In this document: in pieces, positions 1 through 64,000 of the stretch
Layout of the letters: the number at the start of each line of letters is the position of its first letter
Position numbering within the stretch: the first letter of the stretch is position 1
Source: Minisyncoccia bacterium
GTDB lineage: Bacteria; Patescibacteriota; Minisyncoccia; Phycocordibacterales; UBA1006
Direction of reading: 5' to 3'
Assembly (NCBI GenBank): GCA_044229075.1
Contig: JBGATS010000003.1
Span: forward strand, 12,372 to 76,371
Length of the DNA: 64,000 nt
Translations under genes and position numbers: made by a program
The notes under the pieces: generated by a model
Told to the model about the DNA's origin: nothing
Database searches by the model: none
The model's input: only the letters and a program-made list of their open reading frames with translations

Positions 1-28
1 ATTAAAAATAAAACTCCATCAGGAGTAA

Positions 29-286
29 TTATTTAATCACACCTTCTTTTTTCAGTAACGCTAATTTTGCCTCTGGACCGCCACGGTTGTAACAACCAAC
101 CTTGCCGTCCGTTCTGATAACTCGATGACACGGAATATCTGAATCATAATTATCATGCATAATATTCCCAACGGCACGTGCTGCGCCTGGACTGCCTGCC
201 ATTGCCGCAACCTGTCCATAGGTCATGGTTTTTCCTTTTGGAATCTTGCGAACAATATCACGTACACGGGTAGTAAAGTTTTTCAT
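29..286 (-). CDS. MGMT-family DNA-binding domain protein (methylated-DNA-protein-cysteine methyltransferase C-terminal domain-like, about 85 aa)
   Basis: The ORF translation contains TYGQVA...GSPGAARAVGNIM...IPCHRVIRTDGKVGCY, the conserved PCHR helix-turn-helix core of Ogt/MGMT. Start was moved to the internal ATG (RC of cat at 284-286) to avoid overlap with the upstream ORF. The track ORF extends to 424. Confidence 0.55.
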   Translation of the reverse strand: MKNFTTRVRDIVRKIPKGKTMTYGQVAAMAGSPGAARAVGNIMHDNYDSDIPCHRVIRTDGKVGCYNRGGPEAKLALLKKEGVIK

Positions 287-338
287 ATTAAGACTATAAT
301 AAAAGAGCCTTGAATAATCAAGGACTCTCGCTATACGT

Positions 339-725
339 TTATATCCAAAACCTTCTATTGAAATAATTTTTGGAATGGTTTTGTTTTGAAAATTGTTTTT
401 TAGCAACAGATATTGGGATTTCATCAGTTGCCTGATAATGCAAAATTTCTACTGTTATTCGTGCAGGGTTCATTTCTGGTCTTTCTATAACACCGAAAAT
501 TTTTCCAACCGATAGTAAAAATTGTTTTAATTTTTTTGGAAGAACATAATAGATAAAGTCGTATAATTCCTCCATGAGTTCATGAAATTCCAAAAGTTCT
601 TCTTCGTTTTGAAAACGAACATCTTTTGTTTCAATGACAACCTTTTTCCCATATTTTTTCTGGAAAACTGCTTTTTGTTCAGGTAACAATTTATGTCGTG
701 TCACCCAAAGGATTCTATGTGCCAT
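339..725 (-). CDS. hypothetical protein (128 aa)
   Basis: Intact ORF in the operon context. No recognisable motifs. Confidence 0.35.
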   Translation of the reverse strand: MAHRILWVTRHKLLPEQKAVFQKKYGKKVVIETKDVRFQNEEELLEFHELMEELYDFIYYVLPKKLKQFLLSVGKIFGVIERPEMNPARITVEILHYQATDEIPISVAKKQFSKQNHSKNYFNRRFWI

Positions 726-802
726 ATTTTTTGTTTTGGTTTATTTAAATTATACACCTTATTTATATTTTGTAAAGAAAAACCCTTTTGCAAGGGATTT
801 TT

Positions 803-3061
803 TTATTTTGCCACTTTCACTGCCTCTTCAAACTTGATGGAGAGTAATACTGACGCATCGTCAGAACCAAGTGTCACACCATACAAAATATTCGCTCGTG
901 ACATAGTTTCGCGATTATGCGTTACGACGATCAATTGAGTTTCCTGTGCAAGTGTTTCAATCATATCGCCATATTTTTTACTGTTCGCCTCGTCGAGCGC
1001 CGCATCAGTTTCATCTAATACCAAAAATGGTGGTGGATTTACCTGTGATAACGCAAAGAGTAATGCAATAGATGTTAATGATCGTTCACCACCAGATAAC
1101 ATTTCCAAATCTTTTACCTTTTTACGTGGAAGATTGATATCAATATCGACCCCTTGTTCTTTTGGTGTTTCGTCATCGATACCAACCATTTCTTCCTCAG
1201 AAAGATTTGTTTCATCGGTTTTTCGTTTTTTAGGGAGCACATCAACCACCTGCAGCCGGGCAGAACCTCCACCGAACATGGTAATGAAAAATTTCTCGAA
1301 TACATGATTAATTTGCGTAATCCCTTTTGAAAATTCTGCAGCCAATGAACCCTGAAGATCGGTGATAATCGTCTCGAGATCCTGTATCGTGACTTCGAGA
1401 TCTTGTAATTGATTTGCTAAATATCCATCACGAGCAACCGTCTCCTCGTACTCGCGCATGATATCACCTGCACCTCCGCCGCCCATATCTTCTAATCGAA
1501 CCTTTAATCGTTCGATGGTTGATTTTTTACTTGCGTGATCTGATTCATTAAATAAATCAATACTGTAATTCCCGCTTCCGCGCAATACTGCAACTGATTC
1601 GCCAACCAACTCTCCGGCAATACGATATTCATTTTCCAATACCTCGAATCGTGCAGAGAGCGCATGTCGATCACGATGAAGAATATCAACCTGATGTGTA
1701 CATTCTCGCAATTGTGTTTCCAGATGAAATCGTTGTTGATCACTCGTCCGTAATTGATCCTGAGTTGTTGCAATATCAGATTCAATAGCGATGATTTCTG
1801 TTGTAATAATCTGGGTTTCTTGGTGGATCACTGTTGATTGAGATTCGAGTTCACGTAATTGTTTTTCGAGTGTTTCGAGTTCTGATCCATGATCTGCTGT
1901 TGGTTGTTCTGATTCAGTGTGGTGAGCTGTATGAAACTGATGGAGCGAATCTTTCATTGATCGCAATGTTGCATGAATAGAGACAACTTCTGTTGTTTGC
2001 AATGCCTGATCAATATCTTGTGATAATCGAGAAAGGTATGCAACAACCTCTGCGCGGTTCATAGGGAGATCACTTCCCTTTTCTGGAACCATGCGGGAAA
2101 GTGCACTGACTGTACCTTCAATACGACCAATTGCCCGGGCAAGTTCTGACTCGGTAGATTCTAATTGTTTTTTGCGTGTATGTGTCTCCGAGAGTTTTAC
2201 TTGTAAATGATGCAGTGTATCCTCGTGTGGGTTTTTTTCGAGCGTATCTATAGTCTGTCGCAATTGTGCCTGTCGTGATTCCAGCTGATCAATTTCAAGG
2301 GCAACACGATTCATATGATGGGTCAGATAACTTTCCTCGTCTACCAAATACTGTTCATATAACGACCCCAGTTCATTACGCATGAATGCTGCCTGTTCTA
2401 CTCGTTCCACCTGTTTTTTCAAAAATTTCACCTGCGGCGCGAGTTCACGTCGTAATAACTCTACCTCACGCATGTGTTCACGCGTTTTCTCGAGTTTCCG
2501 TTGTGATTCGTGGATACGATAATGATATAACCGCAACCCCAACGCTTCTTCGAGGATTTCCCGACGTTCGGTGAGTTTTGCATTGAGTAACCGATCCGCC
2601 TCGCCCTGTGAAATAATATGGTGACCACTGGAACCAATATGGACCGACGCAATGAGTTCGTGGAGATCTTTTAACCGAACTGCAGAACCATTGATACGAT
2701 ATTCATTGGTACCATCAGCGAATACTTCACGAGTAATACTGATTTCATCAAAATCAAGCGAAAGAATCCCCGAGAGTGATGGGAGCTGAAACGAACGTTG
2801 TGTATTATCAAACACAATCGTCACCGATGCGCGGTTCATTTTTGGAATCATACGCGAACCCTTGAAAATCAGGTCAGCGCCTGATTTCGAACGGAGTGAT
2901 TTTGATGATTGTTCACCCAGTACGAATCGAATCGCCTCGACCACGTTTGATTTTCCTGATCCGTTCGGTCCAACCACTGCGGTTACGGGCGCCTCAAAAA
3001 CAAGGGTAGATTTTTTTGCAAATGATTTAAATCCATGAAGTTCTATTCTTTTCAAAGTCAT
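803..3061 (-). CDS. smc: SMC-family chromosome segregation ATPase (short form, 752 aa)
   Basis: The N-terminus IELHGFKSFAKKSTLVFEAPVTAVVGPNGSGKSNVVEAIRFVLGEQSSKSLR carries the Walker A. The C-terminus LSGGERSLTSIALLFALSQVNPPPFLVLDETDAALD carries the ABC signature and Walker B. Coiled-coil-rich heptads lie between them. Confidence 0.75.
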   Translation of the reverse strand: MTLKRIELHGFKSFAKKSTLVFEAPVTAVVGPNGSGKSNVVEAIRFVLGEQSSKSLRSKSGADLIFKGSRMIPKMNRASVTIVFDNTQRSFQLPSLSGILSLDFDEISITREVFADGTNEYRINGSAVRLKDLHELIASVHIGSSGHHIISQGEADRLLNAKLTERREILEEALGLRLYHYRIHESQRKLEKTREHMREVELLRRELAPQVKFLKKQVERVEQAAFMRNELGSLYEQYLVDEESYLTHHMNRVALEIDQLESRQAQLRQTIDTLEKNPHEDTLHHLQVKLSETHTRKKQLESTESELARAIGRIEGTVSALSRMVPEKGSDLPMNRAEVVAYLSRLSQDIDQALQTTEVVSIHATLRSMKDSLHQFHTAHHTESEQPTADHGSELETLEKQLRELESQSTVIHQETQIITTEIIAIESDIATTQDQLRTSDQQRFHLETQLRECTHQVDILHRDRHALSARFEVLENEYRIAGELVGESVAVLRGSGNYSIDLFNESDHASKKSTIERLKVRLEDMGGGGAGDIMREYEETVARDGYLANQLQDLEVTIQDLETIITDLQGSLAAEFSKGITQINHVFEKFFITMFGGGSARLQVVDVLPKKRKTDETNLSEEEMVGIDDETPKEQGVDIDINLPRKKVKDLEMLSGGERSLTSIALLFALSQVNPPPFLVLDETDAALDEANSKKYGDMIETLAQETQLIVVTHNRETMSRANILYGVTLGSDDASVLLSIKFEEAVKVAK

Positions 3062-3164
3062 ATAAACACCAGTATACCAAAAAAGAACACTTTTGACACT
3101 AGATTAGTTATCTATATGCTCTCATAAAACCCAACACAGATCTGTTCGAGGTTAGAAATGAATC

Positions 3165-3198
3165 ATAAAAAAACTCAAAGAATCTTTGAGTTTTTTTA
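3165..3198. terminator. rho-independent terminator hairpin (bidirectional) between ftsI and smc
   Basis: aaaaaactcaaaga-atc-tttgagttttttt, a perfect stem flanked by A-run and T-run. Confidence 0.6.
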
Positions 3199-4926
3199 TC
3201 GATCAGGTGGAATATTGTAATAATTGATGAGAAACTTGGTAAGGTTCAAGAAAGGATCAATCAATGTTTGTGATGAGAATCGCGCACCCTCTTTTGGATA
3301 TTCGTTCAAGAGGAATATGATGAATTTTGGATTGTATGCTGGAAAAAATCCGACAAAGGTATGGATATTTCGATCATCATAATACCCACCTGTCTGCCGA
3401 TTCGGGATTTGGGCAGTACCTGTTTTTCCTGCAATGGAATAGTCTTCGAGTTTTTTCGCGCCGTCAAAATAATTATCAAAAATATGCACCATCATCCGGG
3501 TAATTTCTGCCGAAGTTTCTGGCTTGATCACTTGGGTGATTTCTTGATGTGGAATCATTTTTCGTGACCCATCCAAATAATTAATTTCACTGATAACATG
3601 TGGTTGTATCACCTTTCCGCCATTTGCCAGTGCTGCCATTGCTCGTGTCATTCCGATAGGGGTCACCGCGATTCCTTGCCCAAAGGAAATGTTTGCCAGC
3701 TCTACCTCTCGTGCAGATTCCAGGTTCCCCGTGATCCCTTTTACCTCGCCCGGTAGATCGATACCTGTTTTTTCACCGAAACCGAATTTGGTAAATTGAC
3801 TCACAAAATTTTGTGGTTGCATTCGTTGCATCATGAATACCATACCGGTATTGAGCGACTGATCCAATACGGTCTGCATGGTTACGCCATTACCGCGTCC
3901 TCGTTTATCAAAGTTCCGAATAGTACGGTTCCGCACTTGTACAAACCCCGAGTCGTTATATCGTGTGTCTGCAGTGATTACTCCTTGGTCAAGTGCGGTC
4001 GCTGCAATAATTGGTTTCATAATTGATCCCATCTCGAACACACTCTCCACGGTTGGATTATTGAAAATTGATACGGACGATTCTTTTTTGTAATTATTGA
4101 TATCAAATCCTGGAGTCACTGCCATAGCCACAATTTGTCCTGTTACAGGATCCATAATGATTCCCATGGTACGATCTGATTTCCAACGGTCCCTGGTTAA
4201 TTCGAGTTCGTTTTGTAAAGATGCCTGAACTGATGGTTCGATGGTAGAAACAACATCTCCTTCGGTGGATGATCCCATATCCTCTGGTTGTGTAATATGG
4301 GTAAATACTTCTGCAAAGAAATTGCTATATCGCTGACTCTTTTGACGAGAGAGTATCTCGTTATATGATCGTTCGATACCATACCGACCAATCAGGTCAT
4401 TATCCTTGAACGATACAAACCCAATCACGTGTGGTGCCAAGGTTCCTGCGGGTGAAAATCGTGCATTCATACGATACAGGGAAACCCCAGGGAGTTTCAG
4501 TGCCTTGATCTGGGCGGCTTGATCTTCATTGATACGTGTAGCAACCTCTTCGTATGGGTCATCTATTTTTGCTGCTTGAGCAAGAAACTGTGTTTGATCA
4601 AGTGGAATAATTACAGAGATTTGTTCAAATGTCTTCTGAGGATCGGTGACAAGTTTCGGATTGATGGCCACGGTAAATCCGCGGAGCAAGCTTGCTGCGG
4701 ACACAGTCTCTCCGTTCTTTTTCTTGAAAAAGATACTTCCTCGATCGAACTGGGAACCTTCTGGAGTAATATATTGACGGTCAGCCTGAAGGAGGTAGTG
4801 CTCATTACGGAGAATCTGTAGATAAAATAATTTAGTACCAAAAACCACCACAATACAGAGGATAAAAAAAGAAACAAGTCGAATACGGAAACCAAACTTT
4901 TCTTGCATGATACACGAGTATACCAA
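3196..4926 (-). CDS. ftsI: peptidoglycan D,D-transpeptidase, FtsI/PBP2 family (class B PBP)
   Basis: N-terminal TM, SIMKP (SxxK-like), SGN-like and KTGTAQ (KTG) motifs. Position downstream of ftsL/rsmH/mraZ is consistent with the dcw cluster. Confidence 0.8.
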   Translation of the reverse strand: MVYSCIMQEKFGFRIRLVSFFILCIVVVFGTKLFYLQILRNEHYLLQADRQYITPEGSQFDRGSIFFKKKNGETVSAASLLRGFTVAINPKLVTDPQKTFEQISVIIPLDQTQFLAQAAKIDDPYEEVATRINEDQAAQIKALKLPGVSLYRMNARFSPAGTLAPHVIGFVSFKDNDLIGRYGIERSYNEILSRQKSQRYSNFFAEVFTHITQPEDMGSSTEGDVVSTIEPSVQASLQNELELTRDRWKSDRTMGIIMDPVTGQIVAMAVTPGFDINNYKKESSVSIFNNPTVESVFEMGSIMKPIIAATALDQGVITADTRYNDSGFVQVRNRTIRNFDKRGRGNGVTMQTVLDQSLNTGMVFMMQRMQPQNFVSQFTKFGFGEKTGIDLPGEVKGITGNLESAREVELANISFGQGIAVTPIGMTRAMAALANGGKVIQPHVISEINYLDGSRKMIPHQEITQVIKPETSAEITRMMVHIFDNYFDGAKKLEDYSIAGKTGTAQIPNRQTGGYYDDRNIHTFVGFFPAYNPKFIIFLLNEYPKEGARFSSQTLIDPFLNLTKFLINYYNIPPDR

Positions 4927-4976
4927 AAAACCTCTCGATTGAGAAGTTTTTTGGTGATATATTTTTTTGTTTTTTA

Positions 4977-5291
4977 TTATCGTAACGCAACTGTTCGATG
5001 CTCTGGTTGTGTATAGGCAAAATATGGGGTGGTAGTATGCGTAAACCCAAGGTTTTTTATTGTTTCTGTATCGATTGATTTTGCAAGTTCGAAATAACGA
5101 ATCTCGAGATCAGAAATAGCAACCTGGGAACTACGAATCGAAGCTTGTATATCTTTTCGTTCATTGATTAATGATATCGTCGAAACCATGAGTAGTGTAT
5201 ACCCCACCAAACACGCAGCAATTCCCACCGAGAAAAATCGTGAGAGAATCACGCGAATGGCGAATGATGATGATGGTCGATAGTTTTTCAT
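4977..5291 (-). CDS. ftsL: cell division protein FtsL-like (single TM plus coiled coil)
   Basis: Small bitopic protein between rsmH and ftsI. Start moved to the internal ATG (cat at 5289-5291) just after the rsmH stop. The assignment is from context only. Confidence 0.45.
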   Translation of the reverse strand: MKNYRPSSSFAIRVILSRFFSVGIAACLVGYTLLMVSTISLINERKDIQASIRSSQVAISDLEIRYFELAKSIDTETIKNLGFTHTTTPYFAYTQPEHRTVALR

Positions 5292-5301
5292 ATAATAACG
5301 A

Positions 5302-6213
5302 TTAACATTTTTCAATAACACGAAGCTTCGCACTTCGCGATCGTGGGTTAGCACGAATTTCTGATAATGATGGGGCAATTGGTTTTTTGTGGACGAGAAC
5401 ACCTTGTCCATGAGTGGCAAATTCTTTGAAGAGTTGTTTTACGATTCTATCCTCACCGCTGTGGAAGGTAATAACTGCCAACCTTCCTCTTGGTGCGAGA
5501 AGTTGAAACGATTGAGTGACTCCCTCGATAATCGTCTGATATTCATCGTTCACCACGATACGTAGCGCCTGAAAGACTTTTGTTGCTGGATGAATTTTGA
5601 AATGGGCTGGTCTTTTTTTTGTAAAGATCGCCTCGATAACGGTTTCTGCTAATTCATGAGTCGTCGCAATGGGTTGTTTTTTTCTCTTGGTAACAATATG
5701 ACGAGCAATCGTACGTGCCTTTGTCTCGTCACCATAGGCATAAAAGATATCCGCCAATGTTGTTTCCTCCCAATGGTTGATAATTTCGTAGGCAGTAAGT
5801 TGTTCATCCTGTGCGAGTCCTTTTGCAAGATTCATATCCAACGGTCCATCATGGACAAATGATAATCCTCGCGATGGGTCGGCGATTTGAAAACTGCTCC
5901 ACCCCAGATCAAGGAGTACTCCATGAATCTGTGAAATTCCAATCCGATCGACGATGGTTGCAATAGTTCTGAAATTATCGTGGACAAAATATTTTTTACA
6001 GGACAGATCATGTAATCGATCCTGTGCACGAATAATTGCATCATAATCAACATCGCAACCAATGAATGTCCCCTGGGGTGATAGTTGTGCTGCGATGGCA
6101 TAAGCATGCCCTGCACCGCCCAACGTCCCATCGACGTATACCTGGTCATCCTGTATCTGTAACGAATCAAGTGATTCCTGAAAAAGTACAGGAATATGGA
6201 GAGATGATTCCAT
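5302..6213 (-). CDS. rsmH: 16S rRNA (cytosine1402-N4)-methyltransferase RsmH (MraW)
   Basis: HIPVLFQESLDSL...VDGTLGGAGHA N-terminal SAM-binding motifs typical of RsmH. Follows mraZ. Confidence 0.9.
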   Translation of the reverse strand: MESSLHIPVLFQESLDSLQIQDDQVYVDGTLGGAGHAYAIAAQLSPQGTFIGCDVDYDAIIRAQDRLHDLSCKKYFVHDNFRTIATIVDRIGISQIHGVLLDLGWSSFQIADPSRGLSFVHDGPLDMNLAKGLAQDEQLTAYEIINHWEETTLADIFYAYGDETKARTIARHIVTKRKKQPIATTHELAETVIEAIFTKKRPAHFKIHPATKVFQALRIVVNDEYQTIIEGVTQSFQLLAPRGRLAVITFHSGEDRIVKQLFKEFATHGQGVLVHKKPIAPSLSEIRANPRSRSAKLRVIEKC

Positions 6214-6219
6214 AATTCA

Positions 6220-6654
6220 TTACAGTACCCCTAACTGGGTCAATCCTTCTGCTAATTGTTCAATGTTTTGTTCTACCTGTTGTGTATACGTATTCCATGA
6301 TTCCTCATTCCAAAGCTCCAAACGATTTTTCACCCCGGCAACAATTACTTTGCTCCCTAGGTTTCCATATTGTTTGAGAAAATCAGGAATAAGGATTCTC
6401 CCCGCGGAATCAACATCAGTTTCTGTTGCTCCCGACACCATGAATCGAGTAAACGCACGACTGTCTGACTGATTAAAAGATAACCCTGATAATCCATCAG
6501 AAAACTTTTTCCATTCTGCAAGTGAATACACACAAAGACAACGATCGAGACCTCGCGTAATGATTATTTTTTTCCCGAGTACCTTCCGTGCTTTTGCAGG
6601 GAGTGATAATCGGTTTTTATCGTCTAATGTATGTCGATATTCACCAAGCAGCAT
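6220..6654 (-). CDS. mraZ: transcriptional regulator MraZ
   Basis: MLLGEYRHTLDDKNRLSLPAKARK..., duplicated MraZ/SpoVT-AbrB fold signature. Start set at the internal ATG (cat at 6652-6654) matching the canonical MraZ N-terminus. The track ORF runs to 6780. Confidence 0.85.
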   Translation of the reverse strand: MLLGEYRHTLDDKNRLSLPAKARKVLGKKIIITRGLDRCLCVYSLAEWKKFSDGLSGLSFNQSDSRAFTRFMVSGATETDVDSAGRILIPDFLKQYGNLGSKVIVAGVKNRLELWNEESWNTYTQQVEQNIEQLAEGLTQLGVL

Positions 6655-6799
6655 ATAATAATTAGGAATAAGTGATTTTAGAAATTCCCCCACTTCATCC
6701 CACAAACATATTACTCCATCCCACCATGAAACACAATACCTATCCCCTTTTGTGAAACCATAAAACTGTGGATAACTCATTGATGCAACAAAAAACTCC

Positions 6800-7549
6800 C
6801 TATTCTGGGAGTTCTTTTGTTTCTTCGTTGTGTGAAATTTTTTCTACATGGTCCACTTTCTTTCCTGAAGTAATGTATATATATGCACACACACTTGCAA
6901 GATATACAACAGGAATGGCTACAATTAACCCTACTACTAATACAATAATACCGAGAAGAGTCACTAATAATTGCCAGAAAGCTAATTTGATCAACATCCA
7001 TACATTTCCCTGAGTCATTGCGAATGCTTTTTTCAACATGGCAACAATTCCTAGATCGCTATGATCGAGAGCAATAAAAACAAGAAAACTCATACGAATT
7101 GAAAACCAGATGAGTGCAGTGACTGCAATACAAGTAACTACTACTCCTGCTACCATAGCAATTCCAGATCCAGAGAATAATCCCAAGAGAACTACTGCCA
7201 TGATAATTCCAAAACATACCAGCATCACCAGACTCACTAATAATTGTGTGATGAAATATTTACCCCACAGTCGTGGTTGTGTTTTAAAATCAGACCAAGT
7301 AGATGAATTTCCTCGAACAATTCGTAGTAATACCTGTGCCCATCCTAAACTCAATGCAAGAGATAGTAACGTTCCTACAATATAATTGAGAACCAAGAAT
7401 CCCCATCCGCGATCAGTTGGAAAAACAACTTGAACAATAAGTGTCACGATAAGACTAGCAATACCTGCAGGAATAATAAACTTCCAATGTTTTTTAAACA
7501 ACCCCCATGCCTGAGCAATAAACGATCGTGTATGTAGAGAATTTTCCAT
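6800..7549 (-). CDS. polytopic membrane protein, unknown function
   Basis: Multiple hydrophobic helices (IIPAGIASLIVTLIV..., LLGLFSGSGIAMVAGVVV...). Confidence 0.5.
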   Translation of the reverse strand: MENSLHTRSFIAQAWGLFKKHWKFIIPAGIASLIVTLIVQVVFPTDRGWGFLVLNYIVGTLLSLALSLGWAQVLLRIVRGNSSTWSDFKTQPRLWGKYFITQLLVSLVMLVCFGIIMAVVLLGLFSGSGIAMVAGVVVTCIAVTALIWFSIRMSFLVFIALDHSDLGIVAMLKKAFAMTQGNVWMLIKLAFWQLLVTLLGIIVLVVGLIVAIPVVYLASVCAYIYITSGKKVDHVEKISHNEETKELPE

Positions 7550-7626
7550 AAAATGATAGATATATAATTATTTAAATAATAACCTATTCAGTATAATGAA
7601 AAACTCTGAAAAAGTAAAGATGTTTT

Positions 7627-7684
7627 TCAAAAAATACAAAACAAGGGGGGCGCCTACGGCGCCCCCCTTGTTTTGTATTTTTTG
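7627..7684. terminator. strong bidirectional rho-independent terminator
   Basis: A-run, then caaggggggcgcc-tacg-gcgccccccttg (13-bp GC-rich stem), then T-run. Lies downstream of tRNA-Ile (minus) and insulates the 6800-7549 gene. Confidence 0.75.
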
Positions 7685-7700
7685 AATTCCCTACCCGATG

Positions 7701-7774
7701 TGCGTGATCTAGGATTCGAACCTAGGACCTTTCGAGTATCAGTCGAATGCTCTAGCCAACTGAGCTAATCACGC
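7701..7774 (-). tRNA. tRNA-Ile (anticodon GAT)
   Basis: RC gives GCGTGAT-TA-GCTC-AGTTGGCTA-GAGC-A-TTCGA-CTGATAC-TCGAA-AGGTC-CTAGG-TTCGAAT-CCTAG-ATCACGC-A. Cloverleaf folded by hand, anticodon loop CTGATAC. No encoded CCA. Confidence 0.9.
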
Positions 7775-7920
7775 ATACAATGTTCCACAGAAAAATAGTA
7801 TACAGATTTTCAAGATTTTTGCAAATAAAAAACCCTGATTCCCACTCTAACTACAACAACACTGTTATTTCTCAGTGTATATTTTTAAAACAAAAAACCC
7901 TCTTTCTAGGATTTTTTTGT

Positions 7921-8313
7921 TTACACGATTTTGGTAATTTTAAACGTCATGAATGGTTGTCGGTGACCATTTTTCTTGTAGTAACGAGATTTTGCTTTGT
8001 ATTTTACAACTATAAGCTTTTTATCGCGACCTTCTTCAACGAATTCTGCAGTGACTACTGCACCAGAAACGGTAGGTGTTCCTACAGATACACTTGATCC
8101 ATTTGCAACCATGACCACTTGATCAAAATTAATTGCGGTTCCTGGAGTAAATGTCCCGTCCATTTTTTCAACAGAAATGAGGTCTCCGACACGAACAATG
8201 TATTGTTTACCGCCAGTCATAATTACTGCAAAATCAGCAGAGAGCTTTTCAGTATTTTTTGGGAATTTTTCTGCAATTTTTCGTGCAGGTTTTGTTTGAG
8301 TTGTTGTTGCCAT
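7921..8313 (-). CDS. rplU: 50S ribosomal protein L21 (with about 27-aa N-terminal extension)
   Basis: FAVIMTGGKQYIVRVGDLISVEKM matches the bL21 core. No rpmA downstream. Confidence 0.85.
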   Translation of the reverse strand: MATTTQTKPARKIAEKFPKNTEKLSADFAVIMTGGKQYIVRVGDLISVEKMDGTFTPGTAINFDQVVMVANGSSVSVGTPTVSGAVVTAEFVEEGRDKKLIVVKYKAKSRYYKKNGHRQPFMTFKITKIV

Positions 8314-8389
8314 AATGAGTTCCAGTATACATATTTCAGAAAAAATTGCAAACTTTTATAAAAGGGTGTCTCATGATATACTGTTGACC

Positions 8390-9295
8390 ATGATCACTCG
8401 ACACGATATTTATGGAATTCCCTGGATCGATCTCGCCAATCCAACCATGGATGAAATTCACACTATTATTAATGAATTTTCAATTGACGAGCGCTGTGCA
8501 GTTGAACTCGTCAAGCCTTCATTATTAGCAAAAGTAGAACGATTTGATAGTCACTTGTTTTTTGTACTTCACTTTCCTGATCACCCAGCAAAAAAAATCG
8601 GCAATAGTATTGAGATTGACTTCGTCGTTCATCATGATTTTATTATTACTACCCGATACACTGATATTGACAGTCTCATTGCTTTCGAGAAAAAACATAC
8701 CGCGATGAACCGATCTGCCGCTGGACTTGAAATTCACGGAGGAACAATCTTTGGAATTATGATTACCGATCTTTATAATGGACTTCTTGATGAACTTAAT
8801 TTTATCAAGTCTGATATTATAAAACTCGAAAATAATATGTTCGAGACAACGCAATTAAATATTTCCTTGGAACTATTAACCATCCACAGAAAACTCCTTG
8901 ATTGTAAAAGCGCGCTCCGACTCCATAACGATATTCTCCATTCGTTTGAACATGAATCACTCTCTTTGTTCAGTTCAGCCTATGGAACAACCATTCGTGA
9001 TATTATGAATAGTTATTACCGGATGACTGGCATGTTAGATTCTAATAAAGAAATTGTTTACGAATTACGTGAGAGTTATGACGCATTTATTGCCAACCAG
9101 ACAAACAACACTATGCGTACACTGACACTCATGTCGTTTATTACGTTCCCACTTTCATTAATTGCTATTATATTATTTGATCCGGCCTCACCACATATTT
9201 TCCACGGACCATATGGTTTTTGGATAATAGTAGGAATTCTAGGCGTTATTCTTGTTATTATGTTACTTTATTTCAAGAAAAAGAAATGGATGTAA
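8390..9295 (+). CDS. CorA-like divalent cation transporter family protein (divergent, no canonical GMN motif)
   Basis: The N-terminal domain resembles CorA (WIDLANPTMDEI...FFVLHFPD...). The C-terminus has two TM helices. The expected YGMNF is replaced by GPYGFW. Start set at ATG 8390, since the track start at 8315 would abut the rplU start. Confidence 0.45.
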   Translation: MITRHDIYGIPWIDLANPTMDEIHTIINEFSIDERCAVELVKPSLLAKVERFDSHLFFVLHFPDHPAKKIGNSIEIDFVVHHDFIITTRYTDIDSLIAFEKKHTAMNRSAAGLEIHGGTIFGIMITDLYNGLLDELNFIKSDIIKLENNMFETTQLNISLELLTIHRKLLDCKSALRLHNDILHSFEHESLSLFSSAYGTTIRDIMNSYYRMTGMLDSNKEIVYELRESYDAFIANQTNNTMRTLTLMSFITFPLSLIAIILFDPASPHIFHGPYGFWIIVGILGVILVIMLLYFKKKKWM

Positions 9296-9539
9296 GAAAA
9301 AAGGCATGGATGTATCACTACAACCCTGCCTTGCGCTTGCAATTATTTGCAGCACCTTCTGCAATTGTTGCCAATCCTCGTAGGATATGAGCAACCATAT
9401 TGCAGGTTAAAAATAATATTGCGTACCCACTCCATTTGGCGAGCGATGTGCATAAACTCCATATTTTTTCCATATTTATTATATTTTTGTTCTCTATAAT
9501 TTTATCACATATTATATTAAAAGTCAAGTTTTACTATCT

Positions 9540-10922
9540 ATGAAACCTATTTACCTCACAAACACCCTTTCCAAACAAAAAGAAACGTTCCAGTCAATTA
9601 TTTCTGGATCTGTTTCGATGTACCACTGCGGACCGACCGTTTATGGGTCTATTCATATTGGAAATCTGCGAGCATTTTTACTTGGCGATATTGTTCGTCG
9701 CGTATTTGAATATAATGGATACAAAACCAATCAAGTAATGAACATCACCGATATTGGACATTTGGTTTCTGATGGAGACGATGGTGATGATAAAATGACA
9801 AAAGGATTAAAACGTGAAGGAATGGAAGTCACCCTTGAAAACATGTTAAAACTGGCTCGAAAATATGAGGATATCTTTGTAAACGATATTACCGAAATGA
9901 ATATATTGCGTCCAAAGATTCTTCCACGAGCCAGCGAACATATTGATGAAGATATTGAAATCATTAAAAATCTTGAGGAAAAAGGATTCACATATAGTAT
10001 TTCTGACGGAGTCTATTTTGATACCGAAAAAATGCCAGACTATGGAAAACTGGGCGGTCTTTCAAATTCAAACGAATCGCGTATCGGTGAAATTTCTGAA
10101 AAGAAAAATCCACGTGACTTTGCATTATGGAAATTTGATGACACAAAAGGTTGGTCATCACCATGGGGGCAAGGCTTTCCTGGATGGCATATCGAATGTT
10201 CTGGAATGGGAATGAAATATTTAGGCGCACAATTTGATATTCACACTGGTGGACACGACCTTGCAAGTGTTCATCATAATAATGAAATCGCACAGTCAGA
10301 ATGCTCAACCGGACATACTCCATTTGTCAACTACTGGTTGCATAACGAATTTGTGAATATTGGAGATATGAAAATGGCAAAATCCGGTGATAATTCCATT
10401 ACCATGGATACTGTTCGCGAAAATGGGTATAATCCTCTTTCTTTGCGATATTTATATCTACAATCTCATTATCGATCACAAGTGTCGTTTTCATGGGATT
10501 CCTTATCGGCTTCAGAAACAGCACTTAAAAAACTGCAAGCTTATATCAGAAAAATTGAAGGAACTGGTGAAGTTTCAGAATCATACAAAACACTGTTCAC
10601 CGACATAGTGAATGATGATTTGAATACCGCAGGAGGTCTTGCAGTCGTGTGGGAACTAATCAAGAATCCGGACATTTTAGACGCAGACAAGAAAGCAACT
10701 ATTTTGGATTTTGATCGCGTACTCGGACTTAAATTAGACGAAATACCAACAGACGAAGAAGTATTCGAAATTCCTGAGCATGTTCAAAAATTATTAAAAG
10801 AACGAGAAATTGCCCGTGAAAAGCAAGACTGGCACACATCAGATCTGATCCGAAACGAAATCCAGGCCCTTGGATACGAATTGAAAGATACGGATGATGG
10901 ACAGAAAGTGAGGAAGGTGTAA
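9540..10922 (+). CDS. cysS: cysteine--tRNA ligase
   Basis: MYHCGPTVYGSIHIGNLRAF (HIGH motif) and KMAKSGDN (KMSKS motif), plus class I CysRS architecture. Confidence 0.9.
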   Translation: MKPIYLTNTLSKQKETFQSIISGSVSMYHCGPTVYGSIHIGNLRAFLLGDIVRRVFEYNGYKTNQVMNITDIGHLVSDGDDGDDKMTKGLKREGMEVTLENMLKLARKYEDIFVNDITEMNILRPKILPRASEHIDEDIEIIKNLEEKGFTYSISDGVYFDTEKMPDYGKLGGLSNSNESRIGEISEKKNPRDFALWKFDDTKGWSSPWGQGFPGWHIECSGMGMKYLGAQFDIHTGGHDLASVHHNNEIAQSECSTGHTPFVNYWLHNEFVNIGDMKMAKSGDNSITMDTVRENGYNPLSLRYLYLQSHYRSQVSFSWDSLSASETALKKLQAYIRKIEGTGEVSESYKTLFTDIVNDDLNTAGGLAVVWELIKNPDILDADKKATILDFDRVLGLKLDEIPTDEEVFEIPEHVQKLLKEREIAREKQDWHTSDLIRNEIQALGYELKDTDDGQKVRKV

Positions 10923-10956
10923 AAAAAAGACGATTCCAAAAGAATCGTCTTTTAAT
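10921..10956. terminator. bidirectional rho-independent terminator (cysS / GNAT convergent pair)
   Basis: aaagacgattc-caaaa-gaatcgtcttt flanked by A-run and T-run. Confidence 0.65.
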
Positions 10957-10957
10957 T

Positions 10958-11506
10958 TTACATAGAAAATTTATCATTTTCAAGAAAACTCCAAACTTCA
11001 CTACTTCTCCATTCATTGTCTAAAGTAATACTACTTTCTCGTTCAGTGCCTTCATAAATAAATCCCAATCTTTTTGGAATTGATTGACTTGGAATATTAC
11101 TTACGTCCATTTTAATAACTATTCTATGTTTTTTTAGATTTTTAATACCGTAGTCAGTGATTACTTTAACGCATTGAGTCATAATACCTAATCCATTATA
11201 ATCCTGATCAAGCCAGTAACCGATTTCAGCGTTACATTCTATAATTTTATGAAATCCAACACGTCCAATAAATTTGTTTTTATAGAAAATACCTAATTCT
11301 AGCGATTCACCTTTTTCAAAGTTTTCTCTGTCGAGTTTAATTTTATTCAATGTATCCTGAACAGTAATAACTTTATCAACCCAGTTTAAATATTCTCTAA
11401 GAAATTCTTTGTTTTTCTGTATTGTGTCAAATTGAATTTGTGCATCATCTTCAGTCATAAGGCGAAGGATGACGTCGTTTGAGACTTCTAATTTTAAATT
11501 ATCCAT
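10958..11506 (-). CDS. GNAT-family N-acetyltransferase (RimL-like)
   Basis: GNAT fold pattern, with acetyl-CoA binding motif region FIGRVGF...GYWLDQDYNGLGIMTQ. Confidence 0.65.
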   Translation of the reverse strand: MDNLKLEVSNDVILRLMTEDDAQIQFDTIQKNKEFLREYLNWVDKVITVQDTLNKIKLDRENFEKGESLELGIFYKNKFIGRVGFHKIIECNAEIGYWLDQDYNGLGIMTQCVKVITDYGIKNLKKHRIVIKMDVSNIPSQSIPKRLGFIYEGTERESSITLDNEWRSSEVWSFLENDKFSM

Positions 11507-11558
11507 AATTATTTATATTTTATTATTATAATATCATATACTATATTAAATGTCAAAT

Positions 11559-12470
11559 TTATAACAATTCATTTTTCAATTCCTCCACAATTTTCTTCGC
11601 ATCTTTGGACAATTTCTTCGGCATTTCAATATGCGTTCGGATCAAAAAATCTCCATTTCGCAAAAATCCTGCAGTGACACCCTTTCCTTTCAATTTGATC
11701 ACATGTCCCACCGGCATACATTCTGGAATTTCAATCATTTCTTTTCCGTCTAGTGTTTCAATTTCGATACTCTTTCCAAGTAATGCATCGACAAGTGACA
11801 CATGTAAATCCATTACCAAATTACTGCGTTCTTTACGAATGGTTGGATGTTTTTCTACAATCACGGTGATGATCAAATTCCCTGGGCGACCTTCACTTAC
11901 TACTTCTCCTGCACCGTCCATTTGTAATTGCTGTCCGTGTTCTACTCCAGCTGGAATAGTCACAGAAACTTTTTTCATTCCGTTTTGCTTACCATCACGA
12001 TAATCGGGAACATTAATTTCACGGGTAAATCCACGCACTGATTCTTTAAACGTCATATTCATCTGAACCTCGATGCTGCGACCTCTGCGGAATCGTCCAC
12101 CACCAAAACCGAATGCTGCACCGAACAAATCACCAAGATCAATATCTCCCATATCAAACTGCGCACCACCTCCCTGTTGTGCCTGTCGCATGATGTCTTC
12201 CCATGAAAAACCACCGAATCCGCCGCCGCCGAACGGATTTCCCTGTCCGCCGCCGAACTGTGGTCCACTTGATCCGAACTGGTCGTATTGTGCGCGTTTG
12301 TTTTTGTCAGAAAGTGTCTGGTAGGCTTCGTTGATTTCCTTAAATTTTTTGTCATCGCCTCCGTTTTTGTCTGGATGATGCTGATGTGCAAGTTTGCGAA
12401 AAGCAGCCTTGATTTCTGCTTCAGAGGCTTTTTTATCGACACCTAGGGTTTTGTAGTAGTCTTTGCTCAT
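11559..12470 (-). CDS. dnaJ: J-domain chaperone DnaJ/CbpA-type (J domain plus G/F-rich linker plus C-terminal substrate-binding domains; no CxxCxGxG zinc finger)
   Basis: YYKTLGVDKKASEAEIKAAFRKLAHQHHPDKN (HPD motif), a G/F-rich stretch, and only one Cys in the whole protein. Confidence 0.8.
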   Translation of the reverse strand: MSKDYYKTLGVDKKASEAEIKAAFRKLAHQHHPDKNGGDDKKFKEINEAYQTLSDKNKRAQYDQFGSSGPQFGGGQGNPFGGGGFGGFSWEDIMRQAQQGGGAQFDMGDIDLGDLFGAAFGFGGGRFRRGRSIEVQMNMTFKESVRGFTREINVPDYRDGKQNGMKKVSVTIPAGVEHGQQLQMDGAGEVVSEGRPGNLIITVIVEKHPTIRKERSNLVMDLHVSLVDALLGKSIEIETLDGKEMIEIPECMPVGHVIKLKGKGVTAGFLRNGDFLIRTHIEMPKKLSKDAKKIVEELKNELL

Positions 12471-12476
12471 AAAATT

Positions 12477-12582
12477 CAGTACTCCTCAGTCCTTCGGACA
12501 ACTCCTCTAAAAGAGGAGCCACTTCCAAACGTCGGGTGCTTTGCTCCTCTTGTAGAGGAGCTCCGCGAAGCGGTGAGGAGTA
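12477..12582. repeat. structured palindromic intergenic repeat element, copy A (about 106 nt, 3-prime terminus truncated by about 3 nt)
   Basis: cagtactcctcaGTCCttcgGGACaaCTCCTCTaaaAGAGGAGccacttccaaacgtcgggtgctttGCTCCTCTtgtAGAGGAGctCCGCgaaGCGGtgaggagta. Terminal inverted repeats GTACTCCTCA/TGAGGAGTAC and four internal hairpins. Sits between the DUF559 stop (3 nt away) and the dnaJ ATG (6 nt away). Confidence 0.85.
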
Positions 12583-12585
12583 AAT

Positions 12586-12939
12586 TTATCTTAAATATTC
12601 CTTAATCTTCATAATAACTCCATCAATCGATTGTAATACTTCATTATTTGAAAATCGAAGTACTGTATAATCCAAACTTTTCAAATAATTATCACGCACT
12701 GTATCATATTCCAATCCTTTTTCATAATAATGTTGTGATCCATCGAGTTCGATAATTAGTTTATATTTATGACAATAAAAATCTATAATATACGGACCGA
12801 TTCCAAACTGCCTGCGAAATATTACACCAAGTTGTTCATTTTTCAAGTATTTCCACAATAATCTTTCCTCTTTCGTACTTCTGTTACGAAGATCTTTTCT
12901 GCGATGTTTTAGAAGTGGATCATTGTGAATGAATTTCAT
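12586..12939 (-). CDS. DUF559-family protein (Vsr/restriction-endonuclease-like fold, 117 aa)
   Basis: IIDFYCHKYKLIIELDGSQH...DTVRDNYL...VLRFSNNEV matches the DUF559 / very-short-patch-repair endonuclease-like core. Confidence 0.7.
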   Translation of the reverse strand: MKFIHNDPLLKHRRKDLRNRSTKEERLLWKYLKNEQLGVIFRRQFGIGPYIIDFYCHKYKLIIELDGSQHYYEKGLEYDTVRDNYLKSLDYTVLRFSNNEVLQSIDGVIMKIKEYLR

Positions 12940-12984
12940 AAAGAATCTTGAATACAGTACTCCTAATTATTAAACAGTAGTATA

Positions 12985-13093
12985 CAGTACTCCTCAGTCC
13001 TTCGGACAGCTCCTCTAAGAGAGGAGCCACTTCCAAACGTCGAGTGCTTTGCTCCTCTCTTAGAGGAGCTCCGCGAAGCGGTGAGGAGTACTG
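12985..13093. repeat. structured palindromic intergenic repeat element, copy B (109 nt, complete)
   Basis: CAGTACTCCTCA...TGAGGAGTACTG, same internal hairpins as copy A (UUCG tetraloop hairpin, two GCTCCTCT-NNN-AGAGGAGC hairpins, CCGC-GAA-GCGG hairpin). A partial extra terminus tacagtactcct lies at 12953-12964. Confidence 0.85.
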
Positions 13094-13215
13094 AATTTGC
13101 TGAGGTTTCTCACCTCTCTACCAAACACGTCTTTCAACCTGTCCGGAAAGAAGATTGGACTTACTTGACAAGTATGATATTATTTGATATCATATTTTTA
13201 ATAAAATTAAATAAT

Positions 13216-13473
13216 ATGTCAAAATTTAAGTATTTTTTCTCGTTTTGTTTATGGATGATCTTTTGGTTTATTCTCATAAATAAGACAAGAGGGTCTATAG
13301 TGTATATGGACCAAGTTTATTTATTATTCTTTTTAATATGGGGTTTCTTAATTGGAGCCTTTGGAAATTGGTTTTACTTCTTTTTTGCTGACTTAATTAT
13401 GTTTGTTATTAGTCTAATAACAACATCAGGACGCGATCAACAACATATTAAATGGGCAGCTTGGAGAAAATAA
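13216..13473 (+). CDS. small hydrophobic protein (85 aa), hypothetical
   Basis: ATG at 13216 in frame with the track ORF 13081-13473. Two or three predicted TM helices. AT-rich. No homology recognised. Confidence 0.3.
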   Translation: MSKFKYFFSFCLWMIFWFILINKTRGSIVYMDQVYLLFFLIWGFLIGAFGNWFYFFFADLIMFVISLITTSGRDQQHIKWAAWRK

Positions 13474-13551
13474 TACTATTTTAAAAATTACTCAACCTCT
13501 TACCCCACCCAGAACTGCAATATGCGGTTCTGGACAGTAAAGAGGTTGTTT

Positions 13552-15438
13552 TTATTTCCCTTCCTCAGCTCCCTCTTCTTTTGTTTCCTCTGTTGCTGAC
13601 TCAGATGCTGCATTACCCGCAGCATTTTTTTCTTGCTCAGCTTTCTGAATGATTTCGTAAATCTTCATCATTTCATCTGAAAGTGCAGATGTTGCAGAAT
13701 CAATTGCCGCTGCATCGTCTTTATCTTTCACATCCTTCAAGGTTGTGATTTTTTCGTTGATAGCAGTTTTGGTTGCATCATCCAATTTGTCAGCGTATTC
13801 TTTCAAAGATTTTTCTGCTGCAAAGATTGATGTTTCAGCCGTGTTTCGCTTATCCACCAAATCCTTTTTCTTTTCATCTTCCTCTTTGAATTTTTCTGCA
13901 TCTTCCTGCATTTTCTTGATATCTGCATCTGACAATCCTCCTCCTGATTGGATCGTAATTGACGCTTCCTTGTTAGTTGCTTTATCAGTTGCTTTTACAT
14001 TTAGGATTCCGTTTGCGTCGATATCAAATGTTACCTCGATCTGTGGAATTCCGCGTGGAGCTGGTGCGATATCGCCAAGGATAAACCGTCCGAGTGATTT
14101 GTTATCAGTCACCATCGGTCGTTCACCTTGAACGATATGAATGTCCACTGATGTTTGGTTGTCTGATGCAGTACTGAATACTTGTGATTTTGATGTTGGA
14201 ATCGTTGTGTTTCGCTCGATTAATTTTGTCGCTACGCCACCCATTGTTTCAATTCCAAGTGATAATGGAATTACATCGAGGAGAAGTACATCCTTCACGT
14301 CACCTTGTAATACTCCGGCCTGAACTGCAGCACCAAGAGCTACTACTTCATCCGGGTTGATGGTTCGGTTTGGTTCTTTTCCGAACAACTTCTTTACTTC
14401 TTCGACAATTTTTGGCATTCGAGTCTGTCCTCCAACCATGATTACTTCATCGATTTCACTCATTTTGAATGGTGAAGCCTCTACTGCGCACTTTGTAATT
14501 TCAATTGATCGATCGATGAATTCTGCAGCCAATTCCTCCAATTTACTGCGAGACATTTTCATCATCAAGTGTTGTGGCACGCCATCATTCTGCGCGATGA
14601 ACGGAATATTGATTTCAGTTTCAGTTGTTGTTGAAAGTTCATGTTTTGCTTTTTCTGCAGCTTCTTTTAATCGCTGTAGTGCAAGTACATCTTTTGTAAC
14701 ATCCAGCCCTGATTCCTTTTTAAATTCATCCCCAATCCATGCAACGATTTTTCGGTCGATGTCTTCACCTCCCATGTGCGCGTCTCCATCAGTAGATTTT
14801 ACCTCTACCAAGTCTGCTCCAACCTCGAGTACTGAAATATCGAATGTTCCACCTCCGAAGTCGTACACGGCAATTTTCTGGTCTTTTTTGGAATTGAATC
14901 CGTATGCCAATGCCGCTGCTGTTGGTTCGTTAATGATTCGCTTTACATCAAGTCCTGCAATTTTACCTGCGTTCACTGTCGCCTGTCGCTGTGCATCGTC
15001 AAAGTATGCAGGAACTGTAATAACAGCCTCTGTGATTTTCTCGCCAAGTTTTGCTTCCACATCCGCTTTGATCTTTGAAAGGATCATCGCAGAAATTTCT
15101 TCAGGTGATTTGTCCTCGCCTCCGAATTTCACCATCACGCGATCATCTGTTCCTTTTGAAATTTTAAACGGTGAATGCGGAATGTCTTTTGTTACGACTT
15201 CGTCACTGAATTTGTGACCCATGTATCGTTTGATTCCGAAAATTGTATTTTCTGGATTGGTAACCGCCTGACGTTTGGCTAATGCTCCGACCATTCGGTC
15301 ACCATTTTTTGCCTGCGCAATGATAGAAGGCGTTGTTCGTGCACCTTCTGTGTTTTCAATAATTTTTGGTTGACCACCCTCGATGATTGCTACCGCCGAG
15401 TTTGTGGTTCCCAAGTCGATTCCAATGATTTTTGACAT
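13552..15438 (-). CDS. dnaK: molecular chaperone DnaK (Hsp70)
   Basis: [17 protein letters not shown]...DLGGGTFD..., full Hsp70 motif set, 628 aa. Confidence 0.95.
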
Positions 15439-15456
15439 ATGATTAATATAATAGAA

Positions 15457-15663
15457 TTATTTTTTAATAAAGTATTTTTCAATTTTTTCTAAAGAATTAT
15501 GAGTAAGACTACTCGTCTGTTCTATTTCAGTTTGTTTTTCACTTATCCAATTGACGTTATGTTGAATACTAGGAATAAATTTACTGATGTAATTTAATTC
15601 AAAGTATATTTTAAATAATATAATTGTTTGAATTATAACAATTATTGTAATAAGTATTTCCAT
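15457..15663 (-). CDS. small membrane protein (68 aa), hypothetical
   Basis: N-terminal hydrophobic helix ILITIIVIIQTIILF. Lies between the minus-strand promoter at about 15972-15999 and dnaK. Confidence 0.3.
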   Translation of the reverse strand: MEILITIIVIIQTIILFKIYFELNYISKFIPSIQHNVNWISEKQTEIEQTSSLTHNSLEKIEKYFIKK

Positions 15664-15668
15664 AAAAA

Positions 15669-15908
15669 TTAAAATGATATTTGCTCATTGATTAGTTCTG
15701 TTAGTAATAATTTAGCTAGACTTTCGGGATTTGAATTACCTAACTGGGTAACTTTTTTACCATACACAGAAAAAACATAAATTAAATCATCTACAACATG
15801 AAAAATACCAGAAAATTTATCGTCATTTTTTTCAATATAAATTTGATTCATAATTTTATAATTATAGTTAAATATTAATAATTCTCTAAAAGTTTTCGTG
15901 AATAACAA
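15669..15908 (-). CDS. hypothetical small protein (track start is TTG; an in-frame ATG would give about 60 aa)
   Basis: ORF only; AT-rich. Confidence 0.2.
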   Translation of the reverse strand: MLFTKTFRELLIFNYNYKIMNQIYIEKNDDKFSGIFHVVDDLIYVFSVYGKKVTQLGNSNPESLAKLLLTELINEQISF

Positions 15909-15940
15909 GTGCTTTTTTAAAATTCCAATTTGACAAGATG

Positions 15941-15954
15941 TTCGCGGTCGCGAA
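15941..15954. promoter_or_regulatory. perfect palindrome TTCGCGGTCGCGAA just downstream of the predicted dnaK-operon promoter (operator-like)
   Basis: Inverted repeat TTCGCG-GT-CGCGAA located about 10-25 nt downstream of the predicted -10, a typical repressor operator position. Confidence 0.3.
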
Positions 15955-15971
15955 ATACTTGTACAATTCCT

Positions 15972-15999
15972 AGTATAATGCTATTATTTTTTTAGTCAA
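15972..15999 (-). promoter_or_regulatory. sigma70-like promoter on minus strand (TTGACT, 16 nt spacer, TATACT) reading toward the small ORFs and dnaK
   Basis: RC of agtcaa (15994-15999) is TTGACT. The 16-nt spacer precedes RC of agtata (15972-15977), which is TATACT. Directly abuts repeat copy C. Confidence 0.5.
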
Positions 16000-16003
16000 G
16001 TAC

Positions 16004-16112
16004 CTGTACTCCTCAGTCCTTCGGACAGCTCCTCTATAAGAGGAGCCACTTCCAAACGTGTAGTGCCTTGCTCCTCTTGTAGAGGAGCTCCGCGAAGCGG
16101 TGAGGAGTACTG
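16004..16112. repeat. structured palindromic intergenic repeat element, copy C (109 nt)
   Basis: ctGTACTCCTCAgtccttcggac...gctcctcttgtagaggagctccgcgaagcggTGAGGAGTACTG. Hairpin loops differ from copies A and B (ata vs aag/aaa) while the stems are preserved. Confidence 0.85.
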
Positions 16113-16274
16113 TATTAAAATCTATGAAATCCAACGACTATTCCAAAAGATAAAAAAAGCTCCTTCCAATTAAGAAAGGAGCGAACGTCTCAAAGAGACG
16201 TCTACTTATCATACTTGTCATGCTTATTTATTTGTACCTCTAGTATAGCAGAATCAAAATATTTGTCAAGCTTT

Positions 16275-16823
16275 ATGTCTAAAAATAACGACTATTCCAA
16301 AAAAATATTGAAAATATTAGCCGAAAATAAAGCGGTTTCTTTCCCTGATCTGTCTGATAAGCTTATCAAGGACATGTCTGAAACCACCAAAAACGACCCA
16401 AAAAAGACACAATACGCCCTGAATCGGTCATTGCGCGGCTTGCATGAATCAGGACTTGTAGAGAGTCATTTTTCAGGTCAGAACGACTATGCCCGACTGA
16501 CCAAGGCCGGCAAACGAAAGGCCGTCAGCCTGCAATTAGAATCGGATTCTACCCTTGTTCCCAACTGGGATGGCCAGTGGCGAATCGTATTGCTCGACCT
16601 TCCGGAATCCCGAAAATCAGAACGCGAAGCATTGCGGTATCTTTTGAAAAAAGCAGGATTTGAGCTGTTGAAAAACTCGGCATGGATTTCCCCATTTCCC
16701 TATGAACATCTATTCATGAATATTAAAAAAGATTTGGGGCTGACGACCGAAATGATGGTCATGACGACCAATAGTCTGGATGCGGAAACAGAGGCAGAAT
16801 TGTTTAAGTTGTTTCAAAAATAA
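16275..16823 (+). CDS. PaaX-like transcriptional regulator (winged helix plus PaaX C-terminal-like domain)
   Basis: WDGQWRIVLLDLPESRKSEREALRYLLKKAGFELLKNSAWISPFP matches the PaaX_C signature (WxGxW..v.fd.pe..r..R..lr..L...GF..l..svwisP). Start taken at ATG 16275 (MSKNND...). Confidence 0.5.
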   Translation: MSKNNDYSKKILKILAENKAVSFPDLSDKLIKDMSETTKNDPKKTQYALNRSLRGLHESGLVESHFSGQNDYARLTKAGKRKAVSLQLESDSTLVPNWDGQWRIVLLDLPESRKSEREALRYLLKKAGFELLKNSAWISPFPYEHLFMNIKKDLGLTTEMMVMTTNSLDAETEAELFKLFQK

Positions 16824-16850
16824 AAAAAACGCGCAATGCGTTTTTTTTAT
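16822..16850. terminator. bidirectional rho-independent terminator
   Basis: aaaaaaaacgc-gcaat-gcgttttttttt between convergent genes. Confidence 0.6.
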
Positions 16851-17098
16851 TTGTTAATCTTCCACCGCGGAGCAAACTGAATCATCCATGTATAGAATTT
16901 TGCAGGCAAATATCCGATTCCCTTTTCCCGCATATTTTTGTAGGCAACTACCTGGAACTCTTTCAGGTCATTTCCCTCGTAGCACAGTTTTCCATCCTTG
17001 AAACAATAACTACAATATTGATCGCTTTCACGAATTCCTGGATCTTTTGAAAATGGCATCAGGCAACTTTCACATGTTGTGCAGTCTTTGTTTTGCAT
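16847..17098 (-). CDS. zinc-ribbon domain protein (83 aa)
   Basis: CTTCESC...CSYC...C spacing consistent with a Cys4 zinc ribbon. Confidence 0.45.
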   Translation of the reverse strand: MQNKDCTTCESCLMPFSKDPGIRESDQYCSYCFKDGKLCYEGNDLKEFQVVAYKNMREKGIGYLPAKFYTWMIQFAPRWKINK

Positions 17099-17136
17099 AT
17101 GTGGTAATTATTAGTGAAATAAATTAATTATAAATT

Positions 17137-17394
17137 TTATAATACATCATCTAATCCTCCCCTGTTTGCTACATTAGTAAATCCGGATTGTTCCATGATT
17201 TGTTGTGCAACCCCTGCGCGACCACCTGATCTGCAATACAAATTGATTTTTGTGTCTTTTGCAAGTTCTGGAAGTATTCCCTGCATGATTAGTTCCACGG
17301 GGTGATTGATTGCATCTGGATAATGTCCGGATGCAAATTCCTCTGGAGTACGTACATCAATATAGATCATATTATTTATGAAATATATTTCCAC
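17137..17394 (-). CDS. single-domain rhodanese-like sulfurtransferase
   Basis: YIDVRTPEEFASGHYPDAINHP...LYCRSGGRAGVA (active-site Cys loop CRSGxR). The true start may be the internal ATG (MIYIDVR). Confidence 0.7.
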   Translation of the reverse strand: MEIYFINNMIYIDVRTPEEFASGHYPDAINHPVELIMQGILPELAKDTKINLYCRSGGRAGVAQQIMEQSGFTNVANRGGLDDVL

Positions 17395-17972
17395 ACAACC
17401 ACTCGTGCTGGTCGAATAACTTTATCACCCATCTTGTACCCTTTTTGGATAATCTGTACAATCTTGTGATCTTTTTCTGAATCATCAGTTTCCTCTGTTT
17501 TCATCGGTTCGTGCAAATTCGGATCAAATTCTATGTTTACTGAATCAATTGCAGATACATTATGATTTTCAAGAGTTGTTTTCAATTGGTTATAAATATA
17601 TTCAACCCCTACGCGCCAATTGGTATCAACCGCATTCCATGCATCAGTATTACCCATTGCCATATCAAAACTATCGATCACCGGCAGAAAATCCATAATC
17701 ACACTTTCGGTAGTACGTTGTTTTACCGTAGTGCGAATTTCATCGTTTTCCTTTTTCAAGTTTACATAGTCTGCGCGCGAACGCTGAAGAGCCGTCAGGT
17801 GTTCACTGGCTTCTGCCTGAACCTTTTTAAGATCCTCGCGAAGTTGCTTAATTTTTGCCTTGTCTTTTAATTCATCACCCATAGCATCAGTTTCCACAAA
17901 TTCCAGGTCATCCCCGACTTCTTCTTTTTCAATAAATTCATCATATTCTGTCATATGATTATTATTATACAT
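17376..17972 (-). CDS. grpE: nucleotide exchange factor GrpE
   Basis: LTALQRSRADYVNLKKE...DSFDMAM...KGYKMGDKVIRPARVVV, canonical GrpE motifs. Confidence 0.9.
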   Translation of the reverse strand: MYNNNHMTEYDEFIEKEEVGDDLEFVETDAMGDELKDKAKIKQLREDLKKVQAEASEHLTALQRSRADYVNLKKENDEIRTTVKQRTTESVIMDFLPVIDSFDMAMGNTDAWNAVDTNWRVGVEYIYNQLKTTLENHNVSAIDSVNIEFDPNLHEPMKTEETDDSEKDHKIVQIIQKGYKMGDKVIRPARVVVWKYIS

Positions 17973-18022
17973 ATTTTTGGAAACAAAAAAAGCCTGCAGA
18001 ATTTAATCTACAAGCTTTATAA

Positions 18023-18328
18023 TTAATGAGCTAAAAACCAAATAAAACTTACAACGCTTATAATAAAAAGCAGTGTTACACCTAAGAGCAACGCTGTTTT
18101 TCTTATAATCCTCCTGTCTTCTCTTTTTGCCAAAATTTTAAAAAAAGATATTGAGCATAACCCAGAAATGAGCGGTAGTATGTTTAATTTATTTATCAAA
18201 CCATTACACACTATTCCTGTTGTTAAAATCGTTGGAGGAATTACTACCAACATAGTAAATAAGAATAACGCCATAAATTTAAACAATTCTGAAGTTTTTC
18301 GGTCTGTAAAAGCATTTGTTTTTTCCAT
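18023..18328 (-). CDS. small polytopic membrane protein, hypothetical
   Basis: Three hydrophobic helices. No hrcA between this ORF and grpE. Confidence 0.35.
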   Translation of the reverse strand: MEKTNAFTDRKTSELFKFMALFLFTMLVVIPPTILTTGIVCNGLINKLNILPLISGLCSISFFKILAKREDRRIIRKTALLLGVTLLFIISVVSFIWFLAH

Positions 18329-18435
18329 ATAAAAAATATTTAATTTAAATGAATTTGTTTACGGTAATGATAGCACATAAATAAATATAGGTCAATAGTA
18401 CCTTCTAAACAAAAAATCCCTTGCGGGATAATCTG

Positions 18436-18846
18436 TTATCGTTTTGACCATTGAGAACTCTTTCGAGCTTTCTTTAATCCGAATTTACGTCGTTCTTTTG
18501 CACGTGCATCACGTTTTAGAAATCCAGCCTTCTTCAAATCAGTTTTGAAATCTTCATTGATTTTTACTAACGCTCGTGAAATTCCATGACGAACAGATTC
18601 TGCTTGAGAATGAATACCTCCTCCAGAAACAACAACAGATACAGAATATTCTGCTACGTTTTCTGCTGTATGCAACGGAGCAAGTGCTGTTTTGTGAAGT
18701 TCAGAGGTTGGGAAATAATCATTCACTGGTCGATTATTGACTACCACTGATGTTTTTTCTGCAGGAATCAAACGCACCTGTGCAGTGGATGTTTTTCGAC
18801 GCCCAATGGCAACGGTGTATTTTGTTTGGTGAGTTGATGTTGACAT
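18436..18846 (-). CDS. rpsI: 30S ribosomal protein S9
   Basis: GGGIHSQAESVRHGISRAL...RDARAKERRKFGLKKARK...SKR, uS9 C-terminus. Confidence 0.9.
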   Translation of the reverse strand: MSTSTHQTKYTVAIGRRKTSTAQVRLIPAEKTSVVVNNRPVNDYFPTSELHKTALAPLHTAENVAEYSVSVVVSGGGIHSQAESVRHGISRALVKINEDFKTDLKKAGFLKRDARAKERRKFGLKKARKSSQWSKR

Positions 18847-18860
18847 AGTGATAATAATAA

Positions 18861-19199
18861 TTAATCAATAACGGTAAGTTTTTTCAAGATTTCTTCTCGT
18901 AATTTATTACGAGGAAGCATTCCTCGAACAGTTCGGTAGATAACCTCCCCCATTCCACGACGCTTGATGAGATTTCCTCGAGTTTCGTGTTTGAGACCTC
19001 CTGGGTATCCTGAATAGGTTTTGTACGTGTCATCCATTTTATCTAGTAAATCAATTTTTGAAGCATTGATAACCTCTACCTGATTCCCTGAAATTTTGTT
19101 AGGGGCAAAATCAGGAGAATTTTTTCCTCGCAAAATCATCGCAATTTCTGTTGCAAGTCTCCCTAGTTTTTTATTAGTTGCATCAAGTGTGTGTTTCAT
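18861..19199 (-). CDS. rplM: 50S ribosomal protein L13 (short, 112 aa)
   Basis: LGRLATEIAMILRGKNSPDFAPN...YSGYPGGLKHETRGNL..., uL13 core. The N-terminus is shorter than usual, with only 17 nt to the rplQ stop. Confidence 0.85.
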   Translation of the reverse strand: MKHTLDATNKKLGRLATEIAMILRGKNSPDFAPNKISGNQVEVINASKIDLLDKMDDTYKTYSGYPGGLKHETRGNLIKRRGMGEVIYRTVRGMLPRNKLREEILKKLTVID

Positions 19200-19216
19200 A
19201 AATAGCGGAAAGATGA

Positions 19217-19573
19217 TTAAACGAGTTCGATGAGCGCCATTGGCGCAGCATCACTGGCACGAGCTGGAAGTTTCATAATACGTGTATAGCCACCAGTACG
19301 GTCAGTATATTTTGGAGCGATATCGCGGATAATTTTTTGTGCTACGTCCAACTGTCCACCCATAGAAGCAGTGATAGTTCTGATAGTGGTAAGTGCTTGT
19401 CCATTTTTTGCACGTGTGATCATTTTTTCAACAAGTGGTCGGATCTCTTTTGCGCGCGCTTCTGTAGTCATGATACGACCCTCCATCACGAGCGCTCGAG
19501 TTAGTGACCGTAGAAAAGCACGGCGAACATTGGTCTTTCGTCCAAATTTTCGGTTTTTGTTATGGTGTCGCAT
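19217..19573 (-). CDS. rplQ: 50S ribosomal protein L17
   Basis: MRHHNKNRKFGRKTNVRRAFLRSL...TTEARAKEIRPLVEKMITRAK, bL17. Confidence 0.9.
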   Translation of the reverse strand: MRHHNKNRKFGRKTNVRRAFLRSLTRALVMEGRIMTTEARAKEIRPLVEKMITRAKNGQALTTIRTITASMGGQLDVAQKIIRDIAPKYTDRTGGYTRIMKLPARASDAAPMALIELV

Positions 19574-19620
19574 AATGGTTACAAAAGTGATTAATAAATA
19601 ATGGTAACAATACTACTGAT

Positions 19621-20631
19621 TTATTTTTTTAATGCAAGTCCGAAATCAGTGAGGACTTCTTTTAATTCTTTGAGTGCTTTTTCACCAAATCCAGCAAGTT
19701 CAAGAAGATCTTCCTCGGTTTTTTGGATTAACCCTCCTACTGTTCTAATTCCTGCATCAGATAATGCGTTGAGCGTTCTGGTAGAAAGCTGTATTGAATC
19801 AATACGAGTTTTCAACACATCAGTGAGATCAACTTTTTCTGCTGCATTGTCTTCATTAATACTATCATCAAGGTCGAGAGTGGTTGGTCGATGAGCAACT
19901 GGCTCTGGAATGATGAATTCCTTGAGATCGAGAATTGCTTTGAATTGATCAAGCATGATACGCATTGCAAGAGAAAGTATTTCTGATGGAGCTTGTGATC
20001 CGTCAGTATCGAGAATAACACGTAAACGGTTAAAATCTGTTCGATCCCCAACACGCATGTTTTCTACTTCATATGAAGCACGCACAATCGGGGTGAATAC
20101 TGCATCCATAATAATATGCCCAACTTCTGCTTTTTCCTTGATTAAAACTTCACGAGGAATCATTCCCAATCCTTTTGCAAGAGTAATATCAATTTCCAAA
20201 CGACCAGATTTATCAGTAATTTCTGCAATTGGTTGATCGGGGGTGAGTACTTCGGCAAGCCCTCCAGTTACAAATTCACCTGCAGTGATAATGCCTGGTT
20301 TTGTTGCTACCAGTGTAATCGTCACTGGTTCATCACCAATAACATGAAAACGAGCTCGTTTCAGGTTAAGGATAATATTCAACGTATCTTCACGCACACC
20401 GTTCAGTGTATCGAATTCGTGTGAAGCACCGTGGATTTTAAAAGAAATAATCCCAGTTCCAGGAATCGAAGAAAGAATAATTCTCCGTAATGAGTTTCCG
20501 AGGGTGTGTCCATATCCTGGAGCTAACCCCTCGATCTCATAAATGCCAGAAGTTTTTGATTCCGAAACCGTTTTAAATTTTGAAGGGAGAACAATTGAAG
20601 TAGAGTACATAGCGTTGTGAGGTGTCTCCAA
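19621..20631 (-). CDS. rpoA: DNA-directed RNA polymerase subunit alpha
   Basis: APGYGHTLGNSLRRIILSSIPG... N-terminal domain and C-terminal alpha-CTD (LSTRTLNALSDAGIRTVGGL). Confidence 0.95.
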   Translation of the reverse strand: METPHNAMYSTSIVLPSKFKTVSESKTSGIYEIEGLAPGYGHTLGNSLRRIILSSIPGTGIISFKIHGASHEFDTLNGVREDTLNIILNLKRARFHVIGDEPVTITLVATKPGIITAGEFVTGGLAEVLTPDQPIAEITDKSGRLEIDITLAKGLGMIPREVLIKEKAEVGHIIMDAVFTPIVRASYEVENMRVGDRTDFNRLRVILDTDGSQAPSEILSLAMRIMLDQFKAILDLKEFIIPEPVAHRPTTLDLDDSINEDNAAEKVDLTDVLKTRIDSIQLSTRTLNALSDAGIRTVGGLIQKTEEDLLELAGFGEKALKELKEVLTDFGLALKK

Positions 20632-20716
20632 AAGGAAACATTAGCATGCTAATGAAAAACTTGAAACGAATAGGTTCTAGAATATTCGATCCAAGGAAAC
20701 GCACCAATACTACAGA

Positions 20717-21316
20717 TTATCGACTGTAGAACTCGATCACTGCCTGAGGATTAAGAAACGGGTCAGTTTCTTTTGGAATTTCAGTAATTACTGCCTCGGT
20801 AAATTCGGGATTCCATTTCATCCAGTCAGGAGTTTTGTATCCTTTTAATTTTGCAGCGATTTCAGTAAAGAGTTTTGTTTTCTTACTTCCTTCACGGATT
20901 GTAATAACATCTCCTTTTTGAACCTGGTATGAAGGAATGTTCATTTTTTTCCCATTTACCAAGATATGACCGTGGGACACGATTTGTCGTGACAGTGCAC
21001 GTGATGATGCAAGTCCAAGTCGGTAGACAACATTGTCCAATCGTCGTTCCAAGAGTTGCGCGAGGAAACTTGCTGGTTTTACCGATTTACTGGTCATCGC
21101 AAGATTCACATAGTTTACGAATTGCTTTTCACGAACTCCATAAGAAAAACGAATTTTTTGTTTTTCAATAAACTGAAGGGCGTAATCAGAGCGTCGAACT
21201 CGTGTTTCTTTTTTCCCGGTTTTTTGACGAGCGAGGAATTTTTGGGTTTGACATTTTTCAAACATTCCTATCCCCAAACGACGACAGATTTTATATTTTT
21301 TAGTAGTTGCAGACAT
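20717..21316 (-). CDS. rpsD: 30S ribosomal protein S4
   Basis: LERRLDNVVYRLGLASSRALSRQIVSHGHILVNGKKMNIPSYQV, uS4 S4-domain. Confidence 0.9.
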   Translation of the reverse strand: MSATTKKYKICRRLGIGMFEKCQTQKFLARQKTGKKETRVRRSDYALQFIEKQKIRFSYGVREKQFVNYVNLAMTSKSVKPASFLAQLLERRLDNVVYRLGLASSRALSRQIVSHGHILVNGKKMNIPSYQVQKGDVITIREGSKKTKLFTEIAAKLKGYKTPDWMKWNPEFTEAVITEIPKETDPFLNPQAVIEFYSR

Positions 21317-21334
21317 AGAAATAATAACGAGAGA

Positions 21335-21769
21335 TTATACACGACGAGCCTTTTTTGGGCGCGGACCATTAAACGGTACAGGGGTTTTATCCTTGATTGA
21401 AATAATATCAATACCTCGAGCGATAAAAGATCGAATAGCTGATTCACGACCAGAACCAACACCTTTTACAACGATATCAACTTCTTTCAAACCGATCATT
21501 TGAGCTTTTTCTGCGAGAACTTCCCCAATTTTTGCAGCGGCAAAAGGTGTTGATTTTTTTGCTCCCTTGAAACCAAGAGATCCTGATGATGCTGACATGA
21601 TTGAGTTCCCGTCTTTGTCAGTTAATACCACCTTTGTGTTATTGTAGGTAGCCTGAACATGCAGGATTCCAGAAACCAGCTTTTTCTTTGGTACTCGTGA
21701 AAGTGCTCGATCTTTCAAGCTCTTATTAACACGTTGACCTTCTTGTTTTACAATTCGTTTTTTACCCAT
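21335..21769 (-). CDS. rpsK: 30S ribosomal protein S11
   Basis: GILHVQATYNNTKVVLTDKDGN...GFKGAKKSTPFAA...VKGVGSGRESAIR, uS11. Confidence 0.9.
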   Translation of the reverse strand: MGKKRIVKQEGQRVNKSLKDRALSRVPKKKLVSGILHVQATYNNTKVVLTDKDGNSIMSASSGSLGFKGAKKSTPFAAAKIGEVLAEKAQMIGLKEVDIVVKGVGSGRESAIRSFIARGIDIISIKDKTPVPFNGPRPKKARRV

Positions 21770-21813
21770 AGGAATACGGTTGAGAAATTAATAAATAATA
21801 GGAAAAATAAAAA

Positions 21814-22194
21814 CTATGTTTTACTTTCTTTACGACGACCAGACGACATAGTGGTTCGTTTGTTTCCGCGAACAGTTCGCGAGTTGGTTTTTGTTCGCTG
21901 ACCACGGGTTGGCAACCCTCGAGAGTGACGCATACCACGATATGAATCAATATCTTTTAACCGTTTTACATTTTGACTGACTTCTCGTTTTAAATTACCT
22001 TCCAATTTCATGTCTTCGGTAATTTTACGAACAGCAGCTTCTTCGTCAGAAGTGAGATCTTTTACTTTCTTTACAGGATCAACACCTGCTTGTGCTAAAA
22101 TATTATTTGCACGAGAAAGACCAATACCATAAATCGCGGTAAGTCCATATTGTGCTTGTTTATTGTCAGGGAGAGTAATACCTAAAATACGCAT
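21814..22194 (-). CDS. rpsM: 30S ribosomal protein S13
   Basis: MRILGITLPDNKQAQYGLTAIYGIGLSRAN...DSYRGMRHSRGLPTRGQRTKTN, uS13. Confidence 0.9.
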   Translation of the reverse strand: MRILGITLPDNKQAQYGLTAIYGIGLSRANNILAQAGVDPVKKVKDLTSDEEAAVRKITEDMKLEGNLKREVSQNVKRLKDIDSYRGMRHSRGLPTRGQRTKTNSRTVRGNKRTTMSSGRRKESKT

Positions 22195-22208
22195 AAGAAA
22201 ATGAAAAA

Positions 22209-22322
22209 TTATTGACGCGCTTTGTGGCGTGGATTTTTTTTGTTAATACGATACAGACGACCATTTCGACGAACAATAATGTCATCTGGACTAATTTTTT
22301 TAATGGATGATTGTACCTTCAT
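22209..22322 (-). CDS. rpmJ: 50S ribosomal protein L36 (Cys-less, non-zinc-ribbon variant; 37 aa, missed by the ORF track)
   Basis: Manual translation of the minus strand gives [37 protein letters not shown], with bL36 spacing and basic residues but no Cys/His zinc ligands. Located between infA and rpsM as in canonical operons. Confidence 0.75.
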
Positions 22323-22448
22323 GAAAAATAGCAGGCGTCATAACACACTCAAAACACAAAAAGTGTTATGAACGAGCAAGCCCAAGAAAACTTATTACTA
22401 ATAAAAAATATAAAACACGGTTATTGTGCAAAAAACAATCTAGCACAA

Positions 22449-22670
22449 TTACATTCTTTTGACAATACGTCCTTTCCCACCGTATGGGTCTAACAGCACA
22501 GAGACTTGATCACCTAATAATACTTTGATCCTATGGAGTTTCATCTTTCCAGAAAGATAGGCAACGATGATATCATCAGTGTCTTTTATCTTCACGCGAA
22601 ACATCGCGTTAGGAAGTGATTCAGTTACCGAAGCTAATACGATGTTATCGTCATTGTTGTGAGTACTCAT
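22449..22670 (-). CDS. infA: translation initiation factor IF-1
   Basis: NIVLASVTESLPNAMFRVKIKDTDDIIVAYLSGKMKLHRIKVLLGDQVSVLLDPYGGKGRIVKRM, canonical S1-like IF-1. Start placed at the second ATG (73 aa). Confidence 0.85.
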   Translation of the reverse strand: MSTHNNDDNIVLASVTESLPNAMFRVKIKDTDDIIVAYLSGKMKLHRIKVLLGDQVSVLLDPYGGKGRIVKRM

Positions 22671-22804
22671 AAATAAAGAATACATTCAATATAGCAAAAT
22701 ACAATAAAAAGTCAAGGAAAACAAATACTTTATTAGCAAATTCTTTTCTTGATGGGAATACTTTACTCAAAAAAGATACTTTGGGTATCTTTTTTGAGGA
22801 TTTT

Positions 22805-24175
22805 TTACACCTTTTTATAATCGATCGAGACGAGAATTCTCCGTGCCTGATCAGTTATCCGAGATATCCATAGTGGCCAGATACGAATTGATACCGTTTC
22901 TATTCCTGGAATTTCTCGAACCGTATTAATTGCATCTGTTTTTTTCTTTCGCGCAACGAGTGGTTTAATTGTTTCGTTATCCAGCTTTGCGCGTGCAGTG
23001 AATGAACCGGAAAGTATAATAGGAATTTGTTTTTCCTGATGAGTGCCAGTATATGACGGTGCCAATTGCATGGTCACGGTATTACTCTGGAAAACAGTCA
23101 TAAATGATTGTTCTGTTGCAGGAATACTCGTATTCAAGAGAAATGTATCCAGGTCATCACGCGCAATCATGTATCCAGTAATCGTACGTTCTGCAGTCAT
23201 TACCATCCCATGATCCGTTGCTATTACCGCATAAACAGGTTCAGACACACTGACTAATGATTCTGGAACACGGTAGGTTACCGGAATTTGATTTGCAAGA
23301 AATGATACAGGATGAGTAGTACTCATCATCGTTTGGAGTGTCGTTTTTGCACTTTCTGCGGCAGCCTCATTAATAACAGGCTTCCCTATTGTTGAACCTC
23401 CTGTTATTTCTGTGATTGACCGACCGATGAGACCGTTCCCCAATGTAAAATCATCACGTCCGACATTTCCTGTTTCTCCGGGAATAGTTGCTACAATAGC
23501 AACATCGATAGATCCTGGCGTAGTCGGTGTCCCTGCAGGTACCACAACTGGTTTTTCTGTAACAAACACTGTCTTATTCGTACTCACCACCTTTGTACCT
23601 ACAGGAAGATTCTGTGATTTTCCTTGAGAAAATATTCTGATGGTTCCCGATGCTTTTGTTTCCGATGTATCGGTACCTGTTACAGACTCTGGTGGGATCG
23701 AGACGGTTTGTCGATCAATTGCCTGAGCAAACTTGAATCCAAGATCGTTTTCACCAGGTTCCAGATAAACAGTTACTTCTTTTGAGACTGGATAGTCAAC
23801 CTCTCTGAGCTGTACTGCAACATGTGTTCGTGACAGTGACGACATACCAATAACAATTAATACTACTGCGGCTAGTGCTACGAGCCACCATAAAACACCT
23901 GCTCTTATTTTCTGGGTTGGACTATCATTTGATGAATCATCACGATACGAAGAATTTTTTTTCGGTGATACGTATTCATGTTCTCTGTAGTCGCGAGTTA
24001 TTTGTTGCGTTTTTTTTCTCGAGTCATGAAAAGTAGTGATAGGTTTTTCTTGTGAAGAAGTGCTCGATACTGGGACACTATGCATTTCACCATCGCGAAC
24101 TGCATAACGAGCAATAAGCCGGTTTTCCGGCGTACGTTTTTTAATAACCATGTCTTGTCCTACTTTTCTTGGCAT
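22805..24175 (-). CDS. membrane-anchored hypothetical protein (456 aa; one TM near residue 95-115, T/V-rich extracytoplasmic region)
   Basis: LWWLVALAAVVLIVIGM TM segment. No recognisable catalytic motifs. Co-oriented with the upstream 388-aa ORF. Confidence 0.4.
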   Translation of the reverse strand: MPRKVGQDMVIKKRTPENRLIARYAVRDGEMHSVPVSSTSSQEKPITTFHDSRKKTQQITRDYREHEYVSPKKNSSYRDDSSNDSPTQKIRAGVLWWLVALAAVVLIVIGMSSLSRTHVAVQLREVDYPVSKEVTVYLEPGENDLGFKFAQAIDRQTVSIPPESVTGTDTSETKASGTIRIFSQGKSQNLPVGTKVVSTNKTVFVTEKPVVVPAGTPTTPGSIDVAIVATIPGETGNVGRDDFTLGNGLIGRSITEITGGSTIGKPVINEAAAESAKTTLQTMMSTTHPVSFLANQIPVTYRVPESLVSVSEPVYAVIATDHGMVMTAERTITGYMIARDDLDTFLLNTSIPATEQSFMTVFQSNTVTMQLAPSYTGTHQEKQIPIILSGSFTARAKLDNETIKPLVARKKKTDAINTVREIPGIETVSIRIWPLWISRITDQARRILVSIDYKKV

Positions 24176-24192
24176 AAAAAATATATGGAAAA

Positions 24193-25359
24193 TTATTCTG
24201 AATGAAGCGTAGTGATAATCATGACATCTTCCGCAGGCAGATCATCCGGAACTCTCCAGGCAAAATCTGGTCTCTGATTGAGGATTGTTGTCATGCGGAC
24301 TTGGGTATTCCCGAATACTACCGCGAATGCACTGGTATCGTGTTGTACTTGATACATAAAAAACTGAAACAATGGATCCGCCTCGTCACCAACCCAAACA
24401 ACGGTATCAACAGTATCTCCGTGTATTACTGCATGATGACAATAGGTATGAAAATCTTTTTCCCAATTTCGATAAATTCTGTAAAGATGGGTTTCCAATC
24501 TCTTGGTGATTGCACCCGACAAAAGACCCTTGCTATACAGTGTGAGTAATGATTCAAGCTCTTTTGGAAATATTCCCAACATATCTGCGAGTTCTGCTCG
24601 AGCCTGTGATAATCCCGTAGGAAGTGTTCCCATCTGTTGAAGGTATCCTTTTTGAAAAATAAATAAATCAGTCGTATACCCCACAGGATGCATAATCAAA
24701 CAATTCTGAAACTCTCCATAGCGATGGTAATATTCAATACAATGTGCATGATAATGACGAACAGAAATACTCCGCAGTGGAATTTTCAGTGCCTCATGGA
24801 GAATCTTTTTACAAAGTGAAACAATCTGTGGATCAGTATATCCTACCAAATACTGTACTGATAGCGATTGTGTTGTACGTCCCCACGGATCACCAATATG
24901 ATACCCAGATAATGCAACCTCACGATAATGCACCTCTGGTCGTAATTCAGAAAATTCTGTAGGGAGTTGATATTCTCGTTCCATTTTTTTCATATCACGA
25001 GCAATTAATTCATCTATGAACTTCTCAGTAACCGTAAAGGGTGTCTTCCGTGAATAGCTAATCTGTCGATTAATACTCTGCGCCCATGGCTCAGAAATAA
25101 CAATATGACCGAACGAAGGTCGCGGCGCTCCCTGTTGTATCAATGTATTCACCATACGACGAATAATTAATTGTGCGTGATGTAACAGCTGATCATAATA
25201 ATGTCGATCATCGTGTAAAAATAATGAAAACGATTCGCGGATAGACGCAACAATTTTTCTGGTATTTTTTTCGATAATGAGCAGAGAAATTTCAGAACTA
25301 TCAACACGACAAATAATCCCGAAAATATCATCATGTTGTGACGGAAAAAGAAGTGACAT
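24193..25359 (-). CDS. hypothetical protein, possibly divergent actin-like ATPase (FtsA/PilM-like fold)
   Basis: N-terminus GIICRVDSSEISLLIIE resembles a degenerate phosphate-1 motif of ASKHA ATPases. This is a weak, inference-only call. Confidence 0.3.
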   Translation of the reverse strand: MSLLFPSQHDDIFGIICRVDSSEISLLIIEKNTRKIVASIRESFSLFLHDDRHYYDQLLHHAQLIIRRMVNTLIQQGAPRPSFGHIVISEPWAQSINRQISYSRKTPFTVTEKFIDELIARDMKKMEREYQLPTEFSELRPEVHYREVALSGYHIGDPWGRTTQSLSVQYLVGYTDPQIVSLCKKILHEALKIPLRSISVRHYHAHCIEYYHRYGEFQNCLIMHPVGYTTDLFIFQKGYLQQMGTLPTGLSQARAELADMLGIFPKELESLLTLYSKGLLSGAITKRLETHLYRIYRNWEKDFHTYCHHAVIHGDTVDTVVWVGDEADPLFQFFMYQVQHDTSAFAVVFGNTQVRMTTILNQRPDFAWRVPDDLPAEDVMIITTLHSE

Positions 25360-25390
25360 AGAATACGTTCATTGTATCATATTGCTACCC

Positions 25391-25423
25391 AAAAAACAAA
25401 AACACCCAGTTGGGGTGTTTTTG
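25391..25423. terminator. rho-independent terminator downstream of fusA
   Basis: aaaaacaccc-agtt-ggggtgttttt. No tuf follows fusA. Confidence 0.6.
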
Positions 25424-25431
25424 GAAATCTA

Positions 25432-27582
25432 TTATTTTCGAGATTTAATAACTTCATCAGCAACGTTCTGAGGAACAATATCATATCGTGCAGGTTCCAT
25501 GTTGAACGATCCACGACCTTCAGTCATTGATCGGAGTGTTGACATGTATCCAAACATTTCTGATAGAGGAATAATCGCCCGAACGACTTTCGCCATTCCC
25601 CGATCATCCACTGATTCAATCTGTCCACGTTTTGATGAAACGTTTCCAGTAATATCCCCAAGGAATTTTTCTGGAATAACGATTTCAACATTCATCATCG
25701 GCTCGAGAATCACTGGACGAGCTTTTTGAACAGCTTCTTGAACAGCTTGAGATGCTGCAATTTTGAAGGCAATTTCACTGGAGTCTACATCATGGTATGA
25801 ACCATCAAACAATTCAACAGAAAGGTCTACAATTGGATATCCTGCCAATACTCCTCGAGACATCGCCTCGCGAGCACCTTTTTCTACTGCAGGAATATAT
25901 TCTTGTGGAACAACGCCTCCTTTAATGTTGTTAATGAATTCCATTCCATCGACACGTTTTGCATTCTTTGGAAGGTCTTCAATTGCTACAGAGTAATCCA
26001 ACGGTTTTACTCGCAATTTCACATGTCCGTATTGTCCCTTACCTCCTGACTGTTTTACGTATTTGTTTTCTACTTCTGTTTCACCAGTAATAGTTTCTTT
26101 ATACGCTACCTGTGGACGTCCTGTATTTGCTTCAACATTGAATTCTCGCTTCATACGGTCAACAATAATATCCAAGTGGAGTTCTCCCATTCCCCAGATA
26201 ATAGTGTCTCCTGTCTCACTATCAGTCGTTACCCGAAATGTTGGATCCTCTCCAGTTAATCGTGACAACGCCATACCCATTTTTTCTTGGTCGGCTTTTG
26301 TTTTTGGTTCGATCTTGAGACTGATTACTGGTTCTGGGATTTTAATTTCTTCGAGGATGATTGGGTGTGCAGGATCACAGAGTGTGTCTGAGGTTTTTGT
26401 ATCCTTGAGTCCTACTGCAGCAGCAATATCTCCTGCAAATACTTTTTTCACCTCTTCACGTTCATTGGCATGCATACGCAAAATTCGTCCGATACGCTCT
26501 TTCTGTCCTGTATGTGTGTTGAGCACATAAGAACCAGCCTCCAATGTTCCAGAATATACACGGAAGAAGATAAGTTGTCCTACGAATGGGTCAGTTGCAA
26601 CCTTAAACGCAAGCGCTGCAAACGGTTCTGTATCTGATGCTTTACGAGTAAGTTCTGCACCAGTGTCAGGATGAACACCTTTTGGTGAAGCAATATCCGT
26701 TGGTGCTGGTAAATAATCAACCACGGCGTCCAATACTAATTGAACTCCTTTGTTTTTTAATGCAGTTCCCGTAAACACTGGAACGAGTTTGTTTGCAATT
26801 ACAGCTTTTCGAGCTGTGGCTTTTAATTTATCAAGTGGAAAATCAGTTTTTCCATCGAGAAATTCCATCATCATTTCTTCGTCATGTTCTACAATTTTTT
26901 CAACGAGAATAGCATGGTATTTTTCTGCATCAGCTTTTAGATTTTCTGGGATCTCTTTTTCAATAACATCTTTCCCCATTTCACCTTCAAAGTAGTACGC
27001 TTTCATGCGGAGTAGGTCAACGACTCCTTCTACTTGATCCTCTTCTCCGATAGGGATTTGGAATCGAACAGCGTTTTTAGTAAGTCGATCAAGAATCGAA
27101 GCAAATGATCGTTCGAACGATGCACCGGTTCGATCAAGCTTATTAATAAAACAAATTCGTGGAACGTTCCCTTCATCTGCGTATCGCCAGTTGGTTTCTG
27201 ATTGTGGTTCAACCCCAGCAACCCCGTCAAATACTACTACCGCACCGTCAAGTACACGCAACGATCGACGTACCTCAATGGTAAAGTCGATGTGTCCAGG
27301 GGTATCAATAACGTTGAAGCGAGTTTTTTGTGAAGCGTCTTTTTTGTCTGCTATATAGGTTGGTGTCCAAAAACAAGTTGTCGCAGCAGAGGTAATCGTG
27401 ATTCCTCGTTCTTTTTCCTGTTCCATCCAGTCCATCGTTGCTGCACCATCATGCACCTCACCAATTTTGTGAGACATACCGGTGTAGAACAAAATACGTT
27501 CTGAGGTGGTAGTTTTTCCGGCATCGATGTGGGCAATCACCCCAAAGTTTCTGGTTTTTTCAAGTGGATAATCTCGTTGCAT
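25432..27582 (-). CDS. fusA: translation elongation factor G
   Basis: [24 protein letters not shown]... and five-domain EF-G architecture, 716 aa. Confidence 0.95.
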
Positions 27583-27615
27583 AAATAAATAAAAGGATAA
27601 TGAATAATAAATATA

Positions 27616-28086
27616 TTACCAAGCAAAGTGTGCGAACGCTTTGTTTGCTTCTGCCATTTTATGGGTGTTGTCTCGTTTTGCAACAGCAGCACCCTCATTA
27701 TTGCTGGCAGCAATAATTTCTGCAGCCAATCGATCAGCCATTGGGGCAGCTTTCTTTGATCGAGCAGCGTCAATAATCCATCGAATCGCCAGGGCAAGTC
27801 GTCGTTCTGGACGAACCTCTCGGGGAACCTGATAGTTTGCACCTCCCACACGACGAGATCGAACCTCAGTCAATGGTCCTGTGTTTTTTAATGCAAGTTC
27901 GAACACTTCGAGAGGATTTTCATTTCCGGTTTTCTCGGTGATAATAGTAAAAGCACCGTACACAATTTTTCGTGCAACTTCTTTTTTTCCTTCCCACATA
28001 ACACAGTTAATAAATTTTTCAACTCGTGTTGAACCATATTTTACATCTGGTTTTGGAATATTTCTATTCGTGATTTTATATCGCAT
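27616..28086 (-). CDS. rpsG: 30S ribosomal protein S7
   Basis: Canonical uS7 sequence (…[20 protein letters not shown]…). Confidence 0.95.
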
Positions 28087-28108
28087 AGTATAAATGAAAA
28101 ATAACTAA

Positions 28109-28522
28109 TTAAGCTTTTGGCCGTTTTGCACCATAACGAGATCGACCATTTTTTCGGTTTGCAACACCTTGCGCATCGAGTACACCACGAACAACTGTAT
28201 AACGAACCCCGATGAGGTCTTTTACACGTCCTGATCGGAGCAACACCACAGAGTGTTCTTGGAGATTATGTTTAATACCTGGAATGTAAGCAGTAACTTC
28301 CATTCCATTAGAAAGTCGAACACGGCAGATTTTTCGAACCGCAGAGTTTGGTTTCTTTGGGGTGGTGGTAGTTACCTTGGTACACACCCCTCGTTTAAAC
28401 GGAGATGGATAAAATGTTGGACGATTTTCAAGAGAGTTAAACCCACGACGTAGTGCCATCGCTTTTGGTTTATACACAATCTTTTTTCGTCCCTTTTTTG
28501 AGAGTTGGTTAATAGTTGGCAT
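28109..28522 (-). CDS. rpsL: 30S ribosomal protein S12 (about 13-aa insertion near N-terminus)
   Basis: [40 protein letters not shown]...[18 protein letters not shown]. Extra segment [15 protein letters not shown] before the conserved PxKRGVC. Confidence 0.95.
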
Positions 28523-28880
28523 AGTGAATAAGCAACAAAAATAGATAAAAGGATAATAAACTTCCCTTGGAAAGTGATAACGTTTCCCAAGAGAACAAGC
28601 ATAATGTAAAAACCCGACATTATGAACAGGAGCTAAATTCGCAATAGGAATACCCTATTGTGTCCTACACAAGACATGTAAGCAATTATACAAAAAAACA
28701 ATAAAAAATCAAGTAGATTATTTTTTGCTAGATATCTCAAGAATTAATCATTAAAATTCATAAAAATATATGTAAGACTCCCCCAATGCTTTACGGAACA
28801 CACCAAGCAGTATACGAGTGTTTATATTATGTCGATTTCTTAAATGGTTTACCCTGTATCTATATTAACACAGAGTCGGA

Positions 28881-28905
28881 CCAATACAGAGCATCGAAGT
28901 ATTAA
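28881..28905 (+). other. recurrent intergenic hairpin motif, copy 1 (CCAATAC-AGAGCATCGAA-GTATT)
   Basis: 5-bp stem AAUAC/GUAUU around the conserved 11-nt loop AGAGCAYYGAR. Lies in the long leader between tRNA-Thr and rpsL. Confidence 0.4.
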
Positions 28906-28943
28906 AATCAAATGTTTTAAAACTTATTAGAAATTTCCGTATT

Positions 28944-29020
28944 TTTTATAAAACTGGAGCTGTTGCCCGGGATTGAACCGGGGACCTCTTCCTTACCATG
29001 GAAGTGCTCTACCAGCTGAG
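28944..29020 (-). tRNA. tRNA-Thr (anticodon GGT), CCA encoded
   Basis: RC gives GCTGTTG-TA-GCTC-AGCTGGTA-GAGC-A-CTTCC-ATGGTAA-GGAAG-AGGTC-CCCGG-TTCAATC-CCGGG-CAACAGC-T-CCA. Confidence 0.9.
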
Positions 29021-29199
29021 CTACAACAGCAAAAAATAAGACGGGTGAGCCGTTACGCACTCTTTAAATGATTTACTGCTTCCAAGTAAACATCCCCGCC
29101 CGATAATAAATTATCTACCTGTAAAAATAATCACGATTAGCAACTGAAAATCGTTGTGTTTATTTTCTTGAAAAGGTAATGAGATATTATCACAACCCC

Positions 29200-29227
29200 T
29201 TGAAAAATTCAAGAAATTGAGTATACT
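29200..29227 (+). promoter_or_regulatory. sigma70-like promoter for the tRNA-Met/tRNA-Asp cluster (TTGAAA, 16 nt spacer, TATACT)
   Basis: ttgaaa at 29200-29205, then a 16-nt spacer, then tatact at 29222-29227. The tRNA starts 22 nt later. Confidence 0.55.
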
Positions 29228-29248
29228 CCTACAAGTGTAATTTTTTTG

Positions 29249-29322
29249 TCGGGGTAGCTCAGCTGGTTAGAGCGTAGCATTCATAACGCTAAGGTCGTGG
29301 GTTCAAGTCCCACCCTCGACAC
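29249..29322 (+). tRNA. tRNA with CAT anticodon (elongator Met, or Ile2 if lysidine-modified)
   Basis: GTCGGGG-TA-GCTC-AGCTGGTTA-GAGC-G-TAGCA-TTCATAA-CGCTA-AGGTC-GTGGG-TTCAAGT-CCCAC-CCTCGAC-A. C11:G24 is elongator-type. There is one A:C mismatch at the bottom of the anticodon stem. Confidence 0.8.
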
Positions 29323-29408
29323 CTTGTTTTATACGTTCTCAGTGTATAAAGCGAAAAATGTTTTCAAAAGTTGAAATAAATTGAATATATGATAGTATTA
29401 CCATTATT

Positions 29409-29482
29409 GCAGTGGTAGCTCAGCTGGTTAGAGCATCCGCCTGTCACGCGGAAGGTCGAGGGTTCAAGTCCCTTTCACTGCG
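29409..29482 (+). tRNA. tRNA-Asp (anticodon GTC)
   Basis: GCAGTGG-TA-GCTC-AGCTGGTTA-GAGC-A-TCCGC-CTGTCAC-GCGGA-AGGTC-GAGGG-TTCAAGT-CCCTT-TCACTGC-G (G73 discriminator as expected for Asp). Confidence 0.9.
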
Positions 29483-29526
29483 CATAACAAAAAACCTCTT
29501 ATCACAAGAGGTTTTTTGTTATGCGC
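29480..29526. terminator. long perfect palindrome / bidirectional terminator
   Basis: gcgcataacaaaaaacctctt-atcac-aagaggttttttgttatgcgc, a 21-bp arm inverted repeat with a GC-rich core and A/T runs, shared by the tRNA operon (+) and the 503-aa gene (-). Confidence 0.7.
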
Positions 29527-29528
29527 TT

Positions 29529-31040
29529 TTAGCTTATTAGAACACCATTATCAAGTTTCATTTCCCCTTCATCGCAACCTACGATCTCGTTTGCGCGATT
29601 ACGTGAAGATTGGTACCACCATCCTGTTGGTGCTTCCAACCCCCATGGGTCCATAATCTCTGACCGTTCTTTTAGTTGGAACGCTTTTACTGCACGCTCT
29701 GTTGCACGGGTATATATCCCTGATACTAATAGGTGTGCGTTCATTTCCTTGTTGAGAAATTCTTGAATTTTTTTCACCTCAGAAATAGGGTTAAGTTTTC
29801 CGTATTTTACATAATGAGTAAAATGAGGACATGCTAGATCTACAGCATTATTTGTGTCGATTTTTGGAGGAGTGACTGGTATTGGATTTGTTGATAAGAA
29901 CCCAGTTGAGCCTCCTGTAGTTACATTAAAATCATTGTCGATAATAGTCACGTTAATTTTTTGTTCGATTTCATGGTAAAAACCATCACTTGACTCAGTA
30001 GTTATGGTAAGTATTCCATTATGTTCACCTTCTACAAGAGTATCATCAATTGCAGAAACAGTGATTAAATATGGTTGATTCCAGTCGTTACAAACATCTA
30101 TTTCTCCACTTTCAGATTTCGTTGCTTCTGCTTTTTTTATACCAAGGATAGATGTTGCTCGTGCTGATTTTTCTTCTGAAATGGAAGCTTCTTCTGCACT
30201 CTTCACCTCTTTCACTCCTCCACAACCAGCTTTTCCGCAACCTCCTCCTGTTTCAGTAGTAGGTTTAAAACATAATTGTTTTGGTCCTACATCTAACTGT
30301 CCATCTGGATCGATTGTTACATATACTTTATCAGTAGGATTTTCTGGAAGAGATATTCCAAAAGTATCAGTTTCACCAGACTCACTTACTTGATGAGTTG
30401 ACGAACTTATTACTAATGACCGTTTATCATTATCAATAATTGGTACTGCAAATTTTTGAGAACTGAATGTATACAAACTCTCATTTGATATAACTGTAGG
30501 AATAATTACTGTAGTATGAGCTCCTTCTATGTCATTATCATCAATTGCAGAAACCGGAATAATAAATGGATTATCCCAAGTATGGCATGTCGATGGATCA
30601 GGGAAAGTAGCCTGAGCGGAAACAGTTTTTACAAAATTAAATGCTGATTCAGCCTTTTTCTCGAGAGCAGGAGCTTCTAGAGCACTTTCGGAAGACTCTT
30701 TTACTTCTGGGATAAATGCTGCTTCATCAATTTTTACACTTGATTCTCCGGTAATCACTTTTTCTGTTACTTGTTTTGTTGTTTCTATCATCTCTCCACT
30801 ACTCTCCATAAATTCACCTTTAACAGCACCCTCTTTTGGATCAGTAGCTTCTGCTGGGTTGATAAAACAAACTGAAGACACTCCCAAGGTTGCCTGTGCA
30901 TCTGGAGTCAATTGTAATACCACCATAGGAACAGCTTCTGTAGATGTTCCTAATGCTTGACTTAATCGAATAGACACAGAGCCGACTGTACCTGATTCTG
31001 ATGCTTCTTGATTAATCGAAGTTATAATGTGGGGGGTCAA
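29529..31040 (-). CDS. secreted/cell-surface protein with two Calx-beta-like domains and a C-terminal peptidoglycan-binding-like domain (body of a gene whose signal/TM segment is in ORF 31012-31218)
   Basis: Repeats ...VSAIDDNDIEGAHTTVII... and ...VSAIDDTLVEGEHNGILTI...IIDND (Calx-beta-like). C-terminus CPHFTHYVKYG...VKKIQEFLN...GIYTRATERAVKAFQ...PWGLEAPTGWWY...ANEIVGC is shared with three neighbouring genes. TTG start directly after a G6 run. Confidence 0.6.
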   Translation of the reverse strand: MTPHIITSINQEASESGTVGSVSIRLSQALGTSTEAVPMVVLQLTPDAQATLGVSSVCFINPAEATDPKEGAVKGEFMESSGEMIETTKQVTEKVITGESSVKIDEAAFIPEVKESSESALEAPALEKKAESAFNFVKTVSAQATFPDPSTCHTWDNPFIIPVSAIDDNDIEGAHTTVIIPTVISNESLYTFSSQKFAVPIIDNDKRSLVISSSTHQVSESGETDTFGISLPENPTDKVYVTIDPDGQLDVGPKQLCFKPTTETGGGCGKAGCGGVKEVKSAEEASISEEKSARATSILGIKKAEATKSESGEIDVCNDWNQPYLITVSAIDDTLVEGEHNGILTITTESSDGFYHEIEQKINVTIIDNDFNVTTGGSTGFLSTNPIPVTPPKIDTNNAVDLACPHFTHYVKYGKLNPISEVKKIQEFLNKEMNAHLLVSGIYTRATERAVKAFQLKERSEIMDPWGLEAPTGWWYQSSRNRANEIVGCDEGEMKLDNGVLIS

Positions 31041-31218
31041 CTTCCTCTTTTCCTTTCCCTAAAATTGCATTTGGACTAAAGAAAATAGAGTAAAGCATTA
31101 TAAACAATAAACAAGCAGCAATAAATAATACGGGTGCATGTTTATGTAGTTGGATTGATTCACTGCCATGTTCACTATTTTTCATATATAGATAAAAATA
31201 TTTATAAACTAATAACAT
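31012..31218 (-). CDS. N-terminal signal/TM fragment (68 aa), probably the true 5-prime end of the 29529-31040 gene separated by a frameshift at a C6 (G6 on plus) homopolymer
   Basis: MKNSEHGSESIQLHKHAPVLFIAACLLFIMLYSIFFSPNAILGKG... (TM helix). It overlaps the next ORF by 29 nt. Removing one C from cccccc (31031-31036) gives an in-frame fusion ...EEVDPHIITSINQ. Confidence 0.5.
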   Translation of the reverse strand: MLLVYKYFYLYMKNSEHGSESIQLHKHAPVLFIAACLLFIMLYSIFFSPNAILGKGKEEVDPPHYNFD

Positions 31219-31302
31219 TCATAGTATACACTACAATAATAATTATTTGCAAGAAAAAAGAAATTATGATATCCTTCAAAGGTTGCTTTCGCAATATTTT
31301 AT

Positions 31303-31373
31303 AGCGGGATAGAGTAATGGTATCTCGTCAGGCTCATAACCTGAAGACCCCGGTTCGAATCCGGGTCCCGCAA
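31303..31373 (+). tRNA. initiator-like tRNA-fMet (anticodon CAT) with unpaired 1:72 (A1 opposite A72) and A11:U24
   Basis: A-GCGGGA-TA-GAGT-AATGGTA-TCTC-G-TCAGG-CTCATAA-CCTGA-AGAC-CCCGG-TTCGAAT-CCGGG-TCCCGC-A-A. Unpaired 1:72 and A11:U24 are bacterial initiator hallmarks. Anticodon stem base AGG:CCU. Only 71 nt with a 4-nt variable loop, and no CCA. Confidence 0.6.
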
Positions 31374-31387
31374 CATTAATGAAAAAT

Positions 31388-31414
31388 CCTCAATATAGAG
31401 CACTGAAGTATTTA
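31388..31414 (+). other. recurrent intergenic hairpin motif, copy 4 (AATAT-AGAGCACTGAA-GTATT)
   Basis: Same motif as 28881-28905 with a C-to-U change that keeps pairing as a G-U wobble. Lies between the initiator tRNA and a terminator. Confidence 0.4.
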
Positions 31415-31423
31415 TTTACAGAA

Positions 31424-31450
31424 TAAAAAACATCATACTGATGTTTTTTT
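31424..31450. terminator. bidirectional rho-independent terminator
   Basis: aaaaaacatca-tact-gatgttttttt. Confidence 0.6.
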
Positions 31451-31455
31451 GTAGT

Positions 31456-31977
31456 TTATTGAGCTTGTATCCCGTTTGTTTCTTGTGGTGATAATGAGGT
31501 ATTTCCAGGGGTAGATTTTGTTTGATCAAATGTTACCGGGCCAACATTTACAATCATTTTTCGTTCTGGACTGTAGATAATTGCCTTCCCCAATTGTGGG
31601 TATACTAATAATTTATCACCCTTTTGTGCGCCAGCAAAAAATGCTTGTTGATTGGTGAGTAGTACAGGATCTTGGATATCAAAAATTGCAGGGACATCAG
31701 ATTCTGGGAGCACCATAATCTTTTTTACTTCTTTTACTAATCGAACAGTTTCTGCTTGTACTCGTTTTTCTGATGCTTTTTTTGAAAGATTAAATTTGTA
31801 ATAGAATCCTGCCAAAACTACAATGATAATTCCAAGAATCGCAAGAATTGTTTTTTGTTTTGTAGAAAAAGAATTTTTTTTCTTACCCACAGACTGTTGA
31901 TTATCGAAACTGTTTTCATGAACAGCTGTGTTAGTAATTTCTTCGTTCATAAATTCGCTCATTTTTTTTGTAGTCAT
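31456..31977 (-). CDS. membrane-anchored hypothetical protein (173 aa)
   Basis: TM helix ILAILGIIIVVLAGFYY followed by a soluble domain. Confidence 0.4.
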   Translation of the reverse strand: MTTKKMSEFMNEEITNTAVHENSFDNQQSVGKKKNSFSTKQKTILAILGIIIVVLAGFYYKFNLSKKASEKRVQAETVRLVKEVKKIMVLPESDVPAIFDIQDPVLLTNQQAFFAGAQKGDKLLVYPQLGKAIIYSPERKMIVNVGPVTFDQTKSTPGNTSLSPQETNGIQAQ

Positions 31978-31999
31978 AAATAAATATAATAGACATTAA

Positions 32000-33367
32000 T
32001 TAATAATTTGGACACCCGACAATTTCATTTGCTTTACGTTTTGAATACGTTGCCCAGATACCTGTTACATTTGGTAATCCTGCAGCAGTAATGATGTCGG
32101 TATAATATTTTTGATGATACCGTTTTACAGTTCTCATAACAGCGGGTGTGTAGACAATCCCTTTTTTTAATTTTGCATCAGGGAACTCAGTATTTAAGAA
32201 ATTAATAATCCTGGAAACATCCCCGCCAATACTTCCTAATCGGTGATGTTTTGTAAATACCGGACATCGATTTGTAGTGGTTGGTTTTTCAATAACTACT
32301 TTTTCATAATAGGAAGGACACATGAAACTGTTAATTTTTGCAACGGTTGTTTTGTAGACATAACCTGTTGGACTACTTGTCCCCCATGGACCCAAAACAT
32401 CATTCATATACTTTGCCTGGAACCGTTTTACTGCGAGGTAATCAACTTTTTTATACCTTCCATCAATAACGAGTTTTTCTCCTTCGTGTTCCTTAAGGAA
32501 TTTTTGTAATTTACGAACCTCGACAGGATCATTTTTTGCACCTAATTTTATATATTTTAAAAGGTAGGGTCCACACTGATTATTGTTGATTATTGGTTGT
32601 GTTGGATTAACAGGTGTTGTAGTAGGTGCTACACAGAAACCGTTACTGTAGACAAGTGGGGCTATGCAACTACCTCCTCCGCCCCCAGAAGATCCACCAC
32701 CTCCACCACCTGAACTATTTACCTCATCAGTATCAAGAGAACTCGAACATCCAGGGTCCGACGGATAATCAATGAGTGCGTCTCCATCATTATCAATTCC
32801 GTCAGAACATGCATATATTGTACGGTACGGGATAGCTCGCCAATCTGTTTTTACACAAGTACCTGTTCCTGTACAATCAAATTTCATCCAACCACCATGC
32901 GCGCCGGATACCCATGCCCAACCTTGAAAATTACTACCAGCACCATTATCCACAAGTGTAACTCCGACAATTGCCCCTCCGGGTGCCGTAGTTGGTGAAA
33001 AGTTAATCCAGCTCCCTACATTTGCATATGCCTTTCCTGAAAGAGTGCCTGTTGTGGGATTTACTATCACACCAGCACCAGTTGGCGACATAGTAATCCA
33101 TCCAACTTCATTTCCCCATGCGTGCCCAGTAATTCCTGTATCAGTAATAGTCACCGCTGTGGCCCCTGGTGTATTACTATTTAATGTTGGTTTAAAGTTA
33201 ACCAAACCAAATACAGAACATGTGGTGTCCTTGCAAATTTTTGTTGTGGTATATCCTAGATCAATAGTACCAACTGTTACCGAAGCAACTGCTACACTAC
33301 TTAACGAGAATATACCCAGTGTAATACCGAAAAATAAATATATACTTTGAAGAAAAGATATTTTCAT
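32000..33367 (-). CDS. secreted cell-surface protein with two tandem C-terminal PG-binding-like domains and a Cys/Asp-rich Ca-binding-like segment
   Basis: Signal peptide MKISFLQSIYLFFGITLGIFSLSSVAVA. CSDGIDNDGDALIDYPSDPGC plus a Gly-rich linker. Two copies of the C..(F/Y)T.(Y/H)..G.....V..(I/L)Q.FL...PWG..(A/S)PTG.(W/Y)Y...ANEIVGC module. Confidence 0.55.
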   Translation of the reverse strand: MKISFLQSIYLFFGITLGIFSLSSVAVASVTVGTIDLGYTTTKICKDTTCSVFGLVNFKPTLNSNTPGATAVTITDTGITGHAWGNEVGWITMSPTGAGVIVNPTTGTLSGKAYANVGSWINFSPTTAPGGAIVGVTLVDNGAGSNFQGWAWVSGAHGGWMKFDCTGTGTCVKTDWRAIPYRTIYACSDGIDNDGDALIDYPSDPGCSSSLDTDEVNSSGGGGGGSSGGGGGSCIAPLVYSNGFCVAPTTTPVNPTQPIINNNQCGPYLLKYIKLGAKNDPVEVRKLQKFLKEHEGEKLVIDGRYKKVDYLAVKRFQAKYMNDVLGPWGTSSPTGYVYKTTVAKINSFMCPSYYEKVVIEKPTTTNRCPVFTKHHRLGSIGGDVSRIINFLNTEFPDAKLKKGIVYTPAVMRTVKRYHQKYYTDIITAAGLPNVTGIWATYSKRKANEIVGCPNY

Positions 33368-33434
33368 TACTTATAAGTATATCATAAAAACATTATTAGA
33401 AAATACTATTCTTGATAGAGGGAAAACAAGGCCG

Positions 33435-33463
33435 TAAAAAAAGCCACTGTCAAGTGGTTTTTT
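33435..33463. terminator. rho-independent terminator
   Basis: aaaaaaagccact-gtca-agtggtttttt. Confidence 0.6.
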
Positions 33464-33470
33464 ATAGTTT

Positions 33471-35765
33471 TTATTTACCGCAACTATTATTAATCAATGA
33501 TCGAGTAATAGGCCCTACGAGTCCATCTTGATCGGTACCAAGGAATTTTTGCATTCTCTTGATAGCCCCATCAGTAATGGGACCGAGAATACCATCAACT
33601 GGTCCGCTATTGAAACCAAGTCTGTTCATGTGTGTTTGGAGTATTTTTACTTCACGAAGAATTTCTTTATTCGCAATAGTTACTCGAGAATAATTATTAA
33701 TACGACCATTACGAGCACCCATTTTCATATTTTGGGTAATTAATAAATCACTTGAACACTGTCCTGGATTTCCAAGGATTGGTGTTGTACTTGTAATTAC
33801 AGGAGAAGAAGTTGTAGTATTTGGTCTCGGTGTACAGAATGTAGTAATTGTTGTAGAACAATACTGAACTCCACCTCCAGATGAAACAGAGGGTGCTATA
33901 TAATTAAAATTACCTGTTACTGACGGCGAAGCCCCTCCTGCATTTGTTTGAATTATTGTAATAACTGCAGGGTTTGCAGAAAGAGTAATCGGTGTTGTAT
34001 AGGTTCCACCTATAGCACAAACTACTGTAGTTGGGTTTGGCGTAAGAGCACTTGAAGTAAGGGTTACAGTTGCACCTGCTTCACATGTACCACTTGCGGT
34101 GCCAGCTGTTGCTGACGTTGGGGTAATTGTCACTGTTGGCACACTTGGGATAAATGTTACTGTTCGTGTAATAATATTTGAATTCGTATCTTGTCGATTT
34201 CCTATACTATCAATAACTCCTGTTGGCGAAATGCCAAATGGAATCGATACTGTAAGTGGTCCACTTGCTATTGGTGTAATATCAACAGTATACGGACCTG
34301 ACCCTGACCCAACAATATTTGAAGCGGTTCCATTCGTCACAGAAATATCTGAAAGAGTAAGTTCTGAAATTGATTCATTTGGAGTAATAGTAACGGTAAA
34401 TAATCCTGTCACTGTTGCTGGCGCTGTTGTTGAGAGTACAATTATTGGTGCTGTTGCGTCGATTGTAAACGACGAAAGCGTAAGGGTATTTGAAATATTA
34501 CCCGCAGCGTCTGTTACTGTGATAGTACATGCTACATAGGTACCGTTTGCAAGTGCATTTAATGTTATTGTATTGCTTCCCGCCGTTGCTGTTGTGGTAG
34601 CACTTGAGCAAGAACCTCCATAGGTAATAGTCCCTGCCTCGTTAGTAGTAAATGTATAGTTTGGGGTAGTATCGTTGGTAGGAGTTGTGACTGCAGTTAC
34701 TTCTGAGATGGTGGGTGTGGTAGTATCGTAGGTAACAGTATTATCAGTGCTTGTTGCTACTAGATTCGGATTTCCATTTACGTCGGTCACCATATTCGCT
34801 GCAAGTGATACGATAATCGTTCCATTTCCTGTAGTAGTAACAGGAATAGTCCACGTAATATTGTCAGTTGTTGTAGGTGTTCCTACGGTTCCAGCACCTG
34901 TTCCTGATAACACAATATCACTTGCAGTAAGTGTTGCAGGATTAATTGCTTCAGAAAAAATAGCTGTAAAGCTTAGCGCGCTGTTATTAGTTGGATCTGC
35001 TTGCCCACCTGATTGGTTGATAGTTACTGTTGGCTGTGTTACATCAAAAGTACATGCACTTGCCCCATAAGGAGTAGTATTATTTACCCAGTTACTACTG
35101 TTTGCAAGCGACCCAAGAAGTGTACTTGAAAAAAATCCCGCTTCTATACAACTATACTGAAAATTATCAGGAGAACCCAGAGATATTGCCGTTGTTCCAA
35201 GTGAAAGCGGTGATGGGACCCACGAATTGTTCGATGATGGTGGAACACTTGAAGTCCATGTCGTAGCACCTGCCCATCCAACACCATAAATAAACAAAGG
35301 TACCGCGGCTGTCCCTTGAAAAACAAGAAGGTTGTCTCCACTTGTTGCAAAATCCATAGTATTGGAACCGCTTGCAACACCCAAGGCTCCTGTTGCACCA
35401 TCAATCGAAAACATGTCCCATGTTCCTGGAGCGCCTGCAATTAAAGAGTCATCAAAATGGACAATGGTTCCTGCAGTAATTGCGGACGGTGCCGTAAAAC
35501 GAACAACTCCCTCGGAAAGTCCTGACCGCCAAAAAGGAACCCCCAGTGAACCATCCCAACCTTTATCAGTAAAATAAATTACTGTACCTGCATCAATATC
35601 AACCCGAGATACGAAATCAAATCCATTTGTTGATGGGTAAGTACCTGTGGCATTTGCAGTGATAATAACAAGATCACCTGGTAATAATACTGTTGCAGCA
35701 AAACTAATACGCGGAAGTATTACCAACGCAAGAACTGCAAAAAATGTAATTAATATTTTTTTCAT
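33471..35765 (-). CDS. secreted T/S-rich Ig-like-repeat surface protein with canonical C-terminal peptidoglycan-binding domain (PG_binding_1-like)
   Basis: Signal peptide MKKILITFFAVLALVILPRISFA. Long T/S/V-rich beta-repeat region. C-terminus VKILQTHMNRLGFNSGPVDGILGPITDGAIKRMQKFLGTDQDGLVGPITRSLI matches PG_binding_1. Confidence 0.6.
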   Translation of the reverse strand: MKKILITFFAVLALVILPRISFAATVLLPGDLVIITANATGTYPSTNGFDFVSRVDIDAGTVIYFTDKGWDGSLGVPFWRSGLSEGVVRFTAPSAITAGTIVHFDDSLIAGAPGTWDMFSIDGATGALGVASGSNTMDFATSGDNLLVFQGTAAVPLFIYGVGWAGATTWTSSVPPSSNNSWVPSPLSLGTTAISLGSPDNFQYSCIEAGFFSSTLLGSLANSSNWVNNTTPYGASACTFDVTQPTVTINQSGGQADPTNNSALSFTAIFSEAINPATLTASDIVLSGTGAGTVGTPTTTDNITWTIPVTTTGNGTIIVSLAANMVTDVNGNPNLVATSTDNTVTYDTTTPTISEVTAVTTPTNDTTPNYTFTTNEAGTITYGGSCSSATTTATAGSNTITLNALANGTYVACTITVTDAAGNISNTLTLSSFTIDATAPIIVLSTTAPATVTGLFTVTITPNESISELTLSDISVTNGTASNIVGSGSGPYTVDITPIASGPLTVSIPFGISPTGVIDSIGNRQDTNSNIITRTVTFIPSVPTVTITPTSATAGTASGTCEAGATVTLTSSALTPNPTTVVCAIGGTYTTPITLSANPAVITIIQTNAGGASPSVTGNFNYIAPSVSSGGGVQYCSTTITTFCTPRPNTTTSSPVITSTTPILGNPGQCSSDLLITQNMKMGARNGRINNYSRVTIANKEILREVKILQTHMNRLGFNSGPVDGILGPITDGAIKRMQKFLGTDQDGLVGPITRSLINNSCGK

Positions 35766-35824
35766 AGTATATAAATTATATCATAATAATAAAAAACACC
35801 TAACAGTGTTTTTTATTCATCTAT

Positions 35825-38467
35825 TTAATTTTTTACTACATTTCCATTATCAAGCTTCGTCTCACCTTCACTACATCCAGCATGGTAGTTTGCAAGATTT
35901 CGCGTAGATTGATACCAGTGTCCTGTTGGTTTTGAAAGTTTCCAAGGAATTAATACCTTATCAGCATATTTATTTTGATATTGCTCTACTGCCTTCTTTG
36001 TTTGTGGACCAAAAACTCCTGAAATTGGTAATTTTATTCCTAAGTGTTCATTGAGAAATTCTTGCATCTTTTTAACCTCAAAAATTCCATTTTTTCCATC
36101 ACGATCACCATACCGCATATATTGAGTAAAATATGGACATGATTTTTGGTCTTTTATTAATTCTGCAGCATTAGAATTTAACGTGGATGAATTTACTATA
36201 TTCCAACCCAGTACTGCTATCATTCCTCCACCAGAACCTGATGTTATGGTTGGAAGAGAGTAATTAATAGTGAGTGCATTGGAAGCTGTTGCATTTGTAT
36301 TACTTGCTCCATCAGTCACACTCCCTGCAAGAATTTGTACCGTTATTGCTCCTGGGGCTATAGGTGTAATGGTAACCGCATAGTTACCAGACCCATCAGG
36401 TCCGACGAGGTTTGATGCCGTGCCGTTGGTTACCATTAAATCAGAAAGCGTAAGTCCGGTAATTGATTCACTTGGGGTAATGGTTACGGTGAATGGAGCT
36501 GATACTGAGGCTGATGAAGTTGCAAGAGTAATAGTCGGCGCAGTTGTATCAGATGGTACTGATGCAATAACCAACACACTTGTCCCGTCTCCTGTTTGAT
36601 TTTCTGTCGTACCAATATTACCAGCGGCGTCATGCGGAATGATTTCAATATTGGTAAGCGCTTGGCCATATATCATTCCTATGGTAAGCGATGCGGCTAG
36701 TACCGTACATGTATACGGATCAGTAACGACTGACGGAGCGGTACATATTGCTGCAACACCGCCAACAGTAATTGTCGATGTGGCAAGGTCAAGAATCTCA
36801 TCAGAAATAAATGAGAGGGTTACACTATCAGAACCTGAAGTTGCTTCAAAGCTTGGACTTGTCCCTGAAGGTCCTGAGATACTCACACCACTGATTACTG
36901 GGGCCGTTGTATCGCCGGCATCTGCAATAATAGTAGTAAGATTTGCAGGAAGTGAGAGACTTGAGTAATTTGTATCTGGTGAAGTAATTGCAATAAATTC
37001 TACGACACCTGTATGAGTACCTTCTGGTACCCCATCAACAACTGGAGTCACTGTAATTTCTTGTCCGAGATTCCAAGTATTACATGGCTCAAACGGTGAA
37101 ATACCAGGTGTTATTGACATGCTTGCAGGTACAAAACAAACTCCAGATACTGGATTACCATCTTTAGTTAACTCCAACTGTCCATCAGTATTCGTAAATG
37201 CTATTTCTACAATATCTGTTGGTTCATTTGATAAACCCATTTGAAATGTTGTAGCGACTGGTCCGGTTTCATTTATATTTGCAAGGTTTGGTGTTGGTGA
37301 AACCCATACCCCAGCAGTTTGTGGAAGTGTAGCCGTGAGGAAGATACTCAGCGTATTTCCATGATTTACCGCTGCAGCATCAGGAAGACTATCTCCATCA
37401 AAATCATTTACAGCAATTCCAAGAGGACTAAAATTCACCGTATAAGGAACTGGTGCATCAAATGTTAGATCACCATTACCCAGGGCAACCTGCACTCCTC
37501 CTGTTGATGTAGCCGAAGCATCTGACCATAAAACATCTAAATTTCCATCACCATCAAAATCCACTATCTTTGAATAATATGCTGAGCCTGGATATGTTTG
37601 ATGAATAATTGATCCATCCAAAGAAACAATACTCATTCCATCATTAGGAGAAGTGACTACTAATTCATAAATACCATCATTGTTAAAATCAGCAGTATTT
37701 ACACCGTACGGATTAGTTGATGCAAAGCTATAATCAAAATCAAAATTTCCAGATCCATCGTTTCGATATGCTTGAATTTGACTTTGGTTTTCATCTGCAA
37801 TAATGATATCTTTCCATCCATCACCTGTGTAATCAAATGCAGTCATTGCTTTACCTCCATGACCAGAACCGGTACCTCCTGCTGTCGCATAAGAAAATAC
37901 TCCTGACCCATTGTTCGTATACACCTCGAACGCGCTTACATTTTCTGTGCCGATAATAACATCGTTATCTCCGTCATTATCCATATCAGCAAGAGTTAAA
38001 TCTCCTTGACGAGTTCCATCTGTGTTACTTAATGCAACTACATCAAAAGCACCTGTAAACCGTACTCCTGCTCCTGTATTTTTATATATTTGGAGTTGTC
38101 TCAAATTACTATTCCCCACAACAATATCAACATCTCCATCGCTATCGATATCACCAACAGCAAGCCCCCATTCATAGGAAGCACCGTCGCCAAGAATTAA
38201 CGGTGCCTGAAAGGTTCCGTTTCCGTTTCCATATAAAATTCCGATTCCTGCCATACTTTTTCCATCGGTTACTACAAGATCGTTTTTTCCATCTGCATTA
38301 AAATCTGCAGATTCTACGAGGTGCATATCGCCGCCTAGAATAGTTGGAGTTTGTGGATTAAATGGATATGCGGACACAGTATGGTATCCAAACAGAGCAA
38401 TAACAATTACTCCTGCACATAGCCCTGCCAGCTGATAATATAATTTTTTTATATTTGGATTACCCAT
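35825..38467 (-). CDS. secreted FG-GAP/VCBS-repeat (beta-propeller) surface protein with Ig-like domains and C-terminal PG-binding-like domain
   Basis: Repeated FNADGKNDLVVTDG, VGDIDSDGDVDIVVGNSN, DMDNDGDNDVIIGTEN, DFDGDGNLDVLWSD (FG-GAP Ca-binding repeats). C-terminus CPYFTQYMRYG...VKKMQEFLNEHLG...PQTKKAVEQYQ...PWKLSKPTGHWY...AGC. Confidence 0.6.
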   Translation of the reverse strand: MGNPNIKKLYYQLAGLCAGVIVIALFGYHTVSAYPFNPQTPTILGGDMHLVESADFNADGKNDLVVTDGKSMAGIGILYGNGNGTFQAPLILGDGASYEWGLAVGDIDSDGDVDIVVGNSNLRQLQIYKNTGAGVRFTGAFDVVALSNTDGTRQGDLTLADMDNDGDNDVIIGTENVSAFEVYTNNGSGVFSYATAGGTGSGHGGKAMTAFDYTGDGWKDIIIADENQSQIQAYRNDGSGNFDFDYSFASTNPYGVNTADFNNDGIYELVVTSPNDGMSIVSLDGSIIHQTYPGSAYYSKIVDFDGDGNLDVLWSDASATSTGGVQVALGNGDLTFDAPVPYTVNFSPLGIAVNDFDGDSLPDAAAVNHGNTLSIFLTATLPQTAGVWVSPTPNLANINETGPVATTFQMGLSNEPTDIVEIAFTNTDGQLELTKDGNPVSGVCFVPASMSITPGISPFEPCNTWNLGQEITVTPVVDGVPEGTHTGVVEFIAITSPDTNYSSLSLPANLTTIIADAGDTTAPVISGVSISGPSGTSPSFEATSGSDSVTLSFISDEILDLATSTITVGGVAAICTAPSVVTDPYTCTVLAASLTIGMIYGQALTNIEIIPHDAAGNIGTTENQTGDGTSVLVIASVPSDTTAPTITLATSSASVSAPFTVTITPSESITGLTLSDLMVTNGTASNLVGPDGSGNYAVTITPIAPGAITVQILAGSVTDGASNTNATASNALTINYSLPTITSGSGGGMIAVLGWNIVNSSTLNSNAAELIKDQKSCPYFTQYMRYGDRDGKNGIFEVKKMQEFLNEHLGIKLPISGVFGPQTKKAVEQYQNKYADKVLIPWKLSKPTGHWYQSTRNLANYHAGCSEGETKLDNGNVVKN

Positions 38468-38526
38468 AGACTTGAAAAGTGTTATACTTATTAATATATT
38501 ATTATAATAACATAATACTACTTATT

Positions 38527-38721
38527 ATGCACAAACTTTTCAAACAAATACCAACACAACTCATCCTTGCAATTATTCCTATGGTTGCACTGTTTATCGG
38601 CGTAGGCATTGGCTATACCATAAATAAACTTGAGGTGAAAAAACTAAAAACTGAACTTGCTCAAAAACAAAAAGTTATTTTTGATCTAGAAAAAAATTGT
38701 CATGGTCATGAAGATTATTAA
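38527..38721 (+). CDS. small membrane protein (64 aa), hypothetical
   Basis: ATG 38527 (MHKLFKQIPTQLILAIIPMVALFIGVGIGY...), one TM helix plus a coiled-coil tail. The only plus-strand ORF in this block. Confidence 0.25.
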   Translation: MHKLFKQIPTQLILAIIPMVALFIGVGIGYTINKLEVKKLKTELAQKQKVIFDLEKNCHGHEDY

Positions 38722-38726
38722 ATAGA

Positions 38727-38759
38727 TAAAAAAATCACTCATATATGAGTGATTTTTTT
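38727..38759. terminator. bidirectional rho-independent terminator after the giant gene
   Basis: aaaaaatcactcatat-atgagtgattttttt. Confidence 0.65.
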
Positions 38760-38762
38760 ATC

Positions 38763-41700
38763 TTATTCAGTAGGAGTATCCCCTGATCCACCAGAACCAG
38801 TGTTAGTCGGGGGAGGTGTTGTACCCCCTGATCCCGAATCTCCTGTTCCTGAAGTACTACTTGTCGGATCTGTAATATCTCCACCAGACGTGTCGCCAGT
38901 ACCAGTATCACCAGAAGGCGTAGAATCGCCATCTGTTCCAGTTCCTGTTGATGAAGTATCCCCACCACTAGGGGTAGATGATCCACCAGAAACAACTGTT
39001 CCTTGTCCATTCATCATTGATTCCAATTGGTCACCATTTACACAGTATTCAGATCCATCTGCTTTTTTCAAACAAATTTGTTCTGAACGAACCTTTTTCG
39101 CAAAGAGTTCATTAATTCCGTTTGTTGCACTCGCGAGCCAGTCACGGAGCTTGGTAACAAATGTTGAATCAGTTCCATCTGTGTTAAATTCAAAGTTCTC
39201 AATCTGATTAATATTTAGATCAAGCTCTTTGATTGCCGCGATAACAAATGGGATTGATGATGATTCATTAATAGCTAAATACCCGTCAGGATTAGTTACA
39301 ACACCTGCTGGAATTAATTGTTGAAATTCCTGTGCAAGGAAACCATCGTAATGAGTTCCTGTTCCATCCCCGATGAAATTATAATTCACCGGACGAAGTC
39401 CTGTAATTTTTGCAAGTGCATCTGCAGTATTGATATCCACTACATTTTCCTTGAGTCGTGCATCAGACGTACATGCCCAGTTTGCACCAGCACCAGGATT
39501 GAATGTACACACTCCGGCTGCAGTATTGTCATCAACTGTGATCAGATTCCCGTTTGGAGTCGTAGCAGAACCGATCGATACTAATGCTGATGTTGCTGCA
39601 CTATCAACTGTCAGTAATCCGCTTGTTGTTGTTGTGCCAATACCTAATCGTCCTGCAGCATCCAGTCGCATACGCTCTACACCTGCGGTACTGAATCCAA
39701 CAATATCAGCGCCCGGACTAAATATTCCTGTATTAGTATCTGCAGTCCAACTATACGCAGGTACAGCAGCAGTCCCAAGTCCTGTTAATTGAACACCACC
39801 TGTAGACGTTTCTTGAAGAAGTTTCACCCAAGATGTCCAAACTCCTCCATTTCGTCCACGCATAAAGATACCATTATTAACATTATTTGAATATGGAATA
39901 CCTAATTGGGTAGTATTACCAGTTCCATCTTTACTACTATATTCAAAGTTAAACGGATGATAGTAACTTCCTGATCCAGGACCATTTGTTGCGGTACCTA
40001 GAAGTAAGGTGTATCCCTGACCTGATCGTGAATTAGTAACATCATTCCAATCAACAACACCTGCTGTAGTTACCGCCCCAAAACCTCCTTGAATAATTCC
40101 ATTCACTTCAAGTTTTTGTGTTGGTGCTGCAAATCCTAATCCAAGATTTCCTGCTGCAGTAAGTGTCATTCGAGTCGCGCCTGATGTTTCAAAATTGAGA
40201 TTTTGAACATCATTCGTACCAAGTGTTGCTGCTGCTCCAAAACTATTTCCATTTTGGATAAACATACCAGTCGTTCCATTGATATCAAATTTACGAAGAT
40301 CACCATTTGCGTCTGAATAAACTAATCCATTCGTACCACCGAGAGCAAGTCCTGAAATTGATGTTCCTCCGAGTGAATTAAATCGAATGTTTGCAGTCCC
40401 TGCAGTACCTGCAACATGGAATAATTGTGATGGTGTTGTAGCACCAAGACCAATACCGACATTACCGCCATTTGGGTTAAACATCATTGGGTAATTAACC
40501 GCAAGTGTCCCCTGATTCGTTACCTGCATCCATGCACCATTAGCGCCATTGATACCCGTATCAATAACTACACCTGAAGCATCGCCAAATCGTGATACAT
40601 GTCCAGCACCTTGTACAGTTCCAGAAGTTGCGGCAAAACTTGAGCCGCTATCGTTTACAAATAATCGTGCAGTTGTAAGAGGTGTCGCACCAATACCAAA
40701 ATTACCAATAGTATCAAATGTTGCACGGGTCACACCAGCTGTTTCAAATCCAAGATTAAACAAGTCATTCGTACCGAGGGTTGCTGTTGTTCCAAAACTA
40801 TTTCCGTTTTGGATAAAGTCACCATTCGTAATACTTGCCATTGATCGTTTATACAATTCGCCGTTTGTATCTACAAACAATATTCCGTCATTTGCTCCCA
40901 TGGTATAGGCCGTAGTTATTGCCGGACCAGAAAGATGGGTAATACGTACATTTGGTGTTCCGGCTGCCGCTGTCTGAGCAACACCATTTACATGAAATTG
41001 ACGTGTAGGAGCAGTTGTACCGATACCTACATTCCCACCGTTAGGGTTAAGCATAAGTGGATATGTCAAAGACAAATCTCCAGTATTAGTTGCTTGAAGC
41101 CAGGTACCTGATCCTCCATTACCACCAATATCAAGTGTTGCGCTTGTCGCTGCGCGAAGTCGTGTAATAAATCCTGCAGATTGAGCAGTTCCTGAAGTAC
41201 TTGGGAATGCGTTTCCAGTTCCTACTACTTCTAGTTTTGCCTGTGGGATTGTGGTATTAATACCAAAATTACCACCTGCATCCAGTCGCATACGTTCTGT
41301 ACCATTAGTTGACCATGCTTGAATATCTGCGCCTGGACTCCACCAACCGTTGTTAGTATCCCCAACAAAACTATGTGATGGAGTACCAGCAATACCCAGT
41401 GCGGTAAACATACGTCCTGTAGTATCTATTTGGAATAAGTCACCGTTTCCTACGGTAAAGAGTGAAGCAGGTGTTGTATCACCAATACCTACAAACCCAC
41501 CAGCAGTAACACGCATACGTTCGGTGTTACTTGTTCGTGTGACAAAATCAACTGCATCAGTGGTACCAATAAAATTGGTTGTTGCAAGTGTTCCTGCATT
41601 TCCTGTTATCATCCAACCGTTATTAGCATTTGCCAGAGCAACCCAACCAGTGTTCGTTCCAAGACCTGAAGCCTTGTAATACATAATTCCATTAGTAATA

Positions 41701-44700
41701 TCATTTGCAATATCACCCACTGATCCAGTTACAAAAGCATTGGGGCTACTATTGGTAATAAATGTTTGATAATCACCCCCTTGGTTTGCAAGTGTTTCAA
41801 TTGGGATATTCATTGTAAGTCCACTATTTACATGTAATTTTGTAGCAGGGGTATTTGTTCCAATTCCTAAACGACTATTGGTATTATCCCAGAAGTATTG
41901 CGCATTGTTTTGTGAAAGTAGTCCTCCTGCACCTGCAAAGAATACTGATCCTGGGGTCATCGTCGCAAAAGTTGTATTTCCATTAAATGTCGCTGCACCT
42001 GCAAAGGTTTTTGCTCCAGCAAAGGTTTGTGTTCCTGTTGAGACGAGTCCTGGGAATGTTGCGTCCGCAGTCTGCATAAAGAGGTTTGTTCCAGAGATTG
42101 CAGCACCATTTGCAGATTTTGTAGTTCCATCAAGTGTTCCAATAGTACTCACTCCTGCTGTGATTGCAACTGATCCTGCAGCGGTAAGGCGCCCCTGCGC
42201 ATCTACCGTAAATGTTGGTATGTTAGTTGCAGATCCATATGAACCTGGAGTAACCGCAGTGTTTGCAAGACCTACGGTTGCCGTTGCATTTTCAGCGCCG
42301 GTACCTGTTACGGTAAGGCCTGTCCCAGAAAGAATGGTCGCAACATAGTTTCCGGTGGTGTCAGTACCCAAGGCTACTGCATCAGGCTGTACTACGGTTG
42401 CACCAAGCGTACCTCCGATATCACCCGCAAGGGTAAGTCCAGAGATAGGAGTACTTGAAGCAATTCCATTGACTGTTGAGGTAAGATTACCCGCAGCAAA
42501 AGAAAGAGTATTACTGTTAACAATAGGAGCCGTTACTGAAATACCGTTTACGACGGAGGTCAACGTGTTTGCCGATGACCCAAGAGTATGAGTCATTGCT
42601 ATTGATCCAGCTGCAGTGAGACGTCCTTTACTATCTACGGTAAATGTTGGAATACTCGTAGCTGATCCATATACTCCAGCAGTTACTGGTGTGTTTGAAA
42701 GAGTAAGTGATGTACCTGTTCCCAATACTGCACCGGTTCCACCTGTTATAGAAATATCAGAGGTGGTTGAGGTAAGGTTTCCACCAGCAAGTGATGAAAG
42801 AGCTATAGATCCTGCACCTGTTAATCGTCCTTGTGCATCTACTGTAAAGGTAGGAATAGATGATGTTGAACCATAAGATCCAGCAACTACTCCTGTGTTG
42901 GTAAGAGAGATGGTTCGATCTGCTGAAAGATTTCCTCCCCCTGTGAGACCAGTTCCTGTGAGTATTTGTCGAGTACTATCTACTTTTGCATTAAAGGTTG
43001 CCCAATCAGTAGGTGTAAGAAGACCTCGATTTACAGCCGTAGCAGAAGGAAGATTTAAAGTATGTACCCCTGCTGCAGTTGTAATATTTGCATTGGTTCC
43101 TAGAGATCCAATAACAATACTTTGGTTTGGATTAGTATCACCATTAATAGAGGTAATAACTCCTAATGATGAAAGCGGTTGCCATGAATCAGTTCCTCCA
43201 GCACCACCAGAAACCAAGACCATACCTGATGATCCACGTGATCCTGATGGGGCAAGTCCTCCGGTACCATTCATACCATAATACATATCACCATTACTAT
43301 CGATGATATATTTGTTCGCATCGTTAGTTCCTAGGATTACAGCATTACCCCAATCACCAACAAGGTTTGAACCAATCGTAATTGCCCCGTTTTTAACAAG
43401 ATTATTTCCAAAACCAAATGCTGCTGTACCTGACACACCTGATCCTGAATTATTAAGACCAATCATTACAGAGGTATCAGAATTATCAATTCCATTACCA
43501 TATCCAAATTGGTATATTAATTTACCATTATCCTTACTTCCATTATCCATACCAATTTGTGTTTGGTATGAAGATCCTCCAGAAATACTGTTTCCTTGCC
43601 CAAATTGTTGCGTATTTTGTCCATCAGTACTATTTAATTCACCTACTTGATAAGTACTTGTTCCTGATGAACTGTTGTTGTCACCAAAAATCATATTCAA
43701 CGAACCTGACATTGATGTACCTGTACCAAACGCAAGATTCTGTCCTGCAGTATCTACAATCGTTGGTTGGTTAAGTGTTCCTCCAAGGATAATTTCTGTT
43801 CCTGTATTGGTAAGTCCATTATTCACTGCAACTAATCCAGTAACATCAGACCATGTAGGTGAATTACCTGCTCCATTAGAAACAAGTATCTGTCCACTGT
43901 TTCCTGCTGTTCCACTTGCAATAAGATCATTTAAAAGAATGACTGAATCATTGAATGATTTATCACCACCAAATGTTTGAGCACTTGTCGTAACAAGACC
44001 TCGCGCAAGAGTTGAAGCGTTAGGAATATTAAGAGTTAGAGTTCCTCCAAGAGATGCAGGAGATCCAGAAACATTCACATCAGTTCCCGTTGTTCCTGTT
44101 GCAAGACCAATCGTCCCTAATCCAGAAAGAGGCGTGGTTGCTGCAACTCCGTTAATAGTAGAAACAAGGTTCCCACCTGCAATAGCAAGCGTATTCGCAT
44201 TAATAATAGGAGCTGATGTAGAAACACCATCAACAACCGATGTCATAGTATTTACTAATGAACCCAATGTATTCGTAAGAGTACGATTCCCAGCAAGGGT
44301 AAGTCGTCCTTGGGCATCAACGGTAAAGCTCGCAATAGACCCAGGAGCTCCATACGAACCAGCAGTAACGCCCGTGTTATTCAATCCTACAGTAATATCA
44401 CCAAGTCCTACCAAGCGGTTAGTAAGTGCTCCTCCAAGTGTCATTCCTGTTCCTTGGATAATTGATCCAGCTGATCCAGTCGTTGCACAGGTAGGGCATG
44501 AAATTTCACCGGTTGTGTTGTTGTACGCAATAGGTGCAAGTCCTGAGAGTGCTGCACGCGCTCGTGCATTGGTGAAATAGAGATTTCCGTTTTCAGGAAC
44601 AACTGAAGTGTCAAGTGTCTGCCAAGTTTTATCACCACGCCAGTATTGCGCCGTAGTTCCTGCAACAATTGCAGGTTCTTTGCTATTGAAATTAATCCAA

Positions 44701-47700
44701 TCCGCAGGTGAAAGAGCTCCACGATTTATGTTTGAAGCGGTTGGAATATTAATCGTATGAGTTGATCCAGATGAAGCAATATTTACATCAGTTCCAGATG
44801 TTCCTGCTGCGAGAGTTTGTGCAGTTGCAGTAAGTCCGTTCAGTGATGTAATCGCAAGTGATGAAATAGGAGTCTGCCCTGCAAGCGTAAGACGTCCCTG
44901 AGCATCAACGGTGAAGGTTGGAATATTTCCTGTAGTTCCATATGACCCAGCTGTCACACCTGTAGTCGTAAGGTCAAAATTATTTGCGGTACGAGCAATA
45001 CCACCACTGGCAGTCATAATGTCAGTTACCGTATTTCCTGTACGTGAAAGTCCACCGGTAAAGGTAAGTACATTTTCCTTGTTATTAAATGTCGTCCAAT
45101 CTGTACTTGTTAAGAGTCCGTTTTGAGCATTAGTTGCATTTTGAATATCGAGCGTTGTCCCTGCACCAAGTACTGCCCCTGATCCTCCACTGATAGTGAT
45201 CGCACTATTTGGAGTTGTAAAGTTTGATCCAGACATCGCTGAAAGTGCTGTTGACCCTGCTGCAGTGAGACGACCTTTTGCATCCACAGTAAAATTAGGA
45301 ATCGCTGTAGTCGTTCCATATGATCCAGGGGTTACTGTAGTGTTCGAGAGTGTAAGCGTTGCACCAGAACCAAGCACGGCACCTGTTCCGCCAGTTACTG
45401 CAATATCAGCTGTTGTTGATGCAAGATTTGATCCAGACATCGCTGAAAGTGCTGTTGATGATGCAAGTGTAACACGACCATCTTGGTCGACAGTAAATTG
45501 TGGGATTGATGACGCACCACCATACACACCTGCAGTAACCCCAGAACTTGTAAGTTCGGCAGGCCCTACTACGTCATTATTGAGTTGGATATTTCCAAGA
45601 TTTCCAGAAACATCACCTGCTACAGCAATAGTGTTTGTTGAAACAGTTCCAGCAGCGGTAAGACGCCCTTGTGCATCTACAGTAATAAGTGGGATACTTG
45701 TTGCAGATCCGTATGAACCAGCAGTAACGCCCGTGTTATTCAATCCTACAGTAATATCACCAAGTCCTACCAAGCGGTTAGTAAGTGCTCCTCCAAGTGT
45801 CATACCTGTTCCCTGGATAATTGATCCAGCTGATCCAGTCGTTGCACAGGTAGGACATGAAATTTCACCTGTTGTTGAGTTATATGAAATTGGAGTAATT
45901 GCAGAAAGAGCTGCGCGTGCGCGAGCGTTGGTAAAGTAGAGATTTACTGTTCCTTCTGTAAGGTCATCCGTTGTTTTTGTAGCTAATGCTGCGTCGAAAC
46001 GAACTGGTGTCCAATACAAATTAGTTCCTTCGGGCACTACGGTTGTATTGAGAGTTTGCCATGTTTTATCGCCACGCCAGTATTGTGCAGTAGTTCCTGG
46101 TACAATTGCGTTTTCCTTGTTATTAAAGGTATTCCAATCAGTTGCGAGAAGAAGTCCGTTCTGGGTTGGTCCTGCAGATTGAATATCAATCGTTGCACCT
46201 GATCCAAGTACTGCACCTGCTCCCCCGGTGATAGTAACTGCAGTGTTAGGTGAAGTAAGGTTTGATCCAGTAAGTGAAGAAAGTGGTGTTGAACCAGCAT
46301 TGGTTAATCGTCCCTGAGCATCCACAGTGAAGAGTGGGATTGAAGAGGTTGAGCCATATGTTCCAGCAGTGACACCTGTAGAAGCCAAGTCAATAGTGGT
46401 TGCAGCATTTTCTATCCCAGAACCAGTCACGATCAACGCACCACTTGCAGGGGCAAGGGTTGCAATATAGTTTCCAGTCGTGTCAGTAGCAAGTGCTACC
46501 GCATCAGTTCCAATGACGGTTGCACCAAGGGTTCCAGTTACATCACCTGCAAGTGCCATTGATGAAGTGCTTGACCATGCAGGAATACCTGTTGGACTTA
46601 CACTTAATACTTGTCCAGTAGTTCCAATAGGAAGTGCAGAGAGCGTGTTTGCACCTGAAGCAAAGAGGATATCACCGAGGGTATATGAAGAAAGTCCCGT
46701 TCCCCCCTTTGTTTCATCGAGTACTCCTGAAATATTATTGAGTGAAAGTGCTGACTCATTAACGTCAACAGAAAATGGTTGTAATACCGCACCAATTGGT
46801 GTACCGCTGAGGATGACCTTACTTGATCCAGCAGTTACATCATATGTTCCATTTGCTGCCATAATTGCAGCAGCATCAAAACGAGTCCAGTCGGTAGAGG
46901 TAAGTAAACCATTTTGAGTAGCAGTTGCGTTTTGTATATTGATAGTTACTCCACTACCAAGTACTGCACCTGATCCGCCGGTGATAGAAATAGCACTATT
47001 CGGAGTAGTGATATTTGATCCTGACATTGCAGTAAGTGCCACTGATCCAGCAAGACCTAGTCGTCCTTTCGCATCAACTGTAAATGTTGGGATGGATGTA
47101 TTTGATCCATATGAACCTGCGGTTACGCCAGTACTTGAAAGAGTGACCGCTGTTCCTGTTGGGTTGAGTACCGCTCCTGCCCCACCTATTACCAAAATAT
47201 CTGAAGTAGTAGAAGTAAACGATCCACCCGATCCAGATGTCACACATGATGGACAAGAAATTTCACCTGTCGCATTACTGTAAACAATCGGACTGGTTGA
47301 GTAGAGTGCATTACGTGCACGAGTATTTGTGAAATACAAATTAGATCCTTCAGGTACTACTGAAGTATCAAGGTTTTGCCAAGTTTTATCACCGCGCAAA
47401 TATTGCGCTGTTGTTCCTCCTGAAAGCGCATTATCCAACGCATCAAATCGCTGCCAATCGAGTGCAGTAAGGAGTCCGCGATTAGCTGATGAAGCTGATG
47501 GGATATTAAACGTGTGCACACCTGCAACTGTAGACACGTTAAAATCGGTACCTGTAGTACCGGTTGTAAATGTTTGGATTGATGCCGTATCACCATTGAG
47601 TGAGGTGATACCTCCACCAGCAGCCCCAGGAATGGTTACGGTAACCGTCCCACCCACGTTGGTTGCGGTAACCCCTGCTCCGACAAATTGCAGTTTCAAT

Positions 47701-47927
47701 GTGTTGGTGGTGAGCGATGTTGTTTCATCGATCGTCTCCAGGATTGCTGGAAAACAATTGGTGTCGAGTGGGCCGCAGGGTTCAACCGATTCTGCGCCTG
47801 GATCGATGGTTTGACCAACGGTAAATGGATTGGTTCTTGTAACCGCAAATGTTGCAACAGGTACACTCACAATACCAATGATTGCTACAAGTGATACGTA
47901 TCGCATCACGGAAATTATTTTTTTCAT
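38763..47927 (-). CDS. giant (3054 aa) repetitive cell-surface fibre protein, tail-fibre-like, with C-terminal Peptidase_S74 intramolecular chaperone domain and Gly/Thr/Ser/Asp-rich tail
   Basis: N-terminal signal/[30 protein letters not shown]. About a dozen copies of [24 protein letters not shown]. Four copies of TTAQY(L/W)RGDKTWQ(N/T)[19 protein letters not shown]. Near the C-terminus, [63 protein letters not shown] matches the S74 chaperone-of-endosialidase domain. Confidence 0.8.
44350..44577. repeat. near-identical internal DNA repeat within the giant gene (copy 1 of an about 1.36-kb-period duplication)
   Basis: An about 200-nt stretch ccatacgaaccagcagtaacgcccgtgttattcaatcctacagtaatatcaccaagtcctaccaagcggttagtaagtgctcctccaag... 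is repeated almost exactly at 45709-45936. It encodes ...[52 protein letters not shown]. Confidence 0.8.
45709..45936. repeat. near-identical internal DNA repeat within the giant gene (copy 2)
   Basis: Same sequence as 44350-44577 with a few substitutions. The plus-strand shadow ORFs 44134-44580 and 45196-45939 share a 51-aa identical stretch because of it. Confidence 0.8.
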
Positions 47928-48044
47928 AATGTGCTAATAAAAAATTAAACTTGGCTAATAATAAACATTATTATAAATGATAATAAAAAAACATACAATG
48001 AACCTGTGGATAACTTATAAGAAAAAAACCACTGATGCGGTTTT

Positions 48045-48317
48045 TTATTCTTGATCAATACTATAATCCTGTTCAATTCCTTGCTCTTCTTCAATCTCAC
48101 GCAATTGTTTAGTAAAATTCCGAAGCGTTCTCCATATTTCTGCTTTTTGTGAATCATCCTTGGGGAGATTTTTTAATTCTGATAATCGATCTAATGCATT
48201 ATTAATACTTTCTTTTATGTGAAATAATCGATCTTCTGGTTGTTGATCAAAAGATTCTTCTAATTTATCAACACTTTTATTGTTCTCTACTTTTTTACTA
48301 ATGGTATTTTCAAACAT
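48045..48317 (-). CDS. hypothetical acidic coiled-coil protein (90 aa)
   Basis: ORF only. Overlaps another small ORF. AT-rich. Confidence 0.25.
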   Translation of the reverse strand: MFENTISKKVENNKSVDKLEESFDQQPEDRLFHIKESINNALDRLSELKNLPKDDSQKAEIWRTLRNFTKQLREIEEEQGIEQDYSIDQE

Positions 48318-48333
48318 GTATTTTAAAAAATTA

Positions 48334-49389
48334 TTAATTAATAGTCTTCCCTGTCTTCACCACATGCTCGACAAGCGTGTGCGTATATCCCCATTCATTA
48401 TCATACCATGCCAGTACCTTTACCAAGTTTCCGCCAACAACGCGCGTCATTTCCAAATCCGCAATAGATGCATGTGTATTACCAAGAATATCTGACGACA
48501 CTAATGGTTCATCGGTAACTGCAAACACTCCTGACCATCGTGGATCTGCTGCAGCTTTTTTCAAAATCTCATTTACCTCATTTGCATCAGTCGTTCGCTT
48601 TGCAATAAAGGTTACATCCACAATTGATCCAGCCGGAACAGGAACACGTAGTGAAATTCCATCAAACAATCCGTCCAATTTTGGATATGCCTTTGCAACG
48701 GCAATAGCTGCACCTGTTGAACTTGGCACAATATTCTGTGCTGCTGCGCGACCTTCACGTAGATCTTTTTTACTTGGACCATCGACCAATGCTTGTGACG
48801 CGGTGTATCCGTGAGTTGTCGAAAGGATTGCTTTTTCAATTCCAATCGCTTCGTCCAAGATTCCGATCAATGGCGATGATGCGTTGGTGGTACATGACGC
48901 ATTACTCGTTACATCGCATGTTCCAAATTTTTCCTCATTAACACCCATTAAAATAGTTGCACCTGCTTCGTCTCCGCCTTTTGCAGGAGCTGAGATTACA
49001 ACTTTTTTTGCACCTGCGGTAATATGTGCTGCAGCCTTTGTATAATCCGTAAATAACCCGGTTGATTCAACCACGACATCTGTCGCGACACTTGCCCATG
49101 GAATCTGTGCTGGATCCTTTACTGCAAACACGGGAACTTTTTTATCATTAATAATCAAGTATCCGTTTTCTTTTACCGTTCCATCCTCATTCATGATCGG
49201 ATCGATTTTTGAAACACTATGGTTCCAGTTTCGATACACAGTGTCGTATTTTAATAAATACGCGAGCGAGTCGAGTGACCCAAGATCATTAATTCCCACG
49301 ATTTCAATATCGCCGCGATCCCATGCTTGCTTTAAAAATGCACGCCCAATGCGTCCAAATCCGTTAATTCCTGTTTTGATTGTTTTCAT
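48334..49389 (-). CDS. gap: glyceraldehyde-3-phosphate dehydrogenase, type I
   Basis: KTGINGFGRIGR (NAD-binding), SNASCTTNASSPLIGIL (catalytic ASCTTN), WYDNEWGY C-terminal motif. Start set at MKTIKTG (cat at 49387-49389) so that the upstream terminator hairpin is not inside the CDS. Confidence 0.9.
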   Translation of the reverse strand: MKTIKTGINGFGRIGRAFLKQAWDRGDIEIVGINDLGSLDSLAYLLKYDTVYRNWNHSVSKIDPIMNEDGTVKENGYLIINDKKVPVFAVKDPAQIPWASVATDVVVESTGLFTDYTKAAAHITAGAKKVVISAPAKGGDEAGATILMGVNEEKFGTCDVTSNASCTTNASSPLIGILDEAIGIEKAILSTTHGYTASQALVDGPSKKDLREGRAAAQNIVPSSTGAAIAVAKAYPKLDGLFDGISLRVPVPAGSIVDVTFIAKRTTDANEVNEILKKAAADPRWSGVFAVTDEPLVSSDILGNTHASIADLEMTRVVGGNLVKVLAWYDNEWGYTHTLVEHVVKTGKTIN

Positions 49390-49423
49390 ATAAATAGAGT
49401 ATATCAGAAATATATGAAATACA

Positions 49424-49460
49424 AAAAGCGGGAAAATGCTTCGCATTTTCCCGCTTTTTC
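49424..49460. terminator. rho-independent terminator hairpin
   Basis: aaaaagcgggaaaatgc-ttcg-cattttcccgcttttt. Confidence 0.6.
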
Positions 49461-49475
49461 ATTACTCTACATCCA

Positions 49476-49865
49476 CTATCTCACCAATTTTAAAACCCAA
49501 TACGCAATCATCGCAATCAATCCTCCACTGACGGTTCCCCATGCCATATCTACCAGTGCGAATTTCAACGGCCATCCGGTAATAATCGCCAAGTTCGTCA
49601 TGTCATACACACCGTAAACAATTAATCCTAAAAATGCTCCGTACAGTGCTGCCGTTCCTAAGCTTGTAATTTTAGGAAATACAAATAATATAGTACCCAG
49701 CGCGAGTAATACATACACAACAACCGCAGGCCACAATTTAAAATCTCCTGTCATCCATGGCGACAGCATTTTAGTATTAAAGGGTTTCATAATAATCCCG
49801 AGCCAGATGAAATCGAGGATAATAACAGAAATAAATGATGTGATGAAAATGATGAGGGTGTTCAT
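49476..49865 (-). CDS. integral membrane protein (DUF2177-like), 129 aa
   Basis: Four hydrophobic helices. Start taken at MNTLIIF (cat at 49863-49865). Confidence 0.4.
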   Translation of the reverse strand: MNTLIIFITSFISVIILDFIWLGIIMKPFNTKMLSPWMTGDFKLWPAVVVYVLLALGTILFVFPKITSLGTAALYGAFLGLIVYGVYDMTNLAIITGWPLKFALVDMAWGTVSGGLIAMIAYWVLKLVR

Positions 49866-49972
49866 GGTGTTAGTATAGCATAATTTAGTTTTTTGTTTTT
49901 TGAAAAAACTTGACAATATTTTTGATTTGTGTATAATTTAGGTAAATATTGTAAACAAAAAAATAATTTAAA

Positions 49973-50470
49973 ATGAAAAAGAAACAAAAATTATCAGGAA
50001 AGAAAAAAGATTTAATTATTAACAAGTTACATATACTAACTCAACTTCTTAATGAGAGAGAAATTAATCTCATGCACATAATTATGCAAAATGAAGAAGA
50101 GGTATTAAAAACTATTAAATTATGTAAATCTAAAAAAATTTCAGTTAATGATTTAGTATACAGATGGGAACTTGTAGATGATAAACCTATTTTTGACGAA
50201 ACAGAAGATTTTTCATCTTTTATGAAATTTACATTAACTGGGAAAATTAGTCTTCCAGGAGAGCACGAATTACAAAAAATATACTTTGATTTTTGTCATG
50301 ATGAGGATGGAAAAATATGCGTATTTTTTCAGGACTACTTTAGTACATGGTTTTCACAAAATGCATTAGGATGTTTTTATTTAGAAAATATTTATTTAAA
50401 AAATGGTATGAAAGAATTAAATAAACTTATTTTATTTCAAGAAAAACTTGTAAATTTCTTAAAATCCTAA
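49973..50470 (+). CDS. hypothetical protein (165 aa), AT-rich orphan
   Basis: Isolated plus-strand ORF in an AT-rich patch, convergent with the helicase-nuclease gene. No motifs recognised. Confidence 0.35.
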   Translation: MKKKQKLSGKKKDLIINKLHILTQLLNEREINLMHIIMQNEEEVLKTIKLCKSKKISVNDLVYRWELVDDKPIFDETEDFSSFMKFTLTGKISLPGEHELQKIYFDFCHDEDGKICVFFQDYFSTWFSQNALGCFYLENIYLKNGMKELNKLILFQEKLVNFLKS

Positions 50471-50488
50471 AATTTCTTTATGGGAAAC

Positions 50489-50528
50489 AAAAAGCGAACC
50501 AATCTCCCAGAGTTGTTTCGCTTTTTTT
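50489..50528. terminator. bidirectional rho-independent terminator
   Basis: aaaaagcgaacc-aatctcccagag-ttgtttcgcttttttt (one mismatch in the stem). The T-run overlaps the helicase stop codon. Confidence 0.5.
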
Positions 50529-53500
50529 ATTTCCCCAAAATCTTATTCATCCTCGCACAATACTCACATTCTGTACTTTTGCCAAACGGTTTTGAATTAC
50601 ACGGTCGATCTACCCATTCACCTGACATTAACAAATTTTGATAATCTGCGATGTCGCGAATCAATAATTCAATTTGTTCTCCGTTTACATGCGTTCGATA
50701 GAGCGCATTTTTTTGTTTCAAGTCTTCTTCCAGGAAAAGTAATCGCGATTCAGTTACATCGTTCCCTTCTGATCCACGAATTAGGTACGAATACATCGCA
50801 AGCTGTCGCATCATTCCGGACAATCGATTTTCATCATCCAACTTTTCAATCACACCAGTTGTCTTGCTTGATCCGGTCTTGAAATCCGTCACAATAATTG
50901 TGCCGCCTGTCCCGCTAATGGCGGGATCAGGAAATCGCTCGGTAAGATCAATCTTTCCATACATGGTCAGGTTTGGAAATTGTTTGTCGCGATAGGTCAG
51001 TGACCGTTCCGCCACGCGATCTTTTGCCAGATTCGCATAGTATCCTGTTATCCATGAATTCACTGCAGCCAGTGCGTCATGCGCAAGTCGTGTGTGTTCA
51101 TTTTTATCCGTGATTCCCTCGTCATGAAGTTCCTTGTCTATGTATACTTTAATATCCGATTCATTCGGAAGTGTGCTTGATTTCAAGATATATTCAATCG
51201 TACTGTGAACCGCAGAACCCAGCGCAAGCGATACAGACTTCAGTTCTGGCAGTTTCAGGAAATTTCTGAAATACCATTTCCATGGACATTCATAAAAATT
51301 ATTGAGCATCGATACGGAAATCTTTGTTTCAGTAAATCGTTCTGTTACAAACTGTTTAATATCTTCAATGAGCACGTCTGAAGCTCCTCCCTCTCCTAGT
51401 GTAGGAGAGGGCCGGGGTGAGGTCGTTGCATAATTGCGCGGATCATTTTGAATGATAGACGCTTCGTTTTCGTCGGCACTGAGCTTTACAAAGTACTCGT
51501 CCGACAAATCCTCAATAATATGCGCAAGTGTAAGCACTGCACCGTCATCGCGCTTTGCGGCATAACTGATCGTGCAGAATTGCTTTGCACGAGTGATTGC
51601 AACATATAATTCTCGTTTTGCCGTCAGTATGTCACGTTCTGCAATTTTTTCTTTGACTGATTCTGGAAGTGTGAACGCACTTGCCTTTTCACTCATTAAA
51701 ATTTCCTCGTTCATATGACCAATCCAAACATGATCGTATTCCAATCCTTTTGATTTGTGCAAGGTCATTACTCGAATTCCCGATCTGTTTCCAAGTCGTG
51801 CGATTTCCACCGTGTTTCCGTAATTGTTCAACCGCTTGAAATAATCCAAAAAGTTTGAAAGATTTCCCGTCGGGTTTTTCTCTGTCCATGCGGTCGATGC
51901 GTGAATGAAACTGCGAACAATCTCAATTGATTTCAATAGCTCATCATGACTGTTTGATTGATCAATCAATGATTCATTTCCAACGAAACTGACTGTGTGC
52001 ATTACATCGGTGTGCGACAATAATTCTATCCATGACTGTAATTTCTTTCCAAACACTGCAATAGCGTGTTCGCCTGCAAACAATCCATCATCGGCTCCAT
52101 AATGTACTAAATCATCAATCGAAAGATTGTCCATTTTTTTAATACTTTTCAAAAACTTGTGGGCCTGCATTGGTGGCACAAGACTTGTTTTATCAAGTAA
52201 TGCTTCTGCAAGTAATACATTATTAAAAGGATTTGCAATGATGCCAAGTATACGAAGCAAACTCTGAGTTTCTGCTGTATCGAGGAGTGAAACATTTTGT
52301 TCTGAAATAACAGGAAGTCCAAGAGATCGAAGTGCAGCGGCAGCTGCTTTTGCGTGGCGATTCTTTGGAACCAGTAATGCGCACTCATCAGCGGATCCTC
52401 CGTTTGCAATAACAGATTTGAAATATAAACCTGCGCCGATAATTTCGTCGCGATTGTAATGAAATTCTGAAAGTTTCACTAAATCATTTCCGTCTTTATT
52501 ACTATTCAATACCTCATTCGTAACCGAACTTTTTAGCAATTCATCTGCAAGGTTTAAAATTGGCGCAGTTGATCGGTAATTTTCTGTCAGTGTGATCATT
52601 TTTGCATTTCCAAAAGCCGTTTTGAAATCTGTAAAGTAACCAATGTTTGCACCAGAGAATCCATAAATCAACTGGCGATCATCACCTACTACGAACAAAT
52701 CTGGACGTTCAACATCTGACCAAACTGCTTTTAAAAATTGGTTCTGCACACCACTTGAGTCTTGGTGTTCATCAACCAACACATACTGATGATTTTCTCG
52801 TAGGTCGGCACGAACATCTTCGAATTGCTCTGCAAGTTGCACCGCAAATTCCAAAACATCATCATAATCCATAAATCCGCGATCGTGCTTCAAACTTTCA
52901 TACTGTTCGTAAAATGCAACCACTTCGCGTGTTCGATTTAAACTCTCAATTTTCTTCTCGACTTCTTTTTTTAATTGACCTTTTGATTCACCACGCGTGG
53001 AAATACTTATGGGATCATCTTGTAGGGATTTGATATCTTTTTCAACTTCACCCAGAAACTGCTGCGGTGACATACGTTCACGTTTCAAGATCGAAATTAA
53101 CCCGCGCAAATCATGAAAATATTTTGATGGATCAGTTCGTGGTCGCAAATAATCCCAAGTTCCATTTTGAAGAAGTTCATCCACAAGAACAATTGCTTCG
53201 GCATCATCAAGCAGTTTTGGAGAACTAATAAAATCAAGCAGATTATAATATTTCTCGATAAGTCCAATAGCAAAACTGTGGAATGTTGTGATTCGCACAT
53301 CGCGTGCACGCGTTCCAATATATCCTTCCAAACGCTGTCGCATCGCCGAAACACCTGAACGTGTAAATGTGAGACATAAAATACCTGATGGCGGAATATC
53401 CGTTTTGACCAGAATATTCGCAATACGCAGTGTTAATACTTGAGTCTTTCCTGTTCCTGGACCTGCTACTACCATGACTGGACCGTCGATAGTGTCTACT

Positions 53501-53565
53501 GCGAGTTGTTGTGCAGTATTGAGCATACGATATGCAGATTGAAATTGATTCCATTCTAAATTCAT
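50527..53565 (-). CDS. UvrD/PcrA-family SF1 helicase fused to a C-terminal RecB/Cas4-like PD-(D/E)xK nuclease domain with Cys cluster (AddA-like helicase-nuclease)
   Basis: AGPGTGKTQVLTLRIANIL (Walker A, motif I). YVLVDEHQDSSGVQ (DExQ, motif II). The C-terminal domain has an N-terminal Cys (YECPWKWY), then ...DFKTG...YSYL... (PD-(D/E)xK-like), then a terminal C...CEYCA. The four Cys are typical of AddB/Cas4 Fe-S nucleases. Confidence 0.8.
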   Translation of the reverse strand: MNLEWNQFQSAYRMLNTAQQLAVDTIDGPVMVVAGPGTGKTQVLTLRIANILVKTDIPPSGILCLTFTRSGVSAMRQRLEGYIGTRARDVRITTFHSFAIGLIEKYYNLLDFISSPKLLDDAEAIVLVDELLQNGTWDYLRPRTDPSKYFHDLRGLISILKRERMSPQQFLGEVEKDIKSLQDDPISISTRGESKGQLKKEVEKKIESLNRTREVVAFYEQYESLKHDRGFMDYDDVLEFAVQLAEQFEDVRADLRENHQYVLVDEHQDSSGVQNQFLKAVWSDVERPDLFVVGDDRQLIYGFSGANIGYFTDFKTAFGNAKMITLTENYRSTAPILNLADELLKSSVTNEVLNSNKDGNDLVKLSEFHYNRDEIIGAGLYFKSVIANGGSADECALLVPKNRHAKAAAAALRSLGLPVISEQNVSLLDTAETQSLLRILGIIANPFNNVLLAEALLDKTSLVPPMQAHKFLKSIKKMDNLSIDDLVHYGADDGLFAGEHAIAVFGKKLQSWIELLSHTDVMHTVSFVGNESLIDQSNSHDELLKSIEIVRSFIHASTAWTEKNPTGNLSNFLDYFKRLNNYGNTVEIARLGNRSGIRVMTLHKSKGLEYDHVWIGHMNEEILMSEKASAFTLPESVKEKIAERDILTAKRELYVAITRAKQFCTISYAAKRDDGAVLTLAHIIEDLSDEYFVKLSADENEASIIQNDPRNYATTSPRPSPTLGEGGASDVLIEDIKQFVTERFTETKISVSMLNNFYECPWKWYFRNFLKLPELKSVSLALGSAVHSTIEYILKSSTLPNESDIKVYIDKELHDEGITDKNEHTRLAHDALAAVNSWITGYYANLAKDRVAERSLTYRDKQFPNLTMYGKIDLTERFPDPAISGTGGTIIVTDFKTGSSKTTGVIEKLDDENRLSGMMRQLAMYSYLIRGSEGNDVTESRLLFLEEDLKQKNALYRTHVNGEQIELLIRDIADYQNLLMSGEWVDRPCNSKPFGKSTECEYCARMNKILGK

Positions 53566-53610
53566 ACTATAAGTATATCATAGGATATGTATTTCCTAAA
53601 TGAGTCACCC

Positions 53611-53633
53611 CCGATACAGAGCGCCAAGCTATC
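53611..53633 (+). other. recurrent intergenic hairpin motif, copy 2 (GATAC-AGAGCGCCAAG-CTATC)
   Basis: Stem with an outer G:C replacing A:U (covariation) and one C:C mismatch. Lies in the 190-nt leader upstream of the helicase-nuclease gene. Confidence 0.3.
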
Positions 53634-53755
53634 AACTTGAACCAAGTGCTAGTGTATCAGTGTAAAAAGCGCTCAGGTATTTATAAGGTATTAAGAAATA
53701 TTTTAGCCAGAACACTAAACCACTAGAGACGACTATTCTGGAATTTTATTAAAAA

Positions 53756-54313
53756 TTATATCACCATGAGTTTCTTAAATATTTCAAAAGTTGCCCGAAT
53801 ATCAGCAAGTGCGGTATGCGCTTTCTCGTTCTTGATCCCAAGACGTTCACATAATTCCCGCAGAGTAAAACTCGTCATCGTAGCGTCTTTCCGGAATCGC
53901 ATATACGCCAAGGAGATCGTATCGAGCTTTGCGTAATAAAAAGGATCTTTAATCCCTTTTTGACCAAACGCATACGATAAAAATGAATAGTCAAAACTGA
54001 TGTTTTGCCCTACCAAAATACATCCATCACATTTTTGGGAAAGTGTTTTCAATGCTTCCTCGAGTGTATGGGCGAACATCCATGCAGACTCATCGTATCT
54101 ATTAACCCGTAATGCCTCTGACTCTGCGGTTTCGATATGTTCTGGTTGTACCTTGAATTCGAACTCGTCAGTAGCAACCCATTCTCCGGCATCATTCTGT
54201 TTTGCGATGAGACATCCAATTTCAATAATTTCATGTTTATACGGATTGAGTCCTGTGGTTTCAATATCAACAAATGCGAGTTTTTTACCTTTCATAGTAA
54301 TTAAGTATACCAA
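53756..54313 (-). CDS. DEDDh 3-prime-5-prime exonuclease (DnaQ/PolIII epsilon-like)
   Basis: LAFVDIETTGLNP (Exo I), ...FDYSFL... (Exo II), AHTALADIRATFEIF (Exo III with His, DEDDh). Confidence 0.8.
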   Translation of the reverse strand: MVYLITMKGKKLAFVDIETTGLNPYKHEIIEIGCLIAKQNDAGEWVATDEFEFKVQPEHIETAESEALRVNRYDESAWMFAHTLEEALKTLSQKCDGCILVGQNISFDYSFLSYAFGQKGIKDPFYYAKLDTISLAYMRFRKDATMTSFTLRELCERLGIKNEKAHTALADIRATFEIFKKLMVI

Positions 54314-54344
54314 AAATTAAAAAATAGTGAAGTTTCTTATTAAA

Positions 54345-54695
54345 TTAATTTTTATTCTGTTTTCCGGTATTTTCATAGCTATTTACAATAAATTCTGATG
54401 CATTACTTACATTTCCTGAAATATTAAAAAGTCCATCCGTTGGATTTGGATAGACATTAAAATCTTCAAATATTGAGCTATTGTTTTCTATTGCTGTTGG
54501 TGTATTAATTACATTAACCTGACTTGTTCTATTGCCTACTTTGTCATAAAAATACGTTTCACTATTTCCATTTGGAAATGTGGCTGTTTTGATACGATTT
54601 TTGGAGTCGTAGGTGTATTTAATTGATTGTGCTTTAATTATTATAGTAAAAAACAAACTAAATAAAAGTACAATTAACAATTTTAAATTATTCAT
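54345..54695 (-). CDS. signal-peptide YD/RHS-repeat fragment with truncated T9SS C-terminal sorting-domain-like tail (orphan fragment)
   Basis: MNNLKLLIVLLFSLFFTIIIKAQS (signal). YTYDSKNRIKTATFPNGNSETYFYDKVGNRT (YD repeats). VYPNPTDGLFNISG resembles the start of a Por/T9SS CTD, cut short by the stop. Very AT-rich. Confidence 0.4.
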   Translation of the reverse strand: MNNLKLLIVLLFSLFFTIIIKAQSIKYTYDSKNRIKTATFPNGNSETYFYDKVGNRTSQVNVINTPTAIENNSSIFEDFNVYPNPTDGLFNISGNVSNASEFIVNSYENTGKQNKN

Positions 54696-54698
54696 AAT

Positions 54699-55136
54699 TT
54701 AATTAAGATTTAAATAATTTTTAGCTTCTAAGGTTGTTGTAAATAATAATTCGGGATAAATATTCAAAAATTCATTGATGCTATTTTCTAGAACAAACTC
54801 AATTAATAATTCATAATTAGTCTTTATATAATTTATTAATAGCTTTTCATTAAGTTCTAAATCTAACGGTAAAAAATCATACTCGTTATTATTTATTTTA
54901 AATGTGAACCTAGTTCTTATATCTCCATCTGAGTCCTTAGGGTATTCTAATGTAGGATGCAAAGCTTTAAAAACATAGCCCAAATTAAAATAATATGCAC
55001 TAGAATATGCTGATCTTTGTATTCCTACTACACATATTATTTCACTATTTTGTTTATAATAAAAATTACCTTTTTTTATAAAGCCTAATAATTTAAAGTA
55101 ATTTAATATTTGTTTTTTTAATTCTTTTATGTCCAT
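54699..55136 (-). CDS. putative immunity protein for the adjacent RHS toxin (145 aa)
   Basis: Immediately downstream (2-nt gap) of the toxin module, same strand, AT-rich. The assignment is from context only. Confidence 0.35.
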   Translation of the reverse strand: MDIKELKKQILNYFKLLGFIKKGNFYYKQNSEIICVVGIQRSAYSSAYYFNLGYVFKALHPTLEYPKDSDGDIRTRFTFKINNNEYDFLPLDLELNEKLLINYIKTNYELLIEFVLENSINEFLNIYPELLFTTTLEAKNYLNLN

Positions 55137-55137
55137 A

Positions 55138-55899
55138 TTAGTATAAATCTAAAACTGTTTTCCAACCTTTTCCATATAATTTCTCAACTTCTATTAAATA
55201 CATTTGTAGTTGTTTTTTACCTTCTTTGATTTGTCTTGGATTATTTGGTTTTAACTCATAAATTATCTTATTTTCAAAATCTATAAAATCAATTCTTAAT
55301 CCGCTAGGCAATCTAAATTCTTTACATCTTATACACTTAATCCCTTTTTTTAAAACATCATTAGCTTTATATAATCTATGCATTTCTTGACCAATTTTAA
55401 AACTTGATTTAGTGTAGTTAACCCCTTTTATTGAGGCTCTACCCACAGTTCCACCACCTGCCACACCTGGCAATGCTGTAGTTACAACATCTAATGCTAA
55501 AAATACAAAATTACCCAAAGTTGGATTGTTTCTATATTCATTTAAATCATAAGCAAATGATGCAACATCAGCAGCTGTTTCCACATATTCCCCATTCGGA
55601 TCAACATTCATTATCGGATTATTATCCGCATACGGAAATAAATTGGTACTCCATACAGGATCTTCTGAATAGAATCTCCCATAGTAGGGATTATAGCATC
55701 TATTCCGCATATAGTAAAGGTTTTGGAGGTCGTACTGAACGCCATATTTTCCTACATATTTAAAGGGTTGTTCAAATTGTTGTGTTTGGTTGGTTACATC
55801 ACCAAATGTGCCGTAGCGGTAGGTATGCGTAACGGTACGGTTTCTATCCAATATCATAGTGGTAGAACCTCTGGGGTTATAATTAAAAAAAACACCCAT
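55138..55899 (-). CDS. orphan RHS-repeat-associated core C-terminal fragment with polymorphic toxin domain (probable PD-(D/E)xK-type nuclease toxin)
   Basis: YYMRNRCYNPYYGRFYSEDPVWSTNLFPYADNNPIMNVDPNGEY matches the RHS core terminus (RYYDP..GRF.S.DP...NLY.Y..NNP....DP.G). The following about 150 aa include RIDFIDFENKIIYELKP (D...E.K nuclease-like). Confidence 0.6.
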   Translation of the reverse strand: MGVFFNYNPRGSTTMILDRNRTVTHTYRYGTFGDVTNQTQQFEQPFKYVGKYGVQYDLQNLYYMRNRCYNPYYGRFYSEDPVWSTNLFPYADNNPIMNVDPNGEYVETAADVASFAYDLNEYRNNPTLGNFVFLALDVVTTALPGVAGGGTVGRASIKGVNYTKSSFKIGQEMHRLYKANDVLKKGIKCIRCKEFRLPSGLRIDFIDFENKIIYELKPNNPRQIKEGKKQLQMYLIEVEKLYGKGWKTVLDLY

Positions 55900-55910
55900 A
55901 AAAATCGGTG

Positions 55911-56996
55911 TTATTTCAAATATTTCTCCTTGTTTTTTAGATGTTCTTGATACATTTCTGCGTAATGAATAGTTCCCTGATCATCATGAAGATAATACCA
56001 ATACGGTGAATCAACAGGGTTGAGTGCGGCACTGATCATCATTTTTCCTGGATTACCGATAGGACCTGCGGGGAGCCCTGTTCGTGTGTAGGTGTTATAG
56101 GCAGAATCTTTTTGTAAATCGTTCATAGTGAGTTCGCTACTAGTTTTTCCTAATGTATATTTAAACGTTGCATCCACCTGCAGCGGCAATCCTTTTTCCA
56201 TTCGTTTCCATAAAATTCCGGCAACTACCCTTGCCTCTTCTGCATTATTTGCCTCCCGTTCCAATATTGATGCCATGGTTATAATCTCTGCTGCAGTGCG
56301 CACTTTCCCACCATAGGAAACAATGGTTGTTGCATCTTTTGGGTTTTCTGAGGTTTGAAACATATCTTGAAAACTTCTCATTACCATATTCCATTGATCC
56401 TGTAATTTGGTAATAATCTGGTCAACTGATTGAGTTCGGAAAAAATAATACGTATCAGGGAAAAGGTATCCTTCCTGGGAAACAGTTTCCTGGAGAAAAA
56501 CATCTCGACGAAATTCAGGTATTTTTTGGGAGAGGATGTCTGCCATCTCGTACCGAGTAATTCCCTCGGGGAATGTTATCTTGATACGACTATTTCCGTA
56601 TGACCCACGAACAAATCGTCTGGCAATAGAAAAAACATGTTCTGGTTTTTCCAGTAGATAATCCCCGGTAACAATTGGTTTTCCTTTCCACCGGGAAGAC
56701 ATAATTACACGGAACCATAATGATGATCGGATGAGTTGGTTATTCTGTGCAACTGACGCAAGTTCCCGAATCGTCATTCCAGAATATACGGTAATCATGG
56801 TGCCTGGTTTGAAATGTTTTGGTGGTAATGAAATAATAAAAATCCATACAATAATACCTACCAGTAATCCTATACAAAACAACATTACATACCAAAAAAC
56901 TCCTCGCTTTTTCTGTGCGTGAGTTTCTGTGGGAGAGACCGGAATATCCGCGGCTACTTCTGCCAAGAGAGATTGATAGTCAGGATGTATATCCAT
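55911..56996 (-). CDS. mltG: endolytic murein transglycosylase MltG (YceG family)
   Basis: N-terminal TM, then KITFPEGITRYEMADILSQ..., then the YceG-like domain to the C-terminus. Confidence 0.8.
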   Translation of the reverse strand: MDIHPDYQSLLAEVAADIPVSPTETHAQKKRGVFWYVMLFCIGLLVGIIVWIFIISLPPKHFKPGTMITVYSGMTIRELASVAQNNQLIRSSLWFRVIMSSRWKGKPIVTGDYLLEKPEHVFSIARRFVRGSYGNSRIKITFPEGITRYEMADILSQKIPEFRRDVFLQETVSQEGYLFPDTYYFFRTQSVDQIITKLQDQWNMVMRSFQDMFQTSENPKDATTIVSYGGKVRTAAEIITMASILEREANNAEEARVVAGILWKRMEKGLPLQVDATFKYTLGKTSSELTMNDLQKDSAYNTYTRTGLPAGPIGNPGKMMISAALNPVDSPYWYYLHDDQGTIHYAEMYQEHLKNKEKYLK

Positions 56997-57002
56997 AAAA
57001 AA

Positions 57003-58247
57003 TTAAATAGGGAGATTCGCTGGCGGTTCTGCTTTTTGTGCAGCAACACGTTCGAATGATCCTGTGGTAGCAACACGTCCAGGAAAATGGAAAATAGTTG
57101 CGAGTTCTTCTGCATTCAAGGTGAATATTTTTTTCTTGGTGAGTAATCCTTCATAGAAAAACGCACGATTGATGTATAGCTTGAAGAGTTTTTTCAAGTT
57201 ATCGTTTTTTCTCATATCATCCCAATCTTGCCATGGATATTTATACCCGGCACCATCAGATTTGAATGCGTTAAGGTATGGAGAACTGAATTGTTTGATA
57301 GCAGTTTTCAATGGACCCATACGTTTTCCATCGTTTTCTTTTTTTGCAAGGTAAATGGCGCGCATACCAACATCAAATCCAGTTTTCTGAATACTGCGTT
57401 CAACTGCATCAACCAGATTCTGATTTGCAGGAGAAAGGTTTTTATACCCACCCACCTTTTTTGCTTTTTCTCCTTCACCGATCACTGTATTACTATGTTC
57501 CTCAATAAGGTTATCAACAAACTCACGACCCTGTTTTACCCATTCCAGGTCTTCACCTTTTTTGTTTTTATATCGTTTTGTTGCCTGTCGAACGACAATC
57601 TGAATCCAGACTTGCTCTGTTTTTTTCAACGCTCCCATCACCTCGATGAGTGGTGTGATTGGATCTATTTTTTGTTCTTCTTCGAGGGAAAGTGATTTAT
57701 TATCAAGTCCATAATCAACATATGTCTTGATCGGGATTGGATCTTCTTTGGACAGATAAAATTCTGCCGCGTCAATCACCCATCCGTTTCCTGGTTTCCA
57801 TTCGGGAACATATCGCGTGTAATCATCTACCACAGAAATTTCTGCTCCGGGATATTGTGAATAGATGAGCGATTCGAATGTTGCGCGATTTTTCTTTTGT
57901 GTTCTGATAAAGAAATACACATTACCCTCGATCGATACCAATTCGAGCGAAGAAAACGCCGCCACAAATTCACCCTTCCACCACTTTTTATACCAATCAT
58001 CCTCTGGGGTTCCCTGTTCCAATCCAGAAAAAATAATTTCCATCGCCTGGGGAGTTTTATGCACATCCTTGGGAACTTTAATTTCGAGCATAATCCAATC
58101 CATTTTCAAGAGTGCCTCCTTTTCCATCATTTCCAGCCATATCTTTTTCCCCACAATAAAACATACTACGGGAATCCACAGTACGGCAGTCTTGAGCGCA
58201 AGTGGAATCACTGCCTCGGTAATGATGTATAACAGAAAATCGATCAT
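57003..58247 (-). CDS. hypothetical protein with N-terminal TM helices (414 aa)
   Basis: LLYIITEAVIPLALKTAVLWIPVVCFIVG TM region. Conserved-looking C-terminus ...FTLNAEELATIFHFPG. No family recognised. Confidence 0.4.
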   Translation of the reverse strand: MIDFLLYIITEAVIPLALKTAVLWIPVVCFIVGKKIWLEMMEKEALLKMDWIMLEIKVPKDVHKTPQAMEIIFSGLEQGTPEDDWYKKWWKGEFVAAFSSLELVSIEGNVYFFIRTQKKNRATFESLIYSQYPGAEISVVDDYTRYVPEWKPGNGWVIDAAEFYLSKEDPIPIKTYVDYGLDNKSLSLEEEQKIDPITPLIEVMGALKKTEQVWIQIVVRQATKRYKNKKGEDLEWVKQGREFVDNLIEEHSNTVIGEGEKAKKVGGYKNLSPANQNLVDAVERSIQKTGFDVGMRAIYLAKKENDGKRMGPLKTAIKQFSSPYLNAFKSDGAGYKYPWQDWDDMRKNDNLKKLFKLYINRAFFYEGLLTKKKIFTLNAEELATIFHFPGRVATTGSFERVAAQKAEPPANLPI

Positions 58248-58279
58248 ACTGATAAATAGTATATCATAATTACTAAAAA

Positions 58280-58308
58280 CAAAAAACCACCTGTTGGGGT
58301 GATTTTTT
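58280..58308. terminator. rho-independent terminator (same CCACC..GGGGTG hairpin family as 25391-25423 and 62164-62192)
   Basis: aaaaaaccacc-tgtt-ggggtgatttttt. Confidence 0.5.
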
Positions 58309-58338
58309 GAAATATAAAAATTGAAGAATTTTGTTTAT

Positions 58339-59379
58339 TTACGCAACAATGTAAAGTCCTTCTTTATTTTTCTTGAAATATTTTGGATTTTGGAGATTAA
58401 CGAGGATGGTATTTTTCTTGAGATAGCGTTCTTTCATTACTTTTTCTACAATGTCCTCCTTACTCATGGGACCTTCGGCTTTTAGGATGTCTGCAATCAC
58501 TTCGCGGACAACACCAGTTTTATACCCCCATTCTCTTAATGCATATACACCTCGTCCTACCAATACGAATCGATCATCCTTGATCAATTCATTGTGCGTA
58601 GTTGCAACATGAACATTTTTACCAAATGTTTTGTTGATAGCAGCGGCAACTTCTCGGAAATGCATTGGTGAGCCATGTCGACGCATCACCAAGTATGAAT
58701 AATCTTTCACCCCACGGGTTTTAATATTTGGAGAACTTGCTCGCCCCCACTCACCTAATTTATTAGATGAAAGTGATTTTGATAACGATAACCATCGGTC
58801 TACCATAGCTGCATCAACAGTATGTGTTGTAATTTCACAAACACCATCATGACACATGATACGATCTACGATTTCATTTTTAGAGATGAGATCCCCTTCT
58901 GATAATCCTGCATGGATGTCAGCAAGAGCCTTGTGAACACGATCAGCAACATGTTGATCGACAACCCAACGTTTTTTGAAAGAATGATCTTCCTTTTCAC
59001 CAAGAAAGTCATCTCCGAGAGTGAGGTACAGGCCTACGTGATTCTGGGTAACTTTATCATGAGAAATCATTGGCATGAGGTCATCTTCTGCAATAACACC
59101 TCCCAGGTCATGGATGATTTTTTTGAGTTCAGTAAAAATTTCTTCTGCCTCATAAAAACTGTCTGATTTTTTAATTGCATTGAGTGCAAAATTCTCGATC
59201 TGACGAACTCGTTCACGGGTGATGCCATATTTTTGCCCAATCGCCTCGAGAGTCATTTGTTCTCCCGTATCACCTAGTCCAAAACGGTTAATAACCACCT
59301 GTTGTGCACGATCCTGGAGGTGCTTCAAGAGTTTTTTTGTTGTTTGTTTTGGTTTAAAATTTACAGATACTTTTCCCAT
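58339..59379 (-). CDS. DNA-binding protein with N-terminal sigma-70 region-4-like HTH and C-terminal HARE-HTH-like winged helix
   Basis: LGDTGEQMTLEAIGQKYGITRERVRQIENFALNAIKK (sigma70 r4 pattern). C-terminus RRHGSPMHFREVAAAINKTF...DDRFVLVGRGVYALREWGY (HARE-HTH pattern as in the RNAP delta N-terminal domain). Confidence 0.5.
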   Translation of the reverse strand: MGKVSVNFKPKQTTKKLLKHLQDRAQQVVINRFGLGDTGEQMTLEAIGQKYGITRERVRQIENFALNAIKKSDSFYEAEEIFTELKKIIHDLGGVIAEDDLMPMISHDKVTQNHVGLYLTLGDDFLGEKEDHSFKKRWVVDQHVADRVHKALADIHAGLSEGDLISKNEIVDRIMCHDGVCEITTHTVDAAMVDRWLSLSKSLSSNKLGEWGRASSPNIKTRGVKDYSYLVMRRHGSPMHFREVAAAINKTFGKNVHVATTHNELIKDDRFVLVGRGVYALREWGYKTGVVREVIADILKAEGPMSKEDIVEKVMKERYLKKNTILVNLQNPKYFKKNKEGLYIVA

Positions 59380-59596
59380 AGTTTTATTATAAGTAAAAAA
59401 TTAATAAACGGATAAAGAGTACAATAAAACAGAAAGGGGCTCTCAAGACAATGATGCGTATTCCTTTTGTTATGTATTCATAGTATCACAAGGCAAAATA
59501 AAAGTCAAATAGTTACCTGTTTTTATTTATCAACGTCTTTTGCTTTTTGTAAAGGACATAGTGATTAATATAATGTCCTTTACCAAGAATAAAAAA

Positions 59597-59624
59597 CCCC
59601 GATGCAGAGCATTGAGGTATTGGG
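59597..59624 (+). other. recurrent intergenic hairpin motif, copy 3 (CCGATGC-AGAGCATTGAG-GTATTGG)
   Basis: A 7-bp stem including two G-U wobble pairs around the same AGAGCAYYGAR loop. Lies in the leader upstream of the sigma-r4/HARE-HTH gene. Confidence 0.4.
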
Positions 59625-59645
59625 AATTAAGTCTCAATTATTTGT

Positions 59646-61538
59646 TCATCTCACTACTCTCCCATCACTTCCAATCTTTGATGTATCGTTCGGAATTCTG
59701 GTGGTCATGAATCGTTTTTCTCCGGCGATTTCTGTCTTGGTAACCGTATCAAATCCAGAAAACGTAATGTTACTCGTCAGGTTTGGTACGGTACCAATTT
59801 GTGATTTTGATGGAGTAATTCCCACCGTGAACGCAACCGTTTTTGCATCAGCCAGGGCAGGTACATCGCCTGCTTTCCAGGTTACCTGGCGGGTAACCGT
59901 GTTATAGGTCAGTGACGGTTTCAGGTCTGCAGGTGCGACAATTCCTTTCCAGACAATTCCTGTCGGTAGTGTCGCAGAAACAATCGCGTTACTAACTGGG
60001 TTCGGCTGATTCGATAATTGCCAGACAATAGTATAGGTGGTTTCCTTTCCAGATTCTATAGGAATCGGCCCGGTATTTTTCAATAATCCAGAATGGTAAA
60101 GTGTCTTTGGGATGAGGTCAAAATTCGTCCCGATGGCAATTTTCCCAGTTGTTGCATTAACTAATTCACGAGGTTCACCACCTGATAACACTCCTGATAC
60201 GCTGACCGCAACGTCTACTGTGGCACTGGCTTGTAATCCTTTTTTTGGATCAATACCAACAGTGAGTAATCCTTTTTCACCCGGATCAAGTGTTTTCAAT
60301 TCTTCAAGTTCGTTCCCTGTCCAGGTCACCGTATTATCCGCGGAATTAAAATATCCTAACGAAGCAGATACTGTATCTGGATCATACGCATCACCTGATA
60401 ACGCAAGCTTGATCTGTGCATTGGTAATTGGTGTATCGGTAGTATTTTCATATTCAATCTGAATATCACTGGAACGATTTTGTGCAATTGCAATACCGTC
60501 TGTATATGGTTTCCCATTAATGCCCAGTCTGGTGGTGAGAAACGGTTGACTGGTGGTAATTGCATGTGCAGTACTGGTGTATACCGTCGTAATCAATCGG
60601 TCGTTTCCAGGATCTTTTGATCCAGCAACTGCGGTAATCGTTTGCCCCGAGTTGAGCAATGTTGCACACTGCATGGTGAGTTGCACAACCACAGGATTTC
60701 CTGGTAGGAGGTTTCCTATATACCAATAATTTGAATCAGTTGTTGGTGTTGGATCTGATCGTACCAATCGACAATCGTCCGGGTAACTAACTGACAATAA
60801 TGTATCTTGTACTGACTGAGTACTGTTTCCCGTTAATGTTATAATCACGGGAAACTCTTGCCCCGAGACAACAGTTTCATCTGCACGAATAGTGAGTGTT
60901 GCTGTACCAGATCGCAGTGTTAATCGAGTTTCCCCTGTGTTTTCAAAAATTGCCTGCGCATCCCCCAATCGATATTCCACCTGCGCAGAGAATAATTTCT
61001 CGACACCCTGTTCACCGAACACTTGCACCCGGATCGTTTCGGTAAACAATTCACCGGGACCCAGCGAGCCTATCTGTTTCACAATTTCTTTCTTTGCGCC
61101 AGGATCTTTTGCAGTCCCCAGTGGGTAGGTGATGACTAATTTTGCCAGTTCCATAGGAACGGTATTTCTGTTGGTAACCGTAACGTTTACCGATACTTCT
61201 TCACCACTATCCGCAAACGGGCTGGTACTGACTGCAACATCAACCAGGTCTCCTGTCAGTCTGGCTTTCCCAGTATACAATGAATACCCAAAGACCCCTG
61301 CAGCGATAACAAGAAAAACACAGGATGCAATGAACATTCTCTTGAACCAAGATTTTTGTCGGGCACGACGTAGTGCCAATTGCGTATCTCTATCTTGATC
61401 GGGTTCTGGCATTTCCCAGTGGTCAGGGATCGGGGGTACCTTCTCTCTATGGAGAATTCCTCGATGATCATCAGTAACCACGTTCCCTGTCGCCAGATCC
61501 GTATCTAATTTTTTCAAAAAGCTTTCATCGGAATTCAT
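59646..61538 (-). CDS. membrane-anchored secreted beta-rich protein (about 630 aa), hypothetical
   Basis: TM MFIASCVFLVIAAGVFGYSLY followed by repeated beta-sandwich-like segments. Start set at MNSDES (cat at 61536-61538) to avoid overlap with the lipoprotein gene. Confidence 0.45.
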   Translation of the reverse strand: MNSDESFLKKLDTDLATGNVVTDDHRGILHREKVPPIPDHWEMPEPDQDRDTQLALRRARQKSWFKRMFIASCVFLVIAAGVFGYSLYTGKARLTGDLVDVAVSTSPFADSGEEVSVNVTVTNRNTVPMELAKLVITYPLGTAKDPGAKKEIVKQIGSLGPGELFTETIRVQVFGEQGVEKLFSAQVEYRLGDAQAIFENTGETRLTLRSGTATLTIRADETVVSGQEFPVIITLTGNSTQSVQDTLLSVSYPDDCRLVRSDPTPTTDSNYWYIGNLLPGNPVVVQLTMQCATLLNSGQTITAVAGSKDPGNDRLITTVYTSTAHAITTSQPFLTTRLGINGKPYTDGIAIAQNRSSDIQIEYENTTDTPITNAQIKLALSGDAYDPDTVSASLGYFNSADNTVTWTGNELEELKTLDPGEKGLLTVGIDPKKGLQASATVDVAVSVSGVLSGGEPRELVNATTGKIAIGTNFDLIPKTLYHSGLLKNTGPIPIESGKETTYTIVWQLSNQPNPVSNAIVSATLPTGIVWKGIVAPADLKPSLTYNTVTRQVTWKAGDVPALADAKTVAFTVGITPSKSQIGTVPNLTSNITFSGFDTVTKTEIAGEKRFMTTRIPNDTSKIGSDGRVVR

Positions 61539-61632
61539 ATCATTGATTATAGCATAAACATGTGGGAAATAAAAAATCCGATATCTTGCTATATAAATTT
61601 GCAAAATATCGGATATAAGAGTAAAAGAAAAA

Positions 61633-62103
61633 TTATGGGTGCCAAACATATTCTGATTTGAATTCTTCAGAGAATTTATATATTCTTGGAAAATTATTTT
61701 CAGAATATGAAATTTCTTTTAAAATAAACCCTGAATTATATTCATTGTAAACTGTTTCGATAGCTTCAATATAGATCTTTTCTGTTTCATTTTTCTTTAA
61801 GAAAATTTCACCATCAATCTTATTAAGATTAGAATTACCAATCCAAATTGAATTGAAACTGCAGTTTATCGAATCGATTTTCAAACTTTTAAAATCAACA
61901 ATAATATCTGTACCTATTGCTTTTATTTCAAAAGTCATCGTAGCTTTTGAGATAAGGTTTGGAACTCGATCAAACACTTGTTCAGTATTGATAAGTCTTG
62001 CTTCTAAGACCCCAGTTTCTTTTACAATTGTAATTTCTGATTTTTTACAAGAACTTAATAATACTATTAATCCTAATAATACTAGCGCGATGTTTTTTTT
62101 CAT
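61633..62103 (-). CDS. putative lipoprotein (156 aa)
   Basis: MKKNIALVLLGLIVLLSSC, a lipobox-like LSSC. Very AT-rich. Confidence 0.45.
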   Translation of the reverse strand: MKKNIALVLLGLIVLLSSCKKSEITIVKETGVLEARLINTEQVFDRVPNLISKATMTFEIKAIGTDIIVDFKSLKIDSINCSFNSIWIGNSNLNKIDGEIFLKKNETEKIYIEAIETVYNEYNSGFILKEISYSENNFPRIYKFSEEFKSEYVWHP

Positions 62104-62163
62104 TATTTTTTTATTTTATTAAATATAATATATCATATTTGTATATAAAAGTCAAGTATCCAC

Positions 62164-62192
62164 AAAAAACCACCCTTTTAGGTGATTTTTTA
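62164..62192. terminator. rho-independent terminator immediately downstream of rplB
   Basis: aaaaaaccaccc-tttta-ggtgattttttatt. Confidence 0.5.
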
Positions 62193-63044
62193 TTAACTCG
62201 GATTTCGTTTTGTCTTTCGACGGGTAACAATCGCGTAGTTTGAATATTTCTTTGGAGTACGTGTGCGAACACCGTATGCCTGTTTTCCGTATCGAGTTTT
62301 TGGTCCTCGACGGAGTCCGATTCCCTGTTTTCCTTCTCCACCTCCGTGTGGGTGGTCTACCGGGTTCATAGCAGAACCACGAACGGTAGGTCGAATACCT
62401 TTCCATCGTGATCGTCCTGCTTTCCCCAGATTTACCAGGTGGTAATCAGGGTTAGAAACAGATCCAATCGATGCATGACAGGTAGCTGGTACGGTTCGAA
62501 TTTCTCCAGACGGCATTTTCAATTGGGTTCGCCCATCATTATGTGCGTTCACCTGTGCGAATGACCCAGCTGATCGTACCATTTTTGCACCATTTCCTGG
62601 TTTGATTTCGATGTTATACACAAATGTTCCTACAGGAATATTTACCAATGGTAAACGATTCCCTGGTGACAATGGTGCTTCTGCAGAAACAATCAATGTT
62701 GTTCCAACGGTAACTCCCTGTGGGAGCACCATATAACGTCGTTCACCATCTCGATAACATACCAATCCGATAAATGCGGTTCGGTTTGGATCGTATTCTA
62801 CGGTTTCAACTTTTGCAGGGATATTGATTTTGTTCATTTTGAAATCAATTTCTCGATACAATCGTTTGTGTCCACCACCCTTGTGCGGTGCGGTAATACG
62901 TCCATTATTATTACGTCCTACGTGTCGTTTACGACCAGTAGTGAGTGCTTTGTGCGGTTTTGACGCGGTCAAGACTTCTCGGTAATTGATACCGGTCATA
63001 TTTCGTCGTGACGGCGATGTTGGTTTATAGGTTTTAATAGCCAT
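62193..63044 (-). CDS. rplB: 50S ribosomal protein L2
   Basis: Canonical uL2 motifs: …VRSAGSFAQVNAHNDG…, …GSAMNPVDHPHGGGEGK…. Confidence 0.95.
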   Translation of the reverse strand: MAIKTYKPTSPSRRNMTGINYREVLTASKPHKALTTGRKRHVGRNNNGRITAPHKGGGHKRLYREIDFKMNKINIPAKVETVEYDPNRTAFIGLVCYRDGERRYMVLPQGVTVGTTLIVSAEAPLSPGNRLPLVNIPVGTFVYNIEIKPGNGAKMVRSAGSFAQVNAHNDGRTQLKMPSGEIRTVPATCHASIGSVSNPDYHLVNLGKAGRSRWKGIRPTVRGSAMNPVDHPHGGGEGKQGIGLRRGPKTRYGKQAYGVRTRTPKKYSNYAIVTRRKTKRNPS

Positions 63045-63150
63045 GGTTAGGAATAAAGAACTAAAATAATTATTTCGGTTCTGTAGAGTATCAATAAGGC
63101 TTTCTGATACTCGTTACGAATAAAATTCTTGCCTAAGGAAACATCAAGAT

Positions 63151-63474
63151 TTATGCAATCTCGATTTTTTGTCCTGGTGGGAGGATAACGGTTGCTTTTT
63201 TATACGCTTTGCTGGTTCCTCGTGTTCCTCGGACAAATGTAGCTACTGCTTTGTTCACTGCGGTAGTTACCTTGATCGGTTCAACGTTATAGAGTGTCTT
63301 GATTGCTTTTGCGATCTGGATTTTATTGGCACGCATTGCTACGTTGAAAACGTATGCATTTTTCTCTGCTTGATACGCAGCTTTTTCAGTAATCCGTGGA
63401 CCAATGATGATTCCCTGTAATTCTTTTTCAAGTTTTGTTGCATCAGGGAGCGCAACGAGTGATTTTTTTGCCAT
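63151..63474 (-). CDS. rplW: 50S ribosomal protein L23
   Basis: VFNVAMRANKIQIAKAIKTLYNVEPIKVTT..., uL23. Confidence 0.9.
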   Translation of the reverse strand: MAKKSLVALPDATKLEKELQGIIIGPRITEKAAYQAEKNAYVFNVAMRANKIQIAKAIKTLYNVEPIKVTTAVNKAVATFVRGTRGTSKAYKKATVILPPGQKIEIA

Positions 63475-63478
63475 ACCA

Positions 63479-64000
63479 TTATACAGATTTCTTTACTGCG
63501 CCTCTCTTTGAAAGCCACAATGCCGATGCATCTGTCGGATTACTGATAATCATGTAACGATAATTCATTACGTCGACCGGATTAATGTTTCGTGCCTCTA
63601 TCACGGTTACATGTGAAAGGTTACGGAAACTATTGCGGAGTACGTCTGAAACAACTGGGAGTACTAACAAAATATTATTTCTCTTTTGTGTATTCAATGT
63701 TTCAAATCCTGAAATAGATTCAAGTCCTTTCAAGATTTTTTCTGCGTCTTTTGTTTTTGCAGCAGAAAGATTCAATGATTCAGTAAAGATGATTTTTCCT
63801 TTGCGGAGTTTTTCTGAAAGTGTGGTGAATAATGCTGCTGTTTTTTGTTTCTTGTTAATTTTTACCGAGTAATCTTTTTCATTACGTGGGCCGTGCGCAA
63901 CACCTCCTCCTACCCAGATTGGTGATCGGCGAGAACCATGACGAGCTTGTCCTGTTCCCTTTTGTTGCCAGGGTTTTTTTCCTGTACCAGAAACTTCTCC
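63479..64000 (-). CDS. rplD: 50S ribosomal protein L4 (5-prime end beyond window edge)
   Basis: The minus-strand frame translates without a stop from position 64000: GEVSGTGKKPWQQKGTGQARHGSRRSPIWVGGGVAHGPRNEKDYS... (uL4 signature) ...IIFTESLNLSAAKTKD.... The track ORF starts only at an internal TTG. Confidence 0.85.
   Translation of the reverse strand, partial: GEVSGTGKKPWQQKGTGQARHGSRRSPIWVGGGVAHGPRNEKDYSVKINKKQKTAALFTTLSEKLRKGKIIFTESLNLSAAKTKDAEKILKGLESISGFETLNTQKRNNILLVLPVVSDVLRNSFRNLSHVTVIEARNINPVDVMNYRYMIISNPTDASALWLSKRGAVKKSV

Follow-up and report, generated by a model that had tools for sequence, protein, structure and literature searches.

A Nested-Palindromic Repeat in a dnaK-dnaJ Locus Is Probably Tied to a Mobile DUF559 Nuclease Cassette

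Results and Discussion

The palindromic repeat present in three copies at the dnaK/dnaJ locus of the 64-kb stretch of Minisyncoccia DNA analysed here (the window) probably represents a MITE/REP-like family linked with a mobile DUF559 cassette, a laterally moving occupant of the dnaK-dnaJ spacer. The best reading of the 109-nt element itself is a DNA-level nested-palindromic interspersed repeat, similar to MITEs, REPs and REPINs. The interpretation given in an earlier note on this DNA, which had considered a heat-shock regulatory RNA, a MITE or a homing target and had overlooked the DUF559 nuclease gene, is partly supported. The relevant features of the locus are as follows:

11559..12470, minus strand: dnaJ, of the type without zinc finger, its ATG 6 nt beyond copy A
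12477..12582, plus strand: palindromic element copy A, between the DUF559 stop and the dnaJ ATG; covariance model score 117.8 bits
12586..12939, minus strand: DUF559 ORF, 117 aa, Vsr-like PD-(D/E)XK nuclease fold (Pfam PF04480, E 1.2e-34)
12955..12966, plus strand: solo terminus remnant, CAGTACTCCTAA (gene strand TTAGGAGTACTG), 15 nt upstream of the DUF559 ATG
12985..13093, plus strand: palindromic element copy B, upstream of DUF559, with perfect 12-nt inverted-repeat ends; 137.1 bits
13102..13116, no strand assigned: small hairpin GAGGT-TTCTC-ACCTC, the anchor gtagaggtgagaaacctc (gene strand), immediately preceding the insertion point
13552..15438, minus strand: dnaK (Pfam families for homologues)
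15943..15966, minus strand: TTGTACAAGTATTTCGCGACCGCG, candidate dnaK operator, its first 17 nt conserved in L091, L095, L103 and L105
15972..15999, minus strand: promoter-like site (TTGACT-16-TATACT) of the small ORFs and dnaK; copy C is 4 nt away
16004..16112, plus strand: palindromic element copy C, solo, between the dnaK promoter -35 and the original-start remnant of a PaaX-like gene; 129.1 bits

Copies, Boundaries and Structure of the Element

A repeat finder returned a single family of three 109-nt copies in the same orientation, with 94% and 91% identity to the reference, bearing out their earlier description, and alignment of the copies reveals sharp boundaries. All three lie within 3.6 kb (clustering p ~0.01). 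The 12-nt terminal inverted repeats previously ascribed to every copy are perfect in copy B (12/12 nt, CAGTACTCCTCA / TGAGGAGTACTG), but reach only 11/12 in copy C (CTG in place of CAG) and 9/12 in copy A, whose right terminus is 3 nt short (...GAGGAGTAaat). Allowing up to one mismatch, the terminal 12-mer occurs six times against 0.09 expected, and the inner motif GCTCCTCTNNNAGAGGAGC six times against 0 expected. One of the 12-mer matches is the solo terminus at 12955-12966, formerly overlooked, which has counterparts in L094, L095, L099/L100 and L105. Searching the window, with filters off, using a covariance model of ten family members recovered copies A, B and C only (118-137 bits), the next match being an unrelated palindrome at 24.6 bits, while an Rfam search with the element matched no family.

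Each copy is one long, near-perfect palindrome, the arms of which are self-complementary too. Three parts make up an arm: the terminal repeat, whose core is GTAC, a mini-hairpin of extra stability (GTCC-TTC-GGAC or CCGC-GAA-GCGG), and a pyrimidine-tract/purine-tract hairpin (GCTCCTCT-NNN-AGAGGAGC). The minimum-energy fold of either strand is a single long hairpin (-63 to -73 kcal/mol, with z scores near -9 to -10) and not the four internal small hairpins formerly envisaged, the first of which, moreover, is a triloop, GUCC-UUC-GGAC, instead of GUCC-UUCG-GGAC. The triplets then regarded as variable loops between intact stems actually pair with each other (AAG/CTT in copy B, ATA/TGT in copy C). 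Covariation is seen between the arms, with double changes at 9 pairs and a score of 0.161 versus 0.110 for shuffled controls (0/500 shuffles as high). The AACGT at the symmetry centre is invariant or nearly so across the ten aligned copies.

Copies A and B are direct repeats on either side of the DUF559 ORF, within the dnaK-dnaJ spacer; this ORF also matches the 'endonuclease-like protein' of PDB 3HRL (E 1.8e-18). Copy A lies 2 nt from the DUF559 stop and, as had been noticed, 6 nt from the dnaJ ATG, and copy C adjoins the -35 of the predicted promoter, again in agreement with the earlier description. Copy B, on the contrary, precedes DUF559, so that not all copies are located 5' of heat-shock genes. 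The anchor hairpin is kept in relatives with DUF559, with a GIY-YIG gene or with an empty site. Likewise, TTGTACAAGTATTTCGC, downstream of the dnaK promoter, is conserved in relatives whether or not they carry the element, and GAGGRGTACTGAATTT(T)ATG is conserved ahead of dnaJ in the window, L095 and L099/L100.

Distribution among Relatives and Lateral Movement

The element is polymorphic for presence/absence among relatives. It occurs on every contig-reached flank in 9/9 relatives' loci with DUF559 at dnaK-dnaJ (L094-L102, the DUF559 loci that match the element itself, from at least five assemblies), and L095 additionally carries an orthologous C-like copy at the same position (6886-6996). Neither BLAST nor the covariance model detected it in the three close relatives without DUF559 (L091-L093), of which L093 has an empty site (dnaK, 86 nt, dnaJ), and L091 and L092 have a GIY-YIG gene in place of DUF559. 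This difference separates even genomes whose DnaK proteins are 98.9% identical, L100 having DUF559 and elements and L091 GIY-YIG and no element. Relatives with DnaJ 80-92% identical have no element at dnaK or dnaJ. Orthologous copies appear inverted between lineages with their flanks unchanged.

Between the window and L094, identity at third codon positions is 93.2% for DUF559 (109/117) versus 74.2% for dnaK (293/395; Fisher p = 2.8e-6), and nucleotide identity amounts to 96.3% for copy B, 95.6% for the spacer, 88% for the anchor and 61% for the neighbouring small-ORF region. Such an excess of synonymous-site identity in the DUF559 block points to its lateral movement, although the discordance could also come from recombination at dnaK instead of the cassette, and DUF559 could be present at the same site in the distant L103 and L105 because it was inherited vertically over a long time and lost in other lineages. 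Natural competence is a property of Saccharibacteria, which recombine incoming DNA (PMC10633639).

Hairpin-Flanked DUF559 Genes and Solo Copies at Other Sites

Many of the compared loci are orthologous, leaving about six independent observations; in all of them (6/6 loci, at four genomic sites in two phyla) DUF559 is flanked by pyrimidine/purine-tract hairpins. Besides the more distant genes at the same dnaK-dnaJ site (L103, L105), hairpin-flanked DUF559 genes sit between pgk and tpiA (L104), between sdhA and sdhB in a Bacteroidota genome (L110), and in frame inside wecB (L001). Altogether, 15 of 25 such hairpins fall within the 200-nt DUF559 flanks, which represent 2.1% of 114 kb, and do so at 6/6 loci. 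The ORF of L103 is directly bracketed by 46-nt inverted repeats, and the flanks in L105 read ATACTCCC...GGGGGAGTAT.

Solo copies also exist. A single homologous locus from Saccharibacteria came out of exact-word scans of public collections; a solo copy lies between rplS and a tRNA gene in the Saccharibacteria relative L006, and others are found in L103 (11030-11124) and L105 (9535 and 10021). Bacteroidaceae MAGs contain full-length homologues (best, L005, 44.3 bits, E 4e-9), and the viral contig L108 has left-arm modules in tandem. Bacteroidaceae and Saccharibacteria share identical repeat stretches of 27-29 nt, yet identity between the DUF559 proteins of the two groups is no more than 42-50%, a discrepancy that the cassette model leaves unexplained.

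Alternative Explanations

This cross-phylum conservation of the repeat, far above that of the protein, is in favour of a reading in which the palindrome is an ordinary, selfish MITE/REP-like repeat whose spread is unrelated to DUF559, the two merely sharing permissive spacers or target hairpins. Solo copies far from any DUF559 (copy C, L006, the Bacteroidaceae L002-L005 and the viral L108) agree with that possibility, as do the GIY-YIG genes, flanked by hairpins of quite another kind, in the dnaK-dnaJ spacer of L091, L092 and L103, which indicate that this spacer is a general hotspot. We nonetheless consider it unlikely, considering that (i) tract hairpins occupy the immediate flanks of DUF559 in 6/6 independent loci, (ii) in L105 and L103 the flank sequence is lineage-specific and the architecture constant, which looks like co-evolution, and (iii) GIY-YIG cassettes at the hotspot lack the 109-nt repeat. 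It is more doubtful still that the palindromes form an expression-control module insulating a potentially toxic nuclease gene, as terminator, RNase III site or translational block, with solo copies as scars of lost cassettes. Hairpins of such stability on both strands (-58 to -73 kcal/mol), placed at gene boundaries next to the DUF559 stop and the dnaJ ATG, could act in this way; every lineage has a solo terminus upstream of the DUF559 ATG, excision via direct repeats A and B would leave one copy, and the Correia elements of Neisseria are bound or cut by RNase III and alter neighbouring-gene expression (PMC2649163). On the contrary, a terminator scan flagged 0/3 copies, no U-run follows the stem in B and C, copy C occupies a divergent promoter region with no transcript end, and orientation is not conserved among orthologous copies, while the invariant centre, the GTAC-containing termini and the cross-phylum stretches are left unaccounted for.

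Very improbable is the ROSE-like thermometer formerly proposed, in which the dnaJ Shine-Dalgarno (SD) sequence GAGGAG is sequestered by the other terminus and freed when hot. In its favour, 3/3 window copies are in the dnaK/dnaJ locus, where they cluster (p ~0.01), and GAGGRGTACTGAATTT(T)ATG is kept before dnaJ as described above. With known ROSE, fourU or CIRCE/HrcA systems it shares a purine-rich motif near a chaperone start codon that is held in a stem. However, this stem is perfect (fold about -59 kcal/mol) and predicted closed: the predicted probability that GAGGAG is unpaired stays between 1e-4 and 2e-3 over 20-60 C (2e-4, 3e-4 and 2e-3 at 37, 42 and 60 C, respectively), so that no melting transition is predicted. 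The host, moreover, barely uses SD motifs, an SD-like 4-mer preceding 5/51 window ORFs, two of them element-derived, and none of the ribosomal-protein genes. Close relatives' dnaK and dnaJ are devoid of the element, the L006 copy lies at rplS and a tRNA gene, the gene after copy B is DUF559, copy orientation flips between lineages, and the dnaK promoter is marked by another conserved motif, TTGTACAAGTATTTCGC. CIRCE consensus is absent, and the GAGTGCT once taken for a CIRCE half-site is GGGTGCT in A and TAGTGCC in C, thus unconserved.

Comparison with Known Systems

The DUF559 cassette resembles the REP/REPIN-RAYT systems ('REPtrons'), in which presence of REP families predicts RAYT genes (PMC3116915, PMC3337134, PMC3733652), in its short nested palindromes, with two inverted units forming long hairpins, its solo intergenic copies, one small enzyme gene lying between repeats that vary together with it from lineage to lineage, and the lack of target-site duplication. 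It differs in that the gene encodes a PD-(D/E)XK nuclease and not an HUH/Y1 transposase, in GTAC termini without a GTAG or CGTC tag, in an apparently low copy number (3 in 64 kb, clustered) and in its site specificity for dnaK-dnaJ. With bacterial MITEs such as Correia/CREE of Neisseria, RUP and ERIC (PMC2649163, PMC2229807, PMC10969869) the element shares its length of about 110 nt, terminal inverted repeats, whole-element hairpin, insertion by start codons and promoters, co-transcription with neighbours and presence/absence between close relatives, but it has neither target-site duplication nor a related IS transposase, its arms are themselves palindromic, and a nuclease ORF is associated. 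Integron cassettes combine an ORF with one imperfect attC palindrome of 57-141 nt, and direct-orientation copies around a cassette are expected when a circle integrates into a resident site (PMC2811028); here there is no integrase, attI or R/L box consensus, and no cargo other than the nuclease itself is seen. This is analogy only.

Free-standing homing endonuclease genes include the phage T4 seg/mob type and Vsr-like EDxHD enzymes. Like these, DUF559 is a small nuclease ORF between conserved co-oriented housekeeping genes (dnaK-dnaJ, pgk-tpiA, sdhA-sdhB), found at the same site across genomes with patchy distribution and lower synonymous divergence than flanking genes, and alternating with GIY-YIG at dnaK-dnaJ. 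To our knowledge, genes of the homing type do not usually lie between members of a dispersed family of palindromic repeats, as this one does, and both cleavage of the empty site and homing are putative here.

Proposed Behaviour of the Cassette

The cargo of the cassette would be a free-standing DUF559 (Vsr-fold) nuclease gene, with the element as part of it: A and B would be the direct repeats bounding the ORF and C a solo copy 3 kb off. It would move laterally between related genomes at the dnaK-dnaJ spacer, its spread perhaps promoted by the nuclease, either through break repair of the homing type once DNA has been taken up by natural transformation or through action on the palindromes, although we know of no DUF559 protein with enzymatic activity on such palindromic DNA. 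The MITE or homing-target alternatives of the earlier note went in the right direction as regards presence/absence and the nuclease gene, but the mechanism is one we infer, and no target-site duplication was evident at the copies beyond, at most, a weak AATT enclosing the B...A block as a whole. The element is accompanied by no transposase. Homologous recombination between the 94%-identical direct repeats may excise the cassette and leave a solo copy, and solo copies may be transposition products or scars of decayed cassettes. Being transcribed into the DUF559-dnaJ message, the element probably forms a strong RNA hairpin too, a barrier or processing site, which would be a side effect with no temperature sensing. 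The heat-shock surroundings of the copies would then follow from the cassette insertion site and not from a regulon, the DUF559 gene between dnaK and dnaJ being probably selfish.

Structure of the repeat

A single repeat family with three same-orientation 109-nt copies was returned by the repeat finder, their in-register coordinates being 12474-12582 (copy A), 12982-13090 (copy B) and 16001-16109 (copy C), and the identity to the first copy being 94% and 91% for the other two. Upon alignment, copy similarity ends abruptly at CAGTACTCCTCA on the left and at TGAGGAGTACTG on the right. The 12-nt terminal inverted repeats (TIRs) are perfect in copy B, match at 11/12 positions in copy C, and lack the final 3 nt in copy A. 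Within the window the terminal 12-mer occurs 6 times at ≤1 mismatch, against 0.09 expected, one of these occurrences being a solo terminus at 12955-12966 that the earlier note had missed; the inner motif GCTCCTCTNNNAGAGGAGC also occurs 6 times, with none expected. Scanning the 64-kb window with a covariance model of this family, filters disabled, gave no fourth copy, a weak match at 7609-7699 being discarded as an unrelated perfect palindrome behind a tRNA gene. This 29-bp palindrome (TTCAAAAAATACAAAACAAGGGGGGCGCC-GTA-GGCGCCCCCCTTG..., 7626-7686), which directly follows the tRNA gene, folds at -56 kcal/mol, is unrelated to the 109-nt family and is probably a bidirectional terminator.

Each arm of the element consists of three parts, namely a TIR with a GTAC core, an 11-nt mini-hairpin, and a 19-nt hairpin whose stem joins a pyrimidine to a purine tract (Y/R hairpin). 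One arm has the mini-hairpin GTCC-TTC-GGAC and the other CCGC-GAA-GCGG, which includes GCGAAGC, an exceptionally stable DNA mini-hairpin. The self-complementarity of each arm allows local hairpins as well as a long hairpin or cruciform. On both strands the minimum-energy fold forms one long hairpin (-63 to -73 kcal/mol, z about -9 to -10) rather than the four internal hairpins previously described. Likewise, the triplets read as variable loops between intact stems do vary, but they are not unpaired, as they pair with one another (AAG/CTT in copy B, ATA/TGT in copy C).

Both fold models were evaluated on 10 family members from several genomes (alignment A2).

Fold models compared on alignment A2
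Model; cells paired; covariation (shuffle mean); shuffles reaching the score; double-change pairs
Inter-arm (long hairpin); 90.6%; 0.161 (0.110); 0/500; 9
Local hairpins + terminal stem; 93.0%; 0.078 (0.062); 28/500; 3, all in the terminal stem

Clear covariation beyond the element termini is given by the inter-arm model only, its pairs covarying at a score that no shuffle reaches. Mini-hairpin stems vary between arms and between phyla yet remain self-complementary, which supports local folding too. The element comes in two flavours, CTCCTC/GAGGAG and CCCCTC/GAGGGG, in which both partners switch together; TIR pairs covary as well (ACTCCTCA/TGAGGAGT versus ACCCCTCA/TGAGGGGT), and AACGT at the symmetry centre is invariant or nearly so in 10/10 aligned copies. 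An intramolecular triplex or alternative-pairing switch, in which the terminal pyrimidine tract would compete with the inner hairpin, was dropped because the CTCCTC and CCCCTC variants do not discriminate it. No Rfam family was matched by the element at the gathering threshold in the window or nine related loci, gathering and permissive thresholds alike returning only tRNAs and sub-threshold microRNA-like hairpin noise. The element is a real, structured repeat family, with palindromic structure and compensatory change.

Gene context in the window

Genes at the element locus all lie on the minus strand, except for a small plus-strand ORF after dnaK. Their order is copy C, a promoter-like site, two small ORFs, dnaK, the small plus-strand ORF, copy B, the solo terminus, the DUF559 gene, copy A and dnaJ.

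15438-13552, minus strand, dnaK
12939-12586, minus strand, DUF559 ORF of 117 aa (Pfam DUF559, E 1.2e-34)
12470-11559, minus strand, dnaJ

Copies A and B are thus direct repeats on either side of a small nuclease gene, the sole gene bracketed by element termini. The closest solved structure to its 117-aa product is 3HRL, an "endonuclease-like protein" (E 1.8e-18). A Pfam scan of 26 of the roughly 52 window ORFs detected neither a transposase nor, in particular, an HUH Y1 transposase (Y1_Tnp), and an integrase was not found. Exact look-ups of the DUF559 and DnaK proteins of the window retrieved no identical record. Elsewhere in the window, a giant ORF of 3054 aa (38763-47927, minus strand) contains internal repeat families D1-D3, D5, D7 and D8, of 55-268 nt.

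Occupied and empty sites among close relatives

DnaJ homologues of 80-91% identity led to three syntenic loci (L091-L093), all with the order grpE, PaaX-like gene, dnaK, variable stretch, dnaJ, variable stretch, cysS, and no element was found in them by BLAST or covariance model. L093 is an empty site with a dnaK-dnaJ gap of 86 nt. DUF559 homologues of 79-96% identity led, in turn, to nine loci from at least 5 assemblies (L094-L102), which carry DUF559 at the same dnaK-dnaJ site and the element on every flank within contig reach; L095 also shows a C-like copy at the position of copy C. In all, this site holds DUF559 in the window, L094-L103 and L105, and not in L091-L093. The contrast extends to very close genomes, with L100 and L091, whose DnaK proteins are 98.9% identical, carrying DUF559 with repeats and a GIY-YIG nuclease gene without them, respectively. 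Orthologous copies appear flipped between lineages with their flanks unchanged, and the insertion point in the window and in L091, L092 and L093 is recognizable by a small hairpin (gtagaggtgagaaacctc). The element is therefore polymorphic in presence and absence at one site among close relatives. The stretch after copy B has a 9-mer match to L093, only suggestive of TATACTACT being the ancestral dnaJ leader.

GIY-YIG genes lie before or after dnaJ in L091 (about 9600-9990), L092 (9560-9990) and L103 (7586-7873). Those of L091 and L092, where the flanks were read, occupy the same spot as the DUF559 gene and are bounded by different hairpins of their own (gtcattccggacttgatccggaatccag ... ggatcctgaatcaagttcaggatgac). 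The spacers of the dnaK-dnaJ-cysS stretch form a hotspot of small nuclease genes.

Divergence of the cassette (the DUF559 gene with its flanking elements) is discordant with that of flanking genes when the window is compared with L094.

Identity between the window and L094
DUF559 third codon positions; 93.2% (109/117)
dnaK third codon positions; 74.2% (293/395)
Copy B; 96.3%
Spacer from copy B to DUF559; 95.6%
Anchor region; 88%
Small-ORF region; 61%

The third-position difference between DUF559 and dnaK is significant (Fisher p = 2.8e-6), and against L095 identity at third positions is again higher for DUF559 (80%) than for dnaK (71%) and dnaJ (56%). Such discordance implies either a cassette younger than its carrier genomes or a locus that is mosaic through recombination. 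A route for lateral movement is offered by the natural competence of Saccharibacteria, which incorporate incoming DNA by recombination (PMC10633639).

Distant DUF559 genes and solo copies

The association with DUF559 is a general one, with the flanking pattern recurring at more distant DUF559 genes. At the same dnaK-dnaJ site, L103 (69% DUF559 identity) shows 46-nt inverted repeats of element halves directly bracketing the ORF, and L105 (58%) a diverged full element, a solo terminus, the ORF and then a half element. In the pgk-tpiA spacer of L104 (60%), CCCCCTCTTT/AAAGAGGGGG-type hairpins lie on either side of DUF559, while CCCTCTCC/GGAGAGGG precedes it in the sdhA-sdhB spacer of a Bacteroidota genome (L110). 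In a Bacteroidaceae MAG (L001, 5063-6670, minus strand), the DUF559 domain (aa 298-402 of 535) lies in frame within UDP-GlcNAc 2-epimerase, bounded by translated CCCTCCC/GGGAGGG hairpins, and looks like a nuclease insertion without an intein. Across six DUF559 loci, 15 of the 25 Y/R hairpins fall in the 200-nt flanks of DUF559, which account for 2.1% of the sequence, and none of the loci lacks such a hairpin there. The element co-occurs with DUF559 and is positioned around it.

A Y/R hairpin module (CCTCTCCTAGTGTAGGAGAGG then GCCGGGGTGAGGTC) resembling that upstream of DUF559 in L110 was also noted at 51390-51410 of the window, in frame in ORF 50527-53565 (minus strand), a UvrD/AddA-like helicase-nuclease gene in which it encodes ...SPRPSPTLGEGGAS....

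Solo copies exist elsewhere. An exact-word scan of GTDB genomes (species representatives) retrieved one Saccharibacteria and five Bacteroidaceae loci. The former, the sole match outside Bacteroidaceae, is a Ca. Saccharibacteria MAG (L006) in which a single full copy separates rplS from a tRNA gene, while in each of the five Bacteroidaceae MAGs there are several copies, their flanks being unrelated. Bacteroidaceae copies are full-length homologues (best 44.3 bits, E 4e-9) with arms identical to Saccharibacteria copies over 27-29 nt; some contain extra inserted hairpins, and their right-arm modules end in GAGGAGTAG, Saccharibacteria copies ending in GTAC(TG). On a viral contig of 56% GC (L108, 5060-5160), two tandem modules, ATCCCCCTGTCCCTACGGGACATCCCCCTTTTCAAGGGGGA and ACTCCTCCGTCCTTCGGACACCTCCTCTGGGAGAGGAGG, share the architecture of the left arm and stand directly before a gene start. 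The exact-word scan of metagenomes gave 84 loci, mostly unrelated high-GC matches, many of them with the same CCGCGAAGCGG mini-hairpin within a Y/R hairpin. BLAST of the 109-mer against plasmid and phage collections and an 18-mer scan of viral sequences gave no match, and literature on the element motifs, on DUF559 and on CPR with MITE or homing yielded no description of the element.

The 18-mer scan also picked up tRNA-like sequences (GGAGAGATGGCTGAGTGGTCGAAAGCG...) unrelated to the element in 14 metagenome loci (L013, L023, L030, L036, L044, L049, L051, L053, L055, L059, L060, L062, L071 and L083), which seem to hold a ~70-nt insert in the T-arm region containing GCACGAAGTGCGCCGCGAAGCGGTGAGGAGCGAAGCGACG.

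Rejected heat-shock role and the probable dnaK control region

The earlier note favoured a heat-shock role, with all copies 5' of heat-shock genes and the terminal GAGGAG of copy A acting as Shine-Dalgarno (SD) sequence of dnaJ within a ROSE-like thermometer. The three structured copies withstood examination by repeat finder, alignment and folding, but that role is wrong in view of relatives, SD use, melting and motif content. Copy B precedes DUF559, not a heat-shock gene, and the element is missing from L091-L093 and yet present at the rplS-tRNA locus of L006. GGAG, GAGG or AGGA occurs within 25 nt upstream of only 5/51 window ORFs, 2 of these motifs being supplied by the element, and no SD precedes dnaJ in relatives with an empty site. 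RNA thermometers are recognized by an SD and/or AUG held in a stem that is imperfect and only marginally stable and that melts across physiological temperatures; for the 160-nt dnaJ leader (minimum free energy -58.8 kcal/mol at 37 °C), the ViennaRNA partition function predicts no such melting, the unpaired probability of GAGGAG being 1e-4 at 30 °C, 2e-4 at 37 °C, 3e-4 at 42 °C and 2e-3 at 60 °C. As for the CIRCE-like half-site, it is one 7-nt string in copy B, replaced by GGGTGCT in A and TAGTGCC in C, and the element does not contain the CIRCE/HrcA operator TTAGCACTC-N9-GAGTGCTAA. A heat-shock operator or thermometer was consequently rejected on absence at relatives' heat-shock genes, presence elsewhere, orientation flips, scarce SD motifs, lack of predicted melting, variation of the CIRCE-like heptamer and the presence of another, conserved motif by the dnaK promoter, which removes the tempting annotation of a new heat-shock thermometer in a candidate-phyla bacterium.

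TATACT/TATAAT-like boxes lie ~10 nt before the ATG at many of the 51 ORF starts of the window, where SD motifs are almost absent; their position suggests leaderless or very short-leader mRNAs.

Control of dnaK more likely resides in a conserved 17-24 nt motif together with a PaaX-like regulator gene. The motif TTGTACAAGTATTTCGC(GACCGCG), just downstream of the dnaK promoter (15943-15966, minus strand), contains the palindromes TTGTACAA and TTCGCG-AC-CGCGAA, and TTGTACAAGTATTTCGC is conserved with or without the element (L091 6805-6821, L095 7033-7049, L103 3378-3394, L105 67-83). This motif is a more convincing candidate operator of dnaK than the 109-nt element. A winged-helix gene with a PaaX_M domain is found in the window (16275-16823, plus strand) and in L091-L093, L095 and L103, divergent to dnaK in every examined locus reaching upstream of it and mostly directly after grpE; in this genome, which has no hrcA, its product may serve as the heat-shock repressor. 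At 16125-16290 of the window, a stop codon truncates the original PaaX-like 5' end (ATGAAATCCAACGACTATTCCAAAAG, intact in L095), and ~125 nt further on comes a second copy of AACGACTATTCCAAAA in a new start region. This insert, with a promoter-like site at 16269-16242 and a terminator-like hairpin at 16182-16159 (both minus strand), may represent a small RNA or a further short insertion carrying a long duplication.

Nature of the element

Three known kinds of mobile sequence share features with the element. IS-derived MITEs have in common with it terminal inverted repeats and presence/absence polymorphism, but they differ in target-site duplication, none being seen at the flanks of copies A, B and C or of those in L006 and L094-L100. 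A weak AATT surrounds the whole B-DUF559-A block, and duplication of TA or AATT for single copies was not supported. REP/REPIN-RAYT systems resemble it in two inverted palindromic units forming a long hairpin; however, the gene flanked here is DUF559 (Pfam E 1e-34) and not RAYT, an HUH Y1 transposase, and the GTAG or CGTC tag is lacking in Saccharibacteria copies. A REPtron or a MITE is the nearest working likeness, even though the element lacks defining features of both. With free-standing homing endonuclease genes the cassette shares the same intergenic site, patchy presence in relatives and evidence of lateral transfer, but, unlike such genes as a rule, it comes with a dispersed family of repeats.

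Considering these features together, we regard the element as probably, though by no means securely, a palindromic repeat of selfish nature that is tied to a mobile cassette carrying DUF559. Spread would be driven by the DUF559 nuclease, either through homing-type repair of a cut empty site or by acting on the palindromes. Recombination between the flanking direct repeats would then excise the ORF, leaving solo copies, and the element, once transcribed, would act as an RNA barrier or processing site. The repeat is far better conserved across phyla than the DUF559 protein, for which the proposed model gives no explanation. Palindromic interspersed repeats and selfish nuclease cassettes are known kinds, and the new part is the association of such repeats with DUF559.

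A broader and rather doubtful proposal is that DUF559 nucleases and Y/R nested palindromes together form a class of selfish element that spans phyla and has so far gone unrecognised. In it, the nuclease would stand where RAYT stands in REPtrons, or the whole would be a palindrome-bounded homing cassette, with the 109-nt repeats as its non-autonomous derivatives or as results of excision. Patescibacteria and Bacteroidota would both have members, related repeat modules being seen also in a viral contig and high-GC soil bacteria, and these members could sit between essential genes or in frame inside them.

DUF559 is one of the most widespread nuclease domains of "unknown function"; its fold is solved and, to our knowledge, no biology has been assigned to it. 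The present analysis provides a testable idea, namely that it behaves as cargo carried by a selfish, site-specific cassette together with palindromic repeats of the cassette's own. If true, this would explain many hairpin repeats beside "endonuclease domain-containing protein" genes in MAGs, would link a second kind of enzyme besides RAYTs to REP-like repeats, and would flag mosaic, laterally exchanged segments within conserved operons of reduced genomes.

What the first reader, a model, noticed from the sequence alone, without database searches (positions are those of the whole stretch)
12477..13093. DUF559 endonuclease-like gene inserted between dnaK and dnaJ, precisely flanked by direct copies of the structured repeat
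The canonical dnaK-dnaJ pair is separated by ~1.1 kb containing a DUF559 (Vsr/REase-fold) gene. Repeat copy B lies 46 nt upstream of its start. Repeat copy A begins 3 nt after its stop. A partial extra terminus (tacagtactcct) sits at 12953-12964. This looks like a selfish or homing-type endonuclease cassette that invaded, or duplicated, the repeat. DUF559 proteins are uncharacterised, and this linkage to a specific structured repeat suggests the repeat may be its recognition or homing site.
Basis: partly seen in the sequence, partly recalled or inferred. Interest (0 to 1): 0.65.

Follow-up and report, generated by a model that had tools for sequence, protein, structure and literature searches.

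The report
DUF559 nuclease with cognate palindromic repeats
A small nuclease gene of unknown function sits between two heat-shock genes, bracketed by hairpin-forming repeats; the same pairing recurs across many bacterial phyla, so this nuclease family may be the missing partner of the unexplained "BoxC/triplex-motif" repeats.

Summary
A DUF559 (Vsr-fold) gene at 12586-12939(-) lies between dnaK and dnaJ. Two about 106-nt near-perfect palindromes flank it, a 13-nt extra terminus lies upstream, and a third copy sits 3 kb away.

It is not a recent insertion. Relatives down to 60% DnaJ identity carry DUF559 at the same site. One relative (L126) has an empty site. Another (L125) has a GIY-YIG nuclease cassette there instead.

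DUF559 is under purifying selection (dN/dS 0.13-0.23). Its synonymous divergence is 2-4 times lower than that of dnaK or dnaJ, so the cassette was exchanged laterally at this locus. Repeat orientation flips between close relatives.

The link is general. Of 79 diverse DUF559 genes, 68 have the same pyrimidine-arm/purine-arm hairpin modules within 250 nt, against 3 of 127 control intergenic segments. Isolates agree: E. coli ycjD, N. gonorrhoeae, Synechocystis, Deinococcus, Azospirillum.

The repeats have the architecture of BoxC/PIT/"TM" intrastrand-triplex motifs, known since the 1990s with no associated enzyme.

Best reading: a chromosomal selfish or domesticated nuclease with cognate palindromic repeats, organised like REP-RAYT and behaving like a homing endonuclease. 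Cleavage is untested.

The parts
12477..12582 (.). Repeat copy A. It lies between the DUF559 stop codon and the dnaJ start. Its terminal inverted repeat next to dnaJ, on the + strand, is CAGTACTCCTCA. The end next to DUF559 is truncated (...TGAGGAGTA, lacking CTG). Its GAGGAG block lies 11 nt before the dnaJ ATG.
12586..12939 (-). DUF559 gene (117 aa), a Vsr-type PD-(D/E)XK-fold nuclease. E64, D66, H70, D79 and R95 are invariant across 29 homologues. The last 3 codons are unique to this lineage.
12952..12964 (.). Partial extra terminus (ATACAGTACTCCT), a 13-nt duplicate of the end of copy B. It is conserved in relatives L001, L002 and L007 and absent in L003.
12985..13093 (.). Repeat copy B, complete. 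Its parts in order are: outer stem P1 (TACTCCTCA/TGAGGAGTA); small hairpin H1 (GTCCTTCGGAC); H2 (GCTCCTCTaagAGAGGAGC); an asymmetric centre; H3 (GCTCCTCTcttAGAGGAGC); H4 (CCGCGAAGCGG).
13102..13155 (-). Conserved structured leader upstream of the cassette and of dnaJ. The hairpin is kept by compensatory changes in L126, L127 and L129. The cassette sits immediately 3' of it. In the empty-site relative it is followed directly by dnaJ.
13194..13222 (-). Promoter-like site (TTGACA-17-AAAAAT) that could drive leader-DUF559-dnaJ. A divergent promoter-like site at 13165-13193(+) faces the 85-aa ORF.
   Evidence: consensus match only
16004..16112 (.). Repeat copy C, a solo copy with no DUF559 beside it. 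It lies between the PaaX_M-like gene (16275-16823) and the small ORFs upstream of dnaK. L002 has a copy at the same position.
51389..51423 (+). Half element of the BoxC/TM_ECO type (CCCTCTCCTagtgtAGGAGAGGGccgGGGTGAGGT). It lies in frame inside the 1012-aa helicase-like ORF 50527-53565(-) and is translated as ..SPRPSPTLGEGG..
   Evidence: consensus from PMC4666352

Best explanation
The locus is a chromosomal selfish or semi-domesticated nuclease module. It consists of a small free-standing Vsr-fold (DUF559) endonuclease gene and its cognate palindromic repeats. Each repeat is a pair of inverted 'pyrimidine block - purine block - purine block' halves, the architecture of BoxC/PIT/TM triplex motifs.

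Shown:
- The gene-repeat association holds across phyla.
- The nuclease is conserved under purifying selection with intact catalytic residues.
- Solo repeats occur elsewhere, including in frame inside genes.
- The same site in relatives is empty, occupied by DUF559, or occupied by another nuclease cassette.
- The cassette was exchanged laterally more recently than its flanks.
- Repeats flip orientation and are mosaics.

Inferred:
- The nuclease nicks or cuts at or near the repeat, possibly when the repeat is extruded as a hairpin or cruciform.
- The break is repaired by recombination with another copy: a sister chromosome, another locus, or incoming DNA from a relative.
- Repair from an ORF-bearing template copies the gene into the site, which is homing-like.
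- Repair from a solo copy homogenises the repeats. Because the termini are palindromic, it can invert them.

In this window the module sits in the dnaJ leader. It is probably co-transcribed with dnaJ.
For: 1. Association. 68 of 79 diverse DUF559 genes have perfect pyrimidine-first hairpins within 250 nt, at 3.86 per kb. The density is 0.06 per kb beyond 600 nt and 0.29 per kb in far intergenic DNA, where 3 of 127 segments have one.

2. The same architecture is found in Bacteroidales (L037, flanked on both sides), E. coli ycjD, and N. gonorrhoeae, Synechocystis, Deinococcus (29-bp terminal inverted repeats) and Azospirillum.

3. Site polymorphism. L126 is empty, L125 holds a GIY-YIG cassette, and L127-L129 hold DUF559.

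4. Selection and exchange. dN/dS is 0.13-0.23. Window against L001: the proportion of synonymous sites that differ (pS) is 0.104 for DUF559 and 0.392 for dnaK, Fisher p=2e-6. Window against L002: 0.296 against 0.639 (dnaJ), 0.590 (grpE) and 0.422 (dnaK). The DUF559 comparison with L002 is a mosaic, 95% identical in the 5' half and 81% in the 3' half.

5. Orientation of orthologous repeats differs among the window, L001, L002 and L007.

6. Fold. AlphaFold2 pLDDT is 88. The best characterised match is the homing endonuclease I-Bth0305I (Foldseek E=2e-4; profile E=8e-5).

7. Catalytic E/D/H/D residues are invariant.

8. Published work reports that TM loci are unusually unstable and that no transposase was found near them (PMC4666352). 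It also reports that DUF559 genes are enriched among predicted inversion targets (PMC9881135).
Against: - No biochemical evidence exists for cleavage or binding.
- The position of the ORF relative to the repeat halves is not fixed. It may be upstream only, inside one element, between two elements, or between half elements. A simple mobile unit should not vary this way.
- Most solo repeats have no DUF559 nearby (30 of 33 loci).
- The gene is single-copy and chromosomal. It occurs in 2 of 50,697 phage records and 42 of 72,556 plasmid records, and at a median of one copy in 3378 of 5426 E. coli genomes.
- It has co-diverged with dnaJ over long periods, which fits domestication as well as selfishness.
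- Low synonymous divergence could come from ordinary homologous recombination of a segment, with no role for the nuclease.
- The 79 genes include some near-duplicate loci, so the effective sample is smaller.
Confidence: 0.55

Rival explanations
1. True IS-like transposon. DUF559 is the transposase-equivalent of an element bounded by the palindromic halves, and the ORF-less about 100-nt copies are its MITEs, moved by cut-and-paste.
For: Some loci show the ORF enclosed by inverted halves. Deinococcus has 29-bp terminal inverted repeats inside the hpa operon, Synechocystis has the ORF inside a DUF1156 gene, and L116 and L119 are similar. Solo copies sit inside coding genes in frame, as MITE-like elements do.
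Against: In the window and L129 the halves next to the ORF have the opposite polarity. I could not identify a target-site duplication (sequence inspection). Lone PD-(D/E)XK nucleases are not known to catalyse strand transfer (established knowledge: TnsA needs TnsB). The gene is single-copy per genome, in E. coli at a median of 1.
Confidence: 0.15
2. The repeats are cis-acting RNA or DNA expression modules. They could be hairpins that stabilise or process mRNA, ribosome-binding-site (Shine-Dalgarno) sequestration that controls translation of a potentially toxic nuclease, or heat-shock control of dnaJ. In this reading there is no nuclease-repeat interaction.
For: All three full copies in the window lie in the grpE-dnaK-dnaJ cluster. 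In many loci the 3' strand of the outer stem (GGAGG-type) ends about 4-5 nt before the DUF559 ATG. Copy A places GAGGAG 11 nt before the dnaJ ATG. The hairpins are very stable.
Against: The same family sits at unrelated loci, for example next to rplS in L043 and inside ORFs. Orientation relative to the genes flips. The empty-site relative expresses dnaJ without it. PIT elements showed no promoter or terminator activity, according to PMC4666352 citing Maher's group. At -54 to -73 kcal/mol the hairpin is too stable to act as a thermosensor (inference).
Confidence: 0.15
3. Coincidental co-location. DUF559 is an ordinary repair nuclease, and the palindromes are independent elements that accumulate in the same recombination-prone intergenic hot spots.
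For: The dnaK-dnaJ spacer is clearly a hot spot. It has a variable small ORF slot, GIY-YIG cassettes and an empty site. Most solo repeats lack DUF559.
Against: 86% of DUF559 genes have such hairpins against 2.4% of control intergenic segments. The pairing recurs in seven phyla at unrelated loci. GIY-YIG cassettes at the same hot spot carry a different repeat.
Confidence: 0.1

Closest known systems
BoxC / PIT (potential intrastrand triplex) / TM_ECO repeats of E. coli, Synechocystis and H. influenzae (PMC4666352)
   Same: Each half has a pyrimidine block, a loop, a purine block, a loop and a second purine block. Halves often pair up in inverted configuration. The elements are mostly intergenic, widespread, and linked to local genome instability. 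A canonical TM_ECO lies 168 nt from E. coli ycjD. A near-consensus type-B half lies in this window at 51389-51423.
   Different: Copies A-C use a CTCCTCT/AGAGGAG/GAGGAG core instead of CCCTCNCCC/GGGNGAGGG. They carry a 13-nt mini-hairpin (CCGCGAAGCGG or GTCCTTCGGAC) where TM_ECO has a 3-nt second loop. The published work reports no associated enzyme; here a nuclease gene is linked to them.
REP/REPIN elements and their RAYT genes
   Same: A single-copy, chromosomal, vertically inherited nuclease-type gene is flanked by its own family of short palindromic repeats, which are otherwise dispersed as solo copies.
   Different: RAYTs are HUH/Y1 transposases of the IS200/IS605 type. DUF559 is a PD-(D/E)XK (Vsr-like) nuclease. 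The repeats are longer composite palindromes with homopurine/homopyrimidine arms.
Free-standing homing endonuclease genes (T4 Seg/Mob) and I-Bth0305I (Vsr-like EDxHD family, PDB 3R3P)
   Same: A small nuclease ORF lies between conserved genes. The site is present or absent among relatives. The ORF shows a more recent common ancestry than its flanks. The fold matches the I-Bth0305I catalytic domain.
   Different: The gene is chromosomal rather than phage- or intron-borne. It has no separate DNA-binding domain beyond about 35 N-terminal residues. It has dedicated palindromic repeats and solo copies. Cleavage of an empty allele has not been shown.
Correia elements, other MITEs, and Rickettsia palindromic elements
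   Same: Elements of about 100-150 nt with terminal inverted repeats fold into long hairpins, can be co-transcribed, and can sit in frame inside ORFs.
   Different: No target-site duplication was identified, no classical transposase partner is known, and the arms are homopurine/homopyrimidine.
Vsr (very short patch repair endonuclease)
   Same: They share the same fold superfamily and catalytic architecture.
   Different: The window protein does not match the Vsr Pfam family. Foldseek to 1VSR gives only E=0.1. No cytosine methyltransferase gene lies beside it.

Membership tests
DUF559 (Pfam PF04480) | Matches the family HMM above the gathering score | tested here: met
   E=1.2e-34, 118.8 bits against a cut-off of 20.6, covering profile positions 4-108 of 109. 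NCBIfam PRK09767 (the YcjD equivalog) gives 79.5 bits, below its equivalog cut-off of 218. PDB 3HRL matches at E=1.8e-18.
DUF559 (Pfam PF04480) | PD-(D/E)XK / Vsr-type catalytic residues are conserved | tested here: met
   E64, D66, H70, D79 and R95 are invariant in 29 homologues. The model has pLDDT 88 and an alpha/beta core. Activity itself was not tested.
Vsr repair endonuclease | Matches the Vsr family (PF03852) and is partnered with a Dcm-type cytosine methyltransferase | tested here: not met
   The Pfam scan lists DUF559, MTES_1575 and RAP, not Vsr. 1VSR matches only at E=0.098. The neighbours are dnaK, dnaJ and a small ORF.
Free-standing homing endonuclease gene | Nuclease domain is homologous to a characterised homing endonuclease | tested here: met
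   I-Bth0305I catalytic domain 3R3P: Foldseek E=2.4e-4, TM-score 0.65 (query) / 0.77 (target). Profile search E=8.3e-5.
Free-standing homing endonuclease gene | Present or absent at one conserved site among related genomes | tested here: met
   L126 has dnaK, 86 nt, then dnaJ, with no DUF559 in 16.9 kb. L125 has GIY-YIG at the same point. L001-L010 and L127-L129 are occupied.
Free-standing homing endonuclease gene | The gene is younger than its flanks (lateral spread with co-conversion) | tested here: met
   The proportion of synonymous sites that differ is 0.104 for DUF559 against 0.392 for dnaK (window against L001, p=2e-6). It is 0.296 against 0.42-0.64 for window against L002, with a mosaic tract.
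Free-standing homing endonuclease gene | The enzyme cleaves the allele that lacks the gene, near the insertion point | not testable with these tools
   This needs purified protein and an empty-site substrate of the L126 type.
BoxC / PIT / TM_ECO | Consensus CCCTCNCCC-N3-6-GGGNGAGGG-N3-GGGNGAGGG | tested here: not met
   Copies A-C have CTCCTCT-N3-AGAGGAG-N13-GAGGAG. The element at 51389-51423 differs from the consensus at 3 positions, 2 of them compensatory. E. coli L124 5206-5240 matches exactly.
BoxC / PIT / TM_ECO | Pyrimidine block, complementary purine block, then a mirror-repeat purine block that could act as a third strand; halves often in inverted pairs | tested here: met
   Direct reading of the sequence shows CTCCTC / GAGGAG / GAGGAG in each half, with two inverted halves per element. 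Triplex formation itself was not tested.
REP-RAYT system | The associated protein is an HUH/Y1 (IS200/IS605-type) transposase | tested here: not met
   The protein is DUF559/PD-(D/E)XK. The resemblance is in organisation only.
MITE | Terminal inverted repeats plus a target-site duplication and a cognate transposase | tested here: inconclusive
   12-nt terminal inverted repeats are present. No consistent duplication appears at the three copies. No transposase is known.
Any Rfam family | Match at the gathering score | tested here: not met
   Only tRNAs reach threshold in the window. The repeats give only sub-threshold miRNA-hairpin matches. Nothing matched in 20 related loci.

The most novel reading that the evidence does not exclude
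Small stand-alone DUF559 proteins, including E. coli YcjD and N. gonorrhoeae NGO0050, are the cognate nucleases of the BoxC/PIT/triplex-motif palindromic repeats found across bacteria. They recognise the folded or duplex repeat and drive its gene conversion, inversion and spread. This would be a second system organised like REP-RAYT, built on a PD-(D/E)XK nuclease, and it would explain a repeat class that has lacked a partner enzyme for 30 years.
Probability: 0.35. Interest if true: 0.85.

Novelty: new variant of a known kind. Interest (0 to 1): 0.72.

Why it matters
DUF559 is a very large protein family with no assigned function. It includes a conserved E. coli K-12 gene (ycjD) and a crystallised gonococcal protein.

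BoxC/PIT/TM repeats have been known since the 1990s. They are widespread and linked to genome instability. The main study states that no mobility enzyme was ever found near them (PMC4666352).

A robust cross-phylum physical linkage between the two yields a hypothesis that can be tested at once in E. coli, with YcjD and BoxC DNA. It would also explain the in-frame 'PSP..GEG'-type insertions in proteins and local rearrangement hot spots.

I found no paper making this link in the searchable library. That is not proof that none exists.

Tried and rejected
- **Rfam** at gathering and permissive thresholds on the window and 20 loci found no family; the repeats gave only miRNA-like hairpin noise.
- **CIRCE/HrcA operator idea.** The centre of the repeat reads GCCACTT-N9-GAGTGCT, a faint likeness to TTAGCACTC-N9-GAGTGCTAA. 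The centre is the least conserved part and differs in copy C, L002 and L043, so I dropped it.
- **RNA thermometer for dnaJ.** The hairpin is far too stable, and empty-site relatives lack it.
- **Exact-sequence look-ups** of the window's DUF559 and DnaK were not on record, so the source genome itself could not be surveyed for all copies.
- **Defence system.** PADLOC gave only weak hits with E above 1e-3; the best was a 'homing endonuclease' model at E=0.0017.
- **Phage origin.** Only 2 of 50,697 phage records have a homologue.
- **Local versus long-range pairing** of the repeat could not be separated. The long hairpin is 94.6% paired and the local hairpins 95.3%. The long hairpin has slightly more double changes, but there are only 8 sequences.
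- **Target-site duplication** search by eye was inconclusive.
- One Pfam call and one pattern search failed on input errors.
- The naive ungapped dnaJ dN/dS was wrong and was redone with an alignment.
Full report
**1. The observation**

- dnaJ (11559-12470, minus strand; J domain plus C-terminal domain, no zinc finger) and dnaK (13552-15438, minus) are 1081 nt apart.
- Between them lies a 117-aa ORF, 12586-12939(-). It matches Pfam DUF559 at E=1.2e-34.
- Copy A of the repeat (12477-12582) ends 3 nt from the stop codon.
- Copy B (12985-13093) begins 46 nt upstream of the ATG.
- The 12-nt partial terminus is at 12953-12964.
- A third copy, C, lies at 16004-16112 beside a PaaX_M-like gene, with no DUF559.
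- A 31-mer of the repeat occurs 3 times against 0 expected.
- The copies are 91-94% identical.
- Each copy folds into a long hairpin of -53 to -73 kcal/mol, z = -6.6 to -10.2, on either strand.
- The spacer also holds an 85-aa ORF on the plus strand (13216-13473), divergent promoter-like sites, and a conserved leader hairpin (about 13102-13155).

**2. Anatomy of the repeat**

Each copy is a composite palindrome. In order it contains:
- an outer stem P1 (TACTCCTCA ... TGAGGAGTA, extended to CAGTAC/GTACTG);
- a small hairpin H1 (GTCCTTCGGAC);
- H2 (GCTCCTCT-aag-AGAGGAGC);
- an asymmetric centre;
- H3 (GCTCCTCT-ctt-AGAGGAGC);
- a small hairpin H4 (CCGCGAAGCGG).

Each half is therefore a pyrimidine block, its complementary purine block, and a second, mirror-symmetric purine block.

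I aligned eight related elements. The arm-to-arm long hairpin is 94.6% paired, with 7 pairs changed on both sides. These include T-A to C-G in P1 and between H2 and H3. The local-hairpin alternative is 95.3% paired with 4 such pairs. The palindrome is conserved by compensatory change, but the two folds cannot be separated with so few sequences. No Rfam family matches.

**3. Relatives at the same locus**

The window's exact proteins are not in the collection. Homologues gave syntenic contigs.

| Locus | Identity to window | State of the dnaK-dnaJ site |
|---|---|---|
| L001 | DUF559 96% | DUF559 present |
| L002-L005 | DUF559 85% | DUF559 present |
| L006-L010 | DUF559 80% | DUF559 present |
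| L127/L128 | DnaJ 66%, DUF559 71% | DUF559 present |
| L129 | DnaJ 60%, DUF559 69% | DUF559 present |
| L126 | DnaJ 81% | empty: dnaK, 86 nt with only the leader hairpin, dnaJ; no DUF559 in 16.9 kb |
| L125 | DnaJ 91% | GIY-YIG ORF (Pfam 3.9e-17) with its own inverted repeats (TGTCATTCCGGA...) |

In L125 the GIY-YIG ORF starts within a few nucleotides of the same point after the leader. Further GIY-YIG genes lie downstream of dnaJ in L125 and L129. The slot between the dnaK terminator and the leader holds a different small ORF in every lineage, none with a Pfam match.

Repeat orientation, read in the direction of the genes, varies:

| Genome | Upstream copy | Downstream copy |
|---|---|---|
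| window | CCGC-side first | CCGC-side first |
| L001 | CCGC-side first | GTCC-side first |
| L002 | GTCC-side first | GTCC-side first |
| L007 | GTCC-side first | CCGC-side first |
| L129 | inner half only | inner half only |
| L127 | 'inside-out' pair of halves | none |

L002, L003 and L007 carry mosaics of CTCCTC-type and CCCCTC-type blocks.

**4. Rates of evolution**

- DUF559 is under purifying selection, with dN/dS 0.13-0.23.
- Its synonymous divergence is lower than that of its neighbours. Below, pS is the proportion of synonymous sites that differ.
  - Window against L001: pS 0.104 (67 synonymous sites) against 0.392 for dnaK (262 sites), Fisher p=2.4e-6. Nucleotide identity is 96.3% for DUF559 and 89.5% for dnaK.
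  - Window against L002: pS 0.296 against 0.639 (dnaJ), 0.590 (grpE) and 0.422 (dnaK), p=1.9e-6. The 5' 177 nt of DUF559 are 95% identical and the rest 81%.
- The last three codons of the window gene are unique. This coincides with the truncated, re-oriented copy A.
- At greater depth (L127, L129), DUF559 and DnaJ have diverged to similar degrees.
- I read this as long residence at the site, with recent lateral exchange or gene conversion of the cassette among close lineages.

**5. Generality of the association**

Starting from the repeat:
- A scan of one genome per species with a 21-mer from the repeat (TCCGCGAAGCGGTGAGGRGTA) found 33 loci. They come from Bacteroidaceae/Bacteroidales, Saccharibacteria, a Clostridia MAG and an unnamed bin.
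- All have the same modular layout.
- Three have DUF559 within the stretch held.
  - In L037 the gene is flanked by two direct copies.
  - In L012 it lies in frame inside a wecB-like ORF, between CCTCCCCT...GGGGAGG hairpins.

Starting from the protein:
- 80 metagenomic loci encoding diverse DUF559 proteins (42-60% identity) were fetched.
- Perfect hairpins with an all-pyrimidine 5' arm of at least 7 nt occur at 3.86 per kb within 250 nt of the gene. They are present at 68 of 79 genes, upstream at 55 and downstream at 29.
- The density is 0.06 per kb beyond 600 nt.
- It is 0.29 per kb in far intergenic DNA, where 3 of 127 segments have one.
- Some loci are near-duplicates, so the effective sample is smaller than 79.

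Three arrangements recur:
- a complete element ending 4-5 nt before the ATG;
- the ORF inside one element, between H2 and H3;
- the ORF between two elements.

Isolate genomes agree:
- E. coli ycjD is 40% identical to the window protein. It has a degenerate motif at its stop codon and an exact TM_ECO 168 nt downstream.
- The gene for N. gonorrhoeae NGO0050, the crystallised protein, has direct repeats on both sides.
- In Synechocystis B12 the ORF sits inside an element within a DUF1156 gene.
- In Deinococcus proteolyticus it has 29-bp terminal inverted repeats inside the hpa operon.
- In Azospirillum a double element lies directly upstream.

**6. What is already known**

- The repeats have the architecture of BoxC / PIT / TM_ECO motifs.
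- Holder et al. (PMC4666352) give the consensus CCCTCNCCC-N3-6-GGGNGAGGG-N3-GGGNGAGGG. They count 23 copies in K-12, five of them as inverted pairs, and occurrences in more than 260 genomes. They demonstrate triplex formation in vitro and a link to locus instability. They state that no transposase or integrase was ever found nearby.
- From memory, unverified: BoxC was first noted upstream of envM (fabI), which is next to ycjD.
- DUF559 genes are enriched (odds ratio 14) among predicted programmed-inversion targets (PMC9881135).
- In E. coli, ycjD occupies the sapF-fabI site in lineages that lack eefRABCD (PMC12817139).
- Searches for DUF559, ycjD, intrastrand triplex plus endonuclease, PIT elements, and Vsr-like plus repeats found no paper linking the nuclease to the repeats.

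**7. The protein**

- E64, D66, H70, D79 and R95 are invariant in 29 homologues.
- The AlphaFold2 model has pLDDT 88.
- Its best structural matches are 3HRL (an uncharacterised DUF559 protein), then the catalytic domain of homing endonuclease I-Bth0305I (E=2.4e-4). Vsr itself scores only E=0.1.
- A sequence profile also finds I-Bth0305I, at E=8.3e-5.
- The family is chromosomal. It occurs in 2 of 50,697 phage records and 42 of 72,556 plasmid records, most of them chromids. It is single-copy in 3378 of 5426 E. coli genomes.

**8. Interpretation**

Several things are shown:
- a specific, cross-phylum gene-repeat association;
- an intact, selected nuclease;
- solo copies, including the in-frame TM half inside the window's helicase-like ORF (51389-51423);
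- site polymorphism, with an empty site and an alternative nuclease cassette;
- lateral exchange;
- flipping and mosaicism of the repeats.

The mechanism is inferred. The nuclease would cut at or near the repeat. Recombinational repair from another copy would then spread or homogenise the cassette and the repeats. The palindromic termini would allow inversion. The organisation is like REP-RAYT, and the behaviour is like that of a free-standing homing endonuclease.

The variable position of the ORF relative to the repeat halves is not explained by any simple model. It is the main unresolved point.

Three rivals are less well supported but not excluded: a true transposon with MITE derivatives, purely cis-regulatory hairpins, and coincidental co-location in a hot spot.

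**9. Verdict**

- The idea of a recent precise insertion is not supported.
- The repeat class is known. The link to DUF559 appears to be new and can be tested directly in E. coli.

Noticed in passing
window 51389-51423 (inside ORF 50527-53565, minus strand): A BoxC/TM_ECO-like half element (type B, CCG loop) lies in frame inside a 1012-aa UvrD/AddA-like helicase ORF. It is translated as ..TSPRPSPTLGEGGAS.., which resembles the in-frame palindromic-element insertions of Rickettsia.
   Followed up: partly
window 13102-13155 (minus strand); L126 7930-7975; L127 7455-7512; L129 7465-7520: A conserved structured leader lies upstream of dnaJ, and of DUF559 where present. A 10-11 bp hairpin is kept by compensatory changes and is followed by TAGAGGTGAGAAACCTC. 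No Rfam match. It could be a heat-shock or processing element.
   Followed up: partly
window 13216-13473(+); L001 1252-1515; L002 9488-9805; L007 1465-1779; L125 9284-9472; L127 7134-7400; L129 6824-7393: The slot between the dnaK terminator and the leader holds a different small ORF on the opposite strand in every lineage. None has a Pfam match. All appear to use a conserved TTGACA box that overlaps the leader region.
   Followed up: partly
L125 9605-9965, L125 10919-11248, L129 8979-9266: Small GIY-YIG nuclease ORFs have their own hairpin-containing inverted repeats (TGTCATTCCGGActtgaTCCGGAATCCAGGGT ...). They occupy the same site as DUF559 or the site just after dnaJ. This looks like a parallel nuclease-plus-repeat cassette family.
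   Followed up: partly
L012 5400-5900: In a Bacteroidaceae MAG, a DUF559 ORF with flanking CCTCCCCT..GGGGAGG hairpins lies in frame inside a UDP-GlcNAc 2-epimerase-like (wecB-like) gene, identified by eye from the translation. In Synechocystis B12 (L130) a DUF559 ORF similarly splits a DUF1156 gene.
   Followed up: no
L011-L043 compared with window 13069-13090: An exact 21-mer (TCCGCGAAGCGGTGAGGRGTA) of non-coding repeat is shared between Patescibacteria, Bacteroidaceae and a Clostridia MAG. This implies either a strong shared constraint or recent transfer across phyla.
   Followed up: no
window 16275-16823(+) and its orthologues in L002, L125-L129: A PaaX_M (Cas2-like domain) winged-helix protein gene is conserved between grpE and dnaK in all relatives, divergent from dnaK. 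No hrcA is seen in the cluster. It might be the local heat-shock regulator.
   Followed up: no
window 11559-12470: The DnaJ here has a J domain and a C-terminal domain but no zinc-finger domain (303 aa), so it is CbpA-like. The same holds in all close relatives.
   Followed up: no
window 39600-47450: Large families of diverged internal direct repeats (D1-D7 and others, units of 55-268 nt) suggest one or more giant repetitive surface-protein genes.
   Followed up: no
E. coli collection (L124): ycjD is present in 3378 of 5426 complete E. coli genomes, almost always as a single chromosomal copy. Published work reports that it alternates with the eefRABCD operon at the sapF-fabI site.
   Followed up: partly

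Follow-up and report, generated by a model that had tools for sequence, protein, structure and literature searches.

The 64-kb stretch of DNA analyzed here (the window) raises the question of how 32.6 kb of nonribosomal genes came to lie between two parts of the bacterial ribosomal protein supercluster. Reading the minus strand, the initial annotation described rplD-rplW-rplB, a terminator, the 32.6 kb of nonribosomal genes, tRNAs, rpsL-rpsG-fusA, two hypothetical genes, and infA through rplQ, and explained this order either by a genuine rearrangement with insertion of an accessory island or by an assembly join. Our analysis suggests to us that the window probably represents a lineage-specific, fragmented str-S10-spc-alpha layout in a clade of Paceibacteria (Patescibacteria/CPR) rather than an island set into an intact cluster.

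The gene order was borne out, and Pfam scans confirmed every gene named in it at its position (Table 1). The block that begins with infA has the order described, except that it does not end at rplQ but runs on into rplM-rpsI. The block from rpsS to secY is indeed missing: a tblastn search of the whole window with 26 Bacillus reference proteins gave no match for any gene from rpsS to map. When compared with the canonical cluster of E. coli, Bacillus, and most CPR loci read (e.g., L002, L003, L009, and L079), the window retains the order inside each surviving block, with the alpha operon intact as rpsM-rpsK-rpsD-rpoA-rplQ, but it breaks three adjacencies: fusA/tuf, rplB/rpsS, and map/infA. Behind its fusA come a terminator and the hypothetical gene h388 instead of tuf-rpsJ; infA is preceded by h456, with secY, adk, and map absent from the window; and the str genes lie beside the alpha operon rather than 5′ of S10. 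Sixteen other CPR loci retain the canonical order rpsL-rpsG-fusA-tuf-rpsJ…rplB-rpsS…secY-adk-map. Judging from essentiality and from the relatives described below, the genes from rpsS to map presumably lie elsewhere in the genome of the source organism.

The terminator said to follow rplB directly is present as a 14-pair, A/U-extended hairpin with a U-run (−19.5 kcal/mol, z = −5.5), which a simple scan overlooked and RNA folding found. The tRNAs are present as well, although there are four tRNA genes at the rpsL end of the region and not three; at the gathering threshold, Rfam matched five tRNAs in the window and no ribosomal leader elements. The ∼630-aa gene is listed as an ORF of 667 aa, with a likely start at 61538. 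The lipoprotein has no Pfam or PHROG match, and a similar-sized gene occupies its position in two relatives (L084 and L085).

Table 1. Features of the window in minus-strand order
Feature	Coordinates	Strand	Evidence
rplD (L4), 3′ part, extends past window end	63479-64000	-	Pfam Ribosomal_L4; tblastn 63542-63997
rplW (L23)	63151-63474	-	Pfam Ribosomal_L23, 8e-23
rplB (L2), terminal gene of the clade's tuf-S10′ unit	62193-63044	-	Pfam L2_N + L2_C; same unit end in L081-L086
Terminator, hairpin + U-run, overlaps rplB stop codon	62162-62193	-	RNA fold
Promoter-like TTGACT-17-TATATT (with TG), for lipoprotein gene	62127-62155	-	
Lipoprotein, 156 aa, MKKNIALVLLGLIVLLSSC..., GC 0.27	61633-62103	-	
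∼630-aa protein, weak DUF11/Ig-like match	59646-61538	-	Pfam
Intergenic joint; window departs from relatives, which run into glyS	59380-59645	-	
Sigma70 region 4 (Sigma70_r4) + HARE-HTH protein, 346 aa	58339-59379	-	Pfam
Hypothetical protein, 414 aa, no domain matches	57003-58247	-	
mltG (YceG family), housekeeping	55911-56996	-	Pfam YceG, 3.5e-66
Orphan RHS toxin cassette, three genes, GC 0.22-0.33	54345-55899	-	
DEDD (DnaQ/RNase T type) 3′-5′ exonuclease	53756-54313	-	
UvrD-type helicase fused to PD-(D/E)XK nuclease (AddA/PcrA-like), 1012 aa	50527-53565	-	
DUF2177 membrane protein + type I GAPDH (gap)	48334-49916	-	
Surface-protein cluster	29529-47927	-	Pfam
tRNA-Met, within region, inside surface-protein cluster	31303-31374	+	
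tRNA-Thr(-), tRNA-Met(+), tRNA-Asp(+) + hairpin; joint 5′ of rpsL	28955-29526	.	
Bidirectional hairpin, 20 pairs	29480-29526		
tRNA-Asp	29409-29483	+	
tRNA-Met	29248-29323	+	
tRNA-Thr	28955-29030	-	
Promoter-like site of str unit	28685-28712	-	
rpsL-rpsG-fusA, str operon without tuf	25432-28522	-	
Intrinsic terminator of str unit, after fusA	25397-25423	-	
h388 + h456, lineage-specific conserved pair between fusA and infA	22805-25359	-	
Terminator-like hairpin after h388-h456	22766-22798	-	
Promoter-like site of infA unit	22688-22715	-	
infA, rpmJ, rpsM, rpsK, rpsD, rpoA, rplQ, rplM, rpsI	18436-22670	-	Same order in L096
infA	22449-22670	-	
rpmJ	22209-22322	-	

The break after rplB recurs in relatives. 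Six independent assemblies (L081 from an NCBI MAG, L082 and L085 from Logan, L083 and L084 from ENA, and L086 from JGI) carry an rplB that is 77-94% identical to that of the window, and all end the unit at this gene. Five of them read tuf-rpsJ-rplC-rplD-rplW-rplB, with an S30AE hibernation-factor gene preceding tuf on the opposite strand in L081, L083, and L084; the sixth, L085, is a short contig that covers only the end of rplW, rplB, and the following genes. In all six, an orthologue of the 630-aa protein (40-63% identical) directly follows rplB, and rpsS is never found there. The genes from tuf to rplB form a stand-alone unit that is closed by a hairpin terminator, with the 630-aa gene always next. 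Beyond this shared breakpoint, the window and its relatives differ: in relatives at 77-90% rplB identity, the 630-aa gene runs into glyS, with genes for an AI-2E transporter and a lactamase_B protein behind it, whereas the window continues with the sigma-like gene. The rplB-rpsS adjacency is absent from all relatives with an rplB of at least 77% identity, and no empty site was found among them. An exact look-up of the window rplB returned no record, and a scan of genome contigs with this gene gave, among the matches listed, relatives of at most 66% identity.

The second ribosomal junction is shared with relatives in the same way. An orthologue of h388 follows fusA in six assemblies (fusA 87-94% identical), five from ENA (L093 and L096-L099; fusA 87-88%, rpsL 97%) and L094, which has the closest fusA. 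Three of these (L093, L096, and L098) continue through h456 to infA, and L096 extends to rpsI; h456 of L097 is truncated at the contig end, and L094 and L099 stop within h388. In the window's sub-clade, rpsL-rpsG-fusA without tuf is joined via h388-h456 to infA…rpsI, with a breakpoint identical to that of the window. The difference lies before rpsL, where these relatives have a lone Peptidase_S74 gene and the window has tRNAs and a 19-kb surface cluster. No relative read has tRNAs upstream of rpsL, and every relative differs at this position. A metagenome scan with h456 returned a single locus, which proved decisive, and a word-indexed search with h388 returned one homologue only, at 90% identity. 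Another sub-clade (L089, L090, L091, and L095) reads fusA, one or more surface genes, and dnaE(-). Just 5′ of rpsL, L089 and L090 carry adk-map, and L089 also carries rpsN…secY, in the order rpsN…secY-adk-map-rpsL. A neighbor-joining tree of fusA does not cleanly split the two downstream arrangements, with P0139/L095 (dnaE downstream) near P0140 (h388 downstream); either more than one event is needed or the tree is unreliable.

Because they recur in independent assemblies, L081-L086 for the break after rplB and L093, L094, and L096-L099 for the fusA-h388 link, both ribosomal breakpoints are ancestral to the clade and not assembly joins. The genuine rearrangement considered in the initial annotation is upheld by these findings, and its assembly join falls away for both ribosomal junctions. 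Two stretches are left without a counterpart in relatives, at 59.4-59.6 kb and at 29.0-29.5 kb. Should the assembly be chimeric at one of these points, or near 39.3-39.5 kb, where the giant gene has its repeated Peptidase_S74 domain, the ribosomal junctions would be real but the 109-kb contig would join two loci from one genome or from related genomes, and the 32.6-kb spacing would be artificial. Such a joint would account for the passage from the 630-aa gene to the sigma-like gene in place of glyS, and tRNAs sit at one of the candidate points. tRNA genes are conserved sequences where metagenome assemblers can mis-join. The S74 genes, in turn, are sites of recombination or mis-assembly in the clade, because two relatives (L087 and L088) diverge inside one. 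We nevertheless regard a chimera as improbable, since no candidate joint shows a break in tetranucleotide signature, GC, GC skew, or gene strand. The tetranucleotide correlation with the whole window stays at 0.91-0.95 over both junctions and drops (r = 0.63-0.88) only inside the repetitive surface genes; GC skew falls steadily over the window, with short flat stretches at ∼33-35 and 41-47 kb, also in surface-protein genes; and nearly all genes of the window are on one strand. Each joint further shows a normal regulatory layout of a terminator hairpin and then a promoter-like site, relatives as a rule carry surface-protein genes directly 5′ of rpsL, and within the window no repeat connects the candidate joints. 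Logan contigs encode the exact rplW, rpsL, and mltG proteins of the window.

Less probable still is the insertion, behind rplB, of a ∼32-kb accessory island, mobile or acquired horizontally, that displaced the rest of S10/spc: tRNA genes at one end, AT-rich, acquired-looking genes (the toxin cassette, the lipoprotein gene, h165, and h90), and several lineage-specific surface proteins would fit it, but the region has neither a mobility or phage gene nor bounding direct repeats, it does not differ from the flanks in overall composition, it holds gap, mltG, the helicase-nuclease, and the exonuclease, and relatives without these genes downstream have the same rplB break. Because such relatives share it, the break is older than, and independent of, the present content; the initial annotation had itself named an ancestral break as speaking against an island, and the lack of an empty rplB-rpsS site points the same way. 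Pfam found no integrase, recombinase, or transposase domain in ORFs of ≥80 aa between 29.5 and 62.2 kb, and the intergenic gaps of the region are shorter than 420 nt and therefore too short to conceal a mobility gene. Self-blastn of the window showed no repeats linking 28.5-31.5 kb with 59-62.3 kb and no att-like direct repeats. The description of the region as partly AT-rich holds for its small genes only (∼3 kb; h165 and h90 have GC of 0.24 and 0.29, and Table 1 gives the others), and the region as a whole, at 0.394, does not deviate from the left flank at 0.388. Housekeeping genes make up about half of the gene content of the region. The DNA that separates the two units, 32.6 kb long, is resident chromosome that consists of housekeeping genes (gap, mltG, and those of the helicase-nuclease and the exonuclease), a fast-evolving surface cluster, and a small AT-rich RHS toxin/immunity cassette.

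How might a fragmented layout of this kind have arisen? We propose that the cluster would have broken up by insertion, followed by separation. The rplB-rpsS spacers are 186-4061 nt long in Paceibacteria-type loci, compared with a median of 24 nt and no more than 180 nt across 58 non-CPR loci; eight other Paceibacteria-type loci have spacers of 0.5-1.1 kb, and L040 carries a 4-kb insert. At 75% rplB identity, L087 and L088 read rplB, a 636-aa S74 protein, a protein of 174 aa (L087) or 336 aa (L088), a 561-aa protein, and then rpsS-rplV…, an insert of 5.5 kb in L087 and L088 that places the rpsS block of L087 5.5 kb 3′ of rplB. From a position within the Peptidase_S74 gene onward, the two loci match at 99-100% identity; 5′ of it they are wholly unlike (tuf…rplW in one, ftsW…secDF in the other). 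A conserved inserted gene or RNA in the spacer was considered and rejected, as the Paceibacteria spacers share no homology with one another or with the window. The proposed series would lead from spacers of 0.2-4 kb across Paceibacteria, through the 5.5 kb of surface genes in the 75% relative, to full separation in the closer relatives and the window. By a parsimony argument, map and infA probably enclosed rpsL-rpsG-fusA-h388-h456 in the ancestor; subsequent loss would have removed the left link in one sub-clade and the right link in the other.

Insertion followed by separation is a published route of operon-cluster disconnection (Brandis 2021, Genome Biol Evol, PMC8046335; Brandis et al. 2019, PMC6735719), and the relatives resemble it in their grading from 0.2-1.1 kb spacers to 4-5.5 kb inserts (L040 and L087) to separation (L081-L086 and the window). 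Two of the breaks described here differ from that route in lying inside single operons of E. coli (S10 and str) rather than between operons, and the inserts encode surface- or fibre-like proteins, with no transposons or segmental duplications seen. CPR are outside the coverage of the 2021 study, and in our literature searches neither this CPR rearrangement nor the presence of S74 genes in CPR was described.

It is conceivable, if rather doubtful, that ribosomal operon boundaries in this clade are preferred sites at which fast-evolving fibre or surface genes of the Peptidase_S74 type are kept and exchanged. Recombination between the C-terminal domains of S74 paralogues would then fragment the ribosomal supercluster and keep reshuffling it. 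In most of the relatives read, rplB, rpsL, or fusA has an S74-type or surface gene as its immediate neighbor. No transposon was seen at the breakpoints; paralogous Peptidase_S74 genes flank them in several relatives, and the L087/L088 divergence inside one is equally possibly an assembly effect. If this is true, one mechanism would link the diversification of host-attachment genes in an episymbiont with the disruption of the gene cluster that is best conserved in bacteria.

The fragmented layout has practical consequences. CPR phylogenies and bin checks often use 16 syntenic ribosomal proteins on one scaffold; in this clade the set is scattered over at least three or four loci, and therefore single-scaffold marker extraction will fail or will mimic contamination or incompleteness. 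A break after rplB in genomes of this clade is not to be taken for mis-assembly. The clade also offers a graded natural series for relaxed selection on ribosomal operon concatenation in ultra-small symbionts, and it raises the question of whether turnover of surface-protein genes drives this relaxation.

The surface cluster comprises a 3054-aa protein with Peptidase_S74, an 880-aa FG-GAP/Big_12/PG_binding protein, a 764-aa Big_12/PG_binding protein, a 503-aa PG_binding protein, and proteins of 455 and 173 aa. Peptidase_S74 is the sole phage-like domain in the region. A prophage or phage remnant was rejected, as there are no PHROG structural matches and the only PHROG matches are to two surface proteins, through their PG_binding domain; scans of viral contigs with the 503-aa protein and with the hairpin at 29.5 kb gave no matches.

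Neither h388 nor h456 has a sequence match in Pfam, NCBIfam, or PDB. The AlphaFold2 model of h388, built from a two-sequence alignment, has a pLDDT of 38.8, below use for a fold search; the beta-beta-beta-alpha pattern in it is at most a hint of an actin-like ATPase, which we do not claim. h456 contains one transmembrane helix.

The RHS toxin module of the initial annotation stands as a toxin tip and not as a full RHS protein. Its first gene encodes an orphan C-terminal tip of 253 aa with Rhs_assc_core (TIGR03696, residues 29-103) and Tox-REase-9 (residues 162-253). Directly downstream is a DUF4304 gene, by family annotation the putative immunity gene, and a 116-aa RHS-repeat fragment completes the cassette. 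The succession of Rhs_assc_core, C-terminal Tox-REase-9 nuclease, and small DUF4304 gene at low GC is that of polymorphic-toxin/RHS cassettes, which differ from the window in having a full-length RHS/YD-repeat shell where the window has only the tip and the fragment.

All substantial ORFs were covered by six Pfam scans, which, together with tRNA and Rfam scans, bore out the genes and coordinates of the initial annotation, small corrections aside. A tblastn search of the 64-kb window with 26 reference proteins from a Bacillus locus found none of the genes from rpsS to map, in agreement with the absence of the rpsS...secY block recorded earlier.

Features of the window, in minus-strand order
Feature	Position	Strand	Basis or remark
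rplD		-	Runs past window end
rplW	63151-63474	-	Pfam
rplB	62193-63044	-	Pfam
Hairpin + U-run		-	Across rplB stop codon; fold -19.5 kcal/mol, z = -5.5
TTGACT-17-TATATT		-	Strong promoter-like site, after rplB hairpin
156-aa lipoprotein gene		-	After promoter-like site
630-aa protein gene	59646-61538	-	Likely start 61538; ORF listed as 667 aa
Sigma70_r4+HARE-HTH protein, then 414-aa hypothetical, then MltG		-	Pfam; no hits for 414-aa protein
253-aa RHS tip (Rhs_assc_core + Tox-REase-9), DUF4304, RHS-repeat fragment	54345-55899	-	Pfam
DEDD exonuclease, UvrD+PD-(D/E)XK helicase-nuclease, DUF2177, GAPDH		-	Pfam
3054-aa protein with Peptidase_S74	38763-47927	-	Pfam
FG-GAP, Big_12, PG_binding surface proteins		-	Pfam; after 3054-aa gene
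tRNA-Met	31303	+	
503-aa PG_binding protein gene			After tRNA-Met
Perfect 20-pair hairpin	29480-29526		Between 503-aa gene and rpsL
tRNA-Asp, tRNA-Met, tRNA-Thr		+, +, -	Between 503-aa gene and rpsL
rpsL-rpsG-fusA		-	
Intrinsic terminator	25397-25423		After fusA
h388 + h456 genes	22805-25359	-	
Hairpin	22766-22798		After h388/h456; then promoter-like site
infA, rpmJ, rpsM, rpsK, rpsD, rpoA, rplQ, rplM, rpsI		-	Pfam

The interruption that follows rplB is genuine and of long standing. Among 5.8 billion proteins searched, rplB has homologues with 84-94% identity, and we read six homologous loci from other assemblies: L081 (a 46-kb NCBI MAG contig), L082 and L085 (Logan assemblies), L083 and L084 (ENA assemblies), and L086 (a JGI contig of 160 kb, rplB 77% identical). 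The order tuf-rpsJ-rplC-rplD-rplW-rplB is present in L081-L084 and L086, preceded in L081, L083, and L084 by an S30AE (hibernation-factor) gene in opposite orientation. The short L085 contig carries only the rplW end, rplB, and the genes after it. In all six, the first large gene after rplB is never rpsS and encodes a ∼630-aa protein orthologous to that of the window (40-63% identity by tblastn), with a small gene in between in L084, L085, and L086. That tuf remains with the S10 genes explains why it was found missing after fusA. The tuf, rpsJ, rplC, and rplD genes of L086 (6315-9816) are called in fragments, which probably reflects frameshifts introduced by errors in long-read assembly rather than pseudogenes.

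Relatives form a graded series from a widened spacer through a multigene insert to full separation. The canonical order rpsL-rpsG-fusA-tuf-rpsJ-rplC-rplD-rplW-rplB-rpsS...secY-adk-map is kept in 16 other CPR loci. The nearest rplB among the matches listed for GTDB species representatives come from Paceibacterota, Kaiserbacteria, and Minisyncoccia MAGs (58-66% identity), which places the window in a Paceibacteria-type member of the Patescibacteria (CPR). The rplB-rpsS spacer measures 186-4061 nt in Paceibacteria-type loci (at least 540 nt in nine of ten; 0.5-4 kb in L002, L005-L011, and L040) and spans at most 180 nt, with a median of 24 nt, in 58 non-CPR loci. Because the Paceibacteria-type spacers are unusually wide, this boundary is already loosened across the class. 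They contain unrelated short ORFs, with no homology found between genomes; that of L040 encodes a secreted protein of 1007 aa and a transposase-like protein. In two loci with rplB at 75% identity (L087 and L088), rplB is still linked to rpsS across 5.5 kb with genes for three proteins: a 636-aa S74/LVIVD protein, one of 174 aa in L087 or 336 aa in L088, and a CarboxypepD_reg protein of 561 aa. An S74 and an HTH gene lie between rplW and rplB. The rplE-rpsN and rpsJ-rplC spacers of Paceibacteria-type loci are also often 0.5-3 kb.

The link from fusA to infA, which runs through genes for two hypothetical proteins of 388 and 456 aa (h388 and h456), is real as well. Homologues of fusA at 85-94% identity are numerous, and a metagenome scan with h456 recovered L093, where fusA is followed by a 381-aa h388 orthologue, a 443-aa h456 orthologue, infA, and rpsM. 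Among four further assemblies of this lineage (L096-L099), the order fusA-h388-h456-infA is repeated in L096 and L098, L097 matches up to its contig end inside the h456 orthologue, and L099 stops within the h388 orthologue. The order in L096 is S74 protein-rpsL-rpsG-fusA-h381-h443-infA-rpsM-rpsK-rpsD-rpoA-rplQ-rplM-rpsI, exactly matching the order of window positions 18436-28522. L094, whose fusA is the nearest to that of the window, runs out directly after fusA, in the N-terminal part of an h388 orthologue. In a second sub-clade (L089, L090, L091, and L095), fusA is followed by one or more surface proteins and dnaE on the minus strand; adk-map lies a short distance upstream of rpsL in L089 and L090, as does rpsN...secY in L089. 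One sub-clade has kept the map-rpsL adjacency and the other the h456-infA adjacency. The simplest history would be an ancestor with rpsL-rpsG-fusA-h388-h456 between map and infA, after which each sub-clade would have lost one link; a single-protein neighbour-joining tree is congruent with this only in part.

The h388/h456 pair keeps its position between fusA and infA (4807-7291 in L096) and evolves very fast, at 34% and 31% identity to the L093 orthologues versus 87% for the neighbouring fusA. Neither protein has a match in Pfam, NCBIfam, or PDB; h456 has one transmembrane helix, and the AlphaFold2 model of h388 (pLDDT 38.8) is unusable. The rpsG-fusA junction is also invaded in relatives, by a RhuM fragment, an opposite-strand DMP19 gene, and a duplicated 23-codon rpsG 3′ end in L094 (7984-9163), and by a 319-aa gene in L089 (8947-9906).

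Both ribosomal junctions recur in independent assemblies, which supports a genuine rearrangement and excludes, at these two points, the assembly join first offered as its alternative. An assembly mis-join at one of two or three others, namely 59.5 kb, the tRNA cluster, or the S74 domain encoded by the giant gene, is unlikely. In its favor, the 630-aa gene is followed in relatives with rplB at 77-90% identity by glyS and genes for an AI-2E transporter and lactamase_B, whereas in the window, which contains no glyS, the sigma-like gene comes next; the window-specific joint is therefore at 59.4-59.6 kb and not at 62.19 kb. L087 and L088 provide a cautionary case: with identical rplB, they are 99-100% identical from ∼8478, inside an S74 gene upstream of rplB, onward (apart from a 155-bp indel between 55-bp direct repeats, 13548/13703) and unrelated upstream of it, with tuf...rplW in one and ftsW-bacA-PAP2-secDF in the other, a pattern that arose either because S74 paralogues recombined or because the assembly went wrong at a repeated domain. 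The region upstream of rpsL differs in every relative, being map-h152 in L089, map-h107 and a 1113-aa S74 protein in L090, gyrA and a 781-aa S74 protein in L094, and an S74 protein of ∼515 aa in L097 and L098 (with a Cupin in L097 only), and no relative read has tRNAs there. Evidently, such regions are hot spots. Peptidase_S74 (fibre-like) genes directly adjoin rplB, rpsL, or fusA in most relatives (L087, L090, L094, L095, and L096-L099), and the only S74 gene of the window, the 3054-aa gene, lies 10 kb upstream of rpsL; we regard this association with breakpoints as a lead.

The ∼32.6-kb accessory island proposed at 29529-62192 does not hold up, since the region has no mobility genes, no repeats that join one end to the other, a flank-like composition, housekeeping genes as about half of its gene content (gap, mltG, helicase-nuclease, exonuclease, and the sigma-like protein), and likely acquired pieces that are small. 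Pfam found no integrase, transposase, or recombinase in it, no intergenic gap is long enough to conceal one, and phage genes are absent except for PG_binding and S74 domains. The compositional comparison gave a GC of 0.394 (0.388 in the left flank) and 5-kb tetranucleotide profiles that correlate with the whole window at 0.91-0.95 across both junctions, dropping to 0.63-0.88 only within the repetitive genes for surface proteins at 32-45 kb. Internal DNA repeats of the 3054-aa gene (44290-44586 versus 45649-45945, and many of 70-80% in 40-47.4 kb) explain the deviant profile. Nearly all window genes are on one strand, and GC skew falls steadily, with short flat stretches at ∼33-35 and 41-47 kb within surface-protein genes. 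The likely acquired pieces are the lipoprotein, the small AT-rich ORFs h165 and h90, and an orphan RHS toxin cassette (GC 0.22-0.33), whose 116-aa RHS-repeat fragment has a weak Por_Secre_tail match and which has no full-length RHS gene nearby.

Both the conservation of the ribosomal cluster and the breakups it occasionally undergoes are amply documented; Brandis (2021, PMC8046335) reconstructed 163 alteration events. The graded series matches the route described there; unlike in that work, two breakpoints lie within the S10 and str operons as defined in E. coli, the genes inserted encode surface/fibre-like proteins rather than transposons, and the lineage is a CPR clade. The present case adds an example to a known class of event and does not represent a new type of system. 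Our literature search found no published description of this layout in the CPR clade, where it appears undescribed so far, and the finding should be useful to builders of CPR marker-gene phylogenies and to MAG curators.

Two further elements were observed. The 20-pair hairpin extends into the 3′ end of tRNA-Asp and lies directly against the stop codon of the 503-aa gene, which is convergent with that tRNA; the hairpin is likely a bidirectional terminator. A highly structured intergenic repeat of ∼105 bp occurs in three copies (12474-12582, 12982-13090, and 16006-16116; 92-94% identical), either side of a DUF559 gene and upstream of dnaK; with inverted repeats GTACTCCTCA...TGAGGAGTAC at its ends and two GCTCCTCT-nnn-AGAGGAGC hairpins inside, it looks MITE- or REP-like.
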